A stretch of 64,000 nucleotides of DNA from a virus (Duplodnaviria > Heunggongvirae > Uroviricota > Caudoviricetes). Within the stretch, counting starts at the first letter, position 1; every line of letters begins with the position of its first letter. Location of the stretch: positions 64,001-128,000 of IMG/VR virus record IMGVR_UViG_3300047552_001889, one strand, 5' to 3'. Shown in pieces: positions 1 through 64,000 of the stretch. The notes under the pieces are model-generated. The model searched no databases. It worked only from the letters and a program-made list of their open reading frames with translations, and was not told where the DNA came from. Both the position numbers and the translations under genes were made by a program.

Positions 1-734
1 ACCATATCGGAAATGCTTGAGCGCTTTCTCATAATTTCCCATTCATCCTCTGTGTAGAATGCAATTACTCTATCATCAGAAACGAACTCATACTTAAGAG
101 AACCAATTTGACCCATTCTGTTCTTTTTGGTGCTCATTGTTCTTTCTCCAGTCTTAGGGTCGGCAATCAAGAAAATAGGAACGTCAACATCAAATACTGT
201 TGCAGCTGGACCCTCAATCTGGTTTTGAGCATTCATCTGGACAATCAACACAGCAATTCCCTCTGTCTTATCCTTCCAGTCGTAAAGGTCCTTGATGATG
301 TTCTTGTAATTGTCATACTTGAACTTTCCATTCTCCTTGGAGAGTAAGTCAGCAGCATGCTGTAGAGAGTCAACAATCACAAGTAGAGGCTTCTCATCAT
401 AAATGTACTTCATGAAAGAAGACCATGTATCAAAGTCGTCAACGTCACAAATCAATTCATCATCACCAGTCTTAATTCGAGAAGTTTGGCGAGCCACAGA
501 GGACTTACGACTCTCAAGAGCGTAGAAGACTGATTTTTCTCCAGGCTTAAGGTCTTTCTGTAGCTTCTTGCAAAGAGTTGTCTTTCCAGCTCCAGAAGTA
601 CCAGCAAGCGCAATCATTGTTGCAAGCTCTACACCACCAACTGTTGAAATGAAATTGTCAAAAGTTTCATCGCCAAACTTAACAGTTTCTCTGTCAACAA
701 TTTGTACTTTACTATAAGGAATCGCCTTTGACAT
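1..734 (-). CDS. RadA/Sms-like RecA-family ATPase (3' end runs off window)
   Basis: Own translation of - strand from ATG at 734 (MSKAIPYSK...): Walker A GTSGAGKT, Walker B VIVDS, KNRMG resembling RadA KNRFG; open to the window edge; not in ORF track. Confidence 0.8.
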   Translation of the reverse strand, partial: MSKAIPYSKVQIVDRETVKFGDETFDNFISTVGGVELATMIALAGTSGAGKTTLCKKLQKDLKPGEKSVFYALESRKSSVARQTSRIKTGDDELICDVDDFDTWSSFMKYIYDEKPLLVIVDSLQHAADLLSKENGKFKYDNYKNIIKDLYDWKDKTEGIAVLIVQMNAQNQIEGPAATVFDVDVPIFLIADPKTGERTMSTKKNRMGQIGSLKYEFVSDDRVIAFYTEDEWEIMRKRSSISDM

Positions 735-763
735 AATTAATGATTTAAAAAAGGTTTATATTA

Positions 764-792
764 TTATACGGATTTAAACAATAAATGTTACA
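764..792 (-). promoter_or_regulatory. ECF-type promoter TGTAAC-N16-CGTATAA
   Basis: Exact motif on - strand upstream of ATG 734. Confidence 0.8.
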
Positions 793-835
793 CTTGAACA
801 CTGCTCTAACAATTATTTTTTTAAAAATCACATTT

Positions 836-864
836 TGAAACATTTTATTATTAATTTCGTATAA
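836..864 (+). promoter_or_regulatory. ECF-type promoter TGAAAC-N16-CGTATAA
   Basis: Exact motif upstream of ATG 874. Confidence 0.8.
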
Positions 865-873
865 GAAACTGAT

Positions 874-1209
874 ATGACGGAAGAAACATTAAGAGACATA
901 CGTAGCAGGTATCCGAACATTACTGGTGAGGAACTTAAGGCGCTTAGCCCAGAGGAGTGGAATAAGTGTAGCATTGCTCTACTTGAAGGTATTTCTATTG
1001 ACTATAAGAACCAGCTTCAAGACCTGTTCAAGAACAGCAAGAAATTGATTGAAGATGGAGTTTCATTAGAGGATATTGATTGGCTTAAGGAATATCTTAG
1101 AGATTGCAAGAATAGTGTTGAATCTCAGCTAAAGGAGCGAGTATTGGAACAACAGTATCTTAGAGGTGGATTGAATTCACCATGGTGCTATAAACACAAG
1201 GAGGCGTAA
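874..1209 (+). CDS. hypothetical protein
   Basis: Packed ORF after promoter; no motif recognised. Confidence 0.8.
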   Translation: MTEETLRDIRSRYPNITGEELKALSPEEWNKCSIALLEGISIDYKNQLQDLFKNSKKLIEDGVSLEDIDWLKEYLRDCKNSVESQLKERVLEQQYLRGGLNSPWCYKHKEA

Positions 1210-2030
1210 TGAATTCACTAAAAAGTTTAATGCAGAACACATATTGGGTCGCAATCATAGTATTTGTGTCTCAACTGGTATTTATCTATCTCAGAACTCT
1301 GAATGTAATCTATACAACAGAGAAGAAAATCTGGATGTCAATTTTCACTGGAGTTGGAATTGGATTCTTAACTCTTATTTCCTTTGAAATTGGTATTGAC
1401 TCCCTTAAGAGTGGAGAGCCAGTTCCTATTATCCTATTCCTAGCTGGAGGTGCATTTGGAACGTGGTGGGGAATCAGACAAAATGCAAGAATGGAGGTTC
1501 CAGTTACAAAAGATGATGAGCAGTCCGAAAAGGTTCTAAGTGAGATTGACAAGATAAAGACTAATTATGATAAAATATTAGAAGAGCTTTATAGTGTCAA
1601 GAAAGAATTAGAGAATAAGGATAAGGAAATCAGTAGTAACATCCACTACAGAAAAGTAAATAGAAAGCTTGATGGATGGAAGAAGGAACATGAGTTTATT
1701 GAGTTCTACTCAAAGATTTATGTGCTAGATAATGGTGATAGAAAGAAGAATCCACCATACGTCTCAATGAGTTCTAGTGGAGTAATCGACAAGTATGATA
1801 AAACCATTGGTCCAGAATCAAAGCTTAGATGCTTCATGATTACAAAGCTTGTAATTCCTAACTATTTTAGCGAACAAGAATTGTCAGTTGCTGTATCAGC
1901 AGGTCCTGAAAGAAATAACTTTGAAAGTGTATTCGGTATGTCGTACAGAGAGATTATCGCTATTATGTACGAGCATAACTATCACAGAGTAAAGAATGAA
2001 ATGTACACACTCAATTTCTATGAAATATGA
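1209..2030 (+). CDS. membrane protein, N-terminal DUF5698/DUF2179-like domain plus soluble C-terminal domain
   Basis: About 3 hydrophobic segments, IYLRTLNV and GGAFGTWWG, then coiled coil. Confidence 0.55.
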   Translation: MNSLKSLMQNTYWVAIIVFVSQLVFIYLRTLNVIYTTEKKIWMSIFTGVGIGFLTLISFEIGIDSLKSGEPVPIILFLAGGAFGTWWGIRQNARMEVPVTKDDEQSEKVLSEIDKIKTNYDKILEELYSVKKELENKDKEISSNIHYRKVNRKLDGWKKEHEFIEFYSKIYVLDNGDRKKNPPYVSMSSSGVIDKYDKTIGPESKLRCFMITKLVIPNYFSEQELSVAVSAGPERNNFESVFGMSYREIIAIMYEHNYHRVKNEMYTLNFYEI

Positions 2031-2446
2031 AAGAGGCTGAATTGAAGCATAGCTCTCCAGAGAACAAGCTAAAGCTATTCACAATGGGATTGAACCTTGA
2101 GGTTCAACCATACTGGCTCATCAAGCAAATGATTAGCTATAATAGCCAGAGTATGATTGATGAGCTAATTGAGAAGCAATATAGGGAGGCTCTTGATAGA
2201 TTCGCATTCTGGCAATCTAAAACAATTGAAAATATTAAGGAAGACGAGGATGGTGAAGTCATATTTGATAATATGAAGTATCATCAGCATGTTCAGGAAA
2301 TACAGGATGTAGCAGACATCTCAAGAGACCTACTGCCTTTACATTCTGATTATGAGTGTATTGAGCTTACAGATGAGCAAATGAATGCAAAAGAGTTAGC
2401 CTACAAATATTGGGGCTACAATAAGTTTTATGGATATAAAGATTGA
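2027..2446 (+). CDS. hypothetical protein
   Basis: ATGA overlap; no motif. Confidence 0.75.
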   Translation: MKEAELKHSSPENKLKLFTMGLNLEVQPYWLIKQMISYNSQSMIDELIEKQYREALDRFAFWQSKTIENIKEDEDGEVIFDNMKYHQHVQEIQDVADISRDLLPLHSDYECIELTDEQMNAKELAYKYWGYNKFYGYKD

Positions 2447-2631
2447 GTGATATGCAATTTAAAGTTGGTGATAAAGTTGTTAAAAAATCTGGAAAACCAT
2501 TTAAGAATGGTGAAAAAAATCAAACAATATTTTCTTTGGGCAAAAATGAACAGCACCCAAATAATAAAGATTGTGCTGTTTTTTCAGATGGCTCTGTTTG
2601 TAATTTACAAATGTTAAAATTAGAAGAGTAA
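2443..2631 (+). CDS. hypothetical protein
   Basis: Overlapping small ORF, FKVGDKVVK start. Confidence 0.7.
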   Translation: MSDMQFKVGDKVVKKSGKPFKNGEKNQTIFSLGKNEQHPNNKDCAVFSDGSVCNLQMLKLEE

Positions 2632-2882
2632 TGGGAGTATTACCTTGTCACAGAATTGATTGTGATTCAATTATGTGTAATACATATGTTCATTCAGTTG
2701 GATATGTGTGTCAAAGTTGTCAAAATGAATTCAAGGATTATCTTGAGTCAAATCGCATAGATACACCAACCGAAGGAGAAATTGAGAGAGAGTTGATTAA
2801 GTTTATGGCAACATCTAAGAATAGATTTTCAGTTGGTGATGAAATGACTGTTGAACAATTTTTTGAAAAACATACAAGATGA
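2631..2882 (+). CDS. hypothetical Cys-rich protein
   Basis: CxxxxC...C...CxxC pattern. Confidence 0.7.
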   Translation: MGVLPCHRIDCDSIMCNTYVHSVGYVCQSCQNEFKDYLESNRIDTPTEGEIERELIKFMATSKNRFSVGDEMTVEQFFEKHTR

Positions 2883-3715
2883 ATTTAGTTAAAATGAAAA
2901 ACCAAGAACTTTGGAACAAGCTTCAAGACTTCAATCTTGATGACCCTAATGCAGCCTTTTCTCTTTCTCAGAGGTTGGCTAGAGAAAATGGATGGTCAAT
3001 TGACTATTCAAAGAGAGTAATTGATGAGTACAAGAAGTTTCTCTACTTATCAGTAGTTGAAAAGCGTTCGCTTACTCCTTCAGATGAAGTTGACCAAGCT
3101 TGGCACCTACACATGATTTACACCAACTCCTACTGGAATGACCTATGTAAGAATACGTTGGGTATGAGCTTTCACCATGGGCCAACCAAGGGTGGAGAAA
3201 CAGAGAAGGTTAAGTACAATGACCAGTATACAAAAACTCTTGAGCTTTACAAGGAAAATTTTGGACATGACGCTCCAAGTGATATTTGGCCAGATGTTGA
3301 CACAAGGTTTTCAAATGTAGTTTACAGAAGAGTAAACATGCATGAGAACATCGTGCTAAACAAGTCAAAAGTTGCAAGCTATATGCTATCGTTTGTCATT
3401 GCTCCTCTTTTGGTAGTTATATCAGCAATGTTCATCTTTGCAAGAGGAATCAACTGGGGTAAGGTTATGCTCTGGGTATTCTTCATCGTTGTTATCTTCT
3501 TTATCGTCAGAGGAATCTGGAGATACATTAACAGAAACAGTAGAGGTGGCGGCTCAAGTGGTAGCTCAGGCTCAAGCGACAGTGGATGTAGTATATTTAG
3601 CTCATTCTTCGGATGTGGTGGAGACAGTGGATGCGGTAGCAGTGGTTGTGGAAGCAGTGGTTGTGGAAGCAGCGGTTGTGGTGGATGTGGTGGCTGTGGA
3701 GGCTGTGGAAGTTAA
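2879..3715 (+). CDS. glycine-rich-domain (DUF1399/TIGR04222-like) membrane protein with Gly/Cys tail
   Basis: EYKKFLYL, PSDEVDQAWHLHM, HHGP motifs; two TM segments; tail (GSSGC)n(GGC)n. Confidence 0.75.
   Translation: MNLVKMKNQELWNKLQDFNLDDPNAAFSLSQRLARENGWSIDYSKRVIDEYKKFLYLSVVEKRSLTPSDEVDQAWHLHMIYTNSYWNDLCKNTLGMSFHHGPTKGGETEKVKYNDQYTKTLELYKENFGHDAPSDIWPDVDTRFSNVVYRRVNMHENIVLNKSKVASYMLSFVIAPLLVVISAMFIFARGINWGKVMLWVFFIVVIFFIVRGIWRYINRNSRGGGSSGSSGSSDSGCSIFSSFFGCGGDSGCGSSGCGSSGCGSSGCGGCGGCGGCGS
3619..3712 (+). repeat. coding tandem repeats (15 bp agcagtggttgtgga and 9 bp tgtggtgga variants)
   Basis: Visible imperfect tandem units encoding SSGCG and CGG. Confidence 0.8.
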
Positions 3716-3736
3716 TCTTAAAAAACAATTGAATAA

Positions 3737-5155
3737 ATGGAAAATATAAAATCAATACTTGACGAGATTTCTGCAGAACCAGGAACCAATGCTAAGATGT
3801 CAATCCTTAATAAGTACTCAGATAATGAGCTACTTAAAACAACGCTATACTTGGCTATGTCCAAGAGAGTTAAATTCTACATTAAGCAAATTCCAGATTT
3901 CCAGTACATTGGAGATGACAATGGTCTTGAGTGGGCTATTGAACAACTTCATAGGCTATCCTCAAGAGAGTTTACTGGAACAGCTGCCGTCAATCATCTG
4001 CAATACATTCTTGGTGGAGTAAATCCAAGTGACCAATATGTCGTGAAAAGAATTATCGAGAAGGACCTCAAAATTGGAATTGGAAGAACAAATGTTAACA
4101 AGGTAATCGAGAGTCTTGTTGAGAAAACTCCATACATGGGTGCTAAGTCCTATGATAAGAAGCTTGTCGAGGCTGTCATTAAGAAAGGTAAGGCTCTTAG
4201 TCAAATAAAGATGGATGGTAGATATGCGAATGCAATCATTCGAGATGGTGATGTTGAGCTTGAGAGTAGAGCTGGCGAGCCAAATGGACTCAAGGATGCT
4301 CTATTCCTTAAGGAGTTATCCCAGCTGGGTGATGAAATCGTTTTGAATGGTGAGCTTACGGTTATCGGAGTCCCAGTTAGAAGAACTGCAAACGGAATTG
4401 TTTCTTCCCTTGTTGACATTCAACTTAAGGAAGAGGAACGTGGTCCAGTTGAGACTCAAAAGAAGATTGATGAATTCTTGAAGAAGCACAGAGCTGACTT
4501 CGGAAAGGATGACCTCACATTTCAAGAGGCTCTTGATTCAGTTGTTTACACCTGCTGGGATATGATTAAAGTGGAGGAGTACTATGAGAAAAAATCAAAG
4601 AGACCATACGAAACTAGATTTGAAGAGCTTAACGCTTTAATTAGCGAGAAAAATCCAACAAGAATCGAAATCGTTGAAACCAGAGAGGTTACAACTGTGA
4701 AGGAAGCTATGCAACACTTTACAGAAGCAATTGAGAGAGAACTTGAGGGTACAATTCTTAAGGACTCGAAAGGTGAGTGGAAAGATGGAAAACCTAACTG
4801 GCAAGTTAAGATGAAGCTTGACATGAATGTTGACCTTAGGATTATTGGATTTGAGATGGGAACTCCTGGAACTAAGAATGAAAACTGGGTCTCTACTCTA
4901 AATTTAGAATCGTCATGTGGTCTTCTTAAGACTAACCCTTCAAACATGGATGAAAATATGATGCAGTATGTAACCGACAACCAGGATAAGCTAATGGGTG
5001 CAATCGTTGAGGTAAACTGTAAGGGTCTTTCTCAGAATAAGTTTGGAGATTGGTCACTAATGCACCCATCTGTCGTTGAGATTCGAGAAGATAAAGATAC
5101 TTGCGATTCGCTTGAGTCAGCTAAGGCAATTGAAGAATCTGTAAAGAGTTTATAA
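3737..5155 (+). CDS. lig: ATP-dependent DNA ligase
   Basis: Motif I KMDG, VLNGEL, EGTILK, W-K-K motif, C-terminal OB fold with HP...REDK. Confidence 0.95.
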   Translation: MENIKSILDEISAEPGTNAKMSILNKYSDNELLKTTLYLAMSKRVKFYIKQIPDFQYIGDDNGLEWAIEQLHRLSSREFTGTAAVNHLQYILGGVNPSDQYVVKRIIEKDLKIGIGRTNVNKVIESLVEKTPYMGAKSYDKKLVEAVIKKGKALSQIKMDGRYANAIIRDGDVELESRAGEPNGLKDALFLKELSQLGDEIVLNGELTVIGVPVRRTANGIVSSLVDIQLKEEERGPVETQKKIDEFLKKHRADFGKDDLTFQEALDSVVYTCWDMIKVEEYYEKKSKRPYETRFEELNALISEKNPTRIEIVETREVTTVKEAMQHFTEAIERELEGTILKDSKGEWKDGKPNWQVKMKLDMNVDLRIIGFEMGTPGTKNENWVSTLNLESSCGLLKTNPSNMDENMMQYVTDNQDKLMGAIVEVNCKGLSQNKFGDWSLMHPSVVEIREDKDTCDSLESAKAIEESVKSL

Positions 5156-5157
5156 CA

Positions 5158-5532
5158 ATGGAAAAGGATTTTAAGTACTCAATAAGAATAAGAAAAAATA
5201 AAAAACTTCTTGTTGAAGAAACTGTTACGTTTGGAAGCTTGAAGTGCCCTTTCCCAGATGATTGGAAGAATAGTGGAGTGGCTATTCAGGCTCTTGAGGA
5301 CTATAAGGATTCAATGGTTCAAAATCACTTCGAAATTTCATATGAAGAGCTTGATGAAAGTCAGGAAGAGAAAATGGAAAAAATCTATTTTGAAGATGAG
5401 TGTAAAGAAATCGCCTGGAAAGCCTACATGAGTAGAACGGATGAGAGAGAGTTTGAGCTGATTCACAGAAAGTCTGCAAGAGATGAGTTTGAGAAGTGGT
5501 GGATTAAAAATGGTAAGAAAAATGAAGGATAA
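5158..5532 (+). CDS. hypothetical protein
   Basis: Packed ORF; no motif. Confidence 0.75.
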   Translation: MEKDFKYSIRIRKNKKLLVEETVTFGSLKCPFPDDWKNSGVAIQALEDYKDSMVQNHFEISYEELDESQEEKMEKIYFEDECKEIAWKAYMSRTDEREFELIHRKSARDEFEKWWIKNGKKNEG

Positions 5533-5947
5533 TACAGTTAAGAATCTTTGGATTGGACTCTTCTTCCTGTTCTCAATAGTTTCAGTTTGGACCTACTTTG
5601 AGTTCAGAGAAAAGGAAAGGCTTAGTATTGAGTACAAGACTACACAGAAAGAACTCCAGAAGGAGCTTGATATGAATGCGAAGTGTAATCATCATGTGGA
5701 CTCTCTGCAGGATATTAATGATAGGCTTTCACACTATGAGTCGCTTACAATGGCTATGCTTCACAGAGATGAGGCCACCAAGCGTCTTAAGAATGTGGGT
5801 GATATTGTCTACCTTAAGATTGACTCATCAAGAGTTGTGATTGAGGACATCATAATTGGTGGTGGAAAGTATAACTACTTCATCAAGTACAGGGTTCTAC
5901 TTAAGGATGAATCAAAGCGAGAAATAACACCAGAAATGATTTATTAA
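5522..5947 (+). CDS. membrane-anchored coiled-coil protein
   Basis: Start moved to ATG 5522; N-terminal TM then coiled coil. Confidence 0.7.
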   Translation: MKDNTVKNLWIGLFFLFSIVSVWTYFEFREKERLSIEYKTTQKELQKELDMNAKCNHHVDSLQDINDRLSHYESLTMAMLHRDEATKRLKNVGDIVYLKIDSSRVVIEDIIIGGGKYNYFIKYRVLLKDESKREITPEMIY

Positions 5948-5948
5948 A

Positions 5949-6425
5949 ATGATTCCAAAAAAAATAAAAATGTCAGTAATGACAAGTAATGGTGATGGAG
6001 GTTTTTCTTTTTCTGGAGATAAAGAATATGTACCATATCCATTAACTGGCTTTAAGGCAGATAATACATTTTCTATGAATGCCAATACTGGTGTTGGAAG
6101 GTATTGTGATACAAGCTTTTTTAGAAATAAAAAAGAAGGAGAAATTGTTTTTTTTAAAAACAGTAAAACACCTTATTGTGCTATGTTTACTAATATTAAT
6201 TATGATTGGAGTACGAGTTGTGAAATGTATTTTATAGGTGCCGAACTTAAATTTTTATTTTTTTTAAAAGATTATTGGCAACTTGTAGAAGAATCTTTTA
6301 TTGAAATGTATCACAATGAAGAAATTACATCAGAAGAGTTTTATCAAGAGATGTTTAAAATTTTCAGCATTGATGATGCCTTGCAGATTTGTAGCGAAGA
6401 AGTTGTTAAATTTTTAAATAAATGA
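5949..6425 (+). CDS. hypothetical protein (very AT-rich)
   Basis: Packed ORF; no motif. Confidence 0.7.
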   Translation: MIPKKIKMSVMTSNGDGGFSFSGDKEYVPYPLTGFKADNTFSMNANTGVGRYCDTSFFRNKKEGEIVFFKNSKTPYCAMFTNINYDWSTSCEMYFIGAELKFLFFLKDYWQLVEESFIEMYHNEEITSEEFYQEMFKIFSIDDALQICSEEVVKFLNK

Positions 6426-6440
6426 AAAAATAAAATTAAT

Positions 6441-7019
6441 ATGGAATCAATAGACTTAACAATTTTGCCTGAGTGGCAACGAGATTCAAATAATGCAAAG
6501 CTTCAGGCTTGGTATAATAAAAATGCTGAAGATACTTCTGATACAATGAAGTATAAGGAAGCTATGTCAGACCAGTTTGTGTTTATTCGTGACACATTTT
6601 CATATGACCTATTCAGAGAGAAGCTCGTATCTCTTGAACCAGTGTCTACACACACATCAAAGTCAGTCAGGCTTCCAGTGTATAAGGCTGTTCTAGTAGA
6701 TGGAACAACCATAATTGCTAGATGTAATTTCCACGACTGGAAGGTTTCTGTATGGTCTCCAAGAGAGCTTTGCTTTCCTGCTAGTCTTTTGAATAGGGGT
6801 GGCTCAGAAAAAATAAATAGAGTTTATTGTGAGGGCTTCAAAGATGAGTGGGTGCTTGATAGCTATGAGAACAATAAGAAGGAATTCACGGTTGAGCTTT
6901 CCCCTGGAGAGAAATATATGTGGACATTTTTGTTTTTGCTCAATGAGCAAGTACCAGAGCCTAATAGCGGAGAATCTGACGACACAGGAACAGAAGTTGC
7001 AATTGCAATGGGAAGATAA
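6441..7019 (+). CDS. hypothetical protein
   Basis: Packed ORF; no motif. Confidence 0.8.
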   Translation: MESIDLTILPEWQRDSNNAKLQAWYNKNAEDTSDTMKYKEAMSDQFVFIRDTFSYDLFREKLVSLEPVSTHTSKSVRLPVYKAVLVDGTTIIARCNFHDWKVSVWSPRELCFPASLLNRGGSEKINRVYCEGFKDEWVLDSYENNKKEFTVELSPGEKYMWTFLFLLNEQVPEPNSGESDDTGTEVAIAMGR

Positions 7020-7039
7020 TTTCTTATTTTTTAAATAAA

Positions 7040-9055
7040 ATGGATACACCAACTAATTATGACAATGTGTGTCAAAAGGCTCTTGATGCACAAAAAAAGT
7101 ATAATTTAACCGATACTCAAACTTTGCTATATAACCATATATGCAGAGGTGACTTCTATTTACGAAATGAAGATGGTGAGAAATTTTATCATCATCATAA
7201 CAATGGTTTTGGTTGGAGTGGAGATAGAAAATGGGTGAAAAAACAGATGCAACCACTGGTTAAGGCAGGGTTGGTTAAACATGAGTCACTTCACAACTGT
7301 CGAGACCCAAGATATACTTCGTGGGTTTGGTATGATGCTGATTATGATTATAACGAACTCATTAATGCAAGTTGTTATGTGACAACTAGCAAGATATTTA
7401 TGATTAAGCATTATCTGAATCTACCAGATGGATTTAAGAAAAAAAATGTTACTTATGGCGATTTTGAGTTCATATATAATAACAACATATGGAGCTTGAG
7501 GTACAAAGGACAAGAAGACAACATTTCTTTTGACCATAATGGAGAAGGAAAAATAAGAAGTCATTATGACTTTAGTCGAACTTATTCCTCGTTTAGTGAG
7601 ATGACCCATCAAATATGGAGTTATTTGGCTCATGAAGGAAAAGAATACACTGATAAAATTCCTGGAACCACAACGAAGAGATATTTTTCTCCACAAGAGC
7701 TGATTGATAGAAAGGAAGCTATTGATAAAAGGAGACGAGAGCGAGAAGAGGCTGAGAGAAAAAGATTAGAGGAAGAGAAAGAAGCCAAAAGACTCCAAGA
7801 CATTCTTGATGAAAAAAGAAAAATAACATATACGTTTGAATATATCAAAGCGGATAAAGAATCTGGAATTGAGGTTAACGATTTTGTAATTATTCCGAGT
7901 AATGGTAAAGAGTTTGTTGGATACATCGTGCAGACAGATTGTTCGTCCCCAGCTGTAATAAAAGCTAGTTGTAGAGTTTCTGTTGGAAAATGGAACATAG
8001 GATACGGCTCTTGTAAGGAAGGTTTTTTTATAGCTGAAATAAAAGTTAATGGCAAAAAAATCACAGTAGAAGAGTTCAAGGAGCTACAGGAAGTTTTAAA
8101 TTTTAACAACTTATACATTGGTGAGTTAAATTATGTACCATCTCTTACAGAAGAAGAAATCTATAATAAGATGACTGAAGTATCCACATTCAATAACAGA
8201 GAAATTGAATATCTTGAGGAAAGAGGATTTCAGATTTTAAAAAGAGAAGAGTGGGACAAAAATGGTTTTAGTCATAAGCATATGGCTTCTGTTGCAGCTA
8301 TTCCAGGAGTTAATAGTCACTATCTTTTTAAGAGCGCAACTAAAAACTGGGATGACCTTGAATTTCAACCATATTTCTCAACAGTTCAATTTAGTAGTCC
8401 TTGGAATAAAGAAAGTGATGCGTATAAGCGTCACTGGGAAAATACATGTAGATGGTGTTCGAGTCAAGGCGGATATAGTCTAGCTTATGGAAAAACTGTT
8501 GAGGAATTTATTGATAATAAATTTTTCATAGAGCATGCCCCAAAGATAATGCCAGTTGAATTTAAGTTCAATAAGATTTATTTGAATCATGATTATACTC
8601 AAGAAGGTTATAAAAATGAGACAATAGATATTATAAGTGGTGGATACGAAAAATTGGCAGCTAAAGATTTTAGTATGATAATTGAGCTGAAGGCTAATAA
8701 AAGGCCTAAGAAAGTTGATGAATACTTAAGAGGGACTAAGGGGTGGAGAGGTCGAATTAATCACTGCACCAGGAGCAAATATATGGATGTTGATTATGAA
8801 GCCATTGAAGAAGATGTGAAACATTATCTAGGGATTAAAAAAAGAGGTAATCCTGGAAAAGATGACTTCTGCATGGTTCTCGCAAGAGCTGGAGACAGAG
8901 TTCTTGTTGGGTATGGACACCGCTATAGTGGAAGTAGAAGGTCTCTTGATTCACGAAACATCGAATCCATGCTAAAAGGAAAAAAGATAAAAGGTAGTTT
9001 TTATCTTAAGACTCATGGAAAAAACCATTTCTTGGAACCATTAAAAAAAATTTAA
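7040..9055 (+). CDS. large hypothetical protein (671 aa) with central charged coiled coil
   Basis: Long ORF; KRRREREEAERKRLEEEKEAKR linker. Confidence 0.9.
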   Translation: MDTPTNYDNVCQKALDAQKKYNLTDTQTLLYNHICRGDFYLRNEDGEKFYHHHNNGFGWSGDRKWVKKQMQPLVKAGLVKHESLHNCRDPRYTSWVWYDADYDYNELINASCYVTTSKIFMIKHYLNLPDGFKKKNVTYGDFEFIYNNNIWSLRYKGQEDNISFDHNGEGKIRSHYDFSRTYSSFSEMTHQIWSYLAHEGKEYTDKIPGTTTKRYFSPQELIDRKEAIDKRRREREEAERKRLEEEKEAKRLQDILDEKRKITYTFEYIKADKESGIEVNDFVIIPSNGKEFVGYIVQTDCSSPAVIKASCRVSVGKWNIGYGSCKEGFFIAEIKVNGKKITVEEFKELQEVLNFNNLYIGELNYVPSLTEEEIYNKMTEVSTFNNREIEYLEERGFQILKREEWDKNGFSHKHMASVAAIPGVNSHYLFKSATKNWDDLEFQPYFSTVQFSSPWNKESDAYKRHWENTCRWCSSQGGYSLAYGKTVEEFIDNKFFIEHAPKIMPVEFKFNKIYLNHDYTQEGYKNETIDIISGGYEKLAAKDFSMIIELKANKRPKKVDEYLRGTKGWRGRINHCTRSKYMDVDYEAIEEDVKHYLGIKKRGNPGKDDFCMVLARAGDRVLVGYGHRYSGSRRSLDSRNIESMLKGKKIKGSFYLKTHGKNHFLEPLKKI

Positions 9056-9056
9056 A

Positions 9057-9353
9057 ATGGAAGACAAAACGACAAAGCCGATGTGGGATATTATTAGACA
9101 TCTAGCTAAGGCACCAGATGGTCAACTGGACAAGTCAATGGCTGATGAGATTAATAATATTGTTGATGAGTTCGAAGGTAAAGATAATTGCAACAAGGAA
9201 GTTGCTGACAAGTTGTTATATGTGCTAGATATGTGTGTTCATGCAAGTCTTGCATCTGGATTTGTAATAAAAATTCTTGATGCAGAGTGGAGAAGGCTTG
9301 GTGGAACTATTGAGGATGGTAATGTAAATTGCCCCTGGAGGAATAATTTTTGA
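9057..9353 (+). CDS. hypothetical protein
   Basis: Packed ORF. Confidence 0.75.
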   Translation: MEDKTTKPMWDIIRHLAKAPDGQLDKSMADEINNIVDEFEGKDNCNKEVADKLLYVLDMCVHASLASGFVIKILDAEWRRLGGTIEDGNVNCPWRNNF

Positions 9354-9413
9354 TTTTGCTGGTTTCTTGTAAATCAGCTTGACTCGTTGCCCAGTTAGGG
9401 TGATAGAGATAGG

Positions 9414-9450
9414 AATGCGATAATCTATTTGGAGGTTATCGCATTTTGTT
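9414..9450 (+). terminator. intrinsic terminator-like hairpin
   Basis: AATGCGATAATCT-atttgg-AGGTTATCGCATT followed by T-rich run. Confidence 0.65.
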
Positions 9451-9459
9451 TTATATTTG
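9428..9459 (+). promoter_or_regulatory. Bacteroidota sigmaA-type promoter TTTG-N20-TATATTTG
   Basis: Matches -33/-7 consensus just upstream of ATG 9464. Confidence 0.65.
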
Positions 9460-9463
9460 CTAC

Positions 9464-9889
9464 ATGGAAAGAGAATTGGTAGAAAAATCATTCAAGGATA
9501 CGCTAAAGCGCTTCTCAAAAGAGGTTCTTAATATGAGTGACGAATTTGTTTCCGAAATAGAGGATTGTGAAACATTTTCTCAAATTAAAGACACTCTTAA
9601 AATTTATTTTGATGAACTCAAGAAGTCGATAGGACTTTTGTCTGGTGATGATTGTCCTTATTGTGAAGAGAAGGATGATAGAATAGAGGAACTTGAGGGG
9701 GAGCTTGAAGAAGTTGAAGAGGAAAGAGATAATCTCTCTGAAGAGGTAGATGAATTAAGTGAGTGGAAAGATAAGTCAAAGCTTTCTTACTACCCAGAAA
9801 GCTTACCTGAGCTTTATAAGCTTGAGGCATTCAAGAGAAATGCCAATAGACTTTCTGTTTCGGAAGTTGAATACAGATTAGATGCATAA
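9464..9889 (+). CDS. hypothetical protein with CPYC and acidic coiled coil
   Basis: Start moved to ATG 9464. Confidence 0.75.
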   Translation: MERELVEKSFKDTLKRFSKEVLNMSDEFVSEIEDCETFSQIKDTLKIYFDELKKSIGLLSGDDCPYCEEKDDRIEELEGELEEVEEERDNLSEEVDELSEWKDKSKLSYYPESLPELYKLEAFKRNANRLSVSEVEYRLDA

Positions 9890-9900
9890 TTTTTAGACAA

Positions 9901-10278
9901 ATGACAAAAGAAGAATTTGAACAATATCTCGAATCAATTGGTGGTCTTGAAAATGGATATTTCAATGATAGGTCGCCAATAAAAAGCGCTGGTTTTTTTG
10001 AGATTGGAGATGGCTGGTATGAGTTAGTTAAAAACTTGATAGACGAATTGATTGCCGATGGTTGGGATAAACAAGTTTGTCAAGTTAAAGAGAAGTTTGG
10101 TGAACTTAGATTCTACACGAATGGTGGTGGTGAAAATCACTACAAAATAATCTCCAAGTATGAGAATATGTCAGTAAAGACGTGTGAAGTCTGCGGAAAG
10201 CCTGGAGAGCAAAGAGGCGGAGGTTGGATAACAACACTTTGTGATGAACACGTAAAACCAAAGAAAAATGTGGATTAG
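9901..10278 (+). CDS. conserved phage hypothetical protein (QVKEKFGELRFY / CEVCG)
   Basis: Motifs recalled from a widespread uncharacterised phage family. Confidence 0.7.
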   Translation: MTKEEFEQYLESIGGLENGYFNDRSPIKSAGFFEIGDGWYELVKNLIDELIADGWDKQVCQVKEKFGELRFYTNGGGENHYKIISKYENMSVKTCEVCGKPGEQRGGGWITTLCDEHVKPKKNVD

Positions 10279-10372
10279 AACAATTAGTGGCTGGGTATTC
10301 TTTGAGATTGAGTATACTCAACAGGGTATTGCATATCCAACAAATCCAATAAAAGGAAAAAGTAATTTCTAA
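10268..10372 (+). CDS. small hypothetical protein (34 aa)
   Basis: Own translation; fills gap between genes. Confidence 0.4.
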   Translation: MWIRTISGWVFFEIEYTQQGIAYPTNPIKGKSNF

Positions 10373-10383
10373 ATTTATAATAT

Positions 10384-10599
10384 ATGTCAGAATTTAAAAT
10401 GTTAGACCCAGGTCCAGAAATTATTCCACCAACAATTGGTCAAGAGTTTGTTGATTGGGCAGAACAATATTGGGGGCTTAAGAGAAAGTATGAAACACCA
10501 TGTGAAGAGGGTGGTGAATCATGTCCATATGACTTTGTTAAAAACACATTTGCAAGTAAGATTGATGAAATTATTGCAAGTAGAATAGCTAAAAAGTAA
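10384..10599 (+). CDS. hypothetical protein
   Basis: Packed ORF. Confidence 0.7.
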   Translation: MSEFKMLDPGPEIIPPTIGQEFVDWAEQYWGLKRKYETPCEEGGESCPYDFVKNTFASKIDEIIASRIAKK

Positions 10600-10910
10600 T
10601 GAATATTTATTTTGAAAATAAAAACGGAAAGTCCTTATCAATAAAAGATAAGGATTTGGTTATGCTTAGATTAGAAAGCAAATATGGCTATTTTAATAGT
10701 TGGTGGAGAATTGAGTTTATAGACAACGATAATACTTTTATTGGAAAACTTGAAAAGCAACCTTGGTATTATAACAACGGAAATAAAATTGGAGATTGCG
10801 AAACATTTAATGTTTCAGAGATTCAAGAAGTTTTTGTTGATGAGATGCAGTTATGCTATAGTGATAATGTTACAATATGTGACTGTAATGGTCTTTGTAG
10901 AAACAAATAA
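10599..10910 (+). CDS. hypothetical protein
   Basis: Packed ORF; C-terminal Cys cluster. Confidence 0.7.
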   Translation: MNIYFENKNGKSLSIKDKDLVMLRLESKYGYFNSWWRIEFIDNDNTFIGKLEKQPWYYNNGNKIGDCETFNVSEIQEVFVDEMQLCYSDNVTICDCNGLCRNK

Positions 10911-10915
10911 AAATT

Positions 10916-11239
10916 ATGAAAAATTTAAAACAAATAAGTTTAAAAATTAATCACATATTATTTTGGTGGTATTATAAGAGAGTGCCGAAGTTTTTTCATC
11001 AGTGGCCCATTTTAAAAAGTATAAGTATTTTAAAACAAAATTACGAACACGCTTTGTTTAGAGAAAAAGGGTTGAATGACGTAATCTCTAATGCCATCAA
11101 GAGAGAAGATAATATGAGAGAAGAAATTTCTAATCTAAAATTAAAGTTGATGGGTGTTTCTCAAAGTGATGTAGATTCAATTAATACCATCTTCGGTACA
11201 AATTTAAAAGGAAAATCAAAAGAAGAAAACGAAAACTAA
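10916..11239 (+). CDS. hypothetical protein
   Basis: Packed ORF. Confidence 0.7.
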   Translation: MKNLKQISLKINHILFWWYYKRVPKFFHQWPILKSISILKQNYEHALFREKGLNDVISNAIKREDNMREEISNLKLKLMGVSQSDVDSINTIFGTNLKGKSKEENEN

Positions 11240-11240
11240 T

Positions 11241-12245
11241 ATGAAAAGATTTTTTACAAGTGATACGCATTTTGATGACGATAGATTCAATTTATTCTAC
11301 AGACCATTCAAGACAGTTCAAGAACAGGAAGACCATTTAGTTGAACAGTGGAATTTAGTTGTAGGGCCAAATGATGAGGTATTTCACCTTGGAGATTTTG
11401 CAACTACAGATAGAGGTCTTGATGTTGTCAAGAGACTTAATGGGAAGATTCACTTGGTTCTCGGTAACTATGATACCCCAAGGCCTATGGCCAAGCTTAA
11501 GAAGTTATTTGCTACCGTTGTTGAAAAAGCAGACCTTAAGCTTAAGAATGGAGAGGTTGTGCATCTCAATCATTATCCAACAAAGATTGCTGCAGATAAA
11601 TTTAACATTTGTGGTCACATTCACTCCCTTTGGAAGGTTCAGAGAAATTGCATCAATGTTGGTTGTGACGCATGGAACTTTAGACCAGTTTCTGAGGATG
11701 AGGTTATTTTCTGCATGAATGCAATTCGAAAGTTCTATGACGCTGATGTATTTGCTGGAGAAGTTTTGGCTAACTTAAGCCAAATGCCAGGGAAAGAGGT
11801 GTATGCCACCGACAACATTCCATCTACAGGAGATAAGGTATTCTTGGCTGGACCAACCCCTCGTGACCTTGCTGTTAAGTCTTGGAGACCTCTTATGATT
11901 AAGAAACTCAGAGAAGCTGGCTATAATGGTCACATTCTAATCCCAGAGAAGGAAAATCCAGAAGAAGGATATGACTACGACACTCAGGTAGACTGGGAGG
12001 AAAGAGCGATGAACTCTGCAGACCTAATTGTATTCTGGGTTCCTAGAAAGCTTGACACAATGCCTGGATTTACAACAAACATCGAATTTGGTGAGTTCAT
12101 GAAATCTGGAAAGGTTGTTCTTGGTCACCCAAAGAATGCGGAGAAGATGAGGTATATGATTCACAAGGCTGAAAAGCATAATATTCCATACTTCAACACA
12201 GTTGATGATGTTGTTTCTCATGTAATTAAAACACTCAAGAAATGA
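11241..12245 (+). CDS. calcineurin-like metallophosphoesterase fused to nucleoside 2-deoxyribosyltransferase-like domain
   Basis: SDTH, HLGD, GNYD, HYP, GHIH motifs; C-terminal VFLAGPTPR...SWR...WE...IVFW...NIEFG. Confidence 0.85.
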   Translation: MKRFFTSDTHFDDDRFNLFYRPFKTVQEQEDHLVEQWNLVVGPNDEVFHLGDFATTDRGLDVVKRLNGKIHLVLGNYDTPRPMAKLKKLFATVVEKADLKLKNGEVVHLNHYPTKIAADKFNICGHIHSLWKVQRNCINVGCDAWNFRPVSEDEVIFCMNAIRKFYDADVFAGEVLANLSQMPGKEVYATDNIPSTGDKVFLAGPTPRDLAVKSWRPLMIKKLREAGYNGHILIPEKENPEEGYDYDTQVDWEERAMNSADLIVFWVPRKLDTMPGFTTNIEFGEFMKSGKVVLGHPKNAEKMRYMIHKAEKHNIPYFNTVDDVVSHVIKTLKK

Positions 12246-12568
12246 AACCAGAAATATTACTAGATAATCATGCCAGGAGGCATATGATTAGATGGAGTCT
12301 AAAATTCTTTAAGCTTGGATACCCAAGATTGTTTAAAAGTATTGTTGGAGCTATAGAAGAGGCTATGGCTCTTAATAGCAAAGATATTAAGCTCAATCAA
12401 ACTGTTTATCACATGAGTGTGTATGATGGTAAGGAGCCACTTCGAGTTGTTGGAATCAGAGAAAATCAGCTAGAGCTTGAAGGTGACTATTCTGGTGGAA
12501 CACACTGTGTTTGTCAAAAGGATTGGCTTAGCATAGAAGGTGTTTTACTTAAAAAGAATGAGAAATGA
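12242..12568 (+). CDS. hypothetical protein
   Basis: Overlapping ORF. Confidence 0.75.
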   Translation: MKPEILLDNHARRHMIRWSLKFFKLGYPRLFKSIVGAIEEAMALNSKDIKLNQTVYHMSVYDGKEPLRVVGIRENQLELEGDYSGGTHCVCQKDWLSIEGVLLKKNEK

Positions 12569-12990
12569 GCGGTAAGAAATATAGAATTGATGTTGAGTAC
12601 AACATAGTAAAAACTGTAAATATATCAAGGACTATAGAAGCAGAGTCCCATGAGGAGGCTGAGAAATCTATAATGAAGTATGTTGAAGATGGGGCCAGAG
12701 TCATAAGCATACAGTCAAAGTATATCCCATACAAGACTAATAACTGGCAGGACATTGAAGACATCCTTTTCTCATATGATGACCAAATCTCAGAATCTGA
12801 ATCTGAAGGAGATACTGAGATGGTAGAGTGCTATAAGGCAGATAGAGCTGATTGGGAATACATTCTGGAGCAGCTAATTAATAAGGAGTTTAAGAAGGCT
12901 GCTGAGAGGTATTCAAATCTTGATACAATTGTAAGAGAGCAAATACCAGATAGGCTTTATGAATTGTTTGATTCTCTTGAGTTGATATGA
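12565..12990 (+). CDS. hypothetical protein
   Basis: Overlapping ORF. Confidence 0.75.
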   Translation: MSGKKYRIDVEYNIVKTVNISRTIEAESHEEAEKSIMKYVEDGARVISIQSKYIPYKTNNWQDIEDILFSYDDQISESESEGDTEMVECYKADRADWEYILEQLINKEFKKAAERYSNLDTIVREQIPDRLYELFDSLELI

Positions 12991-13310
12991 TAGTTATTGC
13001 ACCGAGGTTCTTGAACTTCATATCTTGGCTTTTCGGTATAAAAATGAAAATAGGAGGACTTGCAATCCTCCCATTTGTTTTTGTGCCAGATGAAGAGTGC
13101 AAGAATAATATGTATCTTGTTAATCATGAGCGTATTCACCTCAGACAGCAGGTTGAGCTAATATTTATTGGATTTGTCACCATCTACTTTATAGAGTTAT
13201 ATAGGAAGGGTTACATGGGAATTAGCTTCGAAAAAGAAGCCTATATGAATCAGCACAATCTAAACTACTTGAAGGAGAGAAAATGGTTCTCCTGGAGAAA
13301 ATATTTGTAA
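12987..13310 (+). CDS. membrane-associated HExxH (zincin-like) protein
   Basis: NHERIHLRQQ and ISFEKEAY motifs with hydrophobic segments. Confidence 0.7.
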   Translation: MIVIAPRFLNFISWLFGIKMKIGGLAILPFVFVPDEECKNNMYLVNHERIHLRQQVELIFIGFVTIYFIELYRKGYMGISFEKEAYMNQHNLNYLKERKWFSWRKYL

Positions 13311-13334
13311 CATTTTTTTATATAAATCGTATAA
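13306..13334 (+). promoter_or_regulatory. ECF-type promoter TGTAAC-N16-CGTATAA
   Basis: Exact motif; -35 contains upstream TAA stop. Confidence 0.8.
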
Positions 13335-13366
13335 ACAGAATAAACATCTTTCAAAAAAGATTAAAC

Positions 13367-13645
13367 ATGAATAAGTCTGAAAAAGTTGAAGAAGGCGTAT
13401 CAGCGAAGCTTGGAAATAAGTTTTGGGGAATTGTATACGCAGATGGCAATGTTACTTCCTATGGATGGGTCTCTATTGATAAAGCTATAATAGTAAATCA
13501 AGACTATTGCAAGAAGCCGACTGATATGACTTATGACCCTAAGAACACTGGCGGCTACAATCCAAATTACAATGAGCTTTCTAAGCCAGGAGTAAACCTT
13601 GTTAAAGTAAGAAGAGTTACCATAGTTACAAATGAGGAATACTAA
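13367..13645 (+). CDS. hypothetical protein
   Basis: Start moved to ATG 13367, downstream of promoter. Confidence 0.7.
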   Translation: MNKSEKVEEGVSAKLGNKFWGIVYADGNVTSYGWVSIDKAIIVNQDYCKKPTDMTYDPKNTGGYNPNYNELSKPGVNLVKVRRVTIVTNEEY

Positions 13646-14447
13646 AAACAACATCTTAAGGTTCATTAAAGATAAGGAGCATAAGAAACACTGGCTATAC
13701 ATAGTTATTGCTAAGCCAGATATTTACCTTAAGAATCTGTTGATAAGGACAGTGCTTATGGGCTTTGTCCTTGTCGTTATGTACTTCGTGGCTTCAAATC
13801 TTGACATCAAGGAACAGACCATACCAACGAACATGCATGGTCTCATTGGGGTCGTTATTGGTTTAACACTTAGTTTTAGAGCCTCCTCTGCATATGACAG
13901 GTGGTGGGAAGCTAGAAAGATTCTGGCTGACATTAAGGCAAGTCTTGTCTATATAAAGTTAAGGCTTGGCCACGAAAATCTTGAAAAAGATATAACTCAA
14001 TCTTTAGTTAAGATAAATCTATTGATATTCTCCTTCATAAAGTGTGACAATAAAAGAAAGGAGCGAATGAAACTTCAAGTGTATCAAGAAATTTCCGAAA
14101 TTCAAAATTTAATTTATCAAGACGGGAACCTATCTAATGTTGACAGAAAGTTGGCAGAAATAATCACATCATTTGCTGGTCTTGAACGAATTAAGAATTC
14201 TCCGATTCCTCAATCGTACACAATTCACATTAAGATGTCTATCTTCGCATACTTGCTATCACTACCATTTGGAATATTCTTCAGCATGGGTCTATTCTCC
14301 ATTCCTCTGGTTATGCTACTCTATTTCATAATTGCTGGTATTGAGATTATCTCTTCAGAGATTGAAAATCCATTCGAAGGTAGTGCGAACGACCTTCCGC
14401 TTGATAAGTTACAAAAACAAAACGAAGAAGTACTTAAGTCTATATGA
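13632..14447 (+). CDS. bestrophin-family ion channel (YneE-like)
   Basis: LSFRASSAYDRWWEARK, LERIKNSPIP, EIENPF..NDLPL; TM segments. Confidence 0.85.
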   Translation: MRNTKNNILRFIKDKEHKKHWLYIVIAKPDIYLKNLLIRTVLMGFVLVVMYFVASNLDIKEQTIPTNMHGLIGVVIGLTLSFRASSAYDRWWEARKILADIKASLVYIKLRLGHENLEKDITQSLVKINLLIFSFIKCDNKRKERMKLQVYQEISEIQNLIYQDGNLSNVDRKLAEIITSFAGLERIKNSPIPQSYTIHIKMSIFAYLLSLPFGIFFSMGLFSIPLVMLLYFIIAGIEIISSEIENPFEGSANDLPLDKLQKQNEEVLKSI

Positions 14448-14803
14448 CAAGAATTAACGCTGGAATACCCCCAAAGGAGCTTGTTGATAAGCATTTAATG
14501 GCTGAGCATAGAGAAATAAAAAGAGTGCCAAACTGCATTGCAAAAGGAAAGTATAATCTATCTGGAATGCCAAGTAAGTTCACTCTAGGAACTGGTCATG
14601 TTAAGTTTTTCTATGATAAGCTTATGTATTTAAAGAATAGATACGAAGAGCTTTACGCTGAGTGTAAGAGGCGAGGCTTCAACGTAACCTACTACGGTGA
14701 TGCCTGGAATGGAGTTCCACCTGAGCTCATGAATGACTACATCCCGACTGACGAGGATAGAGAAATTATCAGAGAGCGAATAAGAGAAAGACTATCAAGT
14801 TGA
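14444..14803 (+). CDS. denV: pyrimidine dimer DNA glycosylase / endonuclease V
   Basis: MTRIN start, HLMAEHREI, FTLGTGHVKFFYDKL. Confidence 0.95.
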   Translation: MTRINAGIPPKELVDKHLMAEHREIKRVPNCIAKGKYNLSGMPSKFTLGTGHVKFFYDKLMYLKNRYEELYAECKRRGFNVTYYGDAWNGVPPELMNDYIPTDEDREIIRERIRERLSS

Positions 14804-14829
14804 AACATTTTGGTTTAACTTACGTATAA
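14801..14829 (+). promoter_or_regulatory. ECF-type promoter TGAAAC-N16-CGTATAA
   Basis: Exact motif; TGA is the denV stop. Confidence 0.8.
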
Positions 14830-14835
14830 GATTGT

Positions 14836-15429
14836 ATGATAAAAGACGAGATTAAAAAGCTTAAGGAAAATGCAAAGATGCTTGAAGATAAGTATAATAA
14901 ACTTGTCAATTCAATCAAAGAAGCGTTTTATGAGCGAGAAGACTATTGGGATGAAAATTCCAAAGTTAAGCCAAAAACGGAGAGTGCTATCATGTCTGCA
15001 GCATATTGTCTTGCTATGATGAATGCTCCTAAATCTAAGTACTCATTTGATAGAGGTTTTAACATTCACAGAGGCGAGGTATTCAGGTCTGAGCCAAAAA
15101 TTCTTCTTGATTTCTTCTACATTTACGATAAGACATTTGAAAATCGTTTCGGAACCACGCCATCTGTGCTTTTAGTAAGAAAAAAGAACATTAAGGTTCT
15201 TACTGAAACTTGTCTTAAGGCTTGGAAACATGCGGTTAATAAAAGTTTCAGCGATTCAACAATCCTTGGATTTAAGGAGTGGCTTGATGCTACAAGTTGT
15301 GATGAAATTGTATCTATTCTTCACGAGGTTCTTGAGGATAGAATAGATGAGGTTAATGATAAGAAATTATACATCAAAGATGTTATTATCATTTACCCAA
15401 GCAATCCAATAAAAAACTATCATTTCTAA
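14836..15429 (+). CDS. hypothetical protein
   Basis: Packed ORF. Confidence 0.8.
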   Translation: MIKDEIKKLKENAKMLEDKYNKLVNSIKEAFYEREDYWDENSKVKPKTESAIMSAAYCLAMMNAPKSKYSFDRGFNIHRGEVFRSEPKILLDFFYIYDKTFENRFGTTPSVLLVRKKNIKVLTETCLKAWKHAVNKSFSDSTILGFKEWLDATSCDEIVSILHEVLEDRIDEVNDKKLYIKDVIIIYPSNPIKNYHF

Positions 15430-15935
15430 TGAAGAATCTAATTTTAGAAAACGACAACGAGTTTGACGGAATTCCAGATAAATTAAGCAGCATCTTGGAA
15501 ACACAGTTCCTAGAGAACAGAGAGTTCTGGTTCTCGTTCAGAACAGCCTTCTATCCAAAGGAAAGAGAAGAGACAATGAAAAGATTCGCTTCTCTTGAGA
15601 GTGGAGATAACATTATCTGCCAAACTGTATTTGATGGTTGGATGCAACTTGAATTGGTTGTTGAGCTATTGATTAAGCTTAAGGAGATGGGTAAGAAAAT
15701 AAATTTCTACATCGTCATTCCAGACTTGAAGGAAAACATTCAAGATTACTTTGATGAATACGAGAGTGAGCTTACTCCGAATACAGAAGAGTATAACGAT
15801 AGTCCAAGCCTTAGAAAGGAGTTCAAGAAGCAAATGGACCAAAAAATGGTTGAGGTCTTAGACTATCATTCAATATACAATCTGTATAGACGTGAATCTA
15901 AGCAGATGCTGAGTAAGGATTTTAACATCAAATAA
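15429..15935 (+). CDS. hypothetical protein
   Basis: Packed ORF. Confidence 0.8.
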   Translation: MKNLILENDNEFDGIPDKLSSILETQFLENREFWFSFRTAFYPKEREETMKRFASLESGDNIICQTVFDGWMQLELVVELLIKLKEMGKKINFYIVIPDLKENIQDYFDEYESELTPNTEEYNDSPSLRKEFKKQMDQKMVEVLDYHSIYNLYRRESKQMLSKDFNIK

Positions 15936-16268
15936 ATGGAAGAGATAAAGCGAAGAGGAAGACCAAAGGGAAGTAAGAATAAGCAAGAGTATGGCGAGGC
16001 TAAGAAAAAGAGAATTCCAGGTCAGCTTAAGCTAAACCTATTCCCAACTGGAAGACCTAAGGGTAGCAAGAAAAAAGTAACCCATGTTAAGGGTGGCGCT
16101 GCTCCAAAGGGTCTTAGGCTTAAGATGTATGAAAATGTCTTATCCGACCAGGGTGTAATTGTTTCTGGAACAGCTGACCAATACGGCAGAATTCTTGAAG
16201 CATACGTTAACGAAAAGGGCGAGTGGGACTTGAAGCCGAGCGGTCATTGTATTGCAGCTAGGCACTAA
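15936..16268 (+). CDS. AT-hook DNA-binding protein
   Basis: KRRGRPKGSKNK and TGRPKGSKKK. Confidence 0.65.
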   Translation: MEEIKRRGRPKGSKNKQEYGEAKKKRIPGQLKLNLFPTGRPKGSKKKVTHVKGGAAPKGLRLKMYENVLSDQGVIVSGTADQYGRILEAYVNEKGEWDLKPSGHCIAARH

Positions 16269-16311
16269 TTGATTTTTTTATTAAATTTGTAAACAACTTA
16301 AATTTTATATT

Positions 16312-16971
16312 ATGGCGTTCTTACTTGAAGCACACATTTTAATTTGGATTCTTATTGCAGCAGTAATTGCTATTTCAGTTCTCGTTGAGATTGAAAGAGG
16401 GGGCTGGGCAACAACTATTTTTTGTCTATCTATAGCTCTCATATTCTGGAGGTACTGGGCCGATGTATTCAATTGGATTTCTCAAAACCCTACTGGTACA
16501 CTATTGTTTATCATATTCTATACCCTTTCTGGTATCATTTGGTCAATCATAAAGTGGAAAAGTTACATCTCCAAATATGCAAGAGCATTCCATATTGTTA
16601 AGGAGAATTTCATCAAAAAATACGGTCAGATAGCAGATAAGTGGAATTTATGGATTGATTGGCTTAAAGATAATAGATACGAGCTATCAAGCGGATATGT
16701 TAGTTTTGATGAGAAAGACACTCCAGAAGATATTGCTAAGCGTTTAACGATTTCTGCAACCTCTAATAAAGGCCTTATTGTGTCTTGGATTGCCTACTGG
16801 CCTATGAGTATTGCATCTACACTGCTTAACGACCCAGTTAGACGATTCATGAATTGGATTTACGACAGAATCTCTGGAGTATTCCAAAGAATGAGCGAAA
16901 ACTCTGCTAATAACATGATTAAAGGAATGGAAAAGCATGAGCCAGAAGATAAAGGTAAGAGTGGTAAATGA
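16312..16971 (+). CDS. multi-pass membrane protein
   Basis: 3-4 hydrophobic segments. Confidence 0.8.
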   Translation: MAFLLEAHILIWILIAAVIAISVLVEIERGGWATTIFCLSIALIFWRYWADVFNWISQNPTGTLLFIIFYTLSGIIWSIIKWKSYISKYARAFHIVKENFIKKYGQIADKWNLWIDWLKDNRYELSSGYVSFDEKDTPEDIAKRLTISATSNKGLIVSWIAYWPMSIASTLLNDPVRRFMNWIYDRISGVFQRMSENSANNMIKGMEKHEPEDKGKSGK

Positions 16972-17086
16972 TAAACTCCCAGATGGGTTTCATAACTTCT
17001 GGGATAACTTTAACAAGGAAGCTTACGAAAAGTACTTGGACGAAAAGGAAAAGTGGCGAATAGAAAAAATGAAAAAAGAAAACTAA
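16961..17086 (+). CDS. small hypothetical protein (41 aa, GTG start)
   Basis: Own translation MVNDKLPDGFHNFW...; fills gap. Confidence 0.5.
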   Translation: MVNDKLPDGFHNFWDNFNKEAYEKYLDEKEKWRIEKMKKEN

Positions 17087-17091
17087 TCAAG

Positions 17092-17340
17092 ATGGAACTT
17101 TATTCTTGTAAAAAATTTCCTGGAGATTCTGACAATACAGCTATAGACTCAAAGGGTGCTATAATATATTCGGATAAAGAGAATCTTCTAAAGATTTGTT
17201 CTTTCTTTGAGAAAGTTAAAGAGCATTTGTTAATGGAAGAGTTTGATAATTGTCACATGCACTTGCGTGATAATTTTGAAAACTGGAATAAGGAAATGTT
17301 TGATATAGAAATAAATTTAATTAAAAAAGAAGAAAAATGA
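17092..17340 (+). CDS. hypothetical protein
   Basis: Start moved to ATG 17092. Confidence 0.7.
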   Translation: MELYSCKKFPGDSDNTAIDSKGAIIYSDKENLLKICSFFEKVKEHLLMEEFDNCHMHLRDNFENWNKEMFDIEINLIKKEEK

Positions 17341-17582
17341 GCTGGATGGATGAAAGAGCTGAACAAGCTATGAGAGAAGGAACTCAAAAAATCATGGAAG
17401 AAGCACAAAAACGTGCTCAGGCCGAGTTCAAAGAAATTGGTAAGTGGACAATTACCATGACAGGTAATAAAAATGTCACAAAGGAGGATATTGATTCCTT
17501 CATGAACAAGCTTGTCGAGTTTGCTAAACAAGCAGATATTGATGCACCAAACATCCAAGTATCAATTGACCCTGCAAATTAA
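17337..17582 (+). CDS. hypothetical protein
   Basis: Overlapping ORF. Confidence 0.75.
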   Translation: MSWMDERAEQAMREGTQKIMEEAQKRAQAEFKEIGKWTITMTGNKNVTKEDIDSFMNKLVEFAKQADIDAPNIQVSIDPAN

Positions 17583-17584
17583 TC

Positions 17585-18157
17585 ATGAACTTCAATAACA
17601 GAGAAAATAAATGCTACAAAACAGATAGTGGGGATGTTTGGCATTCACGTTCTGTTGCTGTTGTAGGGCTTGTCCTCATGATTCATGAGGGTGAAAAGTA
17701 TGTACTTCTTGGAAAACGTGGACCTGCACTTCCTAATGAGGTTGGTAAGTGGTGTATGCCTTGTGGATACTTAGATTGGGATGAAAGTTGTGAAGAGGCT
17801 GTTATAAGAGAAATCTGGGAAGAAACTGGTCTTAATATTTACAAGACCATGCAACAATATAACGTTGTTTACGACCACATGCATTTTCCTTGGAGAATTC
17901 ACTCAGAGCCAGATAACGAGGCTCAAAATGTCTCAATGCACTATGCAATTTGCTTCGACACGAAGTCAAATGTGTACAGAGACTACCCAACCCTTCCAGA
18001 ATTGACCTTTGAGCACAATGCAGAGGTTGGTGAGGTTGATGATGTTAGATGGGTTAAGGTTGAAGACCTATATGCCTATGAATGTGCATTTGGGCATGAA
18101 AGAATTATTCGTGTTTTTGTTAATAACTTACAACTTGAAGAAGGAACCAATGAATAA
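17585..18157 (+). CDS. Nudix hydrolase
   Basis: Nudix box GYLDWDESCEEAVIREIWEETG. Confidence 0.9.
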   Translation: MNFNNRENKCYKTDSGDVWHSRSVAVVGLVLMIHEGEKYVLLGKRGPALPNEVGKWCMPCGYLDWDESCEEAVIREIWEETGLNIYKTMQQYNVVYDHMHFPWRIHSEPDNEAQNVSMHYAICFDTKSNVYRDYPTLPELTFEHNAEVGEVDDVRWVKVEDLYAYECAFGHERIIRVFVNNLQLEEGTNE

Positions 18158-18767
18158 AGAAGAAGAACAAATAGATAGACTTGTTGATGTTATGCAGTCA
18201 ATACCACTTGATGGTAAGATAACTATATTGACAGGCTCTAATGGTTCTGGTAAATCTCTTATCAGAAAGCAGATTTTGTTCGAAATCTCCAGAAAAACTG
18301 GTAAGGAAAAAAATAAGTGTGTTGCCTCCACATCTCTTGAGGCTAGAACTAGCAGCAACCCTGAGTGGGGCGCTTTATCTGGCATCATGCAAGATGATGG
18401 ATGGATGCCAAGCTCCTACGAGACTCTTAAAAAGGTTGAAGCTGTTCTTGGATTAAAGGATAGATATATCATCATTGATGAGCCTGAGCTTGGAATGGGT
18501 GAGGAAACAGTAATGGCTCTTGTCAATTACTTAAATGATTTACTTAGCAAGCTTGATGAGTCAATTCTAGGAGTGATGATTATTACTCACAATAGGTACA
18601 TTGTCTCCAACTTGAAGCATGACCACTTTGCAAATACTGACGGACTTAAAACATCTGAAGAATGGCTCAATCGAGAGCTAATTCCAACAGACCTAGAGGC
18701 TCTTAAGGAGAATAAACTATTCTTCGCTATCAGAGACAGACAAAAAGAAACTAAAGAAAATGAATAA
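18150..18767 (+). CDS. ABC/AAA_21-type ATPase
   Basis: GSNGSGKS, IIIDEPE, THN; start moved to ATG 18150. Confidence 0.85.
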   Translation: MNKEEEQIDRLVDVMQSIPLDGKITILTGSNGSGKSLIRKQILFEISRKTGKEKNKCVASTSLEARTSSNPEWGALSGIMQDDGWMPSSYETLKKVEAVLGLKDRYIIIDEPELGMGEETVMALVNYLNDLLSKLDESILGVMIITHNRYIVSNLKHDHFANTDGLKTSEEWLNRELIPTDLEALKENKLFFAIRDRQKETKENE

Positions 18768-19176
18768 GATTAATCTAAATGTGGCAAAAGACTTTTCTGA
18801 GTATCCTGGAGGACGCTCAAGAAAAACTAGCGACCACTCTGGAGAAGAGTTGTATCAGGATTTTCTGCAACCAAAATTTAATGAGGCTGTCAGTGAAAAT
18901 AAAATTCTTTGTATAAACTTAGATGGCGCAGCTGGTTACGCTGCATCATTTCTGGATGAGGCATTTGGAAGACTTGGATTGGAGTTCGGTCTTGAGGAAT
19001 GTAAGAAGAGACTTGAAATAATCAGCACCGAGGAGCCATATCTTGTAGATGAAGTATTTCAATCAATTGAGGAGTGGTCTGTTGATGGGATTCACTACAA
19101 TTCATCTCTTGCAGAAGGTGTTGAGCTTAAGGAGAATAACTACTTTACAAGGGTTAAGAAAAAGAATAAGCAATGA
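18760..19176 (+). CDS. STAS-like domain protein (DUF4325-like)
   Basis: DFS.YPGGR...SGEE, LDG..GYAASFLDEAFG. Confidence 0.75.
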   Translation: MNKINLNVAKDFSEYPGGRSRKTSDHSGEELYQDFLQPKFNEAVSENKILCINLDGAAGYAASFLDEAFGRLGLEFGLEECKKRLEIISTEEPYLVDEVFQSIEEWSVDGIHYNSSLAEGVELKENNYFTRVKKKNKQ

Positions 19177-19796
19177 AAAAAGGTTTAGAGAGTTTTAAGG
19201 CATCTGTTCAAAAAGATTGTGAACAATATACTAATTGTTTCTCAGAAAATGGGTGTACTAAAGAAAGGTATATTTACTTACCTGAAGATAATCCCAAGTT
19301 AATTGAAATGGGCTTCAAAACTAAATGTGTTATGAACACAAAATGTTCTCATGATTATTGTGGTAAATATAAGTGGGTTCTTGAACGGGCTAAACATTAT
19401 TCAGAAAAAACTGGAAAAACAGTTGAAGAAATTATGGAATCTTGGGAAAATGATAGAGGTTATTGGTACATGAATTATTATCAAGATTGTAATCAGCCTT
19501 TAATTAATAGTGAATCAGTAATTGAATATGATTCTTGGATTTCTGCATTGAAAGAAAAATATGGAGAAGATTCTAAAAAGTGGAAATTTAAGTGTCCCTC
19601 TTGTGGAAATGAACAAAGTATAGAAGACTTTTTGAGCCATAATATTGAAGAACCAGAAAATAAAGTTTATTATAACTGTATTGGAAGATATGTATCTGGA
19701 ATTGGTTGTGACTGGACTCTTGGTGGTTTATTTAAAATAAACAAAGTTTCTGTATTAAAGGATGCTGTAGTATTTCCTGTTTTTGAAATTGCGTAA
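19173..19796 (+). CDS. VVA0879-family-like Cys-rich protein
   Basis: WKFKCPSCG...CIGR...GCDWTLGGLF. Confidence 0.65.
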   Translation: MKKGLESFKASVQKDCEQYTNCFSENGCTKERYIYLPEDNPKLIEMGFKTKCVMNTKCSHDYCGKYKWVLERAKHYSEKTGKTVEEIMESWENDRGYWYMNYYQDCNQPLINSESVIEYDSWISALKEKYGEDSKKWKFKCPSCGNEQSIEDFLSHNIEEPENKVYYNCIGRYVSGIGCDWTLGGLFKINKVSVLKDAVVFPVFEIA

Positions 19797-19799
19797 TTT

Positions 19800-20054
19800 A
19801 TGAAAAAACATTTCTTATTAATATCTGTCGGGGTTCTTAACTTCTTTCATGGGCTGATTCACTTGATTCAATTTATCCAGTCTATGATATTTGTTGCGAA
19901 TGCGACTCAGGAGCATCATGAAGAAAGGTTACTAGATTCAATTCTACATAGTCCAATTTTCGCAGGAATAATGGGTATTGTGGGCCTTTTAACCTTAATC
20001 ATTGGTATTAAGGACTACATTCACCACAGAAAATGTCATGGCCATGAAGAATAA
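19800..20054 (+). CDS. small His-rich membrane protein
   Basis: Two TM segments, HH motifs. Confidence 0.7.
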   Translation: MKKHFLLISVGVLNFFHGLIHLIQFIQSMIFVANATQEHHEERLLDSILHSPIFAGIMGIVGLLTLIIGIKDYIHHRKCHGHEE

Positions 20055-20142
20055 GAACAAATCAAATAACAGTGGAGCTGGAGTTGTTATTATTGAACTA
20101 TTGCTAGAGCTAATTTCAGTAATTTTAGAAGGACTTATTTAA
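20044..20142 (+). CDS. small hydrophobic peptide (32 aa)
   Basis: Own translation; fills gap. Confidence 0.4.
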   Translation: MKNKNKSNNSGAGVVIIELLLELISVILEGLI

Positions 20143-20153
20143 GACTAATATTC

Positions 20154-20987
20154 ATGAGTAATAAAATAATTTCAGAAGAAAAAAGCTTTAAGGAATTTCT
20201 TAAAGTAATTTATCCTATACATGGTGTGTTTGGATATGATGGATATATCGAAAATGGACAATTCGTTGAGTATGGTCGAAAGTTCTTGATGTTTGATGAA
20301 AATTTAAAAGTCATATTTGAGAATGAACCTTACAACAGTGGTGGAAACTATCACAAGAATGTTGAAAAGAAGCTTAAGGAGATGAAAGTTGGTGAAGACC
20401 CAGGCTTTAACAATCTACCTCTTAGCCTAACTCATGAAAGGTTTAGAACGGATAATTGTGTAGATGATATGATTTTGCATTTACTTACTCATCACTTTAT
20501 TAATTGGTCTCCATGGTCAAGCCTTAAAGGTGAAGTGCCTGAAGATTATGATATAGAACCTAGTTCTCCAGAATGGGAAAACTTAAATAGAATTAGGTCT
20601 TTTTACTCTATGAAGAGAAACTTACTAAGCGAGAAATGTAAGGATAATTCTCTGGATGAAAAATCTATAGATTATAATTTATTTACCGAAAAGGGGAAAA
20701 AAACAATTGATGATGCTGTTGAGTGGTTCAAGACAAATGAGTCTCGAACACCCCTTCAAGATGCTTGGATGGCTGTGCTGAGAAAAGATGGAATCAACAT
20801 TGATTGGGAACCAAATACTTTTGCTCAAGATGATGAGCTTATAATGAAAAACATTAACTACGAGACAGAAGACGAAATTAAAGAAAGGCGCAAAATAGAG
20901 CATGAAGAATTTAAAAAATCATTGACACCAGAACAAAAAAGTTTCCTTAGGAAAGCGGCTGAAAATCTTAGTAAAAAGAAGAAATGA
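20154..20987 (+). CDS. hypothetical protein
   Basis: Long packed ORF. Confidence 0.8.
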   Translation: MSNKIISEEKSFKEFLKVIYPIHGVFGYDGYIENGQFVEYGRKFLMFDENLKVIFENEPYNSGGNYHKNVEKKLKEMKVGEDPGFNNLPLSLTHERFRTDNCVDDMILHLLTHHFINWSPWSSLKGEVPEDYDIEPSSPEWENLNRIRSFYSMKRNLLSEKCKDNSLDEKSIDYNLFTEKGKKTIDDAVEWFKTNESRTPLQDAWMAVLRKDGINIDWEPNTFAQDDELIMKNINYETEDEIKERRKIEHEEFKKSLTPEQKSFLRKAAENLSKKKK

Positions 20988-22006
20988 AACGAGAATATCT
21001 TAAGACACACAACTACAAAATACTCAAGACCTATACAGTAGAAGAAATAAAGGCTCATGGAGATGCTGAGTTCTTCTACGATAAGGAAGTTACGGACAAA
21101 AGAATTAAACTCAGGAGAGCGCATATTTTGAATGAAATAGGCCATAATTGCTCCGAGGAAGGATGCAACATTTCTGGATTCCACTATGCTCTTGGAGAAG
21201 ATAAGGGCGGTGGTCTTCACCTGGACCTATATGCCTATGATAAGGAAGGTGACCTGGTTATGATTACCATTGACCATATTAAGCCAAAGTCTAAGGGTGG
21301 TTCAGATGATATAGAAAATCTAAGACCTCACTGCAAGCCTCATAATGAAATGAAGGCGAATGACTACAACTTCAATAGAGAATTTAAAAATCTTCTGGAG
21401 ATATATCCAAAGGAACCGATGTTCTCGAAGAACTATGAAATCAGAAGAGAGGTGTTATCTCAGCAAGAGTTGGATATTTTTTCAAATATGGGTGGATTCC
21501 TTGCAAATAAGTACGCAAGCCACTTTGAAGTTGGTAAGGAGTATGTTCAGCTGATTAAGAGAGATAGTGGAACAATGATGTCGGACCACCCATCTGAAAC
21601 CATGTCAAACCAGGAATTCATCAACAAAGCTTATGGAGATGTGATGATATTTGGACTTGGACTTGGTATGATTATTTTTCCACTTCTTGACGATGATGTA
21701 AAGAGCATAACAGTTGTTGAGCAAGACCTTGGGGTTATTGATATGGTTGGTCCAATCATCAAGAAATACGATACAAAGAACAAGGTGACAATAATTAATG
21801 GTGACGCATTCAAGTACCACGAAGTAATGCCTAACTCTCAAAGGTTTGATACCATCTATTTTGACATCTGGATAAGAATTGATGACGATGCATTCAATCA
21901 AATGGAGGAACTTCATAACTTATACAGAAAGTTCTTGAGGTCAAACATTTGCATCATTGACTCTTGGTGCTATAGCATGAAACAAGATTATCTGGAGAGT
22001 ATTTGA
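20984..22006 (+). CDS. HNH nuclease domain fused to class I SAM-dependent methyltransferase-like (spermidine synthase-like) domain
   Basis: TIDHIKPKSKGGSDDIENLRPHCKPHN; VMIFGLGLG, VVEQD, GDAF, FDTIYFDIW. Confidence 0.75.
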   Translation: MKREYLKTHNYKILKTYTVEEIKAHGDAEFFYDKEVTDKRIKLRRAHILNEIGHNCSEEGCNISGFHYALGEDKGGGLHLDLYAYDKEGDLVMITIDHIKPKSKGGSDDIENLRPHCKPHNEMKANDYNFNREFKNLLEIYPKEPMFSKNYEIRREVLSQQELDIFSNMGGFLANKYASHFEVGKEYVQLIKRDSGTMMSDHPSETMSNQEFINKAYGDVMIFGLGLGMIIFPLLDDDVKSITVVEQDLGVIDMVGPIIKKYDTKNKVTIINGDAFKYHEVMPNSQRFDTIYFDIWIRIDDDAFNQMEELHNLYRKFLRSNICIIDSWCYSMKQDYLESI

Positions 22007-22032
22007 AACATTTTTCATTTTGTTTCGTAAAA
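22004..22032 (+). promoter_or_regulatory. ECF-type promoter variant TGAAAC-N16-CGTAAAA
   Basis: One mismatch; TGA is upstream stop. Confidence 0.7.
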
Positions 22033-22039
22033 GAAGTAT

Positions 22040-22162
22040 ATGAAAAATTTTTTTAAAGCTGTAATCCTAATTTCAAACTTCATCCTATGCATGATAGTTG
22101 GAGCAGCATCAATTATTGTGATAGCACCTATTTCTGTTTACGAAGTCATAAATAGCAAGTAA
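22040..22162 (+). CDS. small single-TM peptide (40 aa)
   Basis: Own translation MKNFFKAVILISNFILCMIVGAASIIVIAPISVYEVINSK, directly after promoter. Confidence 0.6.
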   Translation: MKNFFKAVILISNFILCMIVGAASIIVIAPISVYEVINSK

Positions 22163-22163
22163 T

Positions 22164-22664
22164 ATGTTGGAGATAGAGAAAGCGTTTAATGCTGAAATTA
22201 ATGAATTGAAGCATGAGATTGAGAATCATAAGAGTAGAATTAATTTTCTCGCTGAAGTTCCTAAGTTGTATTACAACTATGGGAAGATGAAAGAGGATGA
22301 TATTCGAAAGAATCTCGAAAAAATAAAAATAGTTCTTAGACATTCTGGAAAGTTATACCCAATTACAGAAGAACTTCTTAAGGAAGTTAAAGAAAAGCCT
22401 AGAAATGTTTCTATTCAGTTTGTTGGTAAAATGCAGAACCAAGCTATAGAGGGTCTTAAGGAATACAAGAAAATCAACTATTTGGTCAAGTCATCTTCAA
22501 GATTTTTCTTAAAGCCAGATATTGGTGAAGTTTTTGACCAGATTCACTTTGAAGACCTTTGGGGTGATGACATTAAGGCAATATGCCTAGAGGAAGGTGA
22601 CTTGCTTCTACCAGGAACTGAAGGAGAACACTTCATCATGACAGCAACTCTGTTAACCATATAA
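22164..22664 (+). CDS. hypothetical protein
   Basis: Packed ORF; KPDIGEVFDQI motif. Confidence 0.8.
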   Translation: MLEIEKAFNAEINELKHEIENHKSRINFLAEVPKLYYNYGKMKEDDIRKNLEKIKIVLRHSGKLYPITEELLKEVKEKPRNVSIQFVGKMQNQAIEGLKEYKKINYLVKSSSRFFLKPDIGEVFDQIHFEDLWGDDIKAICLEEGDLLLPGTEGEHFIMTATLLTI

Positions 22665-22691
22665 ACTTTACTCTATAATTATAAATTTAGA

Positions 22692-22725
22692 AAGCCAAGT
22701 CTCTTATTAGGGCCTTGGTTTTTTC
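22692..22725 (+). terminator. intrinsic terminator-like hairpin
   Basis: GCCAAG...CTTGGT stem plus T run. Confidence 0.6.
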
Positions 22726-22737
22726 TTTTAATAAAAA

Positions 22738-22769
22738 TTTGGATAGATAATTTTATTTCTATAAATTTG
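22738..22769 (+). promoter_or_regulatory. Bacteroidota sigmaA-type promoter TTTG-N20-TAAATTTG
   Basis: Consensus match upstream of ATG 22794. Confidence 0.7.
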
Positions 22770-22793
22770 CCATGAGAGACAAAATTAATATAG

Positions 22794-24020
22794 ATGAACA
22801 ATTTATTTATCCCAGAAAAAATTAAGGTAGGATTCCAGGAGAGAAAAGACACCTACACAGGAAAATTAGCTTATGTAGTTTACTACAAGAAGAACAAGCT
22901 AATGAAAGAGAAATCATGGAAAGGTTGGTGTACATTCCCAGGTGATACTAAGAATGGAAAGTGGGAAGGAAGAAGCTATGTTGTCACAGAAACTCATGGT
23001 GATGATATGAAACCTATTGATTTTGAAAACGTTCCAACTGAAGGCTTCGTTCTTAATAAAAAAGTGGGTGGATATAAGTCTGACTGGAACTTTAGACAAA
23101 CATACTGCAGAGTTTATGACCCAAGAGGTTTCGAATTCGAAATCAATATTCCAAATTTGCTGTTTATTCTTCAGGAGTGTAATGCCTACAAGGGTAAGGG
23201 CCTAGAGGGTGAATTTGTCTATGCTTGGGATGGAGCTGACCTCGTTTTGCTTCCAGCTCACTGCAAGGAATATCAAGACTCTATTAAGCATACCAAAATA
23301 CAATTTCAAAACATTGGAGTTAAAGACTTGGAGCCAGGGTGCTATTACAAAACTAAAGACCAGCAGAATGAATACATGTACCTTGGTAAGTTTAATTACA
23401 TTAATCAGAATTATAAAGGAAGTGGTAAAATAGATAAGACTCATGTATTTTACAATCCGAAAGGAGGAGATAGTTATTGGACACCTAAATTTATGGGTAT
23501 GACAAGTCTTTCAACACTTGCTACTAAGATGAATGATGTGGCGGTTCCAGATTTCGCTGAGAAGCTTGAAGAGTTTTCTAAGAGCAAGTGGTCAGGTAGT
23601 ATTTCTGAACTAACAACAACAGTTGCTAAGATAAAATTTCCAAAAGAAGGAACATCAGATTATAAAAGCCGTTATGATTATTTTTGGGGTAGAGATAGGT
23701 ATAATACAGAAGTTCAAAGAAAAAAATTAGATATTGTTTTTCTTAAAGAATCTGATAATTTATATAGAGTTTATACCATTTATGCCCACAGACAACTTAA
23801 GAGTGGAAAAGGTTATGGATACTCCAAAAGTGACTACAGTCATTGGTATACTATATCATCATCTAAGGTTATTTGTCTTGATAATGGAGAATTAATCACC
23901 AAGTCAAGAAAGTTTTCAGATGAAAAGATATATAGTGAAGAGGAAATTAAAGAAAAAGGTTTCGTAATAGTTCACTATTCTCTAAACGGCAAATCTACAC
24001 ACAATCCAGTTTTAGCATAA
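22794..24020 (+). CDS. uncharacterised phage protein, tandem paralog 1
   Basis: FIPEKIKVGFQ.R.DTYT.KLAYV N-terminus shared with next gene. Confidence 0.85.
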   Translation: MNNLFIPEKIKVGFQERKDTYTGKLAYVVYYKKNKLMKEKSWKGWCTFPGDTKNGKWEGRSYVVTETHGDDMKPIDFENVPTEGFVLNKKVGGYKSDWNFRQTYCRVYDPRGFEFEINIPNLLFILQECNAYKGKGLEGEFVYAWDGADLVLLPAHCKEYQDSIKHTKIQFQNIGVKDLEPGCYYKTKDQQNEYMYLGKFNYINQNYKGSGKIDKTHVFYNPKGGDSYWTPKFMGMTSLSTLATKMNDVAVPDFAEKLEEFSKSKWSGSISELTTTVAKIKFPKEGTSDYKSRYDYFWGRDRYNTEVQRKKLDIVFLKESDNLYRVYTIYAHRQLKSGKGYGYSKSDYSHWYTISSSKVICLDNGELITKSRKFSDEKIYSEEEIKEKGFVIVHYSLNGKSTHNPVLA

Positions 24021-25186
24021 TGAAGTCACAATTATTTATACCAGATAAAATTCGTGTAGGATTCCAGAGAAGAGAAGACACATACACGAAGAAGCTTGCC
24101 TATGTAATATACTATGGTTCAGATGGAAAGCTTAGAAAGGAAACATCTTGGAAAGGGTGGTGTCATATTCCTGGAGAGAAAAAAGGTAAGTGGAGCAGTC
24201 AAGTTGTTGAAGATGACCCAGAACTTATGCCATTTGACCTAGACAACAAGCCACATAGCGGATTTGTGCTCAATAAAGGAGTGCAAAGATATGGATACTG
24301 GGGTAATGGTAGGAATATGATTCGTGTCTATGATGACAGAGGAATTGAGTTTGAAATAACAACGGATAACTTGATGTTCATATTGATGACTACAAACTGT
24401 CACAAGAGAGGTCTTGAAGGTGAGTTTGTATATGCATGGGCTGGTAAGGATTTAATATTACTACCAACTGGGTGTGAAGAGTATAAAGAATCGGTTGAAT
24501 ACACTGGCCTACAAACCAAAAAAATTGGGGCAAAAGACATGGTTCCAGGTTGCGCCTATACCAATAAGAATAAAAAGAAACTCATTTATCTTGGCAGGTT
24601 TAATTGGTATGAGAATATTAGATATTGGAGGTCTAAGTCAAAAGGAAATATTGATATGAAGAAGCATCACATATTCAAGCAAGAAGACTCAAAGCAAGAT
24701 GAATATGTGATAATGGATAGTTTTGCTAAGTTAGCAACAAAAGATACAGATGTGCCAGTATCTAACTATGCTGAATTGATTGAAGAGTTTTCAAAAGCTA
24801 AGTATGCTTCTTTACCAATTGGTTTTGAAAGTAATGTTGTAATTCCAGACTGGAGTCTTGAAAGTGAAGACCAGTGGCATGATAAAGTTTTTGGAAGTAA
24901 TCTGTTCATAAAGCATGATGAAAACAACTATACCAAAGTGAGAATTTGTGTAGACCGAAAATATAATTACGAGACAAAAAAATATGAAATTGAAAGGGGT
25001 TATTACATAAGTAATGAAAGAAAATATACTCTTCTGGATTCAAATAATTTTAAGTATGAGTGGGATTGGAATAATAGTTATGATAATAGGAAATACTACA
25101 CAAAAGAAGAGCTAAAAAGCTTGATTTTTTATGAAATTTTTATTAAATTAGATAGTGGTAGATTGGTCAGAATAGACCAATATTAA
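24020..25186 (+). CDS. uncharacterised phage protein, tandem paralog 2
   Basis: FIPDKIRVGFQRREDTYTKKLAYV...GLEGEFVYAW.G.DL.LLP. Confidence 0.85.
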   Translation: MKSQLFIPDKIRVGFQRREDTYTKKLAYVIYYGSDGKLRKETSWKGWCHIPGEKKGKWSSQVVEDDPELMPFDLDNKPHSGFVLNKGVQRYGYWGNGRNMIRVYDDRGIEFEITTDNLMFILMTTNCHKRGLEGEFVYAWAGKDLILLPTGCEEYKESVEYTGLQTKKIGAKDMVPGCAYTNKNKKKLIYLGRFNWYENIRYWRSKSKGNIDMKKHHIFKQEDSKQDEYVIMDSFAKLATKDTDVPVSNYAELIEEFSKAKYASLPIGFESNVVIPDWSLESEDQWHDKVFGSNLFIKHDENNYTKVRICVDRKYNYETKKYEIERGYYISNERKYTLLDSNNFKYEWDWNNSYDNRKYYTKEELKSLIFYEIFIKLDSGRLVRIDQY

Positions 25187-25218
25187 TATGGTAAATTAAA
25201 GGTAAAAAGAGTAAAGAA

Positions 25219-25662
25219 ATGGCAACAAACACAGATGCAAAAGTTCAGCTACTAATTCAGGAAGTAGCTAAGAGAAAAGAAGAAATTAAGAAGGCTGAAA
25301 AGCCAAACTGGGTAACCAACTGCAGCTTCAGATACAGCGAAGATAGAGCAGAAGGATTCAACATCCAGACAATCACAGATACAGATAAATTAGTTCACGC
25401 TCTTGCGTTTCTTAAATCAAGAGCAGCAGCTTATGACGAGGCTGCAGCAGAGCTTGGAGTTAAGGGTGGATTTTCATGGCTTGGGTTCTCTCTTGAAGAC
25501 TGGACCACAGACTTTAAGACAAGAGTTGATAAGGTGAATATCACTAAGAAGAAGAAAGAGCTAGAGCTTCTTGAAGAGAGGCTTGATAAACTTATCAGTC
25601 CAGAGCTTAAGGCTCAAATGGAACTTGAGGAAATCACTAAAATGCTTGAGTCAGGTGAGTAG
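25219..25662 (+). CDS. uncharacterised helical protein
   Basis: KPNWVTNCSF motif, C-terminal coiled coil. Confidence 0.8.
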   Translation: MATNTDAKVQLLIQEVAKRKEEIKKAEKPNWVTNCSFRYSEDRAEGFNIQTITDTDKLVHALAFLKSRAAAYDEAAAELGVKGGFSWLGFSLEDWTTDFKTRVDKVNITKKKKELELLEERLDKLISPELKAQMELEEITKMLESGE

Positions 25663-25675
25663 TATATTTGGAGAT

Positions 25676-26077
25676 ATGAGTGAATTTGGAGCTGAGCCTA
25701 AGGAAAATAAACCAGCGGCTCAGCCTAAGTCCACAGCACCAGACTCTTCACACACTGAGTCTAAGAATGAAGAGTATGTTCTTGTTAGGCTTGACGCTTG
25801 CTGGGCAGATGAATTTGATGTTCGTCATGCCTGGGTTATGACAAGAGAAGAGTATGAAGAAGGTGTGGAATCCTCAAAACAGGAGCTTGAAAAGCGTGGT
25901 AGATATACTGAAATCTACTTTGGAACAAACGAAGCTATTGAAGTAGAAAACTTTGATGACTACATGAGCAACCTCTCTGTAGAGATAATTTCCAAAGAAG
26001 ACTATGAAGCATTCAACAGAATGTTTGGTGGTAGCTTTGGAATGTTCGGCTACTACTTTCCATATGGAGATTATTAA
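25676..26077 (+). CDS. hypothetical protein
   Basis: Start moved to ATG 25676. Confidence 0.75.
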   Translation: MSEFGAEPKENKPAAQPKSTAPDSSHTESKNEEYVLVRLDACWADEFDVRHAWVMTREEYEEGVESSKQELEKRGRYTEIYFGTNEAIEVENFDDYMSNLSVEIISKEDYEAFNRMFGGSFGMFGYYFPYGDY

Positions 26078-26083
26078 AATTAA

Positions 26084-26704
26084 ATGAATTCAACTGACAT
26101 ACAAAATAGACTTAGTGAATTATTTAGCAATCATGACCATCATTTCAGAAATAAATATATTTTTGATAGTGATTGGGAGTCGGATTATTTCTCAGTAACA
26201 AAATCAGGATACCTTTGTGAGGTTGAAATAAAAATTTCTAAGTCAGACTTTCAAGCTGACTTCATTAAATTTAAACACAAGCTATTTGAGGGTAGAAATG
26301 AGAAAGAAGTTATTAAGGAGGCTAAATACAGATGGAGTAAGCGTTGGAAGAAAAATGTAAAAAAAGCTCCAGAGAAAAAGGTAAATCCACAAGAGATTAA
26401 AATGCCAAATAGATTTTATTTTGCGTGTCCAGATGGGTTAATTGATATTAAAGACGTTCCTGAATACGCAGGTTTAATATATGTAACAGATAGTTTTCAT
26501 ACAACTAAGATTGTTAAACAAGCGCCTCTTCTACACAAAAGAAAAGAAGATATTAAGGAACTTCTATTTTCTAAATATCAATGGGGATATATAAATGTAA
26601 AAAATGAATTTGAAATTATGTGCAGAGGTCTTGAAAAGAAATTCAACCTTCCACATAATTCCGTAAATTCAATTTCCTCATTCAATAAGCTAGTAAAAAA
26701 TTAA
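26084..26704 (+). CDS. MmcB-like PD-(D/E)XK nuclease
   Basis: ESDYF...EVEIKISKSDFQADF, PNRFYFACP, PEYAGLI. Confidence 0.75.
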   Translation: MNSTDIQNRLSELFSNHDHHFRNKYIFDSDWESDYFSVTKSGYLCEVEIKISKSDFQADFIKFKHKLFEGRNEKEVIKEAKYRWSKRWKKNVKKAPEKKVNPQEIKMPNRFYFACPDGLIDIKDVPEYAGLIYVTDSFHTTKIVKQAPLLHKRKEDIKELLFSKYQWGYINVKNEFEIMCRGLEKKFNLPHNSVNSISSFNKLVKN

Positions 26705-26714
26705 CAAAATTTTT

Positions 26715-26743
26715 TGAAACATAATCAAAAAATTAACGTATAA
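26715..26743 (+). promoter_or_regulatory. ECF-type promoter TGAAAC-N16-CGTATAA
   Basis: Exact motif. Confidence 0.8.
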
Positions 26744-26775
26744 TGTTTGTTTTAAGCATTATAAATAAAAAAGTT

Positions 26776-27411
26776 ATGCATAAAAATTTAAAAAATATTT
26801 TAATACCAGTATTTGTATTGGTATCATCTCTGATTTTGATGTCATTCTATGTTGATGACATATCGAAAAACAATATTGGAAACAGTATTAATTTTAATAT
26901 TGACTTATTAAATCAAGATTCTATTGAAATTGCAATCAACAAAAGAGACAGTCTGGTACAAGACTCTATATTTGGAACTTACAAGTCTGATGCAGACTTA
27001 TTCTTAAGTAGAGAGATTTTCAATGGAACTCCTATAACTGGAGATGTTCTCTTTAAGTGTGCAAAGAGGGTCTACGACTCAACAAATGTGTTTGTGCCTC
27101 TTGAGTTGGTTCTGGCTCAAGCTCAGCTTGAGTCTGGAATGGGAAAGGTTAAGAATTCCAAGTACAAAAACAACTTCTTTGGGATAATGGATGGTGGGAA
27201 CCTGAAAAGATTCAAGACTGTTGAAGATGGTATTGAAGGTTACTACATGCTGATGAGTACAAAGTACTTAAGATGCAAGACTGTGGATGAACTCCTAAGA
27301 AACTTTACAAATTGTGGTGGAAAGAGGTATGCTTCAGAAACTTATGAGGCAAGCATTAGAAAGCAATATCACACAGTTAAGAGTTGGATTAGAAATAATC
27401 GAGAATCTTAA
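26776..27411 (+). CDS. GH73 glucosaminidase-like peptidoglycan hydrolase with N-terminal TM/signal
   Basis: LAQAQLESGMG, NNFFGI, F.TVEDGI..Y, YAS; start moved to ATG 26776 because 26743 overlaps the -10. Confidence 0.8.
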   Translation: MHKNLKNILIPVFVLVSSLILMSFYVDDISKNNIGNSINFNIDLLNQDSIEIAINKRDSLVQDSIFGTYKSDADLFLSREIFNGTPITGDVLFKCAKRVYDSTNVFVPLELVLAQAQLESGMGKVKNSKYKNNFFGIMDGGNLKRFKTVEDGIEGYYMLMSTKYLRCKTVDELLRNFTNCGGKRYASETYEASIRKQYHTVKSWIRNNRES

Positions 27412-27418
27412 CTTATTT

Positions 27419-27447
27419 TGTAACATTTTTCTATTACATCCGTATAA
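27419..27447 (+). promoter_or_regulatory. ECF-type promoter TGTAAC-N16-CGTATAA
   Basis: Exact motif; precedes non-coding structured segment. Confidence 0.8.
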
Positions 27448-27452
27448 ATACT

Positions 27453-27566
27453 GAATAAGAGCTTGAGGTATCACTACAAAGCACAATTACCCGATTGGTC
27501 TGGCGAGGTATCTTATAGAATGCACAATTACCCACAAGGTCAGCCATAAGCTCTTATTCTTTTTTT
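27453..27566 (+). ncRNA. candidate small RNA: 12-bp closing stem around two 40-41 nt repeat units, ending in a U-tract
   Basis: GAATAAGAGCTT (27453-64) / AAGCTCTTATTC (27548-59) + T run; GAGGTATC-N8/9-GCACAATTACCC-N4-GGTC twice; no ORF. Confidence 0.6.
27465..27541 (+). repeat. two bipartite direct repeats
   Basis: GAGGTATC at 27465 and 27505; GCACAATTACCC at 27481 and 27522; GGTC at 27497 and 27538. Confidence 0.9.
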
Positions 27567-27577
27567 AACTCAATAAG

Positions 27578-28042
27578 ATGGGAAATAAAAAGGAGAATTT
27601 TGAAGTCATTGAAGTTCCAGCATCTGGAAAGCGTGATTGGTTTGGTGGCGCTTGGTGTCTTGTTTGGGTTTACTCTAAGTCTGGAAACTTCCTGCTTAAG
27701 GGCTACCGAAATGAGTGCGAAGACTACATTAAGTCAAAGGGTTGGTCATGTTGGGCTATCTACAATCTATATGGTAGATATGGTCACAGAACCGTGTTGC
27801 TGACTTATAATTGTGACTTTGAAATCTCTAATCCGTCAAGGATGTCTAAGAAGAAAACATCAGAAGACTTCAAGTACAAAATCTACAGAAAGGGTAACTA
27901 CAGGGGTGCGATTAATGTGAAGAGATTACCCAAGGTTTTCGTCAACTTCAATCCACCGTATGAAAATGTAGTTCCAAATTCCCTTGGTAGCATGGATGCG
28001 CTTAAGTCCTTGAGGGATAATATGGACCAAAACAACAGATAA
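27578..28042 (+). CDS. hypothetical basic protein
   Basis: Packed ORF. Confidence 0.75.
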   Translation: MGNKKENFEVIEVPASGKRDWFGGAWCLVWVYSKSGNFLLKGYRNECEDYIKSKGWSCWAIYNLYGRYGHRTVLLTYNCDFEISNPSRMSKKKTSEDFKYKIYRKGNYRGAINVKRLPKVFVNFNPPYENVVPNSLGSMDALKSLRDNMDQNNR

Positions 28043-28258
28043 ATGAGCTTTCCAAATTTTCATGTAGCCTCTGTAGAGATTAATAAGTACGTCTATCCTA
28101 ATGAAGATGGTCCAACCAGATTCAATAGGAATCATGTGATTGATGCTTCCACTGAGGATGAGGCCAGAGAGAAGGTTAAGAAATTTTACGAGGACAAGAG
28201 TGATGAATACGGCATATCTTATGACGTTATATACATAGAATTTTTCGAGAAAATATAG
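28043..28258 (+). CDS. hypothetical protein
   Basis: Packed ORF. Confidence 0.7.
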   Translation: MSFPNFHVASVEINKYVYPNEDGPTRFNRNHVIDASTEDEAREKVKKFYEDKSDEYGISYDVIYIEFFEKI

Positions 28259-28265
28259 ATAATAA

Positions 28266-29303
28266 ATGAATATACTAAACGACAACGGCAAATACACATT
28301 TTATAACTCACTAAAAATTGAAGATAAGCTTGAAACTAAGAACTACATCTTCAACTGTGACGAATATGGTAATTGCTGGCTTGAGGATGCTGAGTCATTT
28401 AAGGTTCCAGAAAAAATATATGATATAAGCTCTGGCTTTAGACAAGATGTTTTGAAGTCATTCAATCACTATCAGAGGAATCTTGGAGTTCTTTTAACTG
28501 GAAATAAGGGTCAAGGTAAGTCATTGACTGCAAAACTTCTTTGCAGAGAAATGAATATGCCAATCATCATCATTAATAAGTCAATTCCTAAGTCTGTTAA
28601 CTTTGTTCGATTCTTCAATAACATCAAGCAAAATCATTGCATCTTTCTGGATGAGTTCGAAAAGCTCTTCTCAACATACAGTGCTACTAATGAAAACGAA
28701 TTCCATGGACAAGAAGTATTTCTTTCATTTATGGATGGTGTTCTAACAAATGAGCATAAGACACTTTTCTTGCTTACAACGAATGATAGCGTGAATGAGT
28801 ACTTCATGAACAGGCCATCAAGAATCAAGTTCCTTAAGGAATATGATGAGCTTGACGAGGAAATATTTAACATGATTGTTGAGGATAAACTTCAAAATAA
28901 GGAGTTCCAGAAAGACCTTGAGGACAGTGTTTCTCTTGTGAACTTGAACATTGACCTTCTCATATCAATCATTGATGATATTAACCTATTCAATCGACCA
29001 TTTTCTGAATTTAAGGACAACTACAACTATAAGCTTGAAAACTTTAAGTATGAGGTTTCTATAGTTCAGGATAAATCTGAAAAGTTTGAAGGATACTATT
29101 CATCTAAGAGAAAGGTAAGAAACACAGACACATATCTTCATCATCATCAGGTTACTGATTTCTTGAAATTTACCAGAGAAGAAATTATCTTCACTTCTTT
29201 TGAGTGGGATGAAGATGAGCATGGTAATGAAATCAAGAAGGATATTGTAGTAAGGATGACATTGTGTTCAAATAAATACACTGTTACTAACGCATATTCT
29301 TAA
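28266..29303 (+). CDS. AAA+ ATPase
   Basis: GNKGQGKS, IFLDEFEK, LLTTN, RPSRI arginine finger. Confidence 0.9.
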   Translation: MNILNDNGKYTFYNSLKIEDKLETKNYIFNCDEYGNCWLEDAESFKVPEKIYDISSGFRQDVLKSFNHYQRNLGVLLTGNKGQGKSLTAKLLCREMNMPIIIINKSIPKSVNFVRFFNNIKQNHCIFLDEFEKLFSTYSATNENEFHGQEVFLSFMDGVLTNEHKTLFLLTTNDSVNEYFMNRPSRIKFLKEYDELDEEIFNMIVEDKLQNKEFQKDLEDSVSLVNLNIDLLISIIDDINLFNRPFSEFKDNYNYKLENFKYEVSIVQDKSEKFEGYYSSKRKVRNTDTYLHHHQVTDFLKFTREEIIFTSFEWDEDEHGNEIKKDIVVRMTLCSNKYTVTNAYS

Positions 29304-29306
29304 TAA

Positions 29307-29543
29307 ATGGATAATATTGAAACTGGAGATATTGTTGTTTATTTAGGCTCAGACGATGAGTGGAATCATGAGTGCTGTAAGGGTGCTGAGTACAAAATCG
29401 TAAAAGTATACCCATCAATTTTGTTTGGAGTTTATTATTATGACTTAGTAACAACAATTGAGAACTATGACATTTTGAAGCACGATTTCTACAAAGAAAT
29501 ATTCTCAGTTCCAGGTTATCAACTATCCAAAATAAATAAGTAG
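29307..29543 (+). CDS. hypothetical protein
   Basis: Packed ORF. Confidence 0.65.
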   Translation: MDNIETGDIVVYLGSDDEWNHECCKGAEYKIVKVYPSILFGVYYYDLVTTIENYDILKHDFYKEIFSVPGYQLSKINK

Positions 29544-29885
29544 CATTTAATAAACTTTATTCTATCTATGGAAAACGAAAAACTGCTAGAGAAAGTCAAA
29601 GACTTCAAACATAAATTAACAAGACTTCAAGACTATGAAGGGGCTTGTATCTTTAGGGACCTTGAAAGAACCTTGATGATTGATTCAGATTCTGAAGATA
29701 ATATTGAGTCATTCCTAGAAACGGTTGTATCACTTTCAAATAGAAAGAAAAAGTCTGACGAACTTTTATCAAAATCCTTAGATGCTATGCAGATGGTTGG
29801 TAAAAGAGATTTAACATCTACAGAAATTGCAGCATTAAAGAAAGAGATAAAATCTCATCTTAACATTTAATAAACTTTATTCTAT
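29544..29885 (+). repeat. 22-bp exact direct repeat pair flanking ORF 29568-29870
   Basis: CATTTAATAAACTTTATTCTAT at 29544-29565 and 29864-29885. Confidence 0.9.
29568..29870 (+). CDS. small protein with UVR (UvrB/C)-like motif
   Basis: KLTRLQDYEGACIFRDLE resembles edYE.Aa.lRD. Confidence 0.5.
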   Translation: MENEKLLEKVKDFKHKLTRLQDYEGACIFRDLERTLMIDSDSEDNIESFLETVVSLSNRKKKSDELLSKSLDAMQMVGKRDLTSTEIAALKKEIKSHLNI

Positions 29886-29916
29886 TTATAGGTATAAACC
29901 CCTTAAATAGAATAAA

Positions 29917-30171
29917 ATGGGATTAGGACCTAAAAATTTTAAAAGAAACTTATTTGCGATAATTAACTATGCGCAAATAATTCTGAGCATTGTTGCTGCA
30001 GTTAGTTTCCCAGGTTGGGTTAAAGGTGGATACCTATCTGACTGCTATTTTGAAATCGGAAACTTTTGCTTCCCTCTATGGATTCCAGTTGCAATAGCAA
30101 CGTTCGGCTCACTTATTGGAGGAATATGGTGGACGATAAGAAAATACAAGGACACTGGTTCTTGGTGGTAA
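29917..30171 (+). CDS. small membrane protein
   Basis: Two TM segments. Confidence 0.7.
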   Translation: MGLGPKNFKRNLFAIINYAQIILSIVAAVSFPGWVKGGYLSDCYFEIGNFCFPLWIPVAIATFGSLIGGIWWTIRKYKDTGSWW

Positions 30172-30177
30172 ACTTTG

Positions 30178-30203
30178 AAACCCTCCTTAAGGAGGGTTTT
30201 TTT
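30178..30203 (+). terminator. intrinsic terminator
   Basis: AAACCCTCC-ttaa-GGAGGGTTT + T run. Confidence 0.8.
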
Positions 30204-30242
30204 ATTGACATTTTTTTATTACTTTTGTCTAAAATTAGAAAG

Positions 30243-30464
30243 ATGGCAACAATAATAGGATTTAACCTAGACTCAGACTTCAAGATAACCAATGAGAAGG
30301 CTTACTATAACAAGGTTACAATAACTCTTGGTCTTGAGAATGAAAAGTGCAAGACGATGTATAACTTTGATTTCAAGAATGTACCAGAGGAAATTAGAGA
30401 AGAGATTTTTGAAAAATTGAAGCCTTACTTCAAAGAAGGCGAATCTAAAATAATAGATTACTGA
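30243..30464 (+). CDS. hypothetical protein
   Basis: Start moved to ATG 30243 (the longer call spans the terminator). Confidence 0.7.
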   Translation: MATIIGFNLDSDFKITNEKAYYNKVTITLGLENEKCKTMYNFDFKNVPEEIREEIFEKLKPYFKEGESKIIDY

Positions 30465-30937
30465 TGAAAAAAGTTTTTCAAACGATTGTTGGAAATGGTT
30501 CTGAAAGCCATGAGCGTGGAAATTGCATGCAAGCAGCTATAGCGTCTTTATTTGAATTAGAGCTTGAGGATGTTCCAAATTTTATAATTCTTGAGACGGG
30601 GAAAGGTGAAGCAAATCTGTCTATGTGGCAATTTATAATGGATAAAACAGGTATTTTTGCAACTGTATTTGGAACTTTCGATACTCCAATAGAAAAATAT
30701 AAAGAAATTTGTAAATTTGATGGAGGAATAGGAGGTTATTTTTATGCATCTGTTAAGTCTCAGACGTTTGAAGGCACAAGTCATGCTATTATTGTTGACT
30801 CAAATATGAATGTTGTTCATGACCCAAATCCTAATGGAAAATGTTTGGGTATGGAGCTTGATAACTCAAATTTGAATTACATAATAACATTTGGCGATTG
30901 GTATATTGACCTAGATGGTAATTTAGTTAAAAGTTAA
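30464..30937 (+). CDS. hypothetical protein (GNCMQAAIASL, possible C39-like fold)
   Basis: GNC.QA.IAS and HA.....HDP motifs. Confidence 0.55.
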   Translation: MKKVFQTIVGNGSESHERGNCMQAAIASLFELELEDVPNFIILETGKGEANLSMWQFIMDKTGIFATVFGTFDTPIEKYKEICKFDGGIGGYFYASVKSQTFEGTSHAIIVDSNMNVVHDPNPNGKCLGMELDNSNLNYIITFGDWYIDLDGNLVKS

Positions 30938-30941
30938 AGAT

Positions 30942-31511
30942 ATGTTCTTAGAATCAAATCATAGCGGCCACATTGAGGTTGTATGTGGCTCAATGTTCTC
31001 TGGGAAGACAGAAGAGCTTATCAGAAGAATTAAGAGAGTAAAGATAGCTGGACAGCCATTTAAAGTGTTCAAGCCAAAAGTTGACAATAGATACAGCGAT
31101 ACAGAGGTTGTGAGTCACTCTAAGAATTCTATAAACTCAATTGTAGTTGTTCATGCTGTTGACATTCTTGACTTAGTTGAAGATAGTGATGAGGTTGTAG
31201 GAATTGATGAGGTTCAATTCTTTGATGGCAAGATAGTCGAGGTATGCACAGAGCTTGCAAATGCTGGAAAGCGTGTAATTGTTGCTGGATTGGATATGGA
31301 CTATGCTGGAAATCCATTTGGACCGATGCCAGGTCTATTGTCGATAGCTGAGTATGTCACCAAGGTTAAGGCCATTTGTGTTGATTGCTCATCTGTTGCA
31401 AATTTTTCTTACAGACTATCAGATAGCGAGGAAGTTGTAATGCTGGGAGAAACAAAGGAATACATTCCACTCTGCAGGAAGTGCTTTAACAATAGAATGT
31501 CCTCCAGATAA
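30942..31511 (+). CDS. tdk: thymidine kinase (type II)
   Basis: GSMFSGKTEELIRR, IDEVQFF, VAGLDMD, CxxC...CxxC zinc site. Confidence 0.97.
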   Translation: MFLESNHSGHIEVVCGSMFSGKTEELIRRIKRVKIAGQPFKVFKPKVDNRYSDTEVVSHSKNSINSIVVVHAVDILDLVEDSDEVVGIDEVQFFDGKIVEVCTELANAGKRVIVAGLDMDYAGNPFGPMPGLLSIAEYVTKVKAICVDCSSVANFSYRLSDSEEVVMLGETKEYIPLCRKCFNNRMSSR

Positions 31512-31552
31512 TTTTAACCTTTTTTTGCTCTTATTTATTAGAAAATGGAGTT

Positions 31553-32005
31553 ATGAAAAGGTTGCGTGGTTTTGAGTTTCACATAAGATTATTTGTGATA
31601 TTGCTCGCAGCCATAATGCCATTGGTTTTATTCTTAAGTCAGGGTCACATGTTTTCTATTTCGACTTACTGGGAGACAGATATGCAGCCCCTTTTTATAA
31701 TCACCAATGCAGCAACTTCATATTATCTATACGGAATTAAGAGGTGGAGGCTTTCAGCTCTATTTCTATTGCTGTTAACAGCATTTTCGGTCTCGCTATT
31801 CCCAAATGTTCATAATTTTTTGGCCGTATTGTTTTTTGTTGTATCTTTGTTTCCATTATATACGACAAAACTATTCAGGTTTTGCTTCTGGGCTTATCTC
31901 GTGGCGCTTCCTGTTATGTTTTTCGATATGATGATTGGAGAGTCGATTGCAGTGTTCTTCTTATGCCTGCATCACTTCCTTATTCTTATGAAACTACAAA
32001 GATAA
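31553..32005 (+). CDS. multi-pass membrane protein
   Basis: 5-6 hydrophobic segments. Confidence 0.75.
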   Translation: MKRLRGFEFHIRLFVILLAAIMPLVLFLSQGHMFSISTYWETDMQPLFIITNAATSYYLYGIKRWRLSALFLLLLTAFSVSLFPNVHNFLAVLFFVVSLFPLYTTKLFRFCFWAYLVALPVMFFDMMIGESIAVFFLCLHHFLILMKLQR

Positions 32006-32008
32006 ATA

Positions 32009-32356
32009 ATGAAAATATCAGTAAATCAAGACAACACAATCCAGCTGGAAGAAGTTTTTAATCCAGTAATACTAAAAACTGCAGATGGCGAAGAGATGGC
32101 TATTTGCATGAGAGATGGTGGATTTGAATTCAAGTATCAAGGCGAAATGTATTTTGCTAAGGGTGGTTATGTTGAACCATTTCAAAAATCTGTTCGAGGT
32201 AATTATCTCGTTGAACAAGCTCATACTGAAGAATCAGAGTCTCCAAGAAACAGCTCAGCTTGCGACCACAGAGACAGTTACATTGTTAGTGGTGCTTTTG
32301 GTGGCAGATGGTGTGAAAACTGCAAAGAAATGGTAGACGAAAAATCAGAAGACTAA
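32009..32356 (+). CDS. hypothetical protein with C-terminal Zn ribbon
   Basis: CDH...CENC. Confidence 0.7.
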   Translation: MKISVNQDNTIQLEEVFNPVILKTADGEEMAICMRDGGFEFKYQGEMYFAKGGYVEPFQKSVRGNYLVEQAHTEESESPRNSSACDHRDSYIVSGAFGGRWCENCKEMVDEKSED

Positions 32357-32367
32357 ATAAATTTATT

Positions 32368-32649
32368 ATGTCAGGAGGACGGTTTGATTATCTGCAGCAC
32401 AGATTCACTGAGATTATTGAAGCTATTGAGTATGAGATTGAAAATAATAACGCTGAGCCAAGGCCAGAGGATTGGTTCAATCCCAATAACTTTCGAGAAG
32501 AAACAATTGCCGAATTTAAGAAAGGAATTGAATTGCTAAAGAAAGCTCAAATATACGCAAATAGGATTGACTATCTTCTCTCTGGTGATGATGGAGAAGA
32601 CACCTTCCATGAGAGACTGTCTGAAGATTTATCTGAAAATAATTTATAA
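32368..32649 (+). CDS. hypothetical phage protein (MSGGRFDY)
   Basis: MSGG.FDY...DYLLSGDDGE motif. Confidence 0.75.
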   Translation: MSGGRFDYLQHRFTEIIEAIEYEIENNNAEPRPEDWFNPNNFREETIAEFKKGIELLKKAQIYANRIDYLLSGDDGEDTFHERLSEDLSENNL

Positions 32650-32656
32650 CCTCAAT

Positions 32657-32872
32657 ATGATGGAAAAATACAGAGGAAAAACTCTTGAGGAGTGGAAGGA
32701 ATACATCAAGAAGGATAATCAAGTTGGAATTAGAACTGCTAAGTACATTGTAGTGCTAGAAGAAATTGTTGAAGAGATGAATCAACAATTGTTTTGTAAG
32801 CATGAATTAGAATCTCTAGGCACAAGAGCCGTTAAGTGTATAAAGTGTAAAAAACTATTTGAAACAGAATAG
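32657..32872 (+). CDS. hypothetical protein with Zn ribbon
   Basis: Start moved to ATG 32657; CKH...CIKC. Confidence 0.65.
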   Translation: MMEKYRGKTLEEWKEYIKKDNQVGIRTAKYIVVLEEIVEEMNQQLFCKHELESLGTRAVKCIKCKKLFETE

Positions 32873-32885
32873 TTAAATTTATTTT

Positions 32886-32914
32886 TGAAACTTTTTTAAT
32901 TTTTAAACGTATAA
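32886..32914 (+). promoter_or_regulatory. ECF-type promoter TGAAAC-N16-CGTATAA
   Basis: Exact motif upstream of ATG 32920. Confidence 0.8.
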
Positions 32915-32919
32915 AACCC

Positions 32920-33306
32920 ATGAACAAAGTTAACATTAACGGTAGAACAATCGTTACATCAGGAAATAGTGTTGTAATCAGCAATGGTAAAATAATCATT
33001 GATGGTGTTGAGCAGGGTCTTGGTGACGAAAAGGTAATAAACATCACAATTGAGGGGAATGTTGAATCACTAAGCGCTCCAGCTTGTAAGACAATCAGCG
33101 TCACTGGAGATGTGGGAAATTTATCTACCACTTCAGGTGACGTTGAAATTGGTGGAAATGTCAAGTCAAACATCAGCTGCACATCTGGAGACATTCAAGT
33201 TGAGGGTGATGTTTCAGGAAGCATCAACACAACATCTGGAGATGTAAAGTGTGGAAATGTTGGCGGAAGTGTGAGTTCACTAAGCGGAAACATTAGACAT
33301 AAATAA
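32920..33306 (+). CDS. beta-strand repeat protein (DUF4097/adhesin-like)
   Basis: Repeated GdV..i.ttSGDV units. Confidence 0.7.
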   Translation: MNKVNINGRTIVTSGNSVVISNGKIIIDGVEQGLGDEKVINITIEGNVESLSAPACKTISVTGDVGNLSTTSGDVEIGGNVKSNISCTSGDIQVEGDVSGSINTTSGDVKCGNVGGSVSSLSGNIRHK

Positions 33307-33308
33307 CA

Positions 33309-33548
33309 ATGACCATGAACCTAAAAGAGAAAAAATCAAAGGTTGCACTATGCAAGAAATGTAAGGGTTTCGTTTTGGCATGTCACACAGACTATATAAG
33401 CAAATCAACTGAGAAAGAGTTTACTCAGTTTACCAATGAGGGATTTGAAGTAAAGATTGAGACACTAGAAAAAACTAAGAGTCGAGAATTTGTCTTTTAT
33501 TCTGACAAGAAGAATGGCAAATGCGAGGACTGTAACAGTGTTGATTAA
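33309..33548 (+). CDS. hypothetical Cys-containing protein
   Basis: CKKC...CEDC. Confidence 0.7.
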   Translation: MTMNLKEKKSKVALCKKCKGFVLACHTDYISKSTEKEFTQFTNEGFEVKIETLEKTKSREFVFYSDKKNGKCEDCNSVD

Positions 33549-33610
33549 ATGAATTTTAGTAAATTATGTACAATTAACATCAAAATTAAATTTTCTAAAA
33601 AAAGATAAAA

Positions 33611-33814
33611 ATGACAACAAATAAAGATTTAGTTTTTGCCATAAGTGTAATAATTTGGTGGTTATTACTTATTTTGTCCTTTTTTTTATTTGGATTAGGC
33701 GGAGTTGCTGTGTCCCACTTTGTATGTATTGTATTATATGGAATAATGATTATTTTTAAGTTTAATAACAGAAAATTTGGAAATTGGCTTGAAAAGACTA
33801 TAAAAAGAAAATAA
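33611..33814 (+). CDS. small membrane protein
   Basis: Two TM segments. Confidence 0.65.
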   Translation: MTTNKDLVFAISVIIWWLLLILSFFLFGLGGVAVSHFVCIVLYGIMIIFKFNNRKFGNWLEKTIKRK

Positions 33815-33817
33815 GAT

Positions 33818-34408
33818 ATGAATTTCACAGTAATTCCAGACGAACAAACTCCTAATACACCTCAGATAGAGGATGTTTCTAAATTTATAGAGGAGAATAA
33901 GGAAAAGATTGAGGCGTTTAAGGAGTATGCTATTTCTCGTAGAGATGGCATCGGCCTTGCAGCAAACCAGTGCGCACTTGATGGAGAACGATTCAACTTG
34001 AGAATGGTCGCTGTCAAGAATGCAGATGGTGCAGACAGAGACTGCAGAATTGCAATTGACCCAAAGATTACAAGGCTCTACGGAATTAAGCTACAGAAGT
34101 TCGAGGGATGCCTCACTTGGAAGTCGGTTCCAGGGCTCACTGTTGTTGCTGATAGATACTTCTATGTTGATGTTGAGTTCTATACTCCAGATGGAAAATT
34201 CCATAAGGAAACTCACAAGGGGTTCCAGGCACAGGTTTGGCAACATGAGGTAAACCACATCAATGGCTATGAAGAAGTTATTATGAACTTCTCTGAACTT
34301 CCATATAGAAGTGAACTTGGGCGAAATGACGATTGCCCTTGCGGTAGTGGTAAGAAGCTTAAGAAGTGCTGTCTGAATGATTATTTAAGTTGGAAAAGTA
34401 TTTGTTAA
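33818..34408 (+). CDS. def: peptide deformylase with C-terminal SEC-C motif
   Basis: GIGLAANQ, EGCL, QHEVNH; GRNDDCPCGSGKKLKKCC. Confidence 0.9.
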   Translation: MNFTVIPDEQTPNTPQIEDVSKFIEENKEKIEAFKEYAISRRDGIGLAANQCALDGERFNLRMVAVKNADGADRDCRIAIDPKITRLYGIKLQKFEGCLTWKSVPGLTVVADRYFYVDVEFYTPDGKFHKETHKGFQAQVWQHEVNHINGYEEVIMNFSELPYRSELGRNDDCPCGSGKKLKKCCLNDYLSWKSIC

Positions 34409-34954
34409 ATGTATATTATTTTTCTTGATATTGATGGTGTTTTAAATACTGAATATGGTCTAAAATTTTGGACCAATAATTGGAAAAATCCCAAAAACTC
34501 TTTTCATTCAGATGGTAAAAAACAATTTTGTCCAGAAGCAATTGAGGTTTTAAGAAAAATTATTGAAAATACTGGAGCAAAAATAGTAATTTCATCAACA
34601 TGGAAATCACATGGCCTTATATGGTTCAAAAAATTTTGGAAGAATAGAAGTTTGCCAGGTGAAATAATTGGTGTTACCAAAAGTACTACCCATGGAATTA
34701 GGGGAGTTGAGGTTGAACAATGGTTGTTTAAGAAGGGATATTATTATCCAGAATCATATTGGAATGCTCCTTATTGGAATAATTTAAGGAAAAAGTGTAA
34801 AATAAAAGGATATTGCATAATTGATGATGATTGGGATTTTTTAATTCTACAAAAAAATCATTATGTAAATACTCCAGCTTATAAAGGCTTAGCTTGTGAA
34901 GGCAAGTATGAAGAGGTAATTAAAGCATTAAAATCCAAACCAATTGAAATATGA
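34409..34954 (+). CDS. HAD-domain protein (Swiss Army Knife RNA repair-like HAD)
   Basis: FLDIDGVLN, IVISSTW, IIDDD. Confidence 0.8.
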   Translation: MYIIFLDIDGVLNTEYGLKFWTNNWKNPKNSFHSDGKKQFCPEAIEVLRKIIENTGAKIVISSTWKSHGLIWFKKFWKNRSLPGEIIGVTKSTTHGIRGVEVEQWLFKKGYYYPESYWNAPYWNNLRKKCKIKGYCIIDDDWDFLILQKNHYVNTPAYKGLACEGKYEEVIKALKSKPIEI

Positions 34955-35187
34955 AAGTAAAGGACCTTATTGAAAAGCTTCAAGGTTGTGACCCAGAAGC
35001 TGTTGTGCTTGTTAGAAGTAGCAATTTTGAACTTGGTGGTAGCGAAGTTGAAGCCAAATATGTTCACGAATCAAAAGAGGGTAGCTTAAGCCAAAAGCAA
35101 TGCGTTGACGCATTTGACTACACCAGATATAGCACACCAGTTTGGTCAACGATTGGTGGAGACAAGACTGTGGTTAGCATTTCTTAA
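34951..35187 (+). CDS. hypothetical protein
   Basis: MKVKDLIEKLQ..DP start typical of phage ORFans. Confidence 0.7.
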   Translation: MKVKDLIEKLQGCDPEAVVLVRSSNFELGGSEVEAKYVHESKEGSLSQKQCVDAFDYTRYSTPVWSTIGGDKTVVSIS

Positions 35188-35188
35188 T

Positions 35189-35217
35189 TGTAACATTATC
35201 ATTTTATTCTCGTATAA
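35189..35217 (+). promoter_or_regulatory. ECF-type promoter TGTAAC-N16-CGTATAA
   Basis: Exact motif. Confidence 0.8.
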
Positions 35218-35243
35218 TAGAGTAACTTATAAATCAAAAAGAA

Positions 35244-35618
35244 ATGAAACGATTAGGGATTAGAAAAGCTGTTACTGCACTATTCAACAGCAGTGCTGGT
35301 CAAGGAGCTGACAAGCTAATTAATGGTGTTGTCACTCTTCCTGGAACTGTCTCGAATAAGCTGGGTGTTAAGAGTGTGTCTGACAAACTTAAAATTGATG
35401 TATCTGGCAAGTCTGCTCGAAAAAAGGCAAATCAGTCAGTTAGTCAAAAAGTTTCGATGGCCAATCAAAAGCTTGTCATGCAGGATGCATTAGACTTGGC
35501 TGCAGCTAAGGAGTTCGAAAAAGAAAAGAAAGAAAACATTTTGAAGTTTGGCTTCGGAGATGACTCGGAAGTTGGAATTGACATCAACTCAATAGCTGCT
35601 ACACGAGTGAAGGCATAA
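35244..35618 (+). CDS. hypothetical basic protein, monocistronic
   Basis: Own promoter and terminator. Confidence 0.8.
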   Translation: MKRLGIRKAVTALFNSSAGQGADKLINGVVTLPGTVSNKLGVKSVSDKLKIDVSGKSARKKANQSVSQKVSMANQKLVMQDALDLAAAKEFEKEKKENILKFGFGDDSEVGIDINSIAATRVKA

Positions 35619-35640
35619 ATTTCCATAAATAAGAATTATA

Positions 35641-35668
35641 AAAAAGACAGGCTTTGGTCTGTCTTTTT
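35641..35668. terminator. bidirectional intrinsic terminator
   Basis: AAAAAGACAG-gctttggt-CTGTCTTTTT. Confidence 0.8.
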
Positions 35669-35678
35669 GTTTTAATTC

Positions 35679-35707
35679 TGTAACATTAATCTTTTGTTTA
35701 CGTATAA
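35679..35707 (+). promoter_or_regulatory. ECF-type promoter TGTAAC-N16-CGTATAA
   Basis: Exact motif upstream of ATG 35714. Confidence 0.8.
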
Positions 35708-35713
35708 TCAATT

Positions 35714-36184
35714 ATGAGTTGGAAAACAGAATATTGGGAAACACTTTGTCACAAGGCAGATAAGGCTGTGGGTAAGATATTTGAAAATCTTGTCAACGGT
35801 AAATTTGATGTCAAGAAAGCTATGATTTCCCTAAGTCTTATTCCTTATGAGTATCCAAGCTCGGAGCTTGCAAAAGAAACTGTAAACAAATTCATTGACC
35901 ATGCTGTAGAAACTCTTGGAATTCCTGAAGAGGAGCTTGTAATGCACTATCAGAATGAGGATTGCAATGTAGGGCTCGCTAAGTGGACATGGGATGTTGC
36001 TCATGCGCCATACCGTTCTGGTGAATTCGAAGTGTTTTGGAATGAAGTGAAGGAAGGTTATTTAGACACTGAGTGGGATGAACTAAGAAAAATTTCTAAG
36101 AGTGTATGGGATGATGCCATGAACAATGATACTCTGTGGGCTAACTCATTTTTTGACTATTGGAAACATAAAAATTCTATATGA
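35714..36184 (+). CDS. hypothetical protein
   Basis: Packed ORF. Confidence 0.8.
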   Translation: MSWKTEYWETLCHKADKAVGKIFENLVNGKFDVKKAMISLSLIPYEYPSSELAKETVNKFIDHAVETLGIPEEELVMHYQNEDCNVGLAKWTWDVAHAPYRSGEFEVFWNEVKEGYLDTEWDELRKISKSVWDDAMNNDTLWANSFFDYWKHKNSI

Positions 36185-36402
36185 AAAAAGCTAATCTAAT
36201 GATATTATTATCTGCCGTGACAATCATCTTATTGTTGATTGGTGGTGTAATGTCAATGATTAATGAGTGGAAATGGTTCTCAAGTGATGCACCAGTTAAA
36301 GCATCAGAAAGATGGGATTTCTTCTTATCTGGCCCAGTTTACTTTATAGTTCCTGGAGTCATTCTGCATATAGTCTATATACTTCTTGACCGAAAAAATT
36401 AA
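36181..36402 (+). CDS. small membrane protein
   Basis: Two TM segments. Confidence 0.7.
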   Translation: MKKANLMILLSAVTIILLLIGGVMSMINEWKWFSSDAPVKASERWDFFLSGPVYFIVPGVILHIVYILLDRKN

Positions 36403-36404
36403 TT

Positions 36405-36974
36405 ATGGAAAATACTAAGAACTTCAAGGTTAGAAAGCGTGGTAAGTACTTTGAAATTGAGTACTTGAAATATAACCCTTCAAACACTACAATTAAGGTT
36501 TATACATCGAGAACTATACTTCACAGCACTAAGCAAGATGCTAAGAAATTTATGACATACATTCTAACTATTGAGCCAATTATGGAAAAAATAATGAGGC
36601 AAATTGGAGTTTCATTTGATGCCAGAAAACTTATATCTATGAGACTTGATTTTATAGACAATTGTGTTCTAGGCATTGAGGCGAGAAGTGGATTTGGAAT
36701 TCATAAGCATGCAGAGCTCATCGTTGACTTTTACAAAAAAAAATATGATGAGGCATTAACAAATGGTCAAGAGATTCTTAAGTCAATTAAAGATAATCCA
36801 GTAGAATACATGTCTAATTGGAAGGTGTTCGATGATTATAAGTTTAAAAACGAACTATACGAACTTGGTCTTGAGCCGCTTGAAGCTTATTATGCAGAAA
36901 GCTCCCTTGACAAGGCTATAAAGAGTGCAGATGAAGCGCTTGAGTGGTTTAAAAAAAATGAAAGAAATGGATAA
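36405..36974 (+). CDS. hypothetical protein
   Basis: Packed ORF. Confidence 0.75.
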   Translation: MENTKNFKVRKRGKYFEIEYLKYNPSNTTIKVYTSRTILHSTKQDAKKFMTYILTIEPIMEKIMRQIGVSFDARKLISMRLDFIDNCVLGIEARSGFGIHKHAELIVDFYKKKYDEALTNGQEILKSIKDNPVEYMSNWKVFDDYKFKNELYELGLEPLEAYYAESSLDKAIKSADEALEWFKKNERNG

Positions 36975-37269
36975 GATAAATATTTTAAATAAGCAAGGAA
37001 TGCTTACTGAAGAGGATAGAAAAGCTCCTCTTGAGCGTGGTCTTAGCCACTTTACATTCAAGACTTGTCTTGACTTGTCTTGCGGTGTTGATGTAATTCC
37101 TTATGGAAATCCACAGAGAGTCTCTATTGACCATTATTCACAGGATGTTGCAAGCTTCATTACATTTTGGACACAATTTGTCATGAAAGACCTGAATGGG
37201 TTCTCTGGGTTTAGCCATGTGAAGTTCAGACTTCATGGCGAATTTGAGTTGGTTGATACTAATAAGTAA
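36967..37269 (+). CDS. hypothetical protein
   Basis: Start moved to ATG 36967. Confidence 0.7.
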   Translation: MDKINILNKQGMLTEEDRKAPLERGLSHFTFKTCLDLSCGVDVIPYGNPQRVSIDHYSQDVASFITFWTQFVMKDLNGFSGFSHVKFRLHGEFELVDTNK

Positions 37270-37272
37270 GAA

Positions 37273-37566
37273 ATGGGAGAAATCGCAGATATGTATGAGG
37301 ATTATGCCTACGCAGAAATGGCACAATTCGAAGCCGAGCAAAAGCATCGTGAAGAGAGGGCTAAAGAAATGGAGCGTGAGTACATGCTTGGTATTTTAAA
37401 GTGGGGCTCTCTAAGTGGACCAGTCTTTGTAATCAGTATGACTGATGAGCACATTGCCAACTGTATCGAGATGATTAAACGAAATGAGTTTGCAAATGGT
37501 GAAATTAGCCACAAGTGGGTTGAATTATTTGGAATTGAACTAGAAAAAAGAAAAGCAAAGCAATGA
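37273..37566 (+). CDS. hypothetical protein
   Basis: MGEIADM start; MTDEHIANCI motif. Confidence 0.75.
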   Translation: MGEIADMYEDYAYAEMAQFEAEQKHREERAKEMEREYMLGILKWGSLSGPVFVISMTDEHIANCIEMIKRNEFANGEISHKWVELFGIELEKRKAKQ

Positions 37567-37913
37567 ATTCTTACCTAAGATTATTTTTTGGACTTTCAAT
37601 GATTTCACCATTGGTGTTCGCCTATTGGTCTCTTGACTTTGATAACTGGACTGCATTCTGGATTACATTTATAATGTATTCAATCTTGTACTCATTAGCA
37701 GTCATGATGTTCAACTATTTGCAGAATGGAAATCCATTTGTCTTTGAGCCAGGAAGAAAGTGGGAACTATATAAGGAGAATCAGGTTATGGATGAAACCC
37801 AGTTCCATCCTCTCTGGGGCATGGGCGTTATTAATAGAAAAGTAATTGCTGACATTTATCGCAAGAAGCAAAGAAACGGAATATATAAGTACAAGACAAT
37901 CGTAAAGAGCTAA
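37563..37913 (+). CDS. membrane protein
   Basis: Two N-terminal TM segments. Confidence 0.7.
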   Translation: MNSYLRLFFGLSMISPLVFAYWSLDFDNWTAFWITFIMYSILYSLAVMMFNYLQNGNPFVFEPGRKWELYKENQVMDETQFHPLWGMGVINRKVIADIYRKKQRNGIYKYKTIVKS

Positions 37914-37917
37914 AATT

Positions 37918-38244
37918 ATGAAAGTTAGACCATTAACCAAAATACTTCTTGTCTTATTGCTTTTTTCATTTCTTGGGAACATTAGCCAGTGCTCGGTTTC
38001 TTCTGATTTTGATACAGAAAAGGAGATGCTTGAAGCAGAGAGTCTTGAGCTTGAGTTTAAAGTACTGGAGGTTCAAAAGGAGAATGTAAGACTTCAAAAG
38101 AAGATTAACTTACTTGAACAGAAGAAGACATTGGTTCCAGATAAGAAAGTATACAAGAAAACTGTTCAACCATCAGATACAATTCCTAAAAAGGACTCAA
38201 CAAAGATTTTATCTCCAGAGGTTTCTGATACAACAAAATTTTGA
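37918..38244 (+). CDS. secreted/membrane-anchored coiled-coil protein
   Basis: N-terminal hydrophobic segment, coiled coil. Confidence 0.7.
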   Translation: MKVRPLTKILLVLLLFSFLGNISQCSVSSDFDTEKEMLEAESLELEFKVLEVQKENVRLQKKINLLEQKKTLVPDKKVYKKTVQPSDTIPKKDSTKILSPEVSDTTKF

Positions 38245-39056
38245 GGATGAAAGTAAAAACATTTCAGTTTAAGGCAGAGGGCTTTGGCCCATTGGTTTAT
38301 AGAACAAAGGATAATGTCACACACTATTATCAATACTACGGACATCCTTGGACCAAGATGGGCGATGAATCTCATAATCTACACCTTGTAGTTGATGAAT
38401 TTCTCAAGGATGATGTTGTAATTCATATTCCAACTGGATACATCTCTAAGTGTAGCGGATTCAATATTGATGCTGCATATCTTGAAAGTGGTCAATTCTG
38501 GAGAAAGGACTGTAAGAAACTGGTTGCTACAACAGACCAAAAAGTTAATGAAAAATACGGAATTCCACTTGTTGGTGATGATATTGTTAAGGAATATGCA
38601 TACCAGGACCAGTATGATGGTCTTGAGGAAGTTGAGCTTGTAACTGAGAGTATCTACATAGAACCAGAAGGTATTCACTCAAACAGAGGAGGGTTTATAG
38701 ATGTTCCCAAGCTGAATGAAGATGGAGAGGTAATCATGGCTCAGAAGCCAGTTGATTTTGTGGATTGGAATAAATTTACAATTGATGAGCTAATTGCTTA
38801 TCTTGAAGAGAATTTTAAGTTTGATAGTAGTGGAACAGCAAAGGCGGTTCATGAGCTAATCAGAGCCTATAGAGACAAGGATTTTTCTAACAGAATTGAA
38901 TTATATGAAAAAGATAAAGAGATTGGGTGGATTAAGGAAAGAATTATAAGTGAGAAGAAGAAACATGAAGCTGCTGGTCTCGAATGGGAGTTAATAGCTG
39001 CAACTAAGATTTTTTCAACTCTTAATCATAGAAGACAAAAAGGTAATAAACAATAA
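38241..39056 (+). CDS. hypothetical protein
   Basis: Long packed ORF. Confidence 0.8.
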   Translation: MRMKVKTFQFKAEGFGPLVYRTKDNVTHYYQYYGHPWTKMGDESHNLHLVVDEFLKDDVVIHIPTGYISKCSGFNIDAAYLESGQFWRKDCKKLVATTDQKVNEKYGIPLVGDDIVKEYAYQDQYDGLEEVELVTESIYIEPEGIHSNRGGFIDVPKLNEDGEVIMAQKPVDFVDWNKFTIDELIAYLEENFKFDSSGTAKAVHELIRAYRDKDFSNRIELYEKDKEIGWIKERIISEKKKHEAAGLEWELIAATKIFSTLNHRRQKGNKQ

Positions 39057-39068
39057 CAAATTGTTTTT

Positions 39069-39398
39069 ATGAAAAGAAATATTGAAAATGAAATTTATAA
39101 TTCAATAATTGGTCTTTGTGAACAAAAAGAACACGAAGGTATTTATCGTGGTAATGGTCATCACTTAGCACAGGCTTTGTGTGTTAAAATTGCAGAAGGA
39201 TTATTATCAAAAAAACAAAAGACAATTTATAATTCTTTAACCAATATACCACAGACTACAAAAGAAATAGGAAATAATTGCGGAATTGACAGCAAAAATG
39301 TATCTTCTCAATTATTGCAAATTTGTAAATCTACATCTTTAATTGCTTTTAAAAATAATGGCAGAATTAAATTGTGGTATCGTTATTATCAAGTATAA
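39069..39398 (+). CDS. possible winged-helix DNA-binding protein (AT-rich gene)
   Basis: C-terminal QTTKEIGNNCGIDSKNVSSQL helix-turn-helix-like segment. Confidence 0.5.
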   Translation: MKRNIENEIYNSIIGLCEQKEHEGIYRGNGHHLAQALCVKIAEGLLSKKQKTIYNSLTNIPQTTKEIGNNCGIDSKNVSSQLLQICKSTSLIAFKNNGRIKLWYRYYQV

Positions 39399-39400
39399 TT

Positions 39401-40030
39401 ATGGAAGGAATTGAAATTATAAAAAATAACCCTATTCTTCAAAAGGCATTTAACTTCATAATGAAGAATAACTCTTCAAATTATATGCCTTATCATAACT
39501 TAAATCACTTGCTCACAGTTCTCAAGTACTCTGAGTATATTGCAAAGGGTGAGGGTATTTACTTTGACAGAAGGCTTCCTCTTCACCTAGGGGCTCTATT
39601 CCATGATGTTGACCACCTTGGTGGAAAGCAGAAGAGTGATGATGAAAACATCACTAGAGCAATTGAAGCTTTCACAAGGTTTGTTGAGTATTCAAAGTGT
39701 GTAACGCTTGATGTAGCTGAGAAGACAATTCTAATTATAGAAGCAACAAGGTTTCCATATAAGGAACCACATTCATCTATTGAGGATAAGCTTAAGATGA
39801 TTATTCGAGATGCTGACCTTATGCAGCAGTTTGAGTACAACTGGATTGGTCAAACAACTCTTGGATTGGCAATGGAAGCGGGAATGTCTATTGAGGAATT
39901 TGTTCCTAAGCAGCGACTATTCCTTGAGGAAATGAAGTTCCTTACCAAGACCGCCAGGAAGTTTAAGGAAAAGAACTGGAGTCAAATTATGGAGGAGTTT
40001 AGAATCCTTGAGGTTTCACTTGAATTATAA
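39401..40030 (+). CDS. HD-domain phosphohydrolase
   Basis: PYHNLNH, LFHD, DADL; start moved to ATG 39401. Confidence 0.85.
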   Translation: MEGIEIIKNNPILQKAFNFIMKNNSSNYMPYHNLNHLLTVLKYSEYIAKGEGIYFDRRLPLHLGALFHDVDHLGGKQKSDDENITRAIEAFTRFVEYSKCVTLDVAEKTILIIEATRFPYKEPHSSIEDKLKMIIRDADLMQQFEYNWIGQTTLGLAMEAGMSIEEFVPKQRLFLEEMKFLTKTARKFKEKNWSQIMEEFRILEVSLEL

Positions 40031-40036
40031 ATTAAC

Positions 40037-40426
40037 ATGAATTACTTGCTAGTATTTAACACAGATGGTAAGCACTATCTGATAATGAGAGAATCTGAAG
40101 AATTTGGCGGATATGCTATTGCTGCCTATACTTCAAAAGAAGAAGTGATGAATTGCTTCAGCAGCTTCACTTCTGGTTGGACAGCTGGTCTTGAGAGAAG
40201 TACATCTTGCACCATCGCCATGATGAATATGCAGCCTGTTGCAATTAAAGCTCCAGATGATGTTGAAGATATTAAAAAATACATCATTGAGGAAAAGATG
40301 TATCATGTAACTGGTGGAGCTATGCTTGGGGGTTATCACGGTATTCCAGTTACAAAAGAAATCCTTGAATTAAAAGAATTTGAAGTGTGGAGCGAATCAA
40401 TGAAGCTTGCAGGTATTAAAAGTTAA
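40037..40426 (+). CDS. hypothetical protein
   Basis: Packed ORF. Confidence 0.75.
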   Translation: MNYLLVFNTDGKHYLIMRESEEFGGYAIAAYTSKEEVMNCFSSFTSGWTAGLERSTSCTIAMMNMQPVAIKAPDDVEDIKKYIIEEKMYHVTGGAMLGGYHGIPVTKEILELKEFEVWSESMKLAGIKS

Positions 40427-40432
40427 CAAATT

Positions 40433-40699
40433 ATGGAAAGACGTGATTGCTGTGAAGTCATAAGAAAAATGATGGAGCACCTACCAGAAGAAAAAAAAGA
40501 GTTTAAGGCAGACCTTGAATGGAATCTTGAAGACGCAAGCTTTAAGGCTCCAGAAGAAACTTTGCAGTGGAACAGGACAATGCAAACTCTTGAGAAGCAT
40601 ATACCGAAGCCAAGTGAGGACTGGGAATACGAAATGCTGAGCATTTTTACAACCAGAAGCATTAATGAGCTGAAGGAAATGGTTGAGTCCAATAAATAA
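40433..40699 (+). CDS. hypothetical protein
   Basis: Packed ORF. Confidence 0.75.
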   Translation: MERRDCCEVIRKMMEHLPEEKKEFKADLEWNLEDASFKAPEETLQWNRTMQTLEKHIPKPSEDWEYEMLSIFTTRSINELKEMVESNK

Positions 40700-40704
40700 C
40701 CAAT

Positions 40705-40733
40705 TGAAACTTTCAGCAAATTTTTGCGTATAA
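40705..40733 (+). promoter_or_regulatory. ECF-type promoter TGAAAC-N16-CGTATAA
   Basis: Exact motif. Confidence 0.8.
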
Positions 40734-40751
40734 TCAAGTAAAGATAATTAC

Positions 40752-41438
40752 ATGATTGGATTTTTCATTTATTTATTTAAAGCTTTTTTTTCTAAAAAAG
40801 AAGCGAATAACCATCCTAAAACGGTTAAGGAACAGTTAGAGGAAAAAAGACTTAAGAAAATTGAGAAGTGGAAGGAGTATGCCGAGAAATTGGTGATTGA
40901 AAGTGGTATAGACCTGGAGAATGTCCTAGTTCACAACCTTGGAAGGTGGGGGCTTGCTGGCTCAAGAGCATATTCAATAAATAACTTTTGTGTAATGTAT
41001 TCTTCAAGGGAACATGGAGAGCTTAAATTTCCTCTACCCAGTCCAGATAAGCCATTCATAATTGTCCCTGAGATTGTTGATAGCTGGACATTCAGAGCAT
41101 GGGTTCATGAAATTGGCCACTATGTAAATGGTCACTATGATGAAGTTAAAAAAAAGAGGTTCATCCAAGAATATGAGGCTGAAAAATTCTGCTTCGATAA
41201 GTGCTCTGAGTCAGGCGTTGTTGATAGTTATGATTTAATAGACATAAAGTACAGTGCTATCGCATACTTGGATTCACACATAGACAAAGCAATTGAATTA
41301 AAGGATATTAGGTACATTGAGGACATTCCTCAAGAAGTTCTTGACTTCCTATACATGGCTGACTGCATGAAGGAAGAGATAGAAAAAAAGAACTTACCAT
41401 CTAGCGAGCAACTCTCCAGAGAAATTGCCTCGTGGTAA
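40752..41438 (+). CDS. putative zinc metallopeptidase (HExxH)
   Basis: WVHEIGHYVNGH...EYEAE. Confidence 0.6.
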   Translation: MIGFFIYLFKAFFSKKEANNHPKTVKEQLEEKRLKKIEKWKEYAEKLVIESGIDLENVLVHNLGRWGLAGSRAYSINNFCVMYSSREHGELKFPLPSPDKPFIIVPEIVDSWTFRAWVHEIGHYVNGHYDEVKKKRFIQEYEAEKFCFDKCSESGVVDSYDLIDIKYSAIAYLDSHIDKAIELKDIRYIEDIPQEVLDFLYMADCMKEEIEKKNLPSSEQLSREIASW

Positions 41439-41440
41439 TG

Positions 41441-41469
41441 TGTAACATTTTTAAAATTTTATCGTAGAA
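41441..41469 (+). promoter_or_regulatory. ECF-type promoter variant TGTAAC-N16-CGTAGAA
   Basis: One mismatch; upstream of ATG 41476. Confidence 0.7.
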
Positions 41470-41475
41470 TATCTT

Positions 41476-41958
41476 ATGGAACACCTATCACATAGAACCA
41501 AAGAATTTGTATTAACTCTTTATAAAGCACCAAAGAAGTGCTTGGAGGACCTTGATGTCTTTAAATCACTTCTTGAGTCTCTAAGAGAAACTGCATCTAA
41601 GAAAACTCACTATCACAATCTGAATGAGTGGAGTGATAAGGTTTATGATTTTGTTCACAATAAGCTAAGCGAGAACGGATTCAAGAATGGAGACCCAGAG
41701 GCCAATGACAAAAACCCAGGAGCAAGATTCTGGTGGCATGTGTATGGCATTGTTGGTGGTATTCACTACTCCAAACATCTTAAGACAGATGTTGCAAATC
41801 ATCACTCAAGTGCATACGAGAGAAACGAGGCTCTTATTGCTGAGATTGAGGATGTTCTAAGTTATGCACCTTCTCAGTTTGAGCTAGGATTTTGTGAAAC
41901 ATGCCTACAGATGACCAATCATCTTGATGGGGTTTGTCAAAAATGCAAAAAACAATAA
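41476..41958 (+). CDS. hypothetical protein with C-terminal Zn ribbon
   Basis: CETC...CQKC. Confidence 0.75.
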   Translation: MEHLSHRTKEFVLTLYKAPKKCLEDLDVFKSLLESLRETASKKTHYHNLNEWSDKVYDFVHNKLSENGFKNGDPEANDKNPGARFWWHVYGIVGGIHYSKHLKTDVANHHSSAYERNEALIAEIEDVLSYAPSQFELGFCETCLQMTNHLDGVCQKCKKQ

Positions 41959-41959
41959 T

Positions 41960-42271
41960 ATGGCCAGCGTAATTCAAAAATATAAGAAACTCTATAAGAA
42001 GCTTAAGGACCTTGAGCTTCAGAAATCGTTTATTCTAATTGACTTGGACTTATATGTCACCTCAAGAAAGAATATGATTCGTTCACGTTCTGTTTTGATT
42101 AATAGAAACTATGCTTCTGAAAAGATAGTGGTTTCAAATAAGGATTTGAATGAGCTTGAGTGTATTATTAGTAAGCAAACTGCAAATATTGCTGAGTGCT
42201 ATAAGTTGCTTAAGGAAAACAAGAATCAGACTTCTGTTGTCAAAATAAAATTGTCAATGCTCGTAAAATAA
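41960..42271 (+). CDS. hypothetical protein
   Basis: Start moved to ATG 41960. Confidence 0.65.
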   Translation: MASVIQKYKKLYKKLKDLELQKSFILIDLDLYVTSRKNMIRSRSVLINRNYASEKIVVSNKDLNELECIISKQTANIAECYKLLKENKNQTSVVKIKLSMLVK

Positions 42272-42276
42272 AAGCT

Positions 42277-42513
42277 ATGTCAGAGTGGAAAAGCACAAAC
42301 TATCACGGGCATGTTCAGTCCGATGATTCTATAAAATTAGAAAACGGTAAGTGGTATGAAATAGGGTTCCAGCTTCAATTCCCGTCTGATAAAAATTTTG
42401 GACATCAAGGAATTTTGATGTACAATGATGGATTCTTTGACGAGAATGGTTATCACTTGAAGCCATTTCCAACTCACGCAAGAGAGATAGTGTTGACAGA
42501 GCCAGTGATTTAA
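42277..42513 (+). CDS. hypothetical protein
   Basis: Packed ORF. Confidence 0.65.
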   Translation: MSEWKSTNYHGHVQSDDSIKLENGKWYEIGFQLQFPSDKNFGHQGILMYNDGFFDENGYHLKPFPTHAREIVLTEPVI

Positions 42514-42514
42514 T

Positions 42515-42712
42515 ATGACAACTAGCGAGGATAATAGCACCAAGACTGTTGAGCTCCAGATAATGTATTTTTTAATTGAAGAATTGAAAATCACCAGTGA
42601 TGAAGTGTCTAAGATGACACTATCTGAAAGAATGAGCACAATAGAGAGGCGAGATGTCTCTAAGTGGAATGAATTTAGGAAAGGACTCAGACAGTCTGGG
42701 TACATAATTTAA
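42515..42712 (+). CDS. hypothetical protein
   Basis: Packed ORF. Confidence 0.6.
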   Translation: MTTSEDNSTKTVELQIMYFLIEELKITSDEVSKMTLSERMSTIERRDVSKWNEFRKGLRQSGYII

Positions 42713-42718
42713 ACAAAG

Positions 42719-42799
42719 ATGCATAAACAGGAAGAAATAATCAGCAAATTAGGAATCGAGGAGGAGATTGTTTGTATCTATCCATCTAGTCTCCAGTAA
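42719..42799 (+). pseudogene. truncated 5' remnant of a nucleotidyltransferase allele
   Basis: MHKQEEIISKLGIEEEIVCIYP aligns to MKHTAEHIIKELGIDEEIIAIYK (43817); similarity ends near 42785 at the endonuclease 3' end. Confidence 0.75.
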
Positions 42800-43740
42800 A
42801 AACCTTTATATTTACTGTTGTTTTTTATAGCTCTTGTGATGGGTCCAGTATTATTATAACCAAGTGAAACTTTTATTTCTTTAACATCATTCCAGATTTT
42901 TAAACAATCTCCGTTAGAATCTATTTGCTTGATATTTGTGTATTTATTTGTTTTGGGAATCCAGTCGCCAACTTCTTGTATTTTATTAATAACCTCTGAA
43001 TTAGATAAATATTCATAACTAAAATAAAAACCTTTAGATTGTTTACAGCTTCCAGAAAGAACAAATCGTATAGACACAGGCTCAATATTTAATTCAGAAG
43101 CACAGCCTCTAATACTATCCCATTCTTTTATTAGATTGCCTTTTAAGTCATATTGATATACAGTTTTTTTAGTATAATCAGAAACAGACCGTCCATTTAT
43201 ATTATTTTCTTTAAATATTTTAGTTATTACACCTCTGCTGATGTTTAATTCTTTACTTATCTCTCTAGTAGTTTTATTAAGTCTATAAAGCTGTATAACA
43301 TTTGATGCCAAAGAATCTCTTAATTTTTTATACTTATCAATTATTTTTTTCTTTTGTTTTTCTGATTGTTTAAATCCAAGATTGCTATCAGCAATCGGCC
43401 TACCATTATATCCTTTGTTAAATGAATCAAAATAATTAATATAATATTGTTCTTTCAATATGCACTCTTCTGGCATACACTCCTCAACAATTTCAAATGA
43501 TAACTTATCTTTCCCATATTTATTAAAAGCGTTTTGTAATGCTGGAGAATGGTGTTTATTATTTTTTAGCAAATAAATATGTTTCCTCCATCTATTATAA
43601 AATCCATTGCCACTTTTTATTTTTGAAGAGTTTGAAGATGCACTTCCAACATATACTTTTTTAGAGCCATCAAATCCTATTTTGTAAATCCCTGTTGTTG
43701 ATGGAAATATTGTAAATTCGTTTATTCTATATCTTTTCAT
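42778..43740 (-). mobile_element. free-standing GIY-YIG homing endonuclease with NUMOD1-like repeats
   Basis: TGIYKI...VYVGS...RW..H...L; VYQYDLKGNLIKEWDSI repeats; only complete - strand gene, very AT-rich. Confidence 0.9.
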
Positions 43741-43816
43741 ACTTTGATTTTATATAAATAGAAAATAAAATCCAAAAGGGTAGGTTGCTATTATTTTTTT
43801 ATATAAATTTGTAAAC

Positions 43817-44440
43817 ATGAAACACACTGCAGAACATATTATTAAAGAATTGGGTATTGATGAAGAAATAATAGCCATTTACAAATATGGGAGTCAAGTC
43901 TATGGAACAGCCTCCAAGTATTCTGACCATGACTACATCCTTGTAGCCAAGAACTCCATGCTTAACAGCGGAGCATTCAAGAACAATGCTGTATCCAGCT
44001 TAGACTATTCAATTCAAGGAACTCTATACTCAAGAGGCGGATTCCAGGATGCAATCAACAACTACAGCATGCCAGCTATGGAATGCCTATCTCTTGCTCA
44101 GGAAGATATTATCCTCAGAAAGTGGCCATTCAAAATACAGAAGTGGGATAATAAGGAGATGATTGATAAGGTCATCCAGCAAGCCTCAGCCTCAAGGCAC
44201 ATTGCTGATAAGCAGGCTAAGACCTCTGATGGTGAATTCAAGGATAGAGCTAAGCGTGGAATGTTCCATGCCCTCAGAATCCTTATGTTTGGGTTGCAGC
44301 TAAAAGAGTATCAGAAGATTGTTGACTTCTCTGCAGCAAATGAGCTTCACTCTAAGATTATGTCAATAGACGATGAAGACTTCGATACAAGAAACTGGTA
44401 TGAACTTTTTGACGAACTTGTAAATAAACTTAAGGGATAA
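43817..44440 (+). CDS. Pol-beta superfamily nucleotidyltransferase
   Basis: YGSQVYGT...SDHD motif. Confidence 0.85.
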   Translation: MKHTAEHIIKELGIDEEIIAIYKYGSQVYGTASKYSDHDYILVAKNSMLNSGAFKNNAVSSLDYSIQGTLYSRGGFQDAINNYSMPAMECLSLAQEDIILRKWPFKIQKWDNKEMIDKVIQQASASRHIADKQAKTSDGEFKDRAKRGMFHALRILMFGLQLKEYQKIVDFSAANELHSKIMSIDDEDFDTRNWYELFDELVNKLKG

Positions 44441-44472
44441 TTTGTTTCTTTATAAAATTATAATTAAATTTG
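44441..44472 (+). promoter_or_regulatory. Bacteroidota sigmaA-type promoter TTTG-N20-TAAATTTG
   Basis: Consensus match upstream of ATG 44480. Confidence 0.7.
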
Positions 44473-44479
44473 CTCCACT

Positions 44480-44899
44480 ATGACAGGTATTGGAGCATTT
44501 TTTTTGATTGTTATTGTAGCTTTGACGGTTAGTCAGATTTTTATAACCAGAGGCTACTTAAGGTATAGAAAGTTATACGCAGAATATAACTACCTATTAA
44601 ACGATTCTGCTGAAAAGGAGAATAAGATACAGGACCTAGTTGATTCTGGATTCTTTGACTCAGCTATATTCAATGTTGATAAGTTCAACGAATGGTTCAA
44701 AAATAATAAGGATAAGAGCATATACGCCCATGCTGGAATCTATCTAAGAACTGACAAGCTCTCCAGAGTTCATATTGATGATTACATTAGTGTTATCACG
44801 AATGGGGTTATATCTGGAAAAGACTTTGAAGAGCTTAAGATATTCAAGTTTGAGGACAAGATAAGAAAAAACTGGATTAAGCAATTACATTCTAAATAA
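44480..44899 (+). CDS. membrane-anchored hypothetical protein
   Basis: N-terminal TM. Confidence 0.75.
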   Translation: MTGIGAFFLIVIVALTVSQIFITRGYLRYRKLYAEYNYLLNDSAEKENKIQDLVDSGFFDSAIFNVDKFNEWFKNNKDKSIYAHAGIYLRTDKLSRVHIDDYISVITNGVISGKDFEELKIFKFEDKIRKNWIKQLHSK

Positions 44900-44915
44900 A
44901 CAAAAATAGAGATAA

Positions 44916-45809
44916 ATGGAGACAAAAGAGAAACACCCACTGGTATTAGGTCCATCTAAGACTGAGAGTGGTTACACAGTATTTAAAAACGTGGACGAAG
45001 AGCTTGTAAGTAAAATAAAAGCATTAAATGTGCCTTCAGAAACATGGATTGAAAGCAACTGGTTATCTGGGGCTAAGGGTGTCTGCAGAATTGATAAAAA
45101 ATTGAATGATAATCAGTTCTTATGTGTTGATGAGCATGGTCATTATTTTGTAAAAGATGCCAACTCATTCGAAGATACAAATAGAAATAATCTTCTAAAT
45201 AAAATAAACAATGAGTTTAGTGTAGCTGACTATCTGAATGAGAACATGAAACTTTTTACTCATTCTGGATATGCACACATAAAATTCTTATCTTCAAAAA
45301 CAGATGAGTCTTATGACGCTCTTGGAAGGGTTTCAAAAACAGAAATTGGATATGAGCTAGATACTTACGATGGTATTACTCTAAAAGAATTATCTGGAAA
45401 ATGGTGCTCTATTATGTTCTGTTTCTTTAATGAAGAAGGAAATATTGAAAACAGAGATTACAACATAGACTTTAAGGATTATTTTGAAAACAAGCCAAAA
45501 ACAAGAGAAGACTTAATAAATGGAATTTCAAGTTTAATTCCTGATGTTGAATATAAGCATGCTGGTAACAAATGGTTCTCAAATAGTTTTGCATTTGTAT
45601 TAGATGAAAGTGGTGATGAAGAAGATGACGAAGATGATAAAGAAGATGATGAAATAATTATATTTCGTCTTAACAAACTTCCTCACAAGAGTGGTGATAA
45701 CTATGGAGATAGATATTATAAGGCAAGAGTTCCATTGAAATTCACAGAAGTAAAAAGAGATAGCATCCTTGAAAGAATTATTCCACTTATTAACAAGCTA
45801 GAAATATAA
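44916..45809 (+). CDS. hypothetical protein with acidic tract
   Basis: DESGDEEDDEDDKEDDE. Confidence 0.8.
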   Translation: METKEKHPLVLGPSKTESGYTVFKNVDEELVSKIKALNVPSETWIESNWLSGAKGVCRIDKKLNDNQFLCVDEHGHYFVKDANSFEDTNRNNLLNKINNEFSVADYLNENMKLFTHSGYAHIKFLSSKTDESYDALGRVSKTEIGYELDTYDGITLKELSGKWCSIMFCFFNEEGNIENRDYNIDFKDYFENKPKTREDLINGISSLIPDVEYKHAGNKWFSNSFAFVLDESGDEEDDEDDKEDDEIIIFRLNKLPHKSGDNYGDRYYKARVPLKFTEVKRDSILERIIPLINKLEI

Positions 45810-46111
45810 TGGAAGTATTGAAGACTTTTGTATTCTCCAATGAAGAATATAAGGACACAATTCTAAAAAAGGTAATTTGTAACTATGATTTTGAAAAGCA
45901 GGAATACACAAGAGACAGTGTTCCATACAGCGAAAACGAATGGCCTCTGTTCCACAAAATTATAGTTTACGTTGGAGAAAATAGAATAAGAATCGAGAGA
46001 CCATATTCCAAGACTGGAAACAAGATGGGTTCTACCATTTATCCATCAACATTAATAGATGTTCCAGAAATTGCGATGGATGAGGTTAAGGATTTTCTAA
46101 ATTTAAAATAA
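45809..46111 (+). CDS. hypothetical protein
   Basis: Packed ORF. Confidence 0.75.
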   Translation: MEVLKTFVFSNEEYKDTILKKVICNYDFEKQEYTRDSVPYSENEWPLFHKIIVYVGENRIRIERPYSKTGNKMGSTIYPSTLIDVPEIAMDEVKDFLNLK

Positions 46112-46115
46112 TAAG

Positions 46116-46142
46116 AAAGGAGTCGATTAGACTCCTTTTTTT
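46116..46142 (+). terminator. intrinsic terminator
   Basis: AAAGGAGTC-gatta-GACTCCTTT + T run. Confidence 0.8.
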
Positions 46143-46170
46143 GTAACATACCTATATATTTTGCGTATAA
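46142..46170 (+). promoter_or_regulatory. ECF-type promoter TGTAAC-N16-CGTATAA
   Basis: Exact motif abutting terminator. Confidence 0.8.
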
Positions 46171-46190
46171 CATGAGTAAAAATCAAAGTA

Positions 46191-46985
46191 ATGAAAACAC
46201 AAAGTGAAGTTGATTGTCAGAAACTGTTTGCAGAGAAATATGGAATTGACTCTATGGGCTTTTCTGAATTGTGGGACCTTCACTTCAAACATGAAGTTAA
46301 TAGACCTTTTGAAGATGAGTTGCGCAAAGTAATTAACAAACTATTACCAAATGAGAATCAACAAGAAGTATATGGCATTTTGTTGAATTACTATGAGGAC
46401 GCTAAAAGACGAAGACGCTTCTATCAAAGAGGAAATCCACATGGCTATGGTTACGAAGTAATTGACCGAAACGAAGGTAAGCCAATTCTTAAGCTTCATA
46501 CATACGATAGTCAAAAAGCTAAAGATTATTGGGAAGCGCTAAGAGCTGATGAAAACGCAGTTGTTCCAGACACTTCTGAAGAAACTCCTCCAAGAAGAGC
46601 ATTGGTAATTAATGGAAAACATGGTTCATGTTATTTTAGTGTTGACACTCAAGAGGAATTTATAAAAAAATCTGTTGATTTCATTAGGGAAAATTTTTCT
46701 GATGTTTATCGTCCCTCTGAAAAAAAGGATAAAGATTACCTAGGCTTAACCAATGAAGAGATAAAATCATTACCAGAAGGAAAAGTCAAAGAGGCAGCTC
46801 TTGAAGAACTTAGAAAATTTAAAGAAAGAAATAAGTATGACTTGCTTCACAAAGAATCATGCGAGCTCTTGGACGAAATAAAGTCTAAGGGTTACAATAG
46901 TAAAATTTCAGATATTATTGACGTTCTTAATTTCTATCAAGGTGATAGATATGAAGGTAATTGGGATATTGTAGACTTGAGGTAG
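46191..46985 (+). CDS. hypothetical protein
   Basis: Long ORF after promoter. Confidence 0.8.
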   Translation: MKTQSEVDCQKLFAEKYGIDSMGFSELWDLHFKHEVNRPFEDELRKVINKLLPNENQQEVYGILLNYYEDAKRRRRFYQRGNPHGYGYEVIDRNEGKPILKLHTYDSQKAKDYWEALRADENAVVPDTSEETPPRRALVINGKHGSCYFSVDTQEEFIKKSVDFIRENFSDVYRPSEKKDKDYLGLTNEEIKSLPEGKVKEAALEELRKFKERNKYDLLHKESCELLDEIKSKGYNSKISDIIDVLNFYQGDRYEGNWDIVDLR

Positions 46986-46996
46986 CAAAACTAAAA

Positions 46997-47032
46997 ACAA
47001 TGAAAAATAATAAACAATGAAAAATAATAAAC
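46997..47032 (+). repeat. 17-bp tandem duplication over a start codon
   Basis: ACAATGAAAAATAATAA x2. Confidence 0.85.
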
Positions 47033-47496
47033 TAGGCATATTCGACAAAAAATCAGACCTCATGAAGGAGCTTGATGAATTCATGAAGCGTGCTGAGGCT
47101 ATTCAGAAACTTCCTCAGTACCAAGAATATCTTGAGTACAAGAAGGAGGTTGAACTATTCTCTGAATTCATTGAAAAGAAGAGAAAAGAAAAGACAAGAG
47201 AAATCATCGAAGAGCTCATTCAGGGCAGACGGGATGATAAAATCAAGGAGTGGATAGAGCGCATCAAGAAGCTTGAGAAGAGACTTAGTGACTCCGCCTG
47301 GAAGAAACACATTTCTTTCTGCTCCAGCAATGTCATGGACCATGTTTGGGAAGTCATCAAGGAAATGGGTGAGCCTACAGAGGTTGAAGATATGTTTGGA
47401 GGCGAAGCATACAAGATTGGCAAATTCACCGTAGAGACTTATTCTGGTCAAGGTGAGTACGGATATGCGATTTATGTTCAGCATAGAATTTTTTAA
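47017..47496 (+). CDS. hypothetical protein
   Basis: Packed ORF. Confidence 0.8.
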   Translation: MKNNKLGIFDKKSDLMKELDEFMKRAEAIQKLPQYQEYLEYKKEVELFSEFIEKKRKEKTREIIEELIQGRRDDKIKEWIERIKKLEKRLSDSAWKKHISFCSSNVMDHVWEVIKEMGEPTEVEDMFGGEAYKIGKFTVETYSGQGEYGYAIYVQHRIF

Positions 47497-47504
47497 CACC
47501 AACT

Positions 47505-47536
47505 TTTGCTTACTTAATTATTTTGTTGTAACTTTG
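47505..47536 (+). promoter_or_regulatory. Bacteroidota sigmaA-type promoter TTTG-N20-TAACTTTG
   Basis: Consensus match upstream of ATG 47554. Confidence 0.7.
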
Positions 47537-47553
47537 CTTCAAAGTAAAAAGAT

Positions 47554-48030
47554 ATGATTGGAGTTTTAATGTTTCTGTTCTTGACTTATATTATTACGTT
47601 TGTAATAGCTAATTTTTTGACCTTAAGTTCTAGCCCACTTAAAATATCTTCATTAAGAATTCTGAAGCTAACGCTTAATAATGGGAATATAATATACAGA
47701 ATACAACAAAGACTTCCACTATCTCCTATTTGGTTGGATTGTAGCCAAATGATTGGTATGGATTACTATGTTCCCTTAGATTTTAATACAAAGCAAGAAG
47801 CTCAGGAATATCTATCAAGAATTAATAGAGGTTGGGAAGATGACAAGGGTAACTCTATTAAGAAGACCGAGGTTGTTAAGATTGATAGTAATTACCAGGA
47901 GCCTAACGACCCCTCAAAATGTCCACATGAGCTTGTATCTACAGAGTATGGTAGTCAATCATATGGACACTGTATTGAATGTGATTCTACAGTAATTAAG
48001 AACGAAGAAGGAAATTGGAAAACACCATAA
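47554..48030 (+). CDS. membrane-anchored protein with C-terminal Zn ribbon
   Basis: N-terminal TM; CPH...CIEC. Confidence 0.75.
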   Translation: MIGVLMFLFLTYIITFVIANFLTLSSSPLKISSLRILKLTLNNGNIIYRIQQRLPLSPIWLDCSQMIGMDYYVPLDFNTKQEAQEYLSRINRGWEDDKGNSIKKTEVVKIDSNYQEPNDPSKCPHELVSTEYGSQSYGHCIECDSTVIKNEEGNWKTP

Positions 48031-48040
48031 AACAATAAGC

Positions 48041-48409
48041 ATGGAGTCAATATACGTACATGGAATAACAAAAATTTCAAAGTTCCCAAAAATTGAAGAT
48101 TGGGACGTTAATTTTAAAATAGTTTCTAACTTTAAAAAGAAAGTCGGCAGAAGGTACCTATTCTTTCCAGTATACGAAGACTTAGGAGAGTCAGTTGTAA
48201 CTTGGTGGACTGAAAATTTTGTCTCAACAACAAAAGAATTTAAGCACAGTAAACTCTTCATAGAAGATGGTAAGTTCTACCATAAGCCACACATTTCAAT
48301 CTACATGAATAATAAGTCTAGGAAGGACATTTACTTCAACTCAATAGAGGAAATGGATGCGAAATATAGAGAGTTAAGAAACCTGGCACCAAATGTAAAT
48401 TTTGATTAA
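48041..48409 (+). CDS. hypothetical protein
   Basis: Packed ORF. Confidence 0.75.
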   Translation: MESIYVHGITKISKFPKIEDWDVNFKIVSNFKKKVGRRYLFFPVYEDLGESVVTWWTENFVSTTKEFKHSKLFIEDGKFYHKPHISIYMNNKSRKDIYFNSIEEMDAKYRELRNLAPNVNFD

Positions 48410-48415
48410 ATCAAT

Positions 48416-48604
48416 ATGAAAAAATTTTTATTAATACCAATCCTATTTGCTGCTACGTCTTGCGGTTCAAATGCAAATGACGTTTCCATAGAGGAAATTA
48501 AGGCTAACAAGGAAGTTGAAATTGAGAAGGAGGAAACCAAGCAAATGCAGGTTCAGCTAAAAATCGAACAGGAAAAGTCAAAACAACTTAAAAATAAGAA
48601 GTAA
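48416..48604 (+). CDS. small predicted lipoprotein
   Basis: MKK + hydrophobic core + lipobox-like AATSC, then coiled coil. Confidence 0.65.
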   Translation: MKKFLLIPILFAATSCGSNANDVSIEEIKANKEVEIEKEETKQMQVQLKIEQEKSKQLKNKK

Positions 48605-49824
48605 TGCTAGATTTCATCAAGAATAACACCATTTTCTTTAACAAGTACAAGACGAATAGCGAAGCTATCATTATCTCTTGTTTCTTCAATCCACAGGGTT
48701 CTGAATACAGAACCAAGGCATTTAACCACTTCTATGAGAGCATCAAACATCTTCCACATAGAATTATTGAGTGTGTAATCGGAGATGCAGAGCCAGAGCT
48801 TCCAGAGAATGAAAACATCAAGAGAGTCTATACAAAGAGCTTACTTTGGCATAAGGAGTCACTATTGAATAACATCATCCGAGAATTGCCTGAGCAGTAT
48901 AAGTACATCTTCTGGGTGGATGCGGATGTTATCTTTACAAACAAGAACTGGCTTGTTGAAGGAGTTAGACAGCTTAATAAAAATAAGATTATTCAGCCAT
49001 TCGAATATTGTGTTCACCTAGAGCAAGATGAGCTTGAGCCATCTTTCAGTCTTGATGAGGTGATATACACCAACGAGCTTACTCCAAACGATATAAATAG
49101 CAAGGTGTGGAGAAGTTTCTGTGCTAACTACTCAGACTCATCACTTTGGGAAAGTAATGTTTATAATGACCACGGACACGTTGGCTTCGCATGGGGTGCT
49201 AGAAGAGAAGTTCTTGAGGAAGTTCCTCTATATGATAAAGCTCTTGTGGGTGGTGCCGACCATATCATTGCTCACGCAGCAGCTGGACAGATTGGTCATA
49301 ATTGCATCATGAAATCGTTCACTGATGACATAGACTCAATCAATGAGTGGAGCAAGAGATTCTATGAGGTTGTCAATGGTGAAATTGGATACGTTGAAGG
49401 TGAACTATTCCATATCTGGCATGGAGACATTAAGAAGCGAGAATACCTGAAGAGAGTTCAGGAGTTTACTGGAAAGTCAAAGACCATAGTTGAAAAGGAT
49501 GAGCATGGACTATACGTTGCAAAAAACGATGAGGATGTATATGTTAAGGATTACTTCAGAAATCGTGAAATCAGCAAGGATGATGGATTTTTAGAATCTG
49601 TTGTTGCTGGATACTTGACAGATGATGCTCTTCTCGGAACAGTGATTGGAGGAAACCCAGCTGGAGCAATTATCGGAGATATGCTAAATGATTCTGACGA
49701 GAAATCTCACGATGTAGAATTTGGCGGAGGTGAGTTCGGTGGAGCAGGAGCAGGAGCTTCTTGGGAAGTATCTAGCGATTCTGACTCTACATCTGTTGAT
49801 AGTGACTTGAGTCCTTTTTCATAA
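48604..49824 (+). CDS. GT-A fold glycosyltransferase-like protein with Gly-rich acidic tail
   Basis: WHKESLLN, WVDADVIF (DxD), GFAWGARRE, HIWHG; tail FGGGEFGGAGAG. Confidence 0.65.
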   Translation: MLDFIKNNTIFFNKYKTNSEAIIISCFFNPQGSEYRTKAFNHFYESIKHLPHRIIECVIGDAEPELPENENIKRVYTKSLLWHKESLLNNIIRELPEQYKYIFWVDADVIFTNKNWLVEGVRQLNKNKIIQPFEYCVHLEQDELEPSFSLDEVIYTNELTPNDINSKVWRSFCANYSDSSLWESNVYNDHGHVGFAWGARREVLEEVPLYDKALVGGADHIIAHAAAGQIGHNCIMKSFTDDIDSINEWSKRFYEVVNGEIGYVEGELFHIWHGDIKKREYLKRVQEFTGKSKTIVEKDEHGLYVAKNDEDVYVKDYFRNREISKDDGFLESVVAGYLTDDALLGTVIGGNPAGAIIGDMLNDSDEKSHDVEFGGGEFGGAGAGASWEVSSDSDSTSVDSDLSPFS

Positions 49825-49835
49825 GTTTAACAAAT

Positions 49836-50075
49836 ATGTTTTGTAAATTTAAAAAAGAAGATATTAATCTTAAAATAATAAAAAACCCCTTAATGATTGG
49901 CCCAAATAAGTGGTGGTATGTTATAGAAGATGAAAATGGATATATCATTGACAAGCAATGTACGTCCAGGCAGTATTTTAAGATTTACAAGCATAAGACT
50001 GGAGATAATTCCTTAAAATTTGATGAATTTTTAGCAAAAGCTAAGTCTGGAGAAATAGATTTGAAACAAATATAG
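49836..50075 (+). CDS. hypothetical protein
   Basis: Packed ORF. Confidence 0.7.
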   Translation: MFCKFKKEDINLKIIKNPLMIGPNKWWYVIEDENGYIIDKQCTSRQYFKIYKHKTGDNSLKFDEFLAKAKSGEIDLKQI

Positions 50076-50090
50076 TTTTTCATCGTATAA
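50062..50090 (+). promoter_or_regulatory. ECF-type promoter TGAAAC-N16-CGTATAA
   Basis: Exact motif. Confidence 0.8.
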
Positions 50091-50112
50091 TAAAGAAAAA
50101 GTCATTAAAGAG

Positions 50113-50544
50113 ATGGATACATATTTAATTCAAAGAGGTAAGTTTAACGACAGAGACTTTAAGAAGGGGATTGACTCAATAGTCCAATTTGATTACATGG
50201 GAAGCACTGAATATGAATCGGATGCGCTTCCTGGCTCTCTTGATAGAATCAGAAAAGATATTTCATTCTACACATACATTGATGTTCCAATTCAAGGAAA
50301 GGTTATAACAGTATTCTGCAAGGATTCTCAGAAGACAGAGGTTAAGTTATATCTTGAGAAGATTGCCGCTGGAGAAATGCGAACTAAGGAGTGGCATGCA
50401 TTCGATGATTTCATCAAGGGTGATGAATTTTTCTCTAGTAGAGTTAATCATTGGTGGGATATTGAGAATGACCTCATGTTCTGGGAAAAGAATGTTGATT
50501 TTGAAACTAAGTTTAAGTCTATAATCGAGAAAAAGCCTGAGTAA
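50113..50544 (+). CDS. hypothetical protein
   Basis: YLIQRG...FDYMGS.E.E motif. Confidence 0.8.
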   Translation: MDTYLIQRGKFNDRDFKKGIDSIVQFDYMGSTEYESDALPGSLDRIRKDISFYTYIDVPIQGKVITVFCKDSQKTEVKLYLEKIAAGEMRTKEWHAFDDFIKGDEFFSSRVNHWWDIENDLMFWEKNVDFETKFKSIIEKKPE

Positions 50545-50963
50545 TGGAAGCGCAATTATGTAAAAAAGTTGCCTTTTCAGATGAGAAGCAGGCTCTATTC
50601 TATGTTGATAAGCTTAAGAAGACGAGTGACAGACCAGTTGTTCCACAGAGAGCATATCTTTGTCAAAAGTGCAATAACTGGCATTTGACCAGCAAGCAAG
50701 AGAATAAGACTTATACTGCAATACTAGCTGAGAATGAACTACTTAAGAAGCAGCTTGCCGATAAGGAAAGGATTATTAGTGAGATTAAGGGTTATAATGC
50801 TGCAAAGGGTGCCTTGGATAAGGATGCTCTAATCAAGCAAAAGAATGACAAGCTTGTTGAGCAAAACAACAAGATTAGCAAGTTGGAGTCAAAGCTAAAG
50901 AAGAAAGACAAGGCTATGAAAGCTATGGCCAAGATTATACTGGACTCAATGGATTCAAAGTAA
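50544..50963 (+). CDS. Zn-ribbon plus coiled-coil protein
   Basis: CKK...RAYLCQKCNNWHLTS. Confidence 0.75.
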   Translation: MEAQLCKKVAFSDEKQALFYVDKLKKTSDRPVVPQRAYLCQKCNNWHLTSKQENKTYTAILAENELLKKQLADKERIISEIKGYNAAKGALDKDALIKQKNDKLVEQNNKISKLESKLKKKDKAMKAMAKIILDSMDSK

Positions 50964-51322
50964 TGAAAAAATTAATTGAAATAACAGATGAAGATGCTCA
51001 GAAAGTGGTTGATACAATCCATCTTCTTACTCAAAACTCCATTATAGGACGCTTTGGAATTCATGAATTATCATTTGAAGATTCATTTAGAAAATATGGC
51101 GATGCATATATTGATTTTGAGTGCGCAAGCATTGATAATGTGAGTGATGGCTATTTTTCTACCTTTTCTAAGTTTAGAATTAGATTTCGCCATCAATCAG
51201 TTTGGTTTGAAGAAATGTCAATGAATGGCGAACCATCAACATACAACAAAAACCACTTCTTTGGATACCTTAAACTTCAAGAACTTGGATATGAATTACC
51301 AAAAAAACCTCAATGGACATGA
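50963..51322 (+). CDS. hypothetical protein
   Basis: Packed ORF. Confidence 0.75.
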   Translation: MKKLIEITDEDAQKVVDTIHLLTQNSIIGRFGIHELSFEDSFRKYGDAYIDFECASIDNVSDGYFSTFSKFRIRFRHQSVWFEEMSMNGEPSTYNKNHFFGYLKLQELGYELPKKPQWT

Positions 51323-51924
51323 TATATATTGAAAAAATAAAAATACAAGATAAACAGGACTATCCTGGCTCAGAAGTCTTAAAAAAAGGATTTGAAATTG
51401 AGTGCAGCGATGTTAATTTGTTTGTCGGAAATCAGGGTTGTGGTAAAAGTACGATGTTAACTTTGCTTCAAAAAAATCATCCAGGACTTGAAATAATCAT
51501 TTCAGAATATACAAAAAAGAATGGTGTTAATTCATTCTTCTTTAACTCTGAGCTTGATAACCCAAGAGTAAAAGACCCTGAGATGTTCACTACTCCAGGT
51601 GGAGAAAGTATTGGAATTGGAATCGGTGGTGCTCTTGCTAGTAGGTTTATGTCTCATGGAGAGGTGTTGGAATCATTCGTTATTAACCCTCTGAGAGAAG
51701 CTAAGAATTGCGTAATTATTTTAGACGAGCCAGAGTCTGGCTTATCAATCACAAACCAATTCAGATTAATACAAGCCATTAAGGAGTCTGTAAAAAACGG
51801 TTGTCAAGTATTTATCGCAACACATTGCTATCCACTTATTCAGGAGTTTGATGTAATTTCTCTTGAACACTATGAGAAAATGAGTGGAGCAGAATTTATC
51901 CAAAAAACCTTTGTTCAAGATTAA
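51313..51924 (+). CDS. ABC/AAA_21-type ATPase
   Basis: GNQGCGKS, SHGE signature, ILDEPESGLS, ATH. Confidence 0.9.
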   Translation: MDMIYIEKIKIQDKQDYPGSEVLKKGFEIECSDVNLFVGNQGCGKSTMLTLLQKNHPGLEIIISEYTKKNGVNSFFFNSELDNPRVKDPEMFTTPGGESIGIGIGGALASRFMSHGEVLESFVINPLREAKNCVIILDEPESGLSITNQFRLIQAIKESVKNGCQVFIATHCYPLIQEFDVISLEHYEKMSGAEFIQKTFVQD

Positions 51925-52103
51925 TGGATTGGATTTTATTCATATTTCAAAAGGGTAATAAGCATTATCTTGTTCCAGCTGGCTCTCAAGATGAAGCTTG
52001 GAATTTACTTTCTAGGAGACAGAGTATGTCTCTTGAAAGATGCAAGAAGGAATATTCATTCGTTTGCTTTATGAATGAGAATAGTAGCATTGTAAAGTTG
52101 TAA
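51924..52103 (+). CDS. small hypothetical protein (59 aa)
   Basis: Own translation; TAATG overlap with upstream stop. Confidence 0.6.
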   Translation: MDWILFIFQKGNKHYLVPAGSQDEAWNLLSRRQSMSLERCKKEYSFVCFMNENSSIVKL

Positions 52104-52104
52104 C

Positions 52105-52398
52105 ATGGCGTTCATAATTTCTATTTTTTTATTGTGGTTGGTATTCAGCTTTATGGTTGATATGGAATCGGAAGAACATGTTCATTCTGGACCAACAACT
52201 TTATCGACAAATGTTTTGGTAATTCCTAGTTTAAATGGGGTCAAGTGTGAAAAATGTGGAAATGATGATATAAACCCTTATAGAGATTTAGACTCATACA
52301 CATTTGATATTATTTGTAACAGTTGCAACTCAACTATCTGGGAAAATCCTGAGAGAGAGGAGCGAATGCAGCAAATAAATGATATGCTAGATTCTTGA
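52105..52398 (+). CDS. membrane-anchored Zn-ribbon protein
   Basis: N-terminal TM; CEKC...CNSC. Confidence 0.7.
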   Translation: MAFIISIFLLWLVFSFMVDMESEEHVHSGPTTLSTNVLVIPSLNGVKCEKCGNDDINPYRDLDSYTFDIICNSCNSTIWENPEREERMQQINDMLDS

Positions 52399-52805
52399 TG
52401 AAACATAGATTATTTCATAAAAGGAAAAGGAAAAAGTCAAGATATATCTTCCACCAGGAGGATATAAACAAGATTGTGTTTTCTTTGCCAAAGATGTCAA
52501 TCTTAATAGGAGAATTAGTACCACTTAGAAAATCTGGAAGTGACTTCGTTGGTAGATGTCCATTCTGCAGAGAAATGACGCAAAATGATAGACACTTTAG
52601 GGTATCGGATAGAAAAGGAGTATATAAGTGCTTTGAGTGTGGAGTTGGTGGTTCTGGCTCTATTTCTTTTTTGATGCGCTGGTTCGACTCATCATTTGGA
52701 GATATTATTTTATTTGTTAACAAAAGGTTTTTGAATCTTGACGTAAAGCCTAAAGATACAAGGCGGATGAAGGGGTCTAGTATAGATGATAACTTGCCAT
52801 TCTGA
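52395..52805 (+). CDS. stand-alone CHC2 zinc-finger (primase zinc-binding domain-like) protein
   Basis: LRKSGSDFVGRCPFC...F.V...KGVYKCFECGVGG..ISFLM; no TOPRIM domain. Confidence 0.8.
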   Translation: MMKHRLFHKRKRKKSRYIFHQEDINKIVFSLPKMSILIGELVPLRKSGSDFVGRCPFCREMTQNDRHFRVSDRKGVYKCFECGVGGSGSISFLMRWFDSSFGDIILFVNKRFLNLDVKPKDTRRMKGSSIDDNLPF

Positions 52806-52829
52806 GGTAACGTTGGTAGTCACAAGAAA

Positions 52830-52863
52830 AAAACCAGGTGCCCTCAAAAAACCACCTGGTTTT
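52830..52863 (+). terminator. intrinsic terminator-like hairpin
   Basis: AAAACCAGGTG-12nt-CACCTGGTTTT. Confidence 0.7.
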
Positions 52864-52891
52864 GTAACATAAACTATTTTGTAACGTATAA
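52863..52891 (+). promoter_or_regulatory. ECF-type promoter TGTAAC-N16-CGTATAA
   Basis: Exact motif abutting terminator. Confidence 0.8.
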
Positions 52892-52917
52892 CTATTTAAC
52901 CAATTAATTTGTTACTC

Positions 52918-53820
52918 ATGAGAGTTATAGACAAGGGATATGATAAACTTCTATGGTCGAATTTTGAACTATGTTCTTCGACCTTTCTGGAATTAAAGAC
53001 TCTTGCCAAGAGTTGGTATGGAGACCTTGACCTTAGCAAGTTTGATGACAGATACCTTTATAATGCTGAGAGAGAAAAGAATGAACTTATTACAATGAAG
53101 CAATCTGGTCTAACCAGCAACTACTTTTTCGCATACCGTGACCAAGATGGTAAATATTACCTTATGGACGGATTCAATCGCTTATTTACCGATTACGGAG
53201 ACCTTGGAGACATTGACTTTCCAGTTTACATCAAAGTAATTACTGATGAACTTGAGGACTGGAGATTAATGCACATTATGTTCCGATTGAATATGTGGAA
53301 GCTACAAGGAAGAAGTCAGAATTCATTCAAACCAGATGATTTCTTCGACAGAGGATTCAGACTTTTTATGTTCACAAAGTTTGGTGTTGATATTTGGTCA
53401 AATGCCAACGACAGACATGGTAAATTTAACTTTGAAGAGCGACCAAGAGAACAGGATGACTTCCATGCAATCCATAAGTATTTTAGAAATGAGTACGAGA
53501 GTTGTGCAGATTTCCCTTATAAACTTGGTGAAATGAGCGTTCTATTTAGCAGAGAAAAGATTGTTGATGACCTTAGACAAATCACTAAAATAAACGAATA
53601 CAAAGGGCAATTTAAAAACTTTAGATTCTTCATTGATGGATTCTATATGTTTTTGTCTGGAAGACGTGTTAGAGGTGATATGGGTGACTACAAGTTTGAT
53701 GACTTTTTGAAGATGCTTGAGGATGATGAAAAATTCTTTAAGAAGCTTCAAGGAATGTCTGGTACCGATGTGACTAGACAAAATGTATATAAGTGGTACC
53801 AATCCACTCTGCAAAAGTAA
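52918..53820 (+). CDS. ParB/DUF262-like (DGxxR) protein
   Basis: YYLMDGFNRL then MFRLN resembles DGQQR...F.RLN; start moved to ATG 52918. Confidence 0.5.
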   Translation: MRVIDKGYDKLLWSNFELCSSTFLELKTLAKSWYGDLDLSKFDDRYLYNAEREKNELITMKQSGLTSNYFFAYRDQDGKYYLMDGFNRLFTDYGDLGDIDFPVYIKVITDELEDWRLMHIMFRLNMWKLQGRSQNSFKPDDFFDRGFRLFMFTKFGVDIWSNANDRHGKFNFEERPREQDDFHAIHKYFRNEYESCADFPYKLGEMSVLFSREKIVDDLRQITKINEYKGQFKNFRFFIDGFYMFLSGRRVRGDMGDYKFDDFLKMLEDDEKFFKKLQGMSGTDVTRQNVYKWYQSTLQK

Positions 53821-53834
53821 TTTTTATGTTTATT

Positions 53835-53863
53835 TGTAACATTTTTATATAGTTTACGTATAA
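53835..53863 (+). promoter_or_regulatory. ECF-type promoter TGTAAC-N16-CGTATAA
   Basis: Exact motif preceding GC-rich non-coding segment. Confidence 0.8.
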
Positions 53864-53868
53864 CAAAG

Positions 53869-53993
53869 CTCAAGCAGGTGTTAAGGCGCTCCAGGTGTGT
53901 CAAGACTGCATCCCGAAAGGGTATACAAACCTTGGTCCGATGCTGGAATTATACGTGGCAAGGTGAGAGCAATCCTCATGCTTGCCTTTTTTT
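53869..53993 (+). ncRNA. candidate structured ncRNA or attenuator leader (about 120 nt)
   Basis: GC-rich; TCCAG/CTGGA stem, CCC-GAAA-GGG hairpin, terminal GGCAAG-GTGAG-agcaatc-CTCAT-g-CTTGCC + T7; 5' CAAGCA can pair with TGCTTG. Confidence 0.6.
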
Positions 53994-54023
53994 ATTGAGA
54001 ACAAACAACAATCAACAATAGAG

Positions 54024-54197
54024 ATGATAACAGTTTTTTACGCAGCAGCATGTATATTCTTTTCTTATGTACTCGTGAAGTCTTCTGTAGAGCTATGGAG
54101 AGTTGAGGGCAACTTGCTTGATAAATTATATCTAGTGATTTCTTCTGGTACAGCTCTTGCATTTTCATTCTTTGCACTATTTGAAACATTGTTTTAG
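54024..54197 (+). CDS. small two-TM protein (57 aa)
   Basis: Start moved to ATG 54024. Confidence 0.55.
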   Translation: MITVFYAAACIFFSYVLVKSSVELWRVEGNLLDKLYLVISSGTALAFSFFALFETLF

Positions 54198-54210
54198 AAT
54201 TTTCGTATAA
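54182..54210 (+). promoter_or_regulatory. ECF-type promoter TGAAAC-N16-CGTATAA
   Basis: Exact motif upstream of ATG 54230. Confidence 0.8.
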
Positions 54211-54229
54211 GATATTATAAACCATCATT

Positions 54230-55066
54230 ATGAATAAGAAGGAAAAAATGATTGAGGAGTTTCTTGCTGAGCCAATTAAGGCTGGGGATGTCGTTACTGT
54301 AAGAGGTCTTGGCACTCAAGATAAGAAAGCATTTGCAAATTCTACCAAAGTTATTGAAGTTCATGATGATGAGTCAATTACCATCAACGAGTATCACTAT
54401 CCATCTCCTAAAAGAATTCAAAAAGGAGACTATAGAAAAAATACAGACAGAATTGGGGCAGACCCATTCCCAGAAAAGTCATGGTATGCTAGTCTTAGAA
54501 TGATTATGTTTGACCTATACTCAATAACCCATGCTTGTGGAATGCAAAAGCTAGATAAGGAGTATGACTTTGGAACGAAGAACACCTACATAGTCAATGA
54601 ACTGAACTGGAATCCATTCTTCATTGACAAGGATGGAAATGAAATTGTATATCAGAGAGAATTATGTTGGACCACAAAGCAGAAGCAGCTTCTTATCGAG
54701 TCCATCTATAACGACATTGAAATAGGTAAGATTGTCATAAGAAGACGCTCATATGACTGGGTTAAGAATAGATGCTTAAGTGGTAAGGAGGCATTCTTTA
54801 AGGACATCGTTGACGGAAAGCAAAGACTTAACGCAATCTTGGGATTCATCAACGGAGAGTTCAAGGACCTTCATGGAAACAAGTGGAATGACCTATCTGA
54901 CCATGCTCAGCATAAGTTCTTCAAATTTTCATCTGTTGGATATGGTGAGATTGGTGAGAATGCAACTGATGAAGATGTTAAGTCAGTATTTCTTAACATT
55001 AACTTTGCTGGAGTTAAAATGTCTAAGGAACACATAGACTTCGTAAAGTCAATTCAAATCAAGTAA
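54230..55066 (+). CDS. DUF262 (GmrSD N-terminal/ParB-like) domain protein
   Basis: YQRELCW...QKQLLIESI...IG.IV, IVDGKQRLNAI, FLNIN.AG. Confidence 0.85.
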   Translation: MNKKEKMIEEFLAEPIKAGDVVTVRGLGTQDKKAFANSTKVIEVHDDESITINEYHYPSPKRIQKGDYRKNTDRIGADPFPEKSWYASLRMIMFDLYSITHACGMQKLDKEYDFGTKNTYIVNELNWNPFFIDKDGNEIVYQRELCWTTKQKQLLIESIYNDIEIGKIVIRRRSYDWVKNRCLSGKEAFFKDIVDGKQRLNAILGFINGEFKDLHGNKWNDLSDHAQHKFFKFSSVGYGEIGENATDEDVKSVFLNINFAGVKMSKEHIDFVKSIQIK

Positions 55067-55068
55067 AT

Positions 55069-55290
55069 ATGCCAGAGTTAAATAAAGATAACATTCCTTC
55101 TCCAAAAATGGATGAGTTTCTTGGAAAAGTTGACGCACTTTGTCGTGAATATGGATTCGAGTTCTACCCAACAATTGAAGGTTGGACTGGCAAAGTAGAT
55201 GAAAATGGAGAATATCCAACATTTGCTTGCATTGGAGAAAATGAAGCTGTTAAATTAATTTATATTGATGGTGATGGGCGTGGAAAATAA
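55069..55290 (+). CDS. hypothetical protein
   Basis: Packed ORF. Confidence 0.7.
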   Translation: MPELNKDNIPSPKMDEFLGKVDALCREYGFEFYPTIEGWTGKVDENGEYPTFACIGENEAVKLIYIDGDGRGK

Positions 55291-55621
55291 AACAACTAGA
55301 AAACCATTGAGCCAAGTAACGGAGGAAGATGCAAAGCAGATAATAAGAGCTGGCTATCCATCTTTCTTCGTGGTTGATAACTGGAAGTTTAAGGATGACT
55401 CAGAAACTATGAGAGAACCTTGCAAATACCTGTATTCAAAATACAAGGCATATGAATTTACCTTCTATAATGATGATATTTCTATTAGCTTAACAAGTGA
55501 TGATGCTCCAATTAGTTTTGATGATGCTAATTTCGACACAAAAATTGAATGCTTTGTTGCAGCTCATAACTTAGGCTACATTGTAACAAAGTTAGAAGGG
55601 TTAAAAGGATTGAAACACTGA
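55265..55621 (+). CDS. hypothetical protein
   Basis: Packed ORF; exact start uncertain. Confidence 0.7.
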   Translation: MMVMGVENKTTRKPLSQVTEEDAKQIIRAGYPSFFVVDNWKFKDDSETMREPCKYLYSKYKAYEFTFYNDDISISLTSDDAPISFDDANFDTKIECFVAAHNLGYIVTKLEGLKGLKH

Positions 55622-56028
55622 TGGCAAAAAGAAGTAAAATATTGCAAGAAATTTTGGACAGCATCACTCCAGAGGAAAAAGCTAGAATGGATGCTATGTT
55701 CGAAGCTCATAAAAAGTGGCATGAAGAGCATCCAGACCATAAAGAAAGATATGGAACAGACAGGTCATATTGGCTTGATAGCATTCGTGCAAAGGGATTC
55801 AATCCAATCGGAATCACAGTAATGACTTGTGAGGAGACAATCATTGTAGAGACGCAGGAAGAAAAGGAAGCGGCTTGGGAAGCGTTCAAGCCAGAGGGTT
55901 GGTGGTACACGGTTAATGAGTGGGAAGAAACTCGAAATTGGTACGTAAACGAGGCCTATGAGGGCGTGGAAGCTGATGCACCTAAGGTGTATTGCCTTGA
56001 TGAACGATTTAAAGACATCATAAAATAA
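55621..56028 (+). CDS. hypothetical protein
   Basis: Packed ORF. Confidence 0.75.
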   Translation: MAKRSKILQEILDSITPEEKARMDAMFEAHKKWHEEHPDHKERYGTDRSYWLDSIRAKGFNPIGITVMTCEETIIVETQEEKEAAWEAFKPEGWWYTVNEWEETRNWYVNEAYEGVEADAPKVYCLDERFKDIIK

Positions 56029-56032
56029 CTAT

Positions 56033-56419
56033 ATGGTAGAAAAAGTAGAAGCCTGGAGAACATCTGATGGTAAACTTTGGAGTTTAGACATGGAGGGGGT
56101 AGCGTTTATGCATGAAGAAATCTTGAATTCCAAGAAAAACGCTCAACAATTATTTGAAGAAAATAAGTCAGATATTGATGAGAGAGTTAATTCTAATATG
56201 GAATATTATCTCGGATATGTAGATGAAGATGAATTCTTTGGAGACGATGAAGACTTTGAAGACTATGATGAAGAAAAAGTTAAGTCTCAAATTTATGCTT
56301 TCGTAAATGAAGAATGGGAATGTGAAAGTGAGGAAAATAAAGTAGGCTATTGTGTGACAGTAAATGTAGACCCTGAAAGGTCTTGTATTTACTGTGGTGA
56401 GCCAGACGAAAGGAAATAA
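56033..56419 (+). CDS. acidic hypothetical protein with C-terminal Cys cluster
   Basis: WECE...YCV...CIYCG. Confidence 0.75.
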   Translation: MVEKVEAWRTSDGKLWSLDMEGVAFMHEEILNSKKNAQQLFEENKSDIDERVNSNMEYYLGYVDEDEFFGDDEDFEDYDEEKVKSQIYAFVNEEWECESEENKVGYCVTVNVDPERSCIYCGEPDERK

Positions 56420-56421
56420 TT

Positions 56422-56622
56422 ATGAAAGTTACTTTTAGACAATATCAAGGACTTGCAGGAGAATTAGATATTCTACTCATTTGTGAATCTGAAGAGGGTC
56501 ATAGTGAGTCAACTCTATACTTCAATACTGGCATATTTGCAAACTGGAATCTGAAGAGAGCAAGAAAAAGACTCATTAGAAGAATGGAGCTATTAACTGG
56601 TAAAGTAATTACAACATGTTAA
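56422..56622 (+). CDS. hypothetical protein
   Basis: Packed ORF. Confidence 0.65.
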   Translation: MKVTFRQYQGLAGELDILLICESEEGHSESTLYFNTGIFANWNLKRARKRLIRRMELLTGKVITTC

Positions 56623-56945
56623 AAATTGAAAATACACCAACGGCAGAAGAGTTTTTTGGCCAAGATAATGGTCTCTACACAGCCTATGGTGTAAAGGATA
56701 AGGAAGGTAAGTTTCAATCAGTTTGCTCATATGAAAAAGCTATTGAGTTCGCAAAGATACACGTTGAAGCAGCTCTGAAGAAGGTATATCAAAAGAGTAG
56801 AGTTAAGATTTCCCCGCACTACTCTAGCAGGCCAGTCTACCTTGTTGAAGAACGATTGGTAAGGGAATTTGACGGTACTCAAATCTGGGTTTCAGTTAGC
56901 GAGGATTCTATAATGAACTGCTATCCACTTGATAACATTAAGTAA
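56616..56945 (+). CDS. hypothetical protein
   Basis: Packed ORF. Confidence 0.7.
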   Translation: MLKIENTPTAEEFFGQDNGLYTAYGVKDKEGKFQSVCSYEKAIEFAKIHVEAALKKVYQKSRVKISPHYSSRPVYLVEERLVREFDGTQIWVSVSEDSIMNCYPLDNIK

Positions 56946-56951
56946 TTTAGC

Positions 56952-57140
56952 ATGTCTAGTTTCAGAAAGATTAAGAAGAAGGTTAAGGCTACAAAGAATC
57001 AGCGATTCATCAGGTCGGTCATTGCCGACATGAAGTCTATAAAGTACTGGAAGAAGATAAATCATCTGAACTCAAAGTCCAACATGAAAGTTCTGACTAA
57101 AAACTTTTACTGGAGAGGAATGATAGTTGGCAATTTTTAA
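56952..57140 (+). CDS. small basic protein
   Basis: K/R-rich ORF. Confidence 0.6.
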   Translation: MSSFRKIKKKVKATKNQRFIRSVIADMKSIKYWKKINHLNSKSNMKVLTKNFYWRGMIVGNF

Positions 57141-57145
57141 ATATT

Positions 57146-57970
57146 ATGAAAGACTTAGAAGGAAATATTAAGTTAGGACATCAAGCTCCAAAGGGTTGGA
57201 GAAGAAATGAATGTCATCACATTCTCATTGAGGGTGACCTTCACTATTGTTGGTCACATAACTTCGTATACAACGAAGAAGAGGAGGAGCGAAAGCTATA
57301 CAATGGTGAGCCTTGCTTCTACACCGACAACAGATTTTACACACCATTCGGGTTCAACTTCTATAAAGATACATATCTGTACAATAGAAGGTTTACACCA
57401 ATCAGCATCAAGGCAGCCATTCGGAGAGTTCTGAGCTGTAAAGGCATTCCAGTAGGAACAATCGTTCAACTCAATAAGTCATACTACCATCCAGGCAAGA
57501 AAATTGACAATTCATATCTTTTTAAAATTAGAAAAGAGAATCCAGTTAACATCAAGTTTGAGGTTAACAAGCCTTCATATTTTGACAACTTCTCAACTTG
57601 TGAGCGCTCCAGAGCTCTTGTTGATGCCCTAAGAGCTAATGGATTCCTGGTTTCGGTTATTAAGGAAAACGAAAATGCCTTGAGTTCATTAATTTCCTCT
57701 GCAGGAAAAGCTATTGGAAAGAAAATTGAAGTGAAAAAGGAAGATGGTGAGATTGCTGTGGCATATGGTCATGGTAAGAAAATTGGATTCACATCACATG
57801 ACAATTCACTATTTGGATATTCATACGGGGTTGAGAGTATTCTTTGGGCTCACTACGGACACTTTAACAAGTGGAGCGATTGTCATGAAATTTCAAAGAC
57901 AACCCCAGTAGACGAGATTGTAAAAATCTTAATTGAGACTAAGGCTCCAATTGATGAGGACGACTTTTGA
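57146..57970 (+). CDS. hypothetical protein
   Basis: Long packed ORF. Confidence 0.8.
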   Translation: MKDLEGNIKLGHQAPKGWRRNECHHILIEGDLHYCWSHNFVYNEEEEERKLYNGEPCFYTDNRFYTPFGFNFYKDTYLYNRRFTPISIKAAIRRVLSCKGIPVGTIVQLNKSYYHPGKKIDNSYLFKIRKENPVNIKFEVNKPSYFDNFSTCERSRALVDALRANGFLVSVIKENENALSSLISSAGKAIGKKIEVKKEDGEIAVAYGHGKKIGFTSHDNSLFGYSYGVESILWAHYGHFNKWSDCHEISKTTPVDEIVKILIETKAPIDEDDF

Positions 57971-57977
57971 TATATTA

Positions 57978-58009
57978 TTTGCAAGTCTTAAAAAAAATAA
58001 TTAAATTCG
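57978..58009 (+). promoter_or_regulatory. Bacteroidota sigmaA-type promoter variant TTTG-N20-TAAATTCG
   Basis: One mismatch in -7 box; correct spacing. Confidence 0.55.
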
Positions 58010-58031
58010 CACAATATAAAAACAATGTTTT

Positions 58032-58844
58032 ATGTTTAAAGTTGGAATAGATAAAGAGCTGAACAAGAGGAGAAAAAATACCATTGACAGCGTAGAAAGT
58101 GTTATCACAGAGGCAAATAGACTATTGACCGCTGGTGCTGACGAAGAGGTTAAGGCCTTAAGAGCAGCAGAGCTTGACGGACAAAGAAAGCAAGTTGAGC
58201 GAGCTAAGGGTGTTGAAATTGAAAGACGTGATTTCGAGGAAAAGTATGATAGTCATGTATTCACTCAAGAGGAAATTAAGGACATATGCATTAAGTATGA
58301 CTTAAGATTTCTTAACTCAAGAGATTATATTGGAACTCTTGATTCAGAGGTTGCTACGAAGCTTAAATACTTCATCAAAAATCACCCAGAAGCTGGTGGT
58401 GGATACAGTGCTTTCTACATTATGGCTCCAGAAACAAGTTTTCATCTTGATAACAGAAAAGAGAAAAGTTTCCTTACTGTAAATGTTGACCCAGTTCTAT
58501 TGTACAAGCTTCCAGGAAATGAAAACAAATACGTTTACGTTCACAAGTGGGGAAAGGATTTTACAATCCTCAGAAGGCTGCGTGGTATGATTTTACAATC
58601 AACATCAAACATGTGGTCATTTGGAATTTCTTTCTGGATGATTGCAATTACAGCTATTTTTGGATTGTTATATGATGGATTTGTTGCAGAACCATTACAA
58701 TTCTTGCATTTCTTATGGATTGGTGCAGCTTCTGTGTTTTTAACATGGGCTACTTGGGCACTTATCTTTAATGATGGTGAAGACTTTAGTGATAGAACAA
58801 CACCAAGTGTATGGAATAGAAGTATAAAAAGAAGAAGAGGTTAA
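58032..58844 (+). CDS. membrane protein with C-terminal TM pair
   Basis: DPVLLY...VHKWG.DF; two TM segments. Confidence 0.8.
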   Translation: MFKVGIDKELNKRRKNTIDSVESVITEANRLLTAGADEEVKALRAAELDGQRKQVERAKGVEIERRDFEEKYDSHVFTQEEIKDICIKYDLRFLNSRDYIGTLDSEVATKLKYFIKNHPEAGGGYSAFYIMAPETSFHLDNRKEKSFLTVNVDPVLLYKLPGNENKYVYVHKWGKDFTILRRLRGMILQSTSNMWSFGISFWMIAITAIFGLLYDGFVAEPLQFLHFLWIGAASVFLTWATWALIFNDGEDFSDRTTPSVWNRSIKRRRG

Positions 58845-58862
58845 AAATCAAAAAAGGAAATT

Positions 58863-59150
58863 ATGAATCCAATAGTAAGAATCTCAATTTTTACAGCACT
58901 TAGCATGATGCTTATTTGCTTAATCGCATGGCTCAAGGGTAATGAGAACATCTATGTCTATGACGAAAAGAAGATGGTCAATCCAAAGGAGCTTAGCTCC
59001 AAGGATGTTGAAGACTTCAAACCATATTACTATGACTATTACAGAACCTACACAATTGCTAAGACTAAAACACCTTCAGTAATTCCTGGAATTTTCGATA
59101 GCAAGTACGACACTGTTTCTGTTGTCATTACTGATGAATATAGAAACTAA
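58863..59150 (+). CDS. membrane-anchored protein
   Basis: N-terminal TM. Confidence 0.7.
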   Translation: MNPIVRISIFTALSMMLICLIAWLKGNENIYVYDEKKMVNPKELSSKDVEDFKPYYYDYYRTYTIAKTKTPSVIPGIFDSKYDTVSVVITDEYRN

Positions 59151-59151
59151 T

Positions 59152-59355
59152 ATGGAATGGATTAAGTTGACAAAAGATAATAGGCCCCCAGAAAAGGGGC
59201 CTTATTTGTGCTTTGTCCCAGATTGTAAGCATTACAATGAGCATAGGGATTTCTATTTTTGGAATGGTGAAAACTTCATTGATGACTCCTTTTTAGGAAG
59301 GAATAGGATTGTTGAAGCATCACACTTTATGATTTTAGAAGAACCAAAAGATTAA
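59152..59355 (+). CDS. DUF551-like phage protein
   Basis: MEWIK....P...YL...SHFM..EEP; start moved to ATG 59152. Confidence 0.6.
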   Translation: MEWIKLTKDNRPPEKGPYLCFVPDCKHYNEHRDFYFWNGENFIDDSFLGRNRIVEASHFMILEEPKD

Positions 59356-59357
59356 TT

Positions 59358-59573
59358 ATGACAAGAGAAACTATTTCAGGACTTATTATACTGGCAGCTG
59401 TATTTTTTGTTGGCTATGTAATGATTCAAGTGAACACAGAAGATAAGTATGTCATGAGAGATGGTTGTGTATATCATAAGACAACTGAGTTATCTGGAGA
59501 TGATTTCGAAACAAACTATACTCTGGTTACATGTGACTCAACAAAGTTCCACAAGTACACCATTGAAAAGTGA
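59358..59573 (+). CDS. membrane-anchored small protein
   Basis: N-terminal TM, two Cys. Confidence 0.7.
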   Translation: MTRETISGLIILAAVFFVGYVMIQVNTEDKYVMRDGCVYHKTTELSGDDFETNYTLVTCDSTKFHKYTIEK

Positions 59574-59599
59574 AACAATTTTGATTTTAATACGTATAA
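59571..59599 (+). promoter_or_regulatory. ECF-type promoter TGAAAC-N16-CGTATAA
   Basis: Exact motif; TGA is upstream stop. Confidence 0.8.
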
Positions 59600-59619
59600 C
59601 ATAGGAAATTGTTATTACC

Positions 59620-60072
59620 ATGATTAGTACTTTTGATAAAATACCAGCAACAATAGAGGAACTTATTGAAATTAAGGAAAAAAACTATCTTTCTGCAAGT
59701 GAAGTTATTGTTAGACTCTATGAGCTTAAGAGAGAAGCTAGTCAAAAAGTAGAAATTCCACCATACAAGAGTAAGCCAAAATCTCCTGATAAGATGTCAA
59801 CATCAAAAGAAATCAGAGAATACGCTAATGAACTTGAGGAATGGGAAAAGTATGACAAGGAAAGAAACAAGGCCATCAAGAAATCTGAAAGAGCTGGTTC
59901 TAATGTTCCAGAACTTCTTGAGGATTTCATCAAGATTGAATCAGGCCTTACGACAAAGGTTCCAGAGAAGTATAGAGATAAGGTCTATAGTTATGCCTGG
60001 GAAAGGGGTCACTCTTGTGGATATTCAGAGGTATATATTCACCTTTGTGACCTTGTAAACATTTTTCAATAA
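59620..60072 (+). CDS. hypothetical protein
   Basis: AWERGHS.GY.EV motif. Confidence 0.8.
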   Translation: MISTFDKIPATIEELIEIKEKNYLSASEVIVRLYELKREASQKVEIPPYKSKPKSPDKMSTSKEIREYANELEEWEKYDKERNKAIKKSERAGSNVPELLEDFIKIESGLTTKVPEKYRDKVYSYAWERGHSCGYSEVYIHLCDLVNIFQ

Positions 60073-60735
60073 ATGAATAAGAAAGATTACTTAAGAAAGA
60101 AAGGAAGGTTGCCAAGTCAAGACTTGGGGACCTTGTTTGTATTTAAGTCAACCCCTGATGGTGTGGGAGAAATTACTGAACACGTAGTTTGGGATGAAAT
60201 AGAAGGTGGATACAACAGCAATAATGGCTCAACTAGATATAAAATACTTCGACTAAAAGAACCTCCTTTCGAATGCACTCTTGTAGATGGTCAAGATGTA
60301 GGTGAAGAATCTGGACATGGAAGTGGATTTGGAGACCTTTGGAGTTGGTCATACTTTTTCTCAATAAATAAGGAGTCTCTTGAAGCTAAGCGTGCTCAGG
60401 AAAATAAGAGAGTCTATGAAAAGTACCAGTTCAAAAAAAACAATTCCAGAGAAATATTCGTAGAGCTCTGCAGAGCTATTCTAAGAATCAAGGGTTCTGA
60501 GACAAATAGTAGCCTTAATTTCTATTCATCATACAAGGGAAGTTCAAAGCTTCTTAAGTATGAGGATGATGTCATTATAATTGTCGGAGGAGAAAGTGAC
60601 CTATCACTTTCCATCACACGCAAGGAAAATAGAAATCCAGTGGTATATGTCCAGGCTGATGGAGATGTTTTCCGCTCCCATGGTGAGCAGTCGCATCTAT
60701 TCCAACACGCTAAGGATATAATCTCTACATTTTAA
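60073..60735 (+). CDS. hypothetical protein
   Basis: Packed ORF. Confidence 0.75.
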   Translation: MNKKDYLRKKGRLPSQDLGTLFVFKSTPDGVGEITEHVVWDEIEGGYNSNNGSTRYKILRLKEPPFECTLVDGQDVGEESGHGSGFGDLWSWSYFFSINKESLEAKRAQENKRVYEKYQFKKNNSREIFVELCRAILRIKGSETNSSLNFYSSYKGSSKLLKYEDDVIIIVGGESDLSLSITRKENRNPVVYVQADGDVFRSHGEQSHLFQHAKDIISTF

Positions 60736-60742
60736 GTGCTAG

Positions 60743-61063
60743 ATGGCTAAGAAAAACCCAATATACCTTAACGTTAAGGATAGGTACGTGATAGGGCAGA
60801 CCAGTTTCTGTGCTAGTTCTGATAGAACAATAGATATTTCAGTTGATTCACTTGCAACTAATGAGAACCTCCTTCAGAAGCTTAACTTGATTTCTGACTT
60901 TGCTAATAGGGAAAATGCTGTTAAGTTCTTTCGATTCTATCTTACTTCGTTCAGTTCAGACTCCAGTTCATCATACCTTAGTCGCAATAAAATTATCAGA
61001 ATTCTAATATTAGAAGAAAAATTATTGCAAGATATTAAAAAAATTTTAGTAACTTGCGATTAA
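60743..61063 (+). CDS. hypothetical protein
   Basis: Packed ORF. Confidence 0.65.
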   Translation: MAKKNPIYLNVKDRYVIGQTSFCASSDRTIDISVDSLATNENLLQKLNLISDFANRENAVKFFRFYLTSFSSDSSSSYLSRNKIIRILILEEKLLQDIKKILVTCD

Positions 61064-61073
61064 ATTTTAACGA

Positions 61074-61397
61074 ATGGAATTAGAAATATACGGAATTAAG
61101 TGCGACACAAAACACTGTAACTACAGAGATGATAATGTTCAGTTTGAGGATTATCCTAACTGGATTGATAAGCCATGTCCAGTTTGCGGTGGCAACTTAT
61201 TAACCCAGAAGAACTACGAATCGTGCCTTAGAATGAAAAAGATTGCAAGGTTGATAACAGCACTCCGATGGATTAATCCAATATTTTATCTCAAGAGTTT
61301 ATATAAACTTATAACTAAAAAGAGTTTGGATGAAAATTTGCAGATTAAGTTTGAGAACGATGGAAGCATAACAAAAAGAAAATATAAATCTGAATAA
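61074..61397 (+). CDS. hypothetical Zn-binding protein
   Basis: CDTKHC...CPVCG. Confidence 0.75.
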   Translation: MELEIYGIKCDTKHCNYRDDNVQFEDYPNWIDKPCPVCGGNLLTQKNYESCLRMKKIARLITALRWINPIFYLKSLYKLITKKSLDENLQIKFENDGSITKRKYKSE

Positions 61398-61399
61398 TT

Positions 61400-61723
61400 A
61401 TGGTAGTTTTTATGGTATTGCTTGTGCTTCTATTGATTTTTGCACCAGAGTTATTGATAGCATTATTTTTACTAATTGGACTCGCTGTATTTGGAATTCT
61501 TGAGTTCATACTCAGGCTATTTGGAAAGTCATTTGATGACATCGAGCCAACTGAAGCGCAAATTAAAGAAGCGTATATTAATTATGCTGATAGTCATTGG
61601 ACACGACCAGGAAAGTTTGATGGTACTGGTTCGTGGTCTGTTAAACCAATGCAACATAGTTATGAGTCATTTGCTCGTGAGTGCAGAGAGAATCCAGAAT
61701 TTTACAAAAAATACAAGAAATGA
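61400..61723 (+). CDS. membrane-anchored protein
   Basis: Long hydrophobic N-terminus. Confidence 0.7.
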   Translation: MVVFMVLLVLLLIFAPELLIALFLLIGLAVFGILEFILRLFGKSFDDIEPTEAQIKEAYINYADSHWTRPGKFDGTGSWSVKPMQHSYESFARECRENPEFYKKYKK

Positions 61724-62094
61724 AAAGCCCATATGAAATTGAACGGGGGATAGCAGAGGCTAAGATAAAGAAGTCAAATCGTATTTTCTTTATCGTGCTG
61801 ATAGCTATTATTTTATTTATGGCCTTATTTCCATATCCAATTAAGTGGTTGATGTTGGGTGTTGTAATTTTTTTAATTTACTTATACGGATTAGACGAAT
61901 CAAGCTCAAGAGATATTAGAGGTGAAATCGAATTCTCCAGGAGTCTCGGAGAGGAATGTATTGATTGTGGTCATGATTTTTATTCAGACTGCGAGACAAA
62001 AGAAGAAAAGCTTAATGTTCCTATATTTCCTGGAAACTATAGGAGATGTAAGGAATGTGAAGCAAAATACGGAGTTTATAAGCCAAAATTATGA
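61720..62094 (+). CDS. membrane protein with Zn ribbon
   Basis: Start moved to ATG 61720; CIDC...CKEC. Confidence 0.7.
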   Translation: MKSPYEIERGIAEAKIKKSNRIFFIVLIAIILFMALFPYPIKWLMLGVVIFLIYLYGLDESSSRDIRGEIEFSRSLGEECIDCGHDFYSDCETKEEKLNVPIFPGNYRRCKECEAKYGVYKPKL

Positions 62095-63068
62095 AGCCAA
62101 TTTTTAAGAATACTGATTTATTCCAAAATGTTGATTGGGATACTGAAATCCAAACAGACGAAGAATTGGATGATGAAAGCCACGCAAGAAACGCTAGTGA
62201 CTATGCGTTGGTAATGCACCTTATTAAGGATAGTATTGACAAAATGGTTGATAGTGAGGGTGCAGATAAGATAGAAGAGCATAAGAAAGGTAATTCAATG
62301 AGAATGCTTGAATTCATGTATGCTAAGTTCATGTATCATCATGCGATGTTCTATAGAAAAAAAGACTTTCTTAATCTTAAGTTTGAGGATAATAAGCACT
62401 ACAGAAATCCAATCATAGAGTCAAGAGAAAAGCTTGGAGAAACAAAGTATGAGTCAAATTTACCACTTGAGATTCTTCAAGAAACTGCTGATGCTCTAAT
62501 AGCCAGCATAAGAAAAAGATTGGATGACTCTAAGCCAAAAGATGGCGGATTTGAAGAAGCTAAGGCTATGTTTGAGAAGGAGGGAATCGAGGTTCAAAAG
62601 CCAGTTGGAATCGGCAAGGAAAGTGATAGAGATACTGTATGCACACTTTATGACGGAATACCATATCATATGTACCTCATGAAGTCTAGCAGCCATAGAG
62701 GGAAAAGAGAGCAAGCTGAAGTTAAAAAGGAGGTTGAGGAATTTAGAGAGCTTGTCGATAAGTATCACCCACTCATTAAGAGGGTGTTCATCGCTCTAAA
62801 AAAGCAGTTCGATGGTCTTGATGACCTTTGGGTTCTTTCTGGAGGTGGTATGCAGCTGCAAGCATTCTTTGGAAGCAATGGAAAGTATATTTGCATTCTA
62901 TATCTCGGCTTGAAGGGTGAAAAACCACGTCAAGACAAGAGTTGTAATTTAATTTTTCAGTGTTTCGAAGACGAAGAAAAGTGGCAGACTTACAAGCGCT
63001 TCAATCTTGAAGACCTTAATTTCAGCGCATTTGACAAGACAAATCCATTTAAAGATGATAAATTTTAA
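62091..63068 (+). CDS. hypothetical protein
   Basis: Long packed ORF. Confidence 0.85.
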   Translation: MKPIFKNTDLFQNVDWDTEIQTDEELDDESHARNASDYALVMHLIKDSIDKMVDSEGADKIEEHKKGNSMRMLEFMYAKFMYHHAMFYRKKDFLNLKFEDNKHYRNPIIESREKLGETKYESNLPLEILQETADALIASIRKRLDDSKPKDGGFEEAKAMFEKEGIEVQKPVGIGKESDRDTVCTLYDGIPYHMYLMKSSSHRGKREQAEVKKEVEEFRELVDKYHPLIKRVFIALKKQFDGLDDLWVLSGGGMQLQAFFGSNGKYICILYLGLKGEKPRQDKSCNLIFQCFEDEEKWQTYKRFNLEDLNFSAFDKTNPFKDDKF

Positions 63069-63070
63069 TT

Positions 63071-63295
63071 ATGAAAGTACTAGGTAAGTCTTGGATTCCA
63101 ACCAGCGGAGGTCTAATTGGAGTGGTTCTATGTGAGAATGATTATGGTCAGAAGGCCTTCATCCGTGTTGTTGAAGGCTCTGATGAGGAATCAGATATTC
63201 AGAAAGTTTGCGACTGGGGCTCAACGCTCCAGATTGAGCAAGCCAAGGGATTCTTTGGCTCTCTGGTTGATGATAGTAAGTACGGAAATTACTAG
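63071..63295 (+). CDS. hypothetical protein
   Basis: Packed ORF. Confidence 0.7.
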   Translation: MKVLGKSWIPTSGGLIGVVLCENDYGQKAFIRVVEGSDEESDIQKVCDWGSTLQIEQAKGFFGSLVDDSKYGNY

Positions 63296-63314
63296 AAGAA
63301 AAATGTTTCAAATT

Positions 63315-63343
63315 TGAAACATTTTTCGTTTTTATACGTATAA
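63315..63343 (+). promoter_or_regulatory. ECF-type promoter TGAAAC-N16-CGTATAA
   Basis: Exact motif. Confidence 0.8.
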
Positions 63344-63376
63344 CTATCGTTAAATCAATTAAAAAAGAGAGTCAAG

Positions 63377-63751
63377 ATGGGAGTCATTAAAGAAAAAAGT
63401 AACTATAAGTTTGTGGATGAAGGTGGAAAAACAATTGCTTCATGCTTTTGTGGCGTTGTTCCAGAGAATCTGGTAAACAAGCTTGAGTCGTTACCAATGA
63501 ATGACTCCAATACAAAAAGTATCATGGGCTTTTATGTAATGAATAACAGTCGTGGTAAAGGTTTTGGAAAATTTCTCATGCAAGAAATTATTAAGAAAGA
63601 AAAAGAAAAAGGCACACAATACCTCACTCTAGGTGTATCCAAGAACAACGAAAAAGCAATTAACCTCTACAAGAATTGCGGATTTGTTATCGAGGGAAAT
63701 TGCTCTGCAGGAGAAGGCTATCACTTTATGTATCTTGACTTAAACTCTTAA
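63377..63751 (+). CDS. GNAT acetyltransferase
   Basis: FYV..NSRGKGFGK.L (motif A), N.KAINLYK.CGF. Confidence 0.9.
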   Translation: MGVIKEKSNYKFVDEGGKTIASCFCGVVPENLVNKLESLPMNDSNTKSIMGFYVMNNSRGKGFGKFLMQEIIKKEKEKGTQYLTLGVSKNNEKAINLYKNCGFVIEGNCSAGEGYHFMYLDLNS

Positions 63752-63760
63752 GTTTAAAAA

Positions 63761-63798
63761 AACAAAAAAGCCAAGAATTAATTCTTGGCTTTTTTGTT
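63761..63798. terminator. perfect 38-bp palindrome, bidirectional terminator
   Basis: AACAAAAAAGCCAAGAATT/AATTCTTGGCTTTTTTGTT between convergent genes. Confidence 0.85.
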
Positions 63799-63868
63799 CT
63801 TAATTTCCGTAAACTGTTCCATCTGGTTGTTTAACACCGAAGGCTGACAATGTATATATTGTCTTCGT

Positions 63869-64000
63869 TTATCCAGTGTTTTCTTCACCTAAAACAACAG
63901 CAACTTCTGATTTTTTGGTCCTAACTTCAAAATTCATCTCAGTTGTATCAACTGTAAATTTAACTGTTTCACAGATTTCAAAATCAGGATTGTCTTCCAA
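63869..64000 (-). CDS. 3' end of a - strand gene entering from beyond the window
   Basis: Open frame LEDNPDFEICETVKF...GEENTG*; converges on the terminator. Confidence 0.5.
   Translation of the reverse strand: MEDNPDFEICETVKFTVDTTEMNFEVRTKKSEVAVVLGEENTG

Follow-up and report, generated by a model that had tools for sequence, protein, structure and literature searches.

Fixed-spacing promoters of a putative ECF sigma class in a large uncultured Bacteroidota phage

ECF sigma factors are normally scarce and held by anti-sigma factors; SigW of B. subtilis, which responds to envelope stress, is held by RsiW. Sigma-W promoters carry TGAAAC-N16-CGTA with a T-tract adjoining the −35 box, and in B. 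subtilis, ECF sigmas are told apart by the fourth base of the −10 box (PMC5758882). Promoters of Flavobacterium psychrophilum have been mapped by 5′-end RNA-seq (Guerin et al. 2021, PMC9723704): the start of a Band-7 gene lies behind TTGTAAC-N16-CGTATAA and belongs to class SM6/SigECF (Table S2), the proximal rpoD start, to which the table gives no class, lies behind TGTAAC-N17-CGTATAA, and transcription starts at the sixth nucleotide after CGTATAA. SM6 promoters are most active in nutrient-poor freshwater conditions, and SM4–6 together make up 7% of the start sites (PMC9723704). Small sigmas are also encoded by phages. That of Salmonella phage 7-11, gp47, serves late promoters of the form GTAAtg-N16-aCTA, a proven bipartite promoter with an N16 spacer; in 7-11 and phiEco32 (sigma gp36), transcription starts 6–9 bp after the element and the early genes are left to the primary sigma of the host (PMC8948821).

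The DNA analysed here is a stretch of 64,000 nucleotides (the window), equivalent to bases 64001–128000 of a 140,950-bp contig, about 63% complete, from a large uncultured Bacteroidota phage; at least 19 putative units in the window, and 33 in the contig, would be transcribed from an ECF-type promoter. An earlier note had listed 17 exact copies of TGWAAC-N16-CGTATAA in the window, and all 17 were recovered (16 on the plus strand and one, at 764, on the minus strand), against 0.00 expected from shuffled sequences. The two one-mismatch sites that it added, at 22004 and 41441, were found as well, which brings the total to 19 against 0.14 expected. The 16-nt spacer, described as invariant, proved so on the larger scale of the contig, where 29 copies of TGWAAC-Nx-CGTA have x = 16 and no other x within 12–20 has more than 0–2 copies. 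The weight-matrix scan that had been proposed returned 33 sites scoring at least 17 in the contig, all with a spacer of 16, against about none in Markov controls; no contig site scored between 10 and 17, and in the window nothing was found beyond the 19 sites. The highest score in the contig belongs to the site at 63315.

Conservation of the flanks was counted over the 29 TGWAAC-N16-CGTA sites of the contig, at positions outside the selection criteria. T precedes TG in 23 of them, AAC is followed by A in 27 and then by T in 25, a T-rich stretch adjoins the −35 box, and TAA follows CGTA in 27–29. The promoter layout is a −35 element TTGWAAC with this short T-rich stretch, then a spacer of 16 bp that is fixed in length, AT-rich and variable in sequence, and an extended −10 element CGTATAA. 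About half or more of the sites read TGAAAC and the remainder TGTAAC. The contig also has canonical sigma-A promoters of the Bacteroidota (TTTG-N19/20-TAnnTTTG), from which the motif is distinct, in agreement with the earlier view that the array is not of the housekeeping type. The assignment to the ECF type is borne out by F. psychrophilum, in which the identical motif is a mapped ECF-class promoter (PMC9723704, Table S2). Judged by their sequence, the 33 sites belong to the ECF class of promoters.

As had been claimed for the window, the sites point in the sense direction: all 33 in the contig face the next gene (in the window, the next gene or a short terminator-ended RNA). They lie 6–42 nt before a start codon, save for a few RNA or long-leader cases, and in 17 of the 19 window sites an ORF-opening ATG follows CGTATAA by 6–34 nt (Table 1). 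Several window sites stand directly 3′ of terminator-like hairpins, among them those at 35679 (a strong hairpin with a T-run, −20.3 kcal/mol), 46142 (−15.7 kcal/mol) and 52863 (−13.8 kcal/mol). It is very improbable that the motif is not a promoter but a repressor or activator site, a signal for packaging or replication, or a mobile-element repeat. Apart from the two sites without a following ORF, nothing specific favours such a role, whereas the promoter reading fits the co-orientation with genes, the distance to start codons, the post-terminator placement, the two boxes at exact 16-bp spacing around an AT-rich variable spacer and the match to a mapped promoter in both boxes. Moreover, spacers and flanks are not conserved, and the array has thus not arisen by copying of a mobile repeat. 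The sites serve non-structural genes, in keeping with an early or middle programme.

The earlier statement that the sites lie upstream of a start codon or of a structured RNA stood for the start codons, and for the RNAs in one case out of two. The units after 27419 and 53835 run for about 115–125 nt without an ORF and end in a hairpin and U-tract (for the latter, a U7 tract near 53995). Since only the 27419 unit folds better than shuffled sequence (z −2.47, against −0.24 for the 53835 unit), a structured RNA is shown there and is weak for the other; the 27419 unit matched no Rfam family. When start sites are placed by the rule from F. psychrophilum, leaderless transcripts are predicted for about 10 of the 33 units. 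An ATG stands at offset 6–8 in 10 of the 33 contig sites, against 2 expected (P = 2e-5).

Table 1. Putative promoters of the window and the units they would serve (window coordinates unless marked C1, the contig; offset, distance of the ATG from the end of CGTATAA in nt)
Feature	Position	Strand	Following unit and remarks
Promoter, TGTAAC-N16-CGTATAA	764..792	−	ATG 30 nt after heptamer; divergent from 836 site
Gene served by 764 site	window end 734; C1:63820-64734	−	304 aa; weak P-loop/DnaB-like PHROG matches
Promoter, TGAAAC	836..864	+	ATG offset 10, gene 874-1209; site heads a tight plus-strand gene run including ATP-dependent DNA ligase (3737-5155)
Promoter, TGTAAC	13306..13334	+	ATG offset 33 (13367), 92-aa ORF
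Promoter, TGAAAC	14801..14829	+	ATG offset 7, gene 14836-15429; predicted leaderless
Promoter, one mismatch (CGTAAAA)	22004..22032	+	ATG offset 8; predicted leaderless
ORF after 22004 site	22040-22162	+	40 aa, hydrophobic
Promoter, TGAAAC	26715..26743	+	usable ATG offset 33
Gene after 26715 site	26776-27411	+	211 aa; weak endolysin-like match
Promoter, TGTAAC	27419..27447	+	non-coding unit of ~113 nt
Candidate small RNA	~27453-27565	+	closed by 13-bp stem and U7 tract
Promoter, TGAAAC	32886..32914	+	ATG offset 6, gene 32920-33306 (phrog_3163); predicted leaderless
Promoter, TGTAAC	35189..35217	+	ATG offset 27, gene 35244-35618
Promoter, TGTAAC	35679..35707	+	ATG offset 7, gene 35714-36184; predicted leaderless
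Promoter, TGAAAC	40705..40733	+	ATG offset 19, gene 40752-41438
Promoter, one mismatch (CGTAGAA)	41441..41469	+	ATG offset 7, gene 41476-41958; predicted leaderless
Promoter, TGTAAC	46142..46170	+	ATG offset 21, gene 46191-46985
Promoter, TGAAAC	50062..50090	+	ATG offset 23, gene 50113-50544
Promoter, TGTAAC	52863..52891	+	ATG offset 27, gene 52918-53820
Promoter, TGTAAC	53835..53863	+	~125 nt without ORF; candidate short RNA
Promoter, TGAAAC	54182..54210	+	ATG offset 20, gene 54230-55066 (phrog_1583)
Promoter, TGAAAC	59571..59599	+	ATG offset 21, gene 59620-60072
Promoter, TGAAAC	63315..63343	+	ATG offset 34, gene 63377-63751 (acetyltransferase-like)

The earlier note had left the choice between an ECF sigma encoded elsewhere in the phage and one taken from the host, and both are real possibilities, the first by virtue of a phage gene and the second by virtue of the mapped host promoter. 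The sigma search of the contig revealed an ECF-type sigma, P0002 (C1:29489-30112, 207 aa), encoded 34 kb before the window. The protein has regions 2 and 4 only, is placed by NCBIfam among Bacteroidota ECF sigmas and SigW, has B. subtilis SigW (PDB 5WUQ, E 3e-16) as its nearest solved structure and retains all residues invariant among its 28 relatives. Its gene has as neighbours an M23 peptidase and a 71-aa membrane ORF with two helices, neither of which yielded an anti-sigma family. A second phage sigma, RpoD-like, is encoded in the contig outside the window. The 141 kb of the contig yielded no RNA polymerase, which implies that transcription would be started by the host core polymerase with an ECF-family sigma. 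Variants of the motif lie at C1:28349, before the operon of which P0002 is the last gene and beside a sigma-A type promoter (C1:28443), and at C1:23837, 42 nt before the RpoD-like sigma gene; their position before both sigma genes suggests autoregulation and a sigma cascade.

We give about an even chance to P0002 as the main reader of the sites. The contig holds no other ECF-like motif for it to read, and a syntenic relative (L013) with a 46% identical ECF sigma has the same motif, one copy lying before its sigma operon. Cellular orthologs of P0002 from Crocinitomicaceae, Cryomorphaceae and other Bacteroidota (40–49% identity, with nearly unchanged DNA-reading segments) were examined at 80 loci, and in 62 of them GGCAAC-N16-CGTC/T directly precedes the sigma gene. 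This box supports the phage sigma in having the same nGnAAC-N16-CGT geometry, but counts against it in differing at a −35 flank and at the fourth −10 base.

Alternatively, the sites might be read by the host ECF sigma that serves the SM6 class in Flavobacteriia, which we consider possible but rather unlikely. The phage would then copy a promoter class that the host already uses (for Band-7 and type IX secretion genes and for the proximal start of rpoD), and its own ECF sigma would do something else or merely reinforce the host one. Besides the mapped F. psychrophilum starts, a host reader is favoured by a near copy of the motif, TGTAAC-N16-CGTT(A), upstream of 10 of 30 Flavobacteriales rpoD-like genes, and by the same box before porP/sprF-like and gldJ/K-like genes in candidate host genomes. 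However, all ten rpoD-upstream examples have GTAAC, unlike the phage sites with their large share of TGAAAC, and in 61 Flavobacteriales genomes the exact 13-base motif is not above control level (6 copies in ~210 Mb, against 26 in the 141 kb of the phage, or one per 5 kb). Scarce, anti-sigma-held host ECF sigmas would also be a weak basis for at least 33 strong promoters.

Related phages provide evidence on both sides. The extended motif is common to phages whose small sigmas fall into unrelated families (A, B1, B2 and B3; at most 30% identity, with different region 2.4 and 4.2 helices), and the simplest explanation for this sharing is one common reader, a host sigma. A host reader would likewise agree with a complete phage (G100) that has a family-A sigma, like P0002, yet no such promoter array, and with the somewhat different box of the cellular orthologs. 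On the other hand, among phage contigs of useful length, all that are rich in the motif encode one or more ECF-size sigmas, and where a complete relative has no such sigma, it has no motif either. In addition, the A/T choice in the −35 box tracks the phage sigma family: TGAAAC occurs in 0 of 43, 47, 18, 14 and 22 sites in phages with family B1 or B2 sigmas, which have TGTAAC only, and prevails in those with family A or B3 sigmas (15/26, 5/5, 4/4, 8/13).

With the contig estimated at 63% complete, a second sigma could be unseen, and the reader might be an ECF-like phage sigma of B3 or B1 type in the missing 37% of the genome; we judge this improbable. A close relative (G085) has RpoD-like (61% identical) and family-A (48%) sigmas in the same arrangement as the contig and adds a B3-type ECF sigma ~100 kb away, while in other phages TGWAAC-N15/16-CGTTA boxes stand upstream of B1 and B3 sigma genes; the B1-type recognition helix (GTVK...R.R) is closer to SigW. 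Yet no further small sigma was found in the 141 kb of the contig, the idea depends on absent sequence, and the family-A sigma operon itself has the motif, both here and in L013.

If P0002 is the main reader, we infer the following order of events. Host sigma-A polymerase would first fire those phage promoters that are of the canonical Bacteroidota type, one of which stands before the P0002 operon. The newly made sigma, having no recognisable anti-sigma adjacent to it, would then direct the host core to all TGWAAC-N16-CGTATAA promoters, with transcription beginning ~6 nt after CGTATAA; its targets would include the variants before its own operon and before the RpoD-like gene, resulting in positive feedback and a cascade, respectively. 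About one-third of the units would start at the AUG or one base before it and would undergo leaderless translation.

Among cellular systems, SM6 of F. psychrophilum has a Band-7 promoter whose boxes and spacing are identical to those of the phage, and such a box stands upstream of both F. psychrophilum rpoD (PMC9723704) and the phage RpoD-like gene. However, SM6 is a small and degenerate class when set against the dense phage array, and its Band-7 promoter, like that of rpoD, has TGTAAC rather than the TGAAAC common in the phage. Sigma-W and phage promoters are alike in consensus, in the T-rich stretch near the −35 box and in the A at the fourth −10 base; the two sigmas differ in the region 4.2 helix (VKTRIHRGR in SigW, SKSNLSRAR in the phage), in phylum, and in that SigW has the anti-sigma RsiW whereas none was found next to the phage gene. 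The autoregulatory promoters of the cellular orthologs share the phage geometry, with GGCAAC(C) and CGTC/CGTT as boxes where the phage has TTGWAAC and CGTATAA, and the ortholog genes are followed by a co-transcribed ~420-aa gene that the phage sigma gene is without.

The description of this transcription logic as unusual was overstated, since phiEco32 and phage 7-11 already provide examples of phage sigmas that have a promoter class to themselves (PMC8948821). There, too, a small phage sigma joins the host core and recognises bipartite, phage-specific promoters whose spacer is 16 bp long. Those ~77-kb enterobacterial podoviruses have 8 or 6 such promoters, for late or middle-and-late genes, whereas this jumbo phage has at least 33, for non-structural genes; their sigma assignment is proven in vitro, whereas P0002 is a proposed reader. 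Unlike in 7-11 and phiEco32, the boxes here equal those of a host ECF class, and an RpoD-like sigma would lie downstream in the cascade. The phage thus appears to illustrate clearly, though not for the first time, how phage genes can be controlled through a sigma factor.

An earlier note, drawn up from the sequence of the window alone, had listed 17 exact copies of TGWAAC-N16-CGTATAA and two sites with one mismatch. Our pattern scan agreed with this list: 17 exact matches were recovered, one on the minus strand (764) and 16 on the plus strand, and only 22004 and 41441 were added when one mismatch was allowed. The note had also proposed a comparison with shuffled sequence and a weight-matrix scan of the whole genome. 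In dinucleotide-preserving shuffles of the window the expected count of the exact motif was none, and a matrix derived from the motif sites, applied to the contig, found 33 places at the threshold of 17 or more (27 on the plus strand and 6 on the minus strand), separated by a clear gap, since no place scored between 10 and 17; Markov-chain controls gave approximately zero. The claimed invariance of the 16-nt spacer was borne out contig-wide, TGWAAC-Nx-CGTA occurring 29 times at x = 16 as against 0–2 times at each other x from 12 to 20. Conservation extends beyond the selected bases to a T ahead of TG, AT behind AAC and TAA behind CGTA, as well as to a T-rich stretch adjoining the −35 box that was not used for selection. 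Because the spacers differ from site to site, the sites are not copies of a repeat. All 33 are co-oriented with the next gene, and at 30 of them an ATG opening an ORF lies 6–42 nt after the CGTATAA heptamer. At least four sites stand directly behind a strong hairpin and T-run (35679, 46142 and 52863 in the window, 62438 in the contig), which gives a terminator-then-promoter arrangement.

It is very likely that these sites are promoters of the ECF class. A −35 box with AAC and a −10 box with CGT are present at every one of the 33 sites, and the spacer of N16 conforms to the rigid 16–17 bp expected of ECF promoters. The sigma-W-type reading put forward previously thus finds support in boxes and spacing, which are those of both the sigma-W consensus and the flavobacterial SM6 class. 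Indeed, the Bacillus subtilis sigma-W consensus matches the phage promoter down to the −35-proximal T-tract, and the phage −10 box has CGTA, as for sigma-W, and not CGTC, at the position that divides sigma-W from sigma-X and sigma-M (PMC5758882). In Flavobacterium psychrophilum, the Band-7 promoter of the SM6 group is identical to the phage motif in both boxes and in spacing (PMC9723704). By analogy, transcription would start a few bases past the −10 box and depend on an ECF sigma. The Bacteroidota sigma-A promoter (TAnnTTTG at −7, with TTTG at −33 about 19 bp upstream) was considered and rejected, its boxes being absent from all 33 sites, in line with the note's view that this is not the housekeeping promoter. 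About 12 promoters of that sigma-A type (TTTG-N19/20-TAnnTTTG) do occur elsewhere in the contig, 4–24 nt before a start codon and interleaved with the ECF-type sites, so that the window runs on two promoter classes.

The IMG/VR virus contig is 140,950 bp long, with the window at positions 64001–128000, and is estimated by CheckV to be 63% complete; it carries about 90% of its ORFs on one strand. Among its larger products are an ATP-dependent DNA ligase, a phosphoesterase, an HNH/methyltransferase fusion, ATPases, homing endonucleases, an ATP-dependent protease, an RNase R-like nuclease and an RNA ligase. The large ORFs scanned included neither a capsid nor a terminase gene, and we therefore regard the contig as that arm of a jumbo phage genome which encodes non-structural functions. 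In the fusion protein (window 20984–22006, plus strand), the HNH endonuclease match covers residues ~40–150 and the methyltransferase match residues 186–318. A GIY-YIG/homing-endonuclease-like gene at window 42778–43740 is among the few on the minus strand and has no ECF-type promoter, and two genes adjacent to each other, paralogs of 408 and 388 aa (window 22794–24020 and 24020–25186, plus strand), each match phrog_2475, a family of unknown function. Neither a tRNA gene nor an Rfam family was detected in the window, and a 20-kb megablast query had no match in the phage collection. The host probably belongs to the Bacteroidota, most plausibly to the Flavobacteriales: this placement, made from sequence, is suggested by the dozen or so Bacteroidota housekeeping promoters in the contig, by the nearest relatives of both phage sigma genes, which are found in Flavobacteriales, and by the 54–59% identity of the RpoD-like sigma to Flavobacteriales RpoD-like proteins. 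Most of the 61 Flavobacteriales genomes searched have 2–3 RpoD-like paralogs.

Coordinates of the phage sigma genes, ORF-less units and sigma-A type promoters (C1, contig)
Feature	Position	Strand	Description
P0001, RpoD/RpoS-like sigma	C1:22862-23767	-	301 aa; regions 1.2, 2, 3 and 4; 40 kb before the window
P0002, ECF-type sigma	C1:29489-30112	+	207 aa; regions 2 and 4 only; passes the ECF model
ORF-less unit after site 27419	window 27453-27565	+	13-bp closing stem, then U7; fold z -2.5 against shuffles
ORF-less unit after site 53835	window 53869-53995	+	hairpin and U7; fold z -0.2, no better than shuffles
Sigma-A type promoter	window 9428	+	TTTG-N19/20-TAnnTTTG
Sigma-A type promoter	window 22738	+	TTTG-N19/20-TAnnTTTG
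Sigma-A type promoter	window 44441	+	TTTG-N19/20-TAnnTTTG
Sigma-A type promoter	window 47505	+	TTTG-N19/20-TAnnTTTG
Sigma-A type promoter	window 57978	+	TTTG-N19/20-TAnnTTTG

The note had left two alternatives for the reader of the promoters, a phage ECF sigma encoded elsewhere in the genome or a host ECF sigma, and both have gained support. Searching the whole contig with models of sigma-70 regions 2 and 4, as the note had suggested, detected two sigma genes, both outside the window (Table). P0002 is of ECF type in size (ECF sigmas being about 170–220 aa and without regions 1.1, 1.2 and 3) and in domains: it matches PF04542 (E 3e-13) and PF08281 (E 1e-15) and scores 25.3 bits with PF07638 Sigma70_ECF (cut-off 21.1), and it lacks the PF00140 and PF04539 matches that P0001 has. 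It exceeds the cut-off of the superfamily model TIGR02937 (73 bits against 42.9); the NCBIfam families GFO_1088 ECF, Sig70_bacteroi1 and SigW are matched at E 1e-21 to 5e-23, all under their equivalog cut-offs. The best PDB match is B. subtilis SigW (5WUQ). The gene lies between an upstream 71-aa two-helix ORF without a Pfam family and a downstream Peptidase_M23, and no anti-sigma family was detected beside it with Pfam; an adjoining cognate anti-sigma is usual for ECF sigmas but not obligatory, and divergent anti-sigmas can escape Pfam. A search of the contig for the RNA polymerase beta-subunit domain (PF00562) found none.

We put the chance that P0002 is the main reader of the sites at about even. 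Its closest cellular homologs, 40–49% identical, come from Crocinitomicaceae, Cryomorphaceae and other Bacteroidota, and in 62 of 80 of their loci GGCAAC(C)-N16-CGTC/T stands directly ahead of the sigma gene itself, the classical autoregulatory arrangement. These boxes share the geometry nGnAAC-N16-CGT with the phage motif. The cellular box GGCAAC-N16-CGT does not occur in the contig, nor does any other ECF-like motif family that P0002 might read. A variant of the phage motif, AGTAAC-N16-CGTATAA, is found at C1:28349 ahead of the operon that ends in P0002, with a sigma-A type promoter (C1:28443) between it and the first gene of this operon. Another, TTAAAC-N16-CGTATAA, lies at C1:23837, 42 nt before the RpoD-like gene P0001, and a further site follows ~470 nt further upstream (C1:24267); these two boxes suggest that the ECF sigma acts above the RpoD-like sigma in a cascade. 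Host rpoD resembles P0001 in having an ECF-type box close upstream. The syntenic groundwater contig L013 possesses both sigma genes, its ECF sigma being 46% identical to P0002 and fused to an HNH domain, and carries the phage motif 3–4 times in 21 kb, once before the sigma operon. The fused protein (L013:10001-11086, plus strand; 361 aa) has an N-terminal HNH_3 domain of ~150 aa, and a second fusion of this kind, P0097 (363 aa), is present in the protein collection.

Reading of the sites by a host sigma of the SM6 type appears less probable, though it is a possibility to be taken seriously. In the start-site table of Guerin et al., the F. psychrophilum Band-7 promoter, TTGTAAC-N16-CGTATAA, is classed as SM6/SigECF, and the proximal rpoD start lies behind TGTAAC-N17-CGTATAA, with no motif class in the table; SM6, a CGT-box ECF class, is induced by low nutrients and serves type IX secretion and Band-7 genes (PMC9723704). 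Among 30 Flavobacteriales rpoD-like genes sampled, 10 have [T/C]GTAAC-N16-CGT[T/A] 55–137 nt upstream. In candidate host genomes, porP/sprF-like and gldJ/K-like genes are preceded by TGTAAC-N16-CGTTA; in three Flavobacteriales MAGs (loci L400, L402 and L403 of G010, G006 and G007) this box stands 54–65 nt before orthologous porP/sprF-like genes. The occurrence before porP/sprF-like genes extends the link between SM6 and type IX secretion beyond F. psychrophilum to further families. The exact 13-base phage motif was not above the reversed control in 61 Flavobacteriales genomes (6 matches in ~210 Mb) and was absent from five candidate host genomes; in five host genomes, TGTAAC-N16-CGTTA and TGAAAC-N16-CGTWA showed no genome-wide enrichment and GGCAAC-N16-CGTY was only weakly enriched. 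The host class exists, small and degenerate, and the phage version is a sharpened consensus with one site per 5 kb.

Other phages bear on the choice of reader. Used as queries against viral contigs, the ECF sigma and its alignment each gave a single relative, and relatives were therefore reached through the RpoD-like sigma and the motif itself. Scanned with the motif, IMG/VR yielded many large contigs with 5–47 copies each, and every motif-rich contig of useful length encodes at least one ECF-size sigma. Two complete phage genomes (G004 and G005) and one that is 81% complete (G003) share the RpoD-like sigma and have neither an ECF sigma nor sites above control. At least four unrelated families, which differ in their DNA-reading helices, can be distinguished among the small phage sigmas: A (this phage, L013, G085 and G100), B1 (G070, G071, G072 and G080), B2 (G071, G076, G080, G087 and G095) and B3 (G077 and G083/G085). 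That phages with different sigma families have one motif in common points to a common reader, namely a host sigma; against this, the third position of the −35 box tracks the phage sigma family. Phages with B1/B2 sigmas use TGTAAC only (no TGAAAC among 43, 47, 18, 14 and 22 sites), and those of families A and B3 use TGAAAC mostly or only (15/26 in this phage, 5/5, 4/4 and 8/13). Such tracking could also come from different hosts. The ~202-aa conserved cellular relatives of the B1 sigma, examined as a route to the host SM6 sigma, had no AAC-N16-CGT box upstream.

The assignment to P0002 is itself weakened by two of these phages. G100, a complete genome, encodes a family-A sigma yet shows no array of AAC-N16-CGT promoters of any kind, and G085, the closest large relative, in which the RpoD-like sigma (61% identical) and the family-A sigma (48%) are arranged as here, carries a B3 sigma in addition. 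By the example of G085, a second small sigma could sit in the unseen third of our genome; the available 141 kb contain none, and we consider it improbable that such a sigma reads the sites. In G080 (IMGVR_UViG_3300050014_000823), which has two small sigma genes, all six TGAAAC-type sites (C1:30974-42384) fall within 10 kb downstream of one of them and the other 29 sites are of the TGTAAC type, a hint that two readers in that phage may be told apart by position 3 of the box. Within the present phage, sites of the two types were not separated, by eye, either spatially or by sequence, so that a division between two readers is not supported.

Mapped starts in F. psychrophilum lie at the 6th base after the heptamer for Band-7 and yceA, and at the 8th for rpoD (PMC9723704). 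With a start at the 6th base, an ATG offset of 6–8 nt leaves a leader of 0–2 nt. Such offsets occur at 10 of the 33 sites, about 2 being expected by chance (P = 2e-5), and five are in the window (14801, 22004, 32886, 35679 and 41441). Judged by spacing, these 10 units would give leaderless mRNAs; the leaderless share in F. psychrophilum is only 5.5% of mRNAs (PMC9723704). Sites 27419 and 53835 are followed by ORF-less stretches of ~115–125 nt, each closed by a hairpin and U7 tract; neither stretch matches an Rfam family. The former, with two internal repeats that have GCACAATTACCC in common, is a candidate phage small RNA. The earlier description of the sites as preceding a start codon or a structured RNA in the sense direction accordingly stands for the orientation, the ATGs and the fold behind 27419, and only weakly for the fold behind 53835. 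Behind the latter unit lies a 57-aa hydrophobic ORF (window 54024–54197) whose 3′ end holds promoter 54182.

To our knowledge, phage transcription in Bacteroidota has hardly been studied, and the present data provide a readable transcription map for an uncultured Bacteroidota jumbo phage, comprising 33 promoters with their likely starts, the sigma that may read them, a probable cascade of sigmas and two putative small RNAs. As the promoter is present in dozens of large environmental phage contigs, a single promoter–sigma experiment would annotate many genomes. Genetic tools for Bacteroidota are poor, and a compact, strong, strictly spaced promoter with a small sigma lacking an anti-sigma could serve as an orthogonal expression part. 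Whether a phage sigma or a host stress sigma is at work bears on how far infection success depends on host physiology. It is tempting to speculate that the phage promoters are deliberate copies of the host starvation/envelope ECF class, with P0002 as an anti-sigma-free mimic and wiring in both directions, although this scenario, taken jointly with the cascade, the leaderless mRNAs and convergence, is rather unlikely. If it were true, the phage programme would be triggered immediately in a starved host whose SM6 sigma is already active, and the phage sigma would in turn activate the SM6 regulon of the host, rpoD and type IX secretion genes included; the ECF-to-RpoD-like cascade would then carry the programme on, with unusually many leaderless mRNAs, and the same wiring would have arisen by convergence in several unrelated jumbo-phage lineages that use different sigma families.

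We found no paper describing a promoter array of this kind in Bacteroidota phages, and in a survey of ~3,500 phage genomes 14% had sigma genes, with only two Bacteroidetes phages among them. Three features are notable here: the promoters copy a host class, two phage sigmas probably act in a cascade, and many units would be leaderless. That a small phage sigma can direct the host core polymerase to a bipartite promoter with an N16 spacer has been proven for Salmonella phage 7-11, whose sigma, related to phiEco32 gp36, serves 8 late promoters of the form GTAAtg-N16-aCTA (PMC8948821).

What the first reader, a model, noticed from the sequence alone, without database searches (positions are those of the whole stretch)
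27419..27566. Candidate novel phage small RNA: promoter - closing stem - two bipartite repeats - U-tract
Seen: an ECF promoter whose expected +1 (about 27452-27454) coincides with the first base of a perfect 12-bp inverted repeat, GAATAAGAGCTT...AAGCTCTTATTC, immediately followed by T7. Inside are two units of GAGGTATC-[N8/9 variable]-GCACAATTACCC-[N4]-GGTC with a 40-41 nt period. GGTA/TACC can pair within each unit, and TGGC/GCCA encloses unit 2. There is no ORF. Analogies from established systems, none confirmed: type III antitoxin (ToxI-like) repeat mimics used by phages, RNA anti-CRISPR/solitary repeat units, protein-sponge RNAs, or the constant/variable alternation of TIGR arrays (box C/D motifs and a Nop-domain gene are not seen here). 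Inference: a decoy or guide RNA with two protein-binding modules, potentially a new anti-defence RNA class.
Basis: partly seen in the sequence, partly recalled or inferred. Interest (0 to 1): 0.85.

Follow-up and report, generated by a model that had tools for sequence, protein, structure and literature searches.

The report
New phage RNA with partner protein
This intergenic stretch of an uncultured huge phage encodes a real, about 110-nt structured RNA that matches no catalogued RNA family and always lies next to one small basic protein with no recognisable fold, so the two probably work together as an RNA-protein pair of unknown function.

Summary
There is an ECF-type promoter at 27419-27447. 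A perfect 12-bp closing helix (27453-64 with 27548-59) is followed by T7 and encloses two about 40-nt look-alike units.

It is a genuine structured RNA on the + strand. I found the same element in 43 loci from metagenomic phage contigs of up to 389 kb. Four helices are supported by covariation: 95.7% of cells are paired, 20 of 30 pairs show compensatory changes, 0 of 500 shuffles reach this, and slid controls give 38-49%. G.U pairs outnumber A.C pairs 40 to 9. Nothing in Rfam 15 matches.

In all 43 loci it abuts a gene of one orphan family, here 27578-28042 (154 aa, pI 9.5). This held for proteins down to about 30% identity, when all other neighbours differ, and when the order is reversed (gene then RNA, 6 loci). 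The protein has no Pfam, PHROG, PADLOC or NCBIfam hit. A confident model (pLDDT 88) finds no known fold (best Z 3.8).

Best reading: a dedicated RNA-protein module. Each bulged hairpin probably docks one protein copy, and the leaky terminator probably sets the RNA:protein ratio, as in type III toxin-antitoxin loci. Membership of that class is not shown. I found no support for the decoy, guide or CRISPR-mimic ideas.

The parts
27419..27447 (+). ECF-type promoter: TGTAAC, 16-nt spacer, CGTATAA. The expected start lies about 27451-27454, at the first bases of P1.
   Evidence: Sequence. It is one of 18 such sites in the window. 15 of them have the start codon 2-36 nt after CGTA, whereas here the gap is 133 nt, filled by the RNA. 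The same promoter type sits 8-31 nt before the RNA in L003, L004, L010, L013, L048 and L056.
27453..27464 (+). P1 5' arm of the closing helix
   Evidence: Pairs perfectly with 27548-27559. 11 of the 14 model pairs of P1 show compensatory changes across 17 sequences.
27465..27492 (+). Unit 1 hairpin: closing G-C pair (27465 with 27492), bulged A 27466, stem GGTA/TACC (27467-70 with 27488-91), and a 17-nt loop ending in GCACAAT (27481-87)
   Evidence: The stem covaries: GGUG/CACC in L028 and L048, GGUG/CGCC in L009, GGUUA/UAACC in L008. The loop motif GCWYAAY is present in nearly all units parsed; L057 has GCUCUUC.
27493..27495 (+). Junction linker GAU between unit 1 and P2
   Evidence: Conserved as C-N-A-U in the alignment.
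27496..27504 (+). P2 5' arm (TGGTCTGGC, with C27500 bulged)
   Evidence: Pairs with 27539-27546. 6 of 8 pairs show compensatory changes. L010 has an entirely different but complementary pair of arms. In type B variants P2 is 14 bp with 8 covarying pairs.
27505..27533 (+). Unit 2 hairpin: closing G-C pair (27505 with 27533), bulged A 27506, stem GGTA/TACC (27507-10 with 27529-32), and a loop ending in GCACAAT (27522-28)
   Evidence: In L007 the stem changes to GGC/GCC and an extra hairpin is inserted in the loop. In type B variants the closing pair becomes C-G with a bulged U.
27539..27546 (+). P2 3' arm (GTCAGCCA)
27548..27559 (+). P1 3' arm
27560..27566 (+). U-tract (T7). With P1 it forms an intrinsic-terminator-like 3' end.
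   Evidence: Sequence. A T-run follows P1 in all 17 canonical sequences, though in L048 it is interrupted (UUUUUAUAA). One also follows the type B variants. None follows L057 or the type C variants.
27578..28042 (+). Partner gene: a 154-aa basic orphan protein (P0001). Its start codon lies 11 nt after the U-tract.
   Evidence: 27 close and 115 representative homologues, none with a name or a Pfam domain. Adjacent to the RNA in 43 of 43 loci. pI 9.5. AF2 model with pLDDT 88 has no fold match.

Best explanation
The element is the gene for a discrete structured RNA of about 107-114 nt. Transcription starts at the ECF-type promoter, and the first bases pair with the last bases in a 12-14-bp clamp (P1) whose U-tract ends the transcript.

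Inside the clamp is a three-way junction carrying two copies of one hairpin module. Each module has a closing G-C pair, a single bulged A, a 4-bp GGUA/UACC stem, and a loop ending in GCWYAAU. The second copy is nested in a further helix, P2.

The RNA works together with the small basic orphan protein encoded next to it. I infer that each bulged hairpin docks one copy of the protein, giving an RNA-protein particle. Because the protein gene has no room for a promoter of its own and starts 11 nt after the terminator, it can only be expressed by read-through. The RNA would therefore be made in excess over the protein's mRNA, the same dosage logic as in type III toxin-antitoxin loci.

What is shown: the RNA structure, its strand, and its strict genetic coupling to the protein family.
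What is inferred: direct binding, the 1 RNA : 2 protein arrangement, and the excess of RNA.
What is unknown: the job of the particle. My leaning is that the RNA holds or controls the activity of the protein, rather than being a guide or a decoy for a host factor.
For: Structure:
- RNAalifold recovers P1, the unit 1 stem, P2 and the unit 2 stem from 12 sequences, with 18 of 30 pairs compensatory.
- On 17 sequences 95.7% of cells are paired, 20 of 30 pairs change on both sides, 0 of 500 shuffles reach this, and slid controls give 38-49%.
- Distant variants fold the same way.

Strand:
- G.U/U.G cells outnumber A.C/C.A cells 40 to 9.
- The reverse strand scores 24.6 bits where the forward strand scores 124.6 bits.
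- The promoter and the U-tract are co-oriented with the RNA.

Coupling to the protein:
- 11 of 11 loci fetched through the protein carry the RNA.
- 7 of 7 loci found through the RNA pattern alone carry the gene.
- 24 of 24 further viral loci, with proteins at 27-57% identity, carry it too.
- No other neighbour is conserved in the distant loci, and in L011 the pair has moved relative to its neighbours.
- In 6 loci the order is gene then RNA.

Other points:
- It is a discrete gene. Its own promoter sits 8-31 nt before P1 in at least 7 loci, and the leader is 133 nt against 2-36 nt at 15 of 18 sister promoters.
- Ordinary terminators in this phage are simple hairpins.
- The protein family is basic (median pI 9.7). 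Some members add an N-terminal four-cysteine motif that looks like a zinc ribbon.
Against: - No expression data exist, and no binding has been shown or predicted.
- The protein has no recognisable RNA-binding domain. The only structural hint is weak: Cas2, a ferredoxin-like fold, at Z 3.8 with rmsd 4.4 over 67 residues.
- In 37 of 43 loci the RNA lies directly in front of the gene's start codon, which a purely cis-acting leader would also explain.
- One distant homologue (P0065) lies in a gene map with no intergenic room for an RNA. Its DNA could not be read, so this is unverified.
- The U-tract is missing in L057 and in the type C variants, so the dosage argument cannot be universal.
Confidence: 0.55

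Rival explanations
1. Autoregulatory leader. The RNA is mainly a cis-acting operator in the 5' untranslated region of the protein's own mRNA. The protein binds the two hairpins, which mimic its real target elsewhere, and thereby blocks ribosome loading 11-25 nt downstream or changes termination at P1/U7. The precedent is the two-hairpin thrS operator or ribosomal-protein leaders (from my own knowledge).
For: The RNA ends 10-25 nt before the start codon in 18 of the 19 canonical loci (the exception is L007) and lies directly upstream in type B loci too. The gene has no promoter of its own after the terminator. Two equivalent hairpins would suit a dimeric or two-copy binder.
Against: - In 6 loci the RNA lies after the gene's stop codon and in front of unrelated genes.
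- In L007 a 96-aa ORF separates the RNA from the gene.
- The RNA has its own promoter abutting P1 and a 12-14-bp end clamp, which are features of a stable stand-alone RNA.
- No second copy of the hairpin that could be the 'real' target exists in the 141-kb contig or in 301 Bacteroidota genomes.
Confidence: 0.2
2. A new family of type III-like toxin-antitoxin pair carried by the phage. The protein is a toxic RNase-like enzyme, and the two hairpin units are antitoxic RNA that binds and neutralises it.
For: The locus layout matches the published criteria of promoter, repeats, terminator and a small protein gene (PMC3401426). One published locus with swapped order exists. The pair moves as a two-part cassette independently of its neighbours. 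tenpN toxin homologues have been reported in viral genomes (PMC12283969).
Against: - No sequence match to any family, including the Pfam and PADLOC models.
- No ToxN-, CptN- or AbiQ-like hit in the fold searches.
- Tandem Repeats Finder, the tool used to define such loci, reports no repeat at score 30 or more.
- The two units are not free, equivalent repeats. They are built into one folded RNA, with unit 2 nested in P2 and both inside P1.
- The terminator is made by the flanks of the RNA, not by a separate palindrome.
Confidence: 0.13
3. A free-standing anti-defence decoy, sponge or guide RNA that acts on a host factor, with the neighbouring gene irrelevant.
For: Two repeated protein-binding-like modules. 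The setting is a phage. There is a dedicated promoter and terminator.
Against: - Linkage to one phage protein family in 43 of 43 loci argues for a phage partner.
- No host counterpart of the unit was found.
- No Rfam CRISPR-repeat or other match falls on the element.
- The 'variable' blocks behave as loop sequence.
Confidence: 0.05
4. A riboswitch: a small-molecule aptamer with pseudo-twofold symmetry that controls termination before the downstream gene.
For: Highly conserved unpaired nucleotides, tandem similar sub-domains, and a terminator upstream of a gene.
Against: P1 is 12-14 bp and doubles as the terminator stem, so it should form with or without a ligand. No conserved alternative pairing is visible. 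The RNA lies downstream of the gene in 6 loci and lacks a U-tract in some. The only associated gene family has no metabolic or transport signature.
Confidence: 0.04
5. Not an RNA at all: an ornate intrinsic terminator, or a double-stranded DNA site (operator, iteron, MITE-like repeat).
For: A perfect inverted repeat plus T7. In several relatives the element directly follows the stop codon of the upstream gene and so also ends that transcription unit.
Against: - Covariation keeps four nested helices while the conserved sequence sits in the loops.
- There is a strand-specific excess of G.U pairs.
- There is a single copy per genome.
- Ordinary terminators of the phage are 10-12-bp hairpins with 4-nt loops.
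Confidence: 0.02

Closest known systems
Type III toxin-antitoxin loci (toxIN, cptIN, tenpIN; criteria in PMC3401426)
   Same: The genetic layout is the same: promoter, then short repeated RNA units, then a Rho-independent terminator, then a gene for a small protein expressed by read-through. Both are two-part RNA-protein cassettes. Two units would match the low repeat numbers I recall for cptIN (from memory).
   Different: The protein shows no sequence or fold relation to ToxN, CptN, TenpN or AbiQ. The units are degenerate (TRF finds no repeat) and are parts of one folded RNA with closing helices P1 and P2. The terminator stem is formed by the ends of the RNA itself. Toxicity, neutralisation and processing are untested.
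Coat-protein operator hairpin of RNA phage MS2 (recalled from memory as ACAUGAGGAUUACCCAUGU)
   Same: The hairpin grammar is the same: a G-C pair, one bulged A, then G-C, G-C. The local letters UGAGG...AUUACCC are shared. In MS2 the bulged A and loop bases are read by a protein dimer.
   Different: Here the stem continues (UA/UA) and the loop is 17-23 nt with its own conserved motif. The partner protein gave no match to any solved fold. This is an analogy for how a bulged hairpin can be read, not a claim of homology.
thrS operator and ribosomal-protein leaders (autoregulatory mRNA mimics; from my own knowledge)
   Same: Two similar hairpins lie just upstream of the start codon of the gene whose product presumably binds them.
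   Different: This element has its own promoter and terminator and an end clamp. In some phages it lies downstream of the gene. No cellular or phage RNA that it could be mimicking was found.
Gene-linked RNA motifs of unknown function: HEARO with its ORF and the DUF3800 RNA motifs (recalled from memory), and OLE RNA with its protein partner OAP (abstract of PMC3413148)
   Same: A structured RNA found by covariation whose only consistent clue is a tightly linked protein gene.
   Different: Unrelated in sequence and structure. None of these families, nor any other Rfam 15 model, matches.

Membership tests
Type III toxin-antitoxin system | The protein gene is preceded by a Rho-independent terminator (PMC3401426) | tested here: met
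   P1 (12 bp) plus T7 ends 11 nt before the ATG at 27578. The stem is formed by the two ends of the RNA, not by a separate short palindrome.
Type III toxin-antitoxin system | [quoted passage not shown] | tested here: not met
   TRF reports nothing at score 30 or more in 27300-27700. The two 40-41-nt units share only the blocks GAGGTATC, GCACAATTACCC and GGTC, and they are nested in helices P1 and P2.
Type III toxin-antitoxin system | The toxin belongs to the ToxN/CptN/TenpN (AbiQ) endoribonuclease superfamily | tested here: inconclusive
   No Pfam, NCBIfam or PADLOC match for 40 family members. A profile search against PDB sequences finds nothing. Fold searches with two models (pLDDT 80 and 88) list no such toxin, best Z 4.5 and 3.8.
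Type III toxin-antitoxin system | The protein is toxic, the RNA neutralises it, and the protein cuts the precursor into units | not testable with these tools
   This needs expression and cleavage assays.
Any Rfam 15 family (including CRISPR repeats, hammerhead, Y-RNA-like, tRNA-like, 6S) | A covariance-model match | tested here: not met
   No match on the element at E up to 10 in the window, or up to 1 in eight relatives. ARAGORN finds no tRNA or tmRNA in the window.
RNA anti-CRISPR / solitary repeat unit, or mimic of a host antitoxin repeat | The sequence resembles a repeat carried by host genomes | tested here: not met
   The two-unit core pattern gave only chance hits in the genome collection, and none passes the RNA model. 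The single-unit pattern gave 28 scattered, unrelated hits in 24 of 301 Bacteroidota genomes, against 13 hits for the backwards control. The host is unknown, so this is not exhaustive.
TIGR-Tas / box C/D-type guide RNA | A Nop-domain protein next to the array, and box C/D (k-turn) motifs | tested here: not met
   No Pfam domain in the adjacent proteins. UGAUGA occurs in many relatives but lies inside helix P2, covaries, and is absent from the window.
Riboswitch | An aptamer always in the 5' leader of the regulated genes, with a ligand-dependent alternative to the terminator | tested here: not met
   The RNA follows the gene in L051-54, L060 and L065. P1 is a constitutive 12-14-bp helix and no conserved competing pairing was seen. 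Ligand binding itself is not testable here.
The new RNA family defined here (model R1) | P1, then hairpin 1, then P2 enclosing hairpin 2, with GCWYAAY loops, adjacent to a P0001-family gene | tested here: met
   The window scores 113.9 bits, E 1e-26. The gene is adjacent.

The most novel reading that the evidence does not exclude
A previously unknown ribonucleoprotein of huge phages. It would be a stand-alone, tRNA-sized stable RNA, in several phages encoded near tRNA genes, that serves as scaffold or cofactor for a small protein of a new fold, with an activity of its own on host or phage nucleic acids or on translation. It would be neither a toxin-antitoxin pair nor a regulator of its own gene.
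Probability: 0.3. Interest if true: 0.9.

Novelty: new variant of a known kind. Interest (0 to 1): 0.74.

Why it matters
Structured RNAs with a dedicated protein partner are few, and several have turned out to be tools or key machines (tmRNA-SmpB, CRISPR RNAs, omega RNAs, type III antitoxins).

Here both halves are new. The RNA has no Rfam relative, yet its covariation support is strong. The protein has more than 100 representative relatives, no annotation anywhere, and a confidently predicted structure that matches nothing solved.

The pair is widespread in uncultured huge phages of Bacteroidota-like hosts from freshwater, sediment and soil samples, and absent from the 50,697 GenBank phage records searched. 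It is small enough (about 110 nt plus 154 aa) to be synthesised and tested directly.

If it is a type III-like pair, it adds a fourth, structurally different family and places it on the phage side. If it is not, it is a new kind of phage ribonucleoprotein.

Tried and rejected
- **Rfam:** cmscan at permissive thresholds found nothing on the element. ARAGORN found nothing.
- **Hammerhead (CUGAUGA...GAAA):** the similar letters lie in covarying helix P2, differ in the window, and no GAAA core follows. Rejected.
- **Box C/D or k-turn:** the 3' strand of unit 2 is variable (ACAAGG, GCAUAU, AUUGUG), so there is no conserved tandem G.A. Rejected.
- **Alternative CAAU/AUUG pairing in unit 1:** broken in L010 and shows no covariation. 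Rejected.
- **Cross-pairing between the two units:** L007 and L028 favour pairing within each unit. Rejected.
- **Exact-motif scan of viral contigs:** no match. A scan of viral contigs with the 154-aa protein alone also found nothing.
- **GenBank phages:** no match by DNA or by protein.
- **Degenerate two-unit pattern:** the viral contigs and genome-contig hits were all chance, since none passes the RNA model.
- **Extra copies of the unit in the phage's own 141 kb:** none convincing.
- **Host-side search in 301 Bacteroidota genomes:** only scattered hits.
- **Expression:** no RNA holder was listed among public runs. Read laying was not used because only DNA contigs were on offer.
- **Homodimer prediction for the protein:** no verdict.
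- **Fold searches (PDB, BFVD, AFDB clusters, ESM Atlas, VIA wide) with two models:** no clear match.
- **ESM Atlas search by protein features:** no usable hit.
- **Earlier notes of this scan:** nothing on this RNA or this protein.
- **Counter-example check:** the P0065 locus could not be read because no DNA was served.
- **Broad 35-sequence alignment:** it could not seed a locus search, so a 10-sequence alignment was used instead.

Full report
**1. Observation.**
The sequence at 27419-27566 is exactly as described.
- TGTAAC (27419-24), a 16-nt spacer and CGTATAA (27441-47) form one of the phage's ECF-type promoters.
- GAATAAGAGCTT (27453-64) pairs perfectly with AAGCTCTTATTC (27548-59), and T7 follows (27560-66).
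- Between the arms lie two units, GAGGTATC-N8/9-GCACAATTACCC-N4-GGTC, starting at 27465 and 27505.

The bipartite unit is not expected by chance: 0 matches in 100 shuffles. It is unique in the window and in the whole 140,950-bp IMG/VR contig, which is estimated to be 63% complete.

On its own the sequence folds only modestly better than shuffles (z = -2.4). One sequence therefore could not settle the matter.

**2. Surroundings.**
All genes nearby are on the + strand. A glucosaminidase-type lysin gene ends at 27411. A 154-aa ORF starts at 27578, 11 nt after the U-tract.

Of 18 ECF-type promoters in the window, 15 have their start codon 2-36 nt after CGTA. This one has 133 nt, so the element is an insert between a promoter and a gene. 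Ordinary terminators of the phage are plain 10-12-bp hairpins with 4-nt loops.

**3. Relatives.**
The 154-aa protein (P0001) has 26 close homologues, all unnamed and without Pfam domains.
- I fetched 11 of their contigs. Every one carries the same element just upstream of the gene, although the gene on the other side differs.
- I then searched with a degenerate pattern of the RNA core alone. This recovered seven further metagenomic loci, and all of them have the protein gene 10-25 nt downstream.
- The hits of that pattern in viral contigs and in the collection of one genome for each of 185,579 prokaryote species were chance. None passes the covariance model.

**4. Structure.**
RNAalifold on 12 sequences gives four helices:
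- P1, the closing helix.
- A 4-bp stem closing unit 1.
- P2, 8 bp, enclosing unit 2.
- A 4-bp stem closing unit 2.

On the 17-sequence alignment 95.7% of cells are paired and 20 of 30 pairs change on both sides. The covariation score is 0.457 against 0.196 in shuffles (0 of 500 reach it), and partners slid by 1-3 columns give 38-49% pairing. That alignment was fitted to the model, which favours the structure. However, the independent MAFFT/RNAalifold run agrees.

Examples of compensation:
- P1 reads GAAUAAGAGCUU in the window, GGGGGGCUU in L004, AGAAAAGGACUU in L005 and GAGUGGUCAGAUU in L010, each with a matching 3' arm.
- P2 is UGGCUUGA/UCGAGCCA in L005 and GAGAAUGG/CCCUUCUC in L010.
- The unit stems become GGUG/CGCC in both units of L009, and GGUG/CACC in L028 and L048.

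G.U cells outnumber A.C cells 40 to 9, or 23 to 9 without one invariant pair. The reverse strand scores about 100 bits lower. The functional strand is therefore the + strand, as RNA.

Each unit is best described as follows:
- A closing G-C pair.
- One bulged nucleotide, A in this group and U in distant groups.
- A 3-5-bp stem.
- A roughly 20-nt loop whose 3' part reads (U)AUARAAN-GCWYAAY.

In L007 the variable 5' part of one loop is replaced by an extra 7-bp hairpin, as expected for a solvent-exposed loop.

**5. The wider family.**
A profile search finds 115 representative proteins, 66 of them at E of 1e-10 or better. Their shared motifs are SGK..W.GGA, GNFLLKGY..E and FKRLP..W.PE. Two locus searches in IMG/VR brought 24 more loci on contigs of up to 389 kb. 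All carry a recognisable variant of the RNA next to the gene:
- **Type B:** an added tetraloop hairpin and a 14-bp P2.
- **L056:** P1 is lost and P2 carries the U-tract.
- **L057:** no U-tract.
- **L058:** a large insertion.
- **Type C (L051-54, L060, L065):** the RNA starts at the stop codon of the gene, so the order is reversed, and it has no U-tract.

None of the window's other neighbouring genes is found in these distant loci. In L011 the pair sits on the other side of the lysin block. The RNA and the gene therefore travel as a two-part module, in 43 of 43 loci for which DNA could be read.

**6. The protein.**
It is basic: pI 9.5, family median 9.7. It has no match in Pfam, NCBIfam, PHROGs, PADLOC or PDB sequences.

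Two AlphaFold2 models (pLDDT 80.3 and 88.3) agree on a mostly beta structure with one central helix and one C-terminal helix. No library gives a clear match. The best is Cas2, a ferredoxin-like fold, at Z 3.8, rmsd 4.4 over 67 residues, well under what the tool's notes call typical for unmatched models. I treat that only as a hint of an RRM-like core.

Some family members carry an N-terminal CxxC...CxxC motif that looks like a zinc ribbon, or a helical extension.

**7. Mechanism.**
Shown:
- A conserved folded RNA.
- Its strand.
- Its own promoter in at least seven loci.
- A terminator-like 3' end in most loci.
- Strict coupling to one protein family, irrespective of order and neighbours.

Inferred:
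- The protein binds the RNA.
- The two bulged hairpins are the docking sites, one protomer each.
- Read-through of P1/U7 is the only route to the protein's mRNA here, so the RNA is made in excess.

The reversed order in six loci, the ORF inserted between RNA and gene in L007, the end clamp, and the dedicated promoter argue that the RNA is more than a 5' operator. The usual position just before the start codon keeps autoregulation alive as a rival or an added role.

The layout equals that used to define type III toxin-antitoxin loci (PMC3401426). Three things differ:
- TRF finds no repeat.
- The units are parts of one fold.
- The protein shows no relation to the known toxins.

I therefore say it may work like one, but I do not file it as a member.

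I found no support for the decoy, guide, CRISPR-mimic or TIGR readings.

The unit resembles the MS2 operator hairpin, which has a G-C pair, a bulged A and G-C, G-C pairs, with the letters UGAGG...AUUACCC. I recalled this from memory and offer it only as an analogy for how a bulged hairpin can be read.

**8. Novelty and verdict.**

It is a new structured RNA class bound genetically to a new protein family in uncultured huge phages. Function remains open, and simple bench tests would decide between the readings.

Noticed in passing
L064:2105-2177; L051:1972-2044; L090:1046-1120; L010:207-434; also L090 and L091 just upstream of their RNAs: In several relatives the RNA-protein module lies close to tRNA genes. 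Examples are a tRNA-His about 80 nt before the RNA in L064, a tRNA-His about 440 nt before the gene in L051, and tRNAs in L010. In L090 and L091 the sequence just before the RNA looks like the 3' end of a tRNA (T-arm plus acceptor), but ARAGORN does not call it. This may mean co-transcription or co-processing with stable RNAs.
   Followed up: partly
L061:2180-2884 (P0142); proteins P0068, P0069, P0102: Some family members carry an N-terminal extension of about 100 aa that begins MFYCNDC...C..CG...CND, a four-cysteine motif that looks like a zinc ribbon. Others (P0055, P0062, P0084, P0103) carry a helical IE.IAW..F motif instead. Neither has a Pfam match.
   Followed up: partly
window 22004-22163: This ECF-type promoter has a long gap (134 nt) to the next large ORF. 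The gap holds a small hydrophobic ORF of about 40 codons (ATG at 22041), which is probably a membrane peptide and not an RNA.
   Followed up: partly
window 53835-54024: This is the third promoter with a long leader (163 nt to the next ORF of at least 50 aa). I did not examine it beyond the distance.
   Followed up: no
L003:4771-5596 (minus strand): The closest relative of this region carries two inserted minus-strand genes (HTH_OrfB_IS605 and ART-PolyVal domains) between the AAA ATPase gene and the following genes. They are absent from the window.
   Followed up: no
window 28266-29303: A 345-aa AAA+ ATPase lies near the module in most canonical loci. It has weak similarity to nSTAND3 and to the PADLOC IetA and BrxF models. 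It is not found within 2.5 kb of the module in distant loci, so it is probably just synteny.
   Followed up: partly
L051:3031-3423: In type C loci the RNA is followed by unrelated genes. In L051 this is a 130-aa ORF whose N-terminus contains VVYHGT, which reminded me of ADP-ribosyl/2'-phosphotransferase motifs. I did not check this.
   Followed up: no
P0065 locus (no DNA served): The gene map of one distant family member shows genes abutting on both sides, with no room for a 110-nt RNA. This is a possible counter-example to the strict RNA-gene linkage, but it is unverified.
   Followed up: partly

Follow-up and report, generated by a model that had tools for sequence, protein, structure and literature searches.

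A predicted GIY-YIG homing endonuclease gene linked to a replacement gene start within a phage nucleotidyltransferase gene

To our knowledge, homing endonucleases are thought to persist inside genes only by way of self-splicing introns or inteins, or through two-part splits that still work. I-TevI, for example, is an intron-encoded enzyme that targets td. Free-standing enzymes of T4, namely the GIY-YIG Seg and the HNH Mob proteins, perform intronless homing with co-conversion of flanking markers (PMC2988022), and passages of the same review treat one-sided homing with illegitimate junctions as established for T4 (Parker et al. 1999). Passages on Aeh1 in two accounts present its nrdA gene, split by mobE, as a case of genes-in-pieces (PMC2988022, PMC10448857). 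In fungal mitochondria, mobile ORFs (mORFs) replace gene ends, as in Allomyces macrogynus atp6 and Glomus atp6, atp9, cox2 and nad3; for Glomus atp6, the native remnant matches close relatives at 91% and the inserted piece at 63.5% (PMC3630166).

Here we describe a locus from a large, uncultured phage with a 141-kb genome, in which a homing endonuclease gene (HEG) lies within the 5' part of a nucleotidyltransferase (NTase) gene (Table 1). Coordinates refer to the window, the whole 64,000-nucleotide stretch of DNA that was analysed. Megablast of 41400-45900 found no match among GenBank phages, and an Rfam scan of 42000-45000 found no group I/II intron or other RNA. Relatives of the HEG and the NTase were recovered by alignment-based scans of viral contigs; single-protein scans of viral contigs yielded no HEG relative and one distant NTase locus only. 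Homologues of the 65-aa upstream gene (62 aa in locus L007, 75 aa in L010 and 61 aa in L214, the last with a BLASTP E=7e-10) lie directly 5' of a remnant or of the NTase itself. The remnant ORF of the window has a start codon and begins 6 nt past the end of the 65-aa gene.

Table 1. Features of the locus in window coordinates
Feature	Position	Strand	Basis or remark
65-aa gene, C-terminus ...GYII	42515..42712	+	Resident left neighbour of the NTase gene
Remnant ORF, 26 codons	42719..42799	+	22 NTase-homologous codons (42719-42784), then 4 junction-derived codons and stop
Left junction, remnant / HEG 3' end	42784..42786		Read from sequence and from HEG C-termini of relatives
HEG, GIY-YIG, 320 aa, free-standing, apparently intact	42778..43740	-	Pfam, I-TevI profile, PHROG
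Spacer, 76-nt	43741..43816		Travels with the HEG
Replacement NTase 5' end, codons 1-27 (through YGSQ)	43817..43897	+	Boundary by analogy with L005 versus L011/L007
NTase gene, complete, 207 aa, Pol-beta-type motif YGS...SDHDY	43817..44440	+	Full-length alignment to relatives

The gene at 43817 has 262 relatives at E<=1e-5, in which G25, S26, D37 and D39 are invariant, and the motif YGS-x10-DHD is invariant in 40 NTase sequences. It matches the PHROG 388 nucleotidyltransferase family (E=3e-9), while the Pfam models Polbeta (19 bits) and NTP_transf_2 (17.4 bits) both score under their cut-offs and a profile search of the PDB gives a weak match (E=0.002). The gene is complete and its product a predicted functional nucleotidyltransferase. 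An earlier note on this DNA, made from the sequence, had called the NTase "split", a description that we drop: the 207-aa gene aligns over its full length with the 262 relatives, and the remnant is redundant. The genes-in-pieces arrangement, in which both fragments are needed, does not apply here, as the remnant duplicates residues 1-23 and the 207-aa gene matches relatives of 201-210 aa from end to end.

The antisense gene carries separate C-terminal DNA-binding modules, scoring 30.4 bits for NUMOD1 (cut-off 22.8) and 29.3 for I-HmuI_NUMOD-like (cut-off 27). Its score for the Pfam GIY-YIG domain (PF01541) is 17.2 bits, under the 22.6 cut-off; a profile of its family matches the I-TevI catalytic domain (1MK0) with E=2.6e-13 over ~100 aligned residues. 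G17-I-Y19, Y30-V-G32, R50, H54, E97 and N112, which make up the GIY-YIG catalytic signature, are invariant in 29 relatives, all I-TevI catalytic residues are kept, and PHROG homing-endonuclease families are matched as well. The HEG is free-standing, being an ORF of its own, antisense to its target and with no intron match, and the NTase ORF is complete without splicing. Moreover, all full-length HEG relatives found (43-80% identity, ~12 lineages) flank a predicted Pol-beta NTase. The gene is predicted to encode an I-TevI-like GIY-YIG homing endonuclease. Its last two codons and stop are the antisense strand of the remnant (Gly codon 42781-42783, TAG stop 42778-42780), and its product ends in ...YWRLDG versus mostly ...YW-x-L or ...YW-x-LE in relatives, the original HEG stop being absent at the window junction.

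The similarity between the 26-codon ORF and the NTase N-terminus, claimed earlier as 12 of about 22 residues breaking off before YGS, holds up: there are 12 identities to the first 23 residues of the 43817 NTase with one 1-residue gap, and homology stops after the Pro codon at 42782-42784, one codon short of the motif. The antisense GIY-YIG gene (42778-43740) lies between the two and ends inside the remnant, again as described. The earlier note had made its claim depend on significance in a profile alignment. We searched the 141-kb genome, as its full set of 8,721 six-frame fragments, with a 23-column family N-terminal profile: the remnant scored 46.4 bits (E=1.1e-12), beside 46.3 for the true N-terminus and 9.1 for the next match. 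With the 23 residues of the window NTase as sole query, the remnant is found at E=1.6e-4. It shares 19/22 residues with the N-terminus of an intact relative (P0017), and its nucleotide identity is 79-82% to the HEG-free alleles L004 and L012 and 61% to the functional 5' end of the window. The 14 nucleotide differences from L004 leave 8 codons with synonymous changes only and 3 with a changed residue, suggesting that the stub was still a working coding sequence when it diverged, rather than decaying DNA. That the ORF is a chance resemblance or a separate small gene with no relation to the NTase might be suspected from its shortness, its own start codon and its position 6 nt past the upstream gene. 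This is refuted by the profile searches, in which the genome held no other match, and we give it practically no credence: like stubs stand at the corresponding position in five further loci, and homology ends exactly where HEG sequence begins. Judged by homology, the ORF is a true 5' fragment of an NTase gene.

This HEG occurs at only 4 of ~110 NTase loci, namely the window, L009, L010/L013 and L011. In all four, a remnant lies just past the HEG 3' end (22, 26, 17 and 16 codons, respectively), and each resembles a HEG-free allele more than it does the HEG-linked 5' end; the L010 remnant is identical over 17/17 residues to the intact P0019/P0020. Within the same NTase clade there are also one HEG-deleted lineage (L007/L008) and many HEG-free loci, which apart from L007/L008 have no remnant. 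As the earlier note had predicted, HEG-free relatives carry an uninterrupted resident-type allele. For example, the L004 N-terminus equals the remnant at 19/22 residues and ends in IYPYGS, and in L214 an MHK-type NTase starts one base past the homologue of the window's 65-aa upstream gene. The contrast drawn between MKHT and MHKQ starts needs amending: the start itself is not diagnostic, since some HEG-free alleles begin with MKHT, and it is over codons 5-27 that the allele classes differ.

The state named in advance as damaging, a HEG-free locus with an MKHT-type allele, does exist in L007/L008. However, L007 equals L011 minus 971 bp between two 10-bp copies of TAAAACCCAA, and it keeps the spacer, the remnant (69/69 nt identical to L011) and the last 15 nt of the HEG. 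The retained remnant and HEG end point to secondary loss of the HEG and not to a refutation. L206/L207, from a distant lineage, carry a 26-codon remnant of their own (E=2.7e-9), and their promoter region is duplicated. Per-locus searches of other distant HEG-NTase pairs (L126-L135, L208, L211) found no remnant, so remnant formation is not obligatory; the family N-terminal profile had no match in the loci of distant HEG relatives because the NTases there are too diverged. A stretch beside the L211 HEG looked like a tRNA, but ARAGORN did not confirm it.

The earlier claim of an imported 5' end and upstream region can be seen directly in a sister lineage. Between HEG-free L005 and HEG-bearing L011 (or its derivative L007), nt 14-81 of the NTase gene hold 25/68 differences (37%), whereas nt 82-610 hold 8 (1.5%). 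The L011 remnant is identical to the L005 5' end at 44/48 nt (92%) and to its own functional 5' end at 69%. This mosaic, together with the remnant match, suggests that the HEG, the 76-nt spacer and ~27 foreign codons entered together. Codons 1-20 of the window NTase are likewise 82% identical to HEG-linked L011 and 70% to HEG-free L005, and past codon ~25 L005 and L011 are equally similar to it. A near-identical uninvaded sibling of the window's NTase was not found among the relatives (the best remnant matches are 79-82% at the nucleotide level), so the before/after comparison comes from the sister lineage L005/L011/L007. At the level of sequence, these comparisons show a foreign origin for the predicted functional 5' end and for the spacer, both of which accompany the HEG. 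A candidate resistance change lies just before YGS, where remnants have P and HEG-linked alleles K, K, R or S; a non-P residue is present in 4/4 HEG-linked versus 17/72 HEG-free alleles (Fisher p=0.005, kinship ignored). As a marker of HEG-linked alleles it was rejected, being enriched and not exclusive: HEG-free L005, L212 and L214 have S or K.

The spacer has a conserved core at 43766-43790 and, separated from the NTase ATG by 5 nt, an TAAATTTG element (43804-43811). Its nucleotide identity is 80-84% among the four HEG-bearing loci, TAnnTTTG stands just 5' of the ATG in all five spacers, and the core motif is confined, among 205 loci, to those that bear the HEG or have deleted it; a motif scan of viral contigs gave no further loci. 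A sigma-70 promoter and terminator scan of 42400-44600 gave nothing above shuffles, and of the Bacteroidota-type pattern TTTG-N17-21-TAnnTTTG the spacer holds the proximal TAnnTTTG element only, the full pattern being absent. We infer that the spacer probably contains divergent promoters.

Taken together, we consider it very probable that a HEG specialised on one phage NTase family invaded the 5' part of a resident NTase gene as a cassette, leaving a stub. Besides the antisense HEG, the cassette would comprise the 76-nt spacer and, from a foreign NTase allele, the first ~27 codons. The enzyme, which presumably cleaves near the YGS codons, would cut HEG-free alleles at or just past these catalytic codons, and the new allele may be resistant to it. 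On the right, homologous recombination with the donor NTase gene would leave a very short conversion tract, ending just past YGSQ; the left end would be resected and joined past the HEG 3' end, either illegitimately or via an existing remnant. The first 22 resident codons would thereby be stranded immediately past the 65-aa gene as a dead stub, with the HEG frame ending inside it, and the NTase would be expressed from the imported start, probably via a spacer promoter because the antisense HEG severs it from the upstream operon.

A more tentative idea, to which we give less than even weight, is that the stub serves as the working left homology arm of a self-contained in-ORF element made up of remnant, HEG, spacer and replacement 5' end. 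If so, the NTase body would be the right arm, the cassette could home into any NTase-bearing genome whatever lies upstream, and the fresh-looking remnant would be renewed at each homing. This would amount to a third endonuclease lifestyle inside coding regions, besides introns and inteins, which a single HEG family would have maintained on a single NTase family in very divergent phages.

Repeated invasion has to be weighed against a single ancient event in the ancestor of the window, L009, L010 and L011, whose remnants would then be orthologous, with lengths and junctions altered by later small deletions; HEG-free relatives would have lost the cassette or swapped alleles by ordinary recombination. 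Layout and spacer are indeed alike in all four loci, the breakpoints lie <=10 codons apart, and HEG, spacer and linked 5' end could have been inherited together. Yet each remnant best matches a different HEG-free allele, and that of L010 has 17/17 residues in common with P0019/P0020. Start codon (ATG) and open frame survive in all remnants, even though the HEGs are down to 63-80% amino acid identity. L005 is 98.5% identical to L011 past nt 81 but lacks the cassette, and it is no simple deletion derivative since its codons 17-27 are resident-type. Affinities also conflict, the window HEG being nearest to L009 (83% nt) and the 3' part of its NTase to L011 (83% versus 69%). We therefore regard a single invasion as unlikely.

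Far less probable still is that a duplication or the insertion of a promoter cassette first produced the remnant, spacer and new 5' end, with the HEG arriving later as a passenger. L007/L008, which combine remnant, spacer and NTase without a HEG, look like such an intermediate, but the last 15 nt of the HEG frame, joined in L007 to the spacer at the 10-bp repeat, mark a deleted L011-type HEG, and the L007 remnant, with 16 codons against 22 in the window and 26 in L009, is too short to have been the precursor of either. At 61-69% nucleotide identity, remnant and functional 5' end are too diverged for an in-genome duplication, the remainder of the L011 gene is 98.5% identical to the uninvaded L005 allele, and the HEG family flanks NTase genes in ~12 lineages.

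Invasion by a HEG-borne cassette, our preferred reading, would make the locus a further solution in phages to persisting within a gene: because the element carries both a spare start for the gene and an upstream spacer of its own, insertion within the reading frame would cost the host nothing. Uninvaded, invaded (at least 5 different junctions) and HEG-deleted states are all present in metagenomes, so that the cycle through which a selfish gene is gained, fixed and lost can be followed as a natural time series. A further prediction of the system is a cut at the catalytic YGS codons, located to within ~20 bases. For annotation, short unannotated ORFs beside endonuclease genes may be abandoned gene ends, and the first ~27 codons of such genes may differ in history from the remainder.

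Among known systems, I-TevI (1MK0/1LN0) shares with the HEG its catalytic domain and a modular C-terminal DNA-binding region, but the HEG is free-standing and NTase-associated and has a different DNA-binding region. T4 Seg/Mob enzymes offer a likeness in the free-standing GIY-YIG and NUMOD-type enzyme adjoining its presumed target gene, in presence/absence polymorphism with co-inherited flanking sequence, and in illegitimate one-sided repair as a documented route to new sites. They are usually found between genes that are intact, flanked by homology on either side, and leave no duplicated gene fragment, whereas the present element, known from its sequence, is in-ORF and has a replacement gene start. 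Like mobE in Aeh1 nrdA, the HEG lies within a coding region whose function is not destroyed; there, however, both pieces are needed and reassemble as proteins, while the present locus has a complete downstream gene and a redundant upstream piece. By analogy, the closest counterpart is gene-end replacement by fungal mitochondrial mORFs, in which an endonuclease ORF (GIY-YIG in some) is likewise linked to a foreign terminal gene piece and the native piece is left as a remnant. The duplicated terminal piece, native remnant and foreign inserted piece recur here in a pattern seen at 4/4 remnants, close relatives match the remnant much more closely than the inserted piece (92% versus 69% in L011), and the hybrid gene stays functional, as predicted from its conserved motifs. 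The fungal mORF reports describe nothing comparable to the targeting of a single NTase family in many phage lineages. Moreover, fungal mORFs replace the 3' (C-terminal) end of an organelle gene and are often in frame with it, whereas this phage contig has a replaced 5' end and an antisense HEG, so that the cassette must supply a start codon and, presumably, a promoter.

The window derives from a 141-kb IMG/VR virus contig with an estimated completeness of 63%, and its nucleotidyltransferase (NTase) locus is laid out in the table below. The earlier note called the NTase ‘split’, which is the wrong word because the 207-aa gene is complete. Its other observation, that the short upstream ORF resembles the NTase N-terminus, stands: the two match at 12 of 22 positions with one gap, and the match breaks off before the catalytic YGS motif, at a Pro codon one codon ahead of it. 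A 23-column profile, built from the N-termini of 40 NTase family members and run on all 8,721 six-frame fragments of the contig, scored the short ORF at 46.4 bits (E=1.1e-12), the real N-terminus at 46.3 and the next match at 9 bits. Moreover, among 262 NTase relatives, the intact P0017 shares 19/22 N-terminal residues with the short ORF and then runs on into ...IYPYGS. By sequence comparison, the short ORF is thus confirmed as an NTase 5′ stub.

Layout of the NTase locus in the window
Feature	Position	Strand	Remark
65-aa gene	42515-42712	+	ORF
26-codon ORF (stub)	42719-42799	+	starts six bases past the 65-aa gene
320-aa ORF (endonuclease)	42778-43740	-	in the gap between stub and NTase
76-nt spacer	between endonuclease and NTase		same gap
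NTase gene, 207 aa	43817-44440	+	after the gap

In the 320-aa ORF, two DNA-binding modules, NUMOD1 and I-HmuI-NUMOD-like, exceed their Pfam cut-offs, and GIY-YIG gives a weak Pfam match. With a profile built from 29 relatives, the I-TevI catalytic domain (1MK0) is hit at E=2.6e-13, and the GIY and YVG motifs, together with the Arg, His, Glu and Asn aligned to I-TevI catalytic positions, are invariant among them. No intron or other RNA family was matched in the region of the locus, and these features together identify the ORF as a free-standing, apparently intact GIY-YIG homing endonuclease gene (HEG). Since the C-termini of its relatives mostly read ...YW-x-L or ...YW-x-LE, the window HEG has lost its original stop, its frame running two codons into the stub; as previously proposed, its last Gly codon and TAG stop are supplied by the antisense strand of the stub homology.

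The three closest HEG relatives (80%, 65% and 66% amino acid identity), on metagenomic contigs L009, L010 and L011, each lie divergently upstream of an NTase homologue with a spacer of 72-77 nt, and an NTase 5′ stub lies just beyond the HEG 3′ end (26, 17 and 16 codons, respectively). Across about 110 NTase loci surveyed in collections of metagenome and viral contigs, window-type HEGs were limited to these lineages and the window. The N-terminal profile found extra stubs only in these four lineages and on L007 and L008 (E 1.7e-13 to 3e-7), and the conserved spacer core is confined, among all 205 loci, to HEG-bearing loci and L007/L008.

Uninterrupted resident-type alleles, predicted in the earlier note for HEG-free relatives, do exist. 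On L004, the P0017 allele (...IYPYGS) directly follows its upstream gene, with downstream genes syntenic with the window; on L214, an MHK-type NTase starts one base past a homologue of the window 65-aa gene, the arrangement expected of the window before invasion. The NTase loci on L012, L212 and L215 are likewise uninterrupted. Furthermore, L005 carries a sibling allele of the invaded lineage with no HEG, stub or spacer. Compared with the L011/L007 NTase, it differs at 25 of 68 positions at nt 14-81 and at only 8 at nt 82-610, and the 16-codon L011/L007 stub is identical to the L005 5′ end at 44/48 positions but to the adjacent functional 5′ end at 33/48. The first 27 functional codons of the invaded loci are therefore foreign, with a right-hand recombination boundary just past the YGSQ codons, and the pile-up of differences before nt 81 bears out the claim that the HEG brought a recoded 5′ end. 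Additionally, the L011 NTase departs from the L005 and L007 genes solely over its last ~5 codons (nt 611 onward), the rest being 97-100% identical; this point marks another recombination boundary, at the gene 3′ end, with the NTase body acting as a module common to different flanks.

L007 and L008 represent a further state of the locus. Four upstream genes are syntenic with the window, and the stub, identical to that of L011 (69/69 nt), runs into the final 15 nt of the HEG frame, whose tail is joined to the spacer at a single copy of the 10-bp sequence TAAAACCCAA. This sequence occurs twice in L011, 971 bp apart, flanking the HEG. Such an arrangement is a HEG deletion between short direct repeats, which explains a replacement allele in an endonuclease-free phage. 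The invasion interpretation is supported, and it can be widened to a small set of loci that naturally show the uninvaded, the invaded and the HEG-deleted state.

All four stubs show higher nucleotide identity to some HEG-free allele than to the neighbouring functional 5′ end: 82% versus 61% in the window, 92% versus 69% in L011, 74% versus 60% in L009 and 82% versus 65% in L010. Between the window stub and L004 there are 14 base differences, with eight codons changed only synonymously and three altering the residue; the stub therefore diverged while it was still functional coding sequence, and little decay has followed its stranding. Spacer and first 27 codons are alike in all four HEG-bearing loci (72-84% to the window), and window codons 1-20 are 82% identical to L011 and 70% to L005, both being equal further on, so that the functional 5′ end of the window is of the HEG-linked class. 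As read from these alleles, HEG, spacer and ~27 foreign codons (the cassette) are co-inherited, the resident 5′ end stays behind on invasion, and the HEG can be lost again by deletion.

Several findings lean towards repeated invasion, or stub renewal by homing, rather than a single event: the junctions and the best-matching resident alleles differ among loci, all stubs are intact, the near-identical uninvaded sibling L005 exists, and HEG and NTase affinities conflict. The HEG segment of the window is 83% identical to L009 and 70% to L011, whereas NTase codons 28 to the end are 69% and 83% identical, respectively, indicating separate histories for these two parts. L011 and L007 have stub, cassette and NTase in common, yet their upstream sequences are unrelated from the stub ATG exactly. 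This would be expected if the stub served as a left homology arm, although an unrelated rearrangement is equally possible. The gene directly upstream of the L011 stub (L011:5206-6057) is homologous to window 44916-45809, downstream of the NTase (33% identity, E=5e-50), and therefore gene order around the NTase differs between close relatives.

Left junctions fall at YGS or up to 10 codons ahead of it (0-10) in all six cases, and the only right boundary mapped is at nt 81-90; from these positions we infer that the enzyme cuts HEG-free alleles near the YGS codons. The right end would be repaired by homology with a short conversion tract, whereas the left end would lose 0-33 nt to resection and be joined beyond the HEG, illegitimately or via an existing stub; illegitimate joining is documented for one-sided intron homing in T4, as summarized in a review (Parker et al. 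1999, reviewed in PMC2988022). On this model, the imported allele is predicted to resist cutting. Near YGS, the codon just ahead of the motif is the only one that differs consistently: it encodes Pro in stubs reaching it (window and L009; by alignment not L206) and in 55/72 HEG-free alleles, whereas the four HEG-linked alleles have Lys, Lys, Arg or Ser (non-Pro, Fisher p=0.005, uncorrected for relatedness). Since the HEG-free L005, L212 and L214 also have Ser or Lys here, this residue is only a candidate resistance change.

The resident NTase lies 1-6 nt after, or overlaps, its upstream neighbour (window stub, L004, L005, L214) and is probably co-transcribed with it, which an antisense HEG would interrupt. 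The spacer is more conserved than the adjoining coding parts, and TAnnTTTG stands 5-6 nt before the NTase ATG in all five spacer copies (window 43804-43811), resembling the Bacteroidota -7 promoter box. The full two-box pattern, TTTG-N17-21-TAnnTTTG, is absent from the window spacer, and a sigma-70 scan of the spacer was uninformative. Window-wide, this pattern has seven sites, every one of them on the plus (coding) strand, where 3.3 would be expected over the two strands together; the copy at 44441-44472 lies just before the gene at 44480. Together with the conserved TAnnTTTG, these sites fit Bacteroidota-type promoters with very short leaders, and so would suggest a Bacteroidota host.

Full-length HEG relatives at 43-58% identity came from ten viral contigs and another three metagenomic lineages. 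Each of them flanks a Pol-beta-type NTase, although these NTases are only 28-47% identical to that of the window. L206 and L207 have a 26-codon stub past the HEG (E=2.7e-9 within the locus), breaking two codons ahead of the YGS Tyr, as well as ~40 nt of duplicated upstream region; a per-locus search saw no stub in the other distant pairs. The HEG family has thus long tracked one gene family, with stub formation recurrent but not obligatory. In L206 (3466-3640, NTase orientation), a GC-rich, terminator-like hairpin with a T-run precedes the stub, and the ~40 nt after it are duplicated in the spacer before the functional NTase, as though the resident NTase had its own promoter, of which the cassette would carry a copy.

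The neighbourhood has further features. Genes for DUF1152, NADAR, ADP-ribosylglycohydrolase and nucleoside 2-deoxyribosyltransferase-like proteins near the NTase of distant HEG-bearing phages (L208:2215-4704; L206:695-1159) hint that the NTase is part of a nucleotide- or ADP-ribose-related module. IS605 OrfB/TnpB (Cas12f-like) genes lie directly after the NTase in the HEG-free L005 (5649-6299, minus strand) and three genes downstream in the HEG-free L212 (4488-5639) and L213 (3789-4940), and therefore a second kind of nuclease-encoding mobile element frequents this neighbourhood. Relatives encode, a few genes ahead of the NTase, a peptide deformylase with a SEC-C motif (L005:1-65; L214:746-1336); this unusual fusion also occurs at window 33818-34408, so it is conserved in the phage group.

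By every feature testable in silico, the window enzyme belongs to the GIY-YIG homing endonucleases, and its behaviour appears similar to the intronless homing of T4 Seg enzymes, although the Seg genes lie between intact genes, and no fragments of genes are left by them (PMC2988022). A genes-in-pieces arrangement is ruled out because the stub is redundant. A full-text literature search found no report of such a locus in phages, which is not proof of absence; the locus is relevant to research into selfish elements and into the mosaicism of phages. Of the systems described, the mobile ORF elements of fungal mitochondria come closest: an endonuclease ORF moves together with a foreign piece of the C-terminus of atp6, atp9, cox2 or nad3, and the native C-terminus stays behind as a remnant (PMC3630166, where the Allomyces atp6 case is covered too). 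The window locus is their mirror image in a phage, with a replaced 5′ end and an antisense HEG, and the cassette, unlike the fungal elements, must supply a start codon and upstream region.
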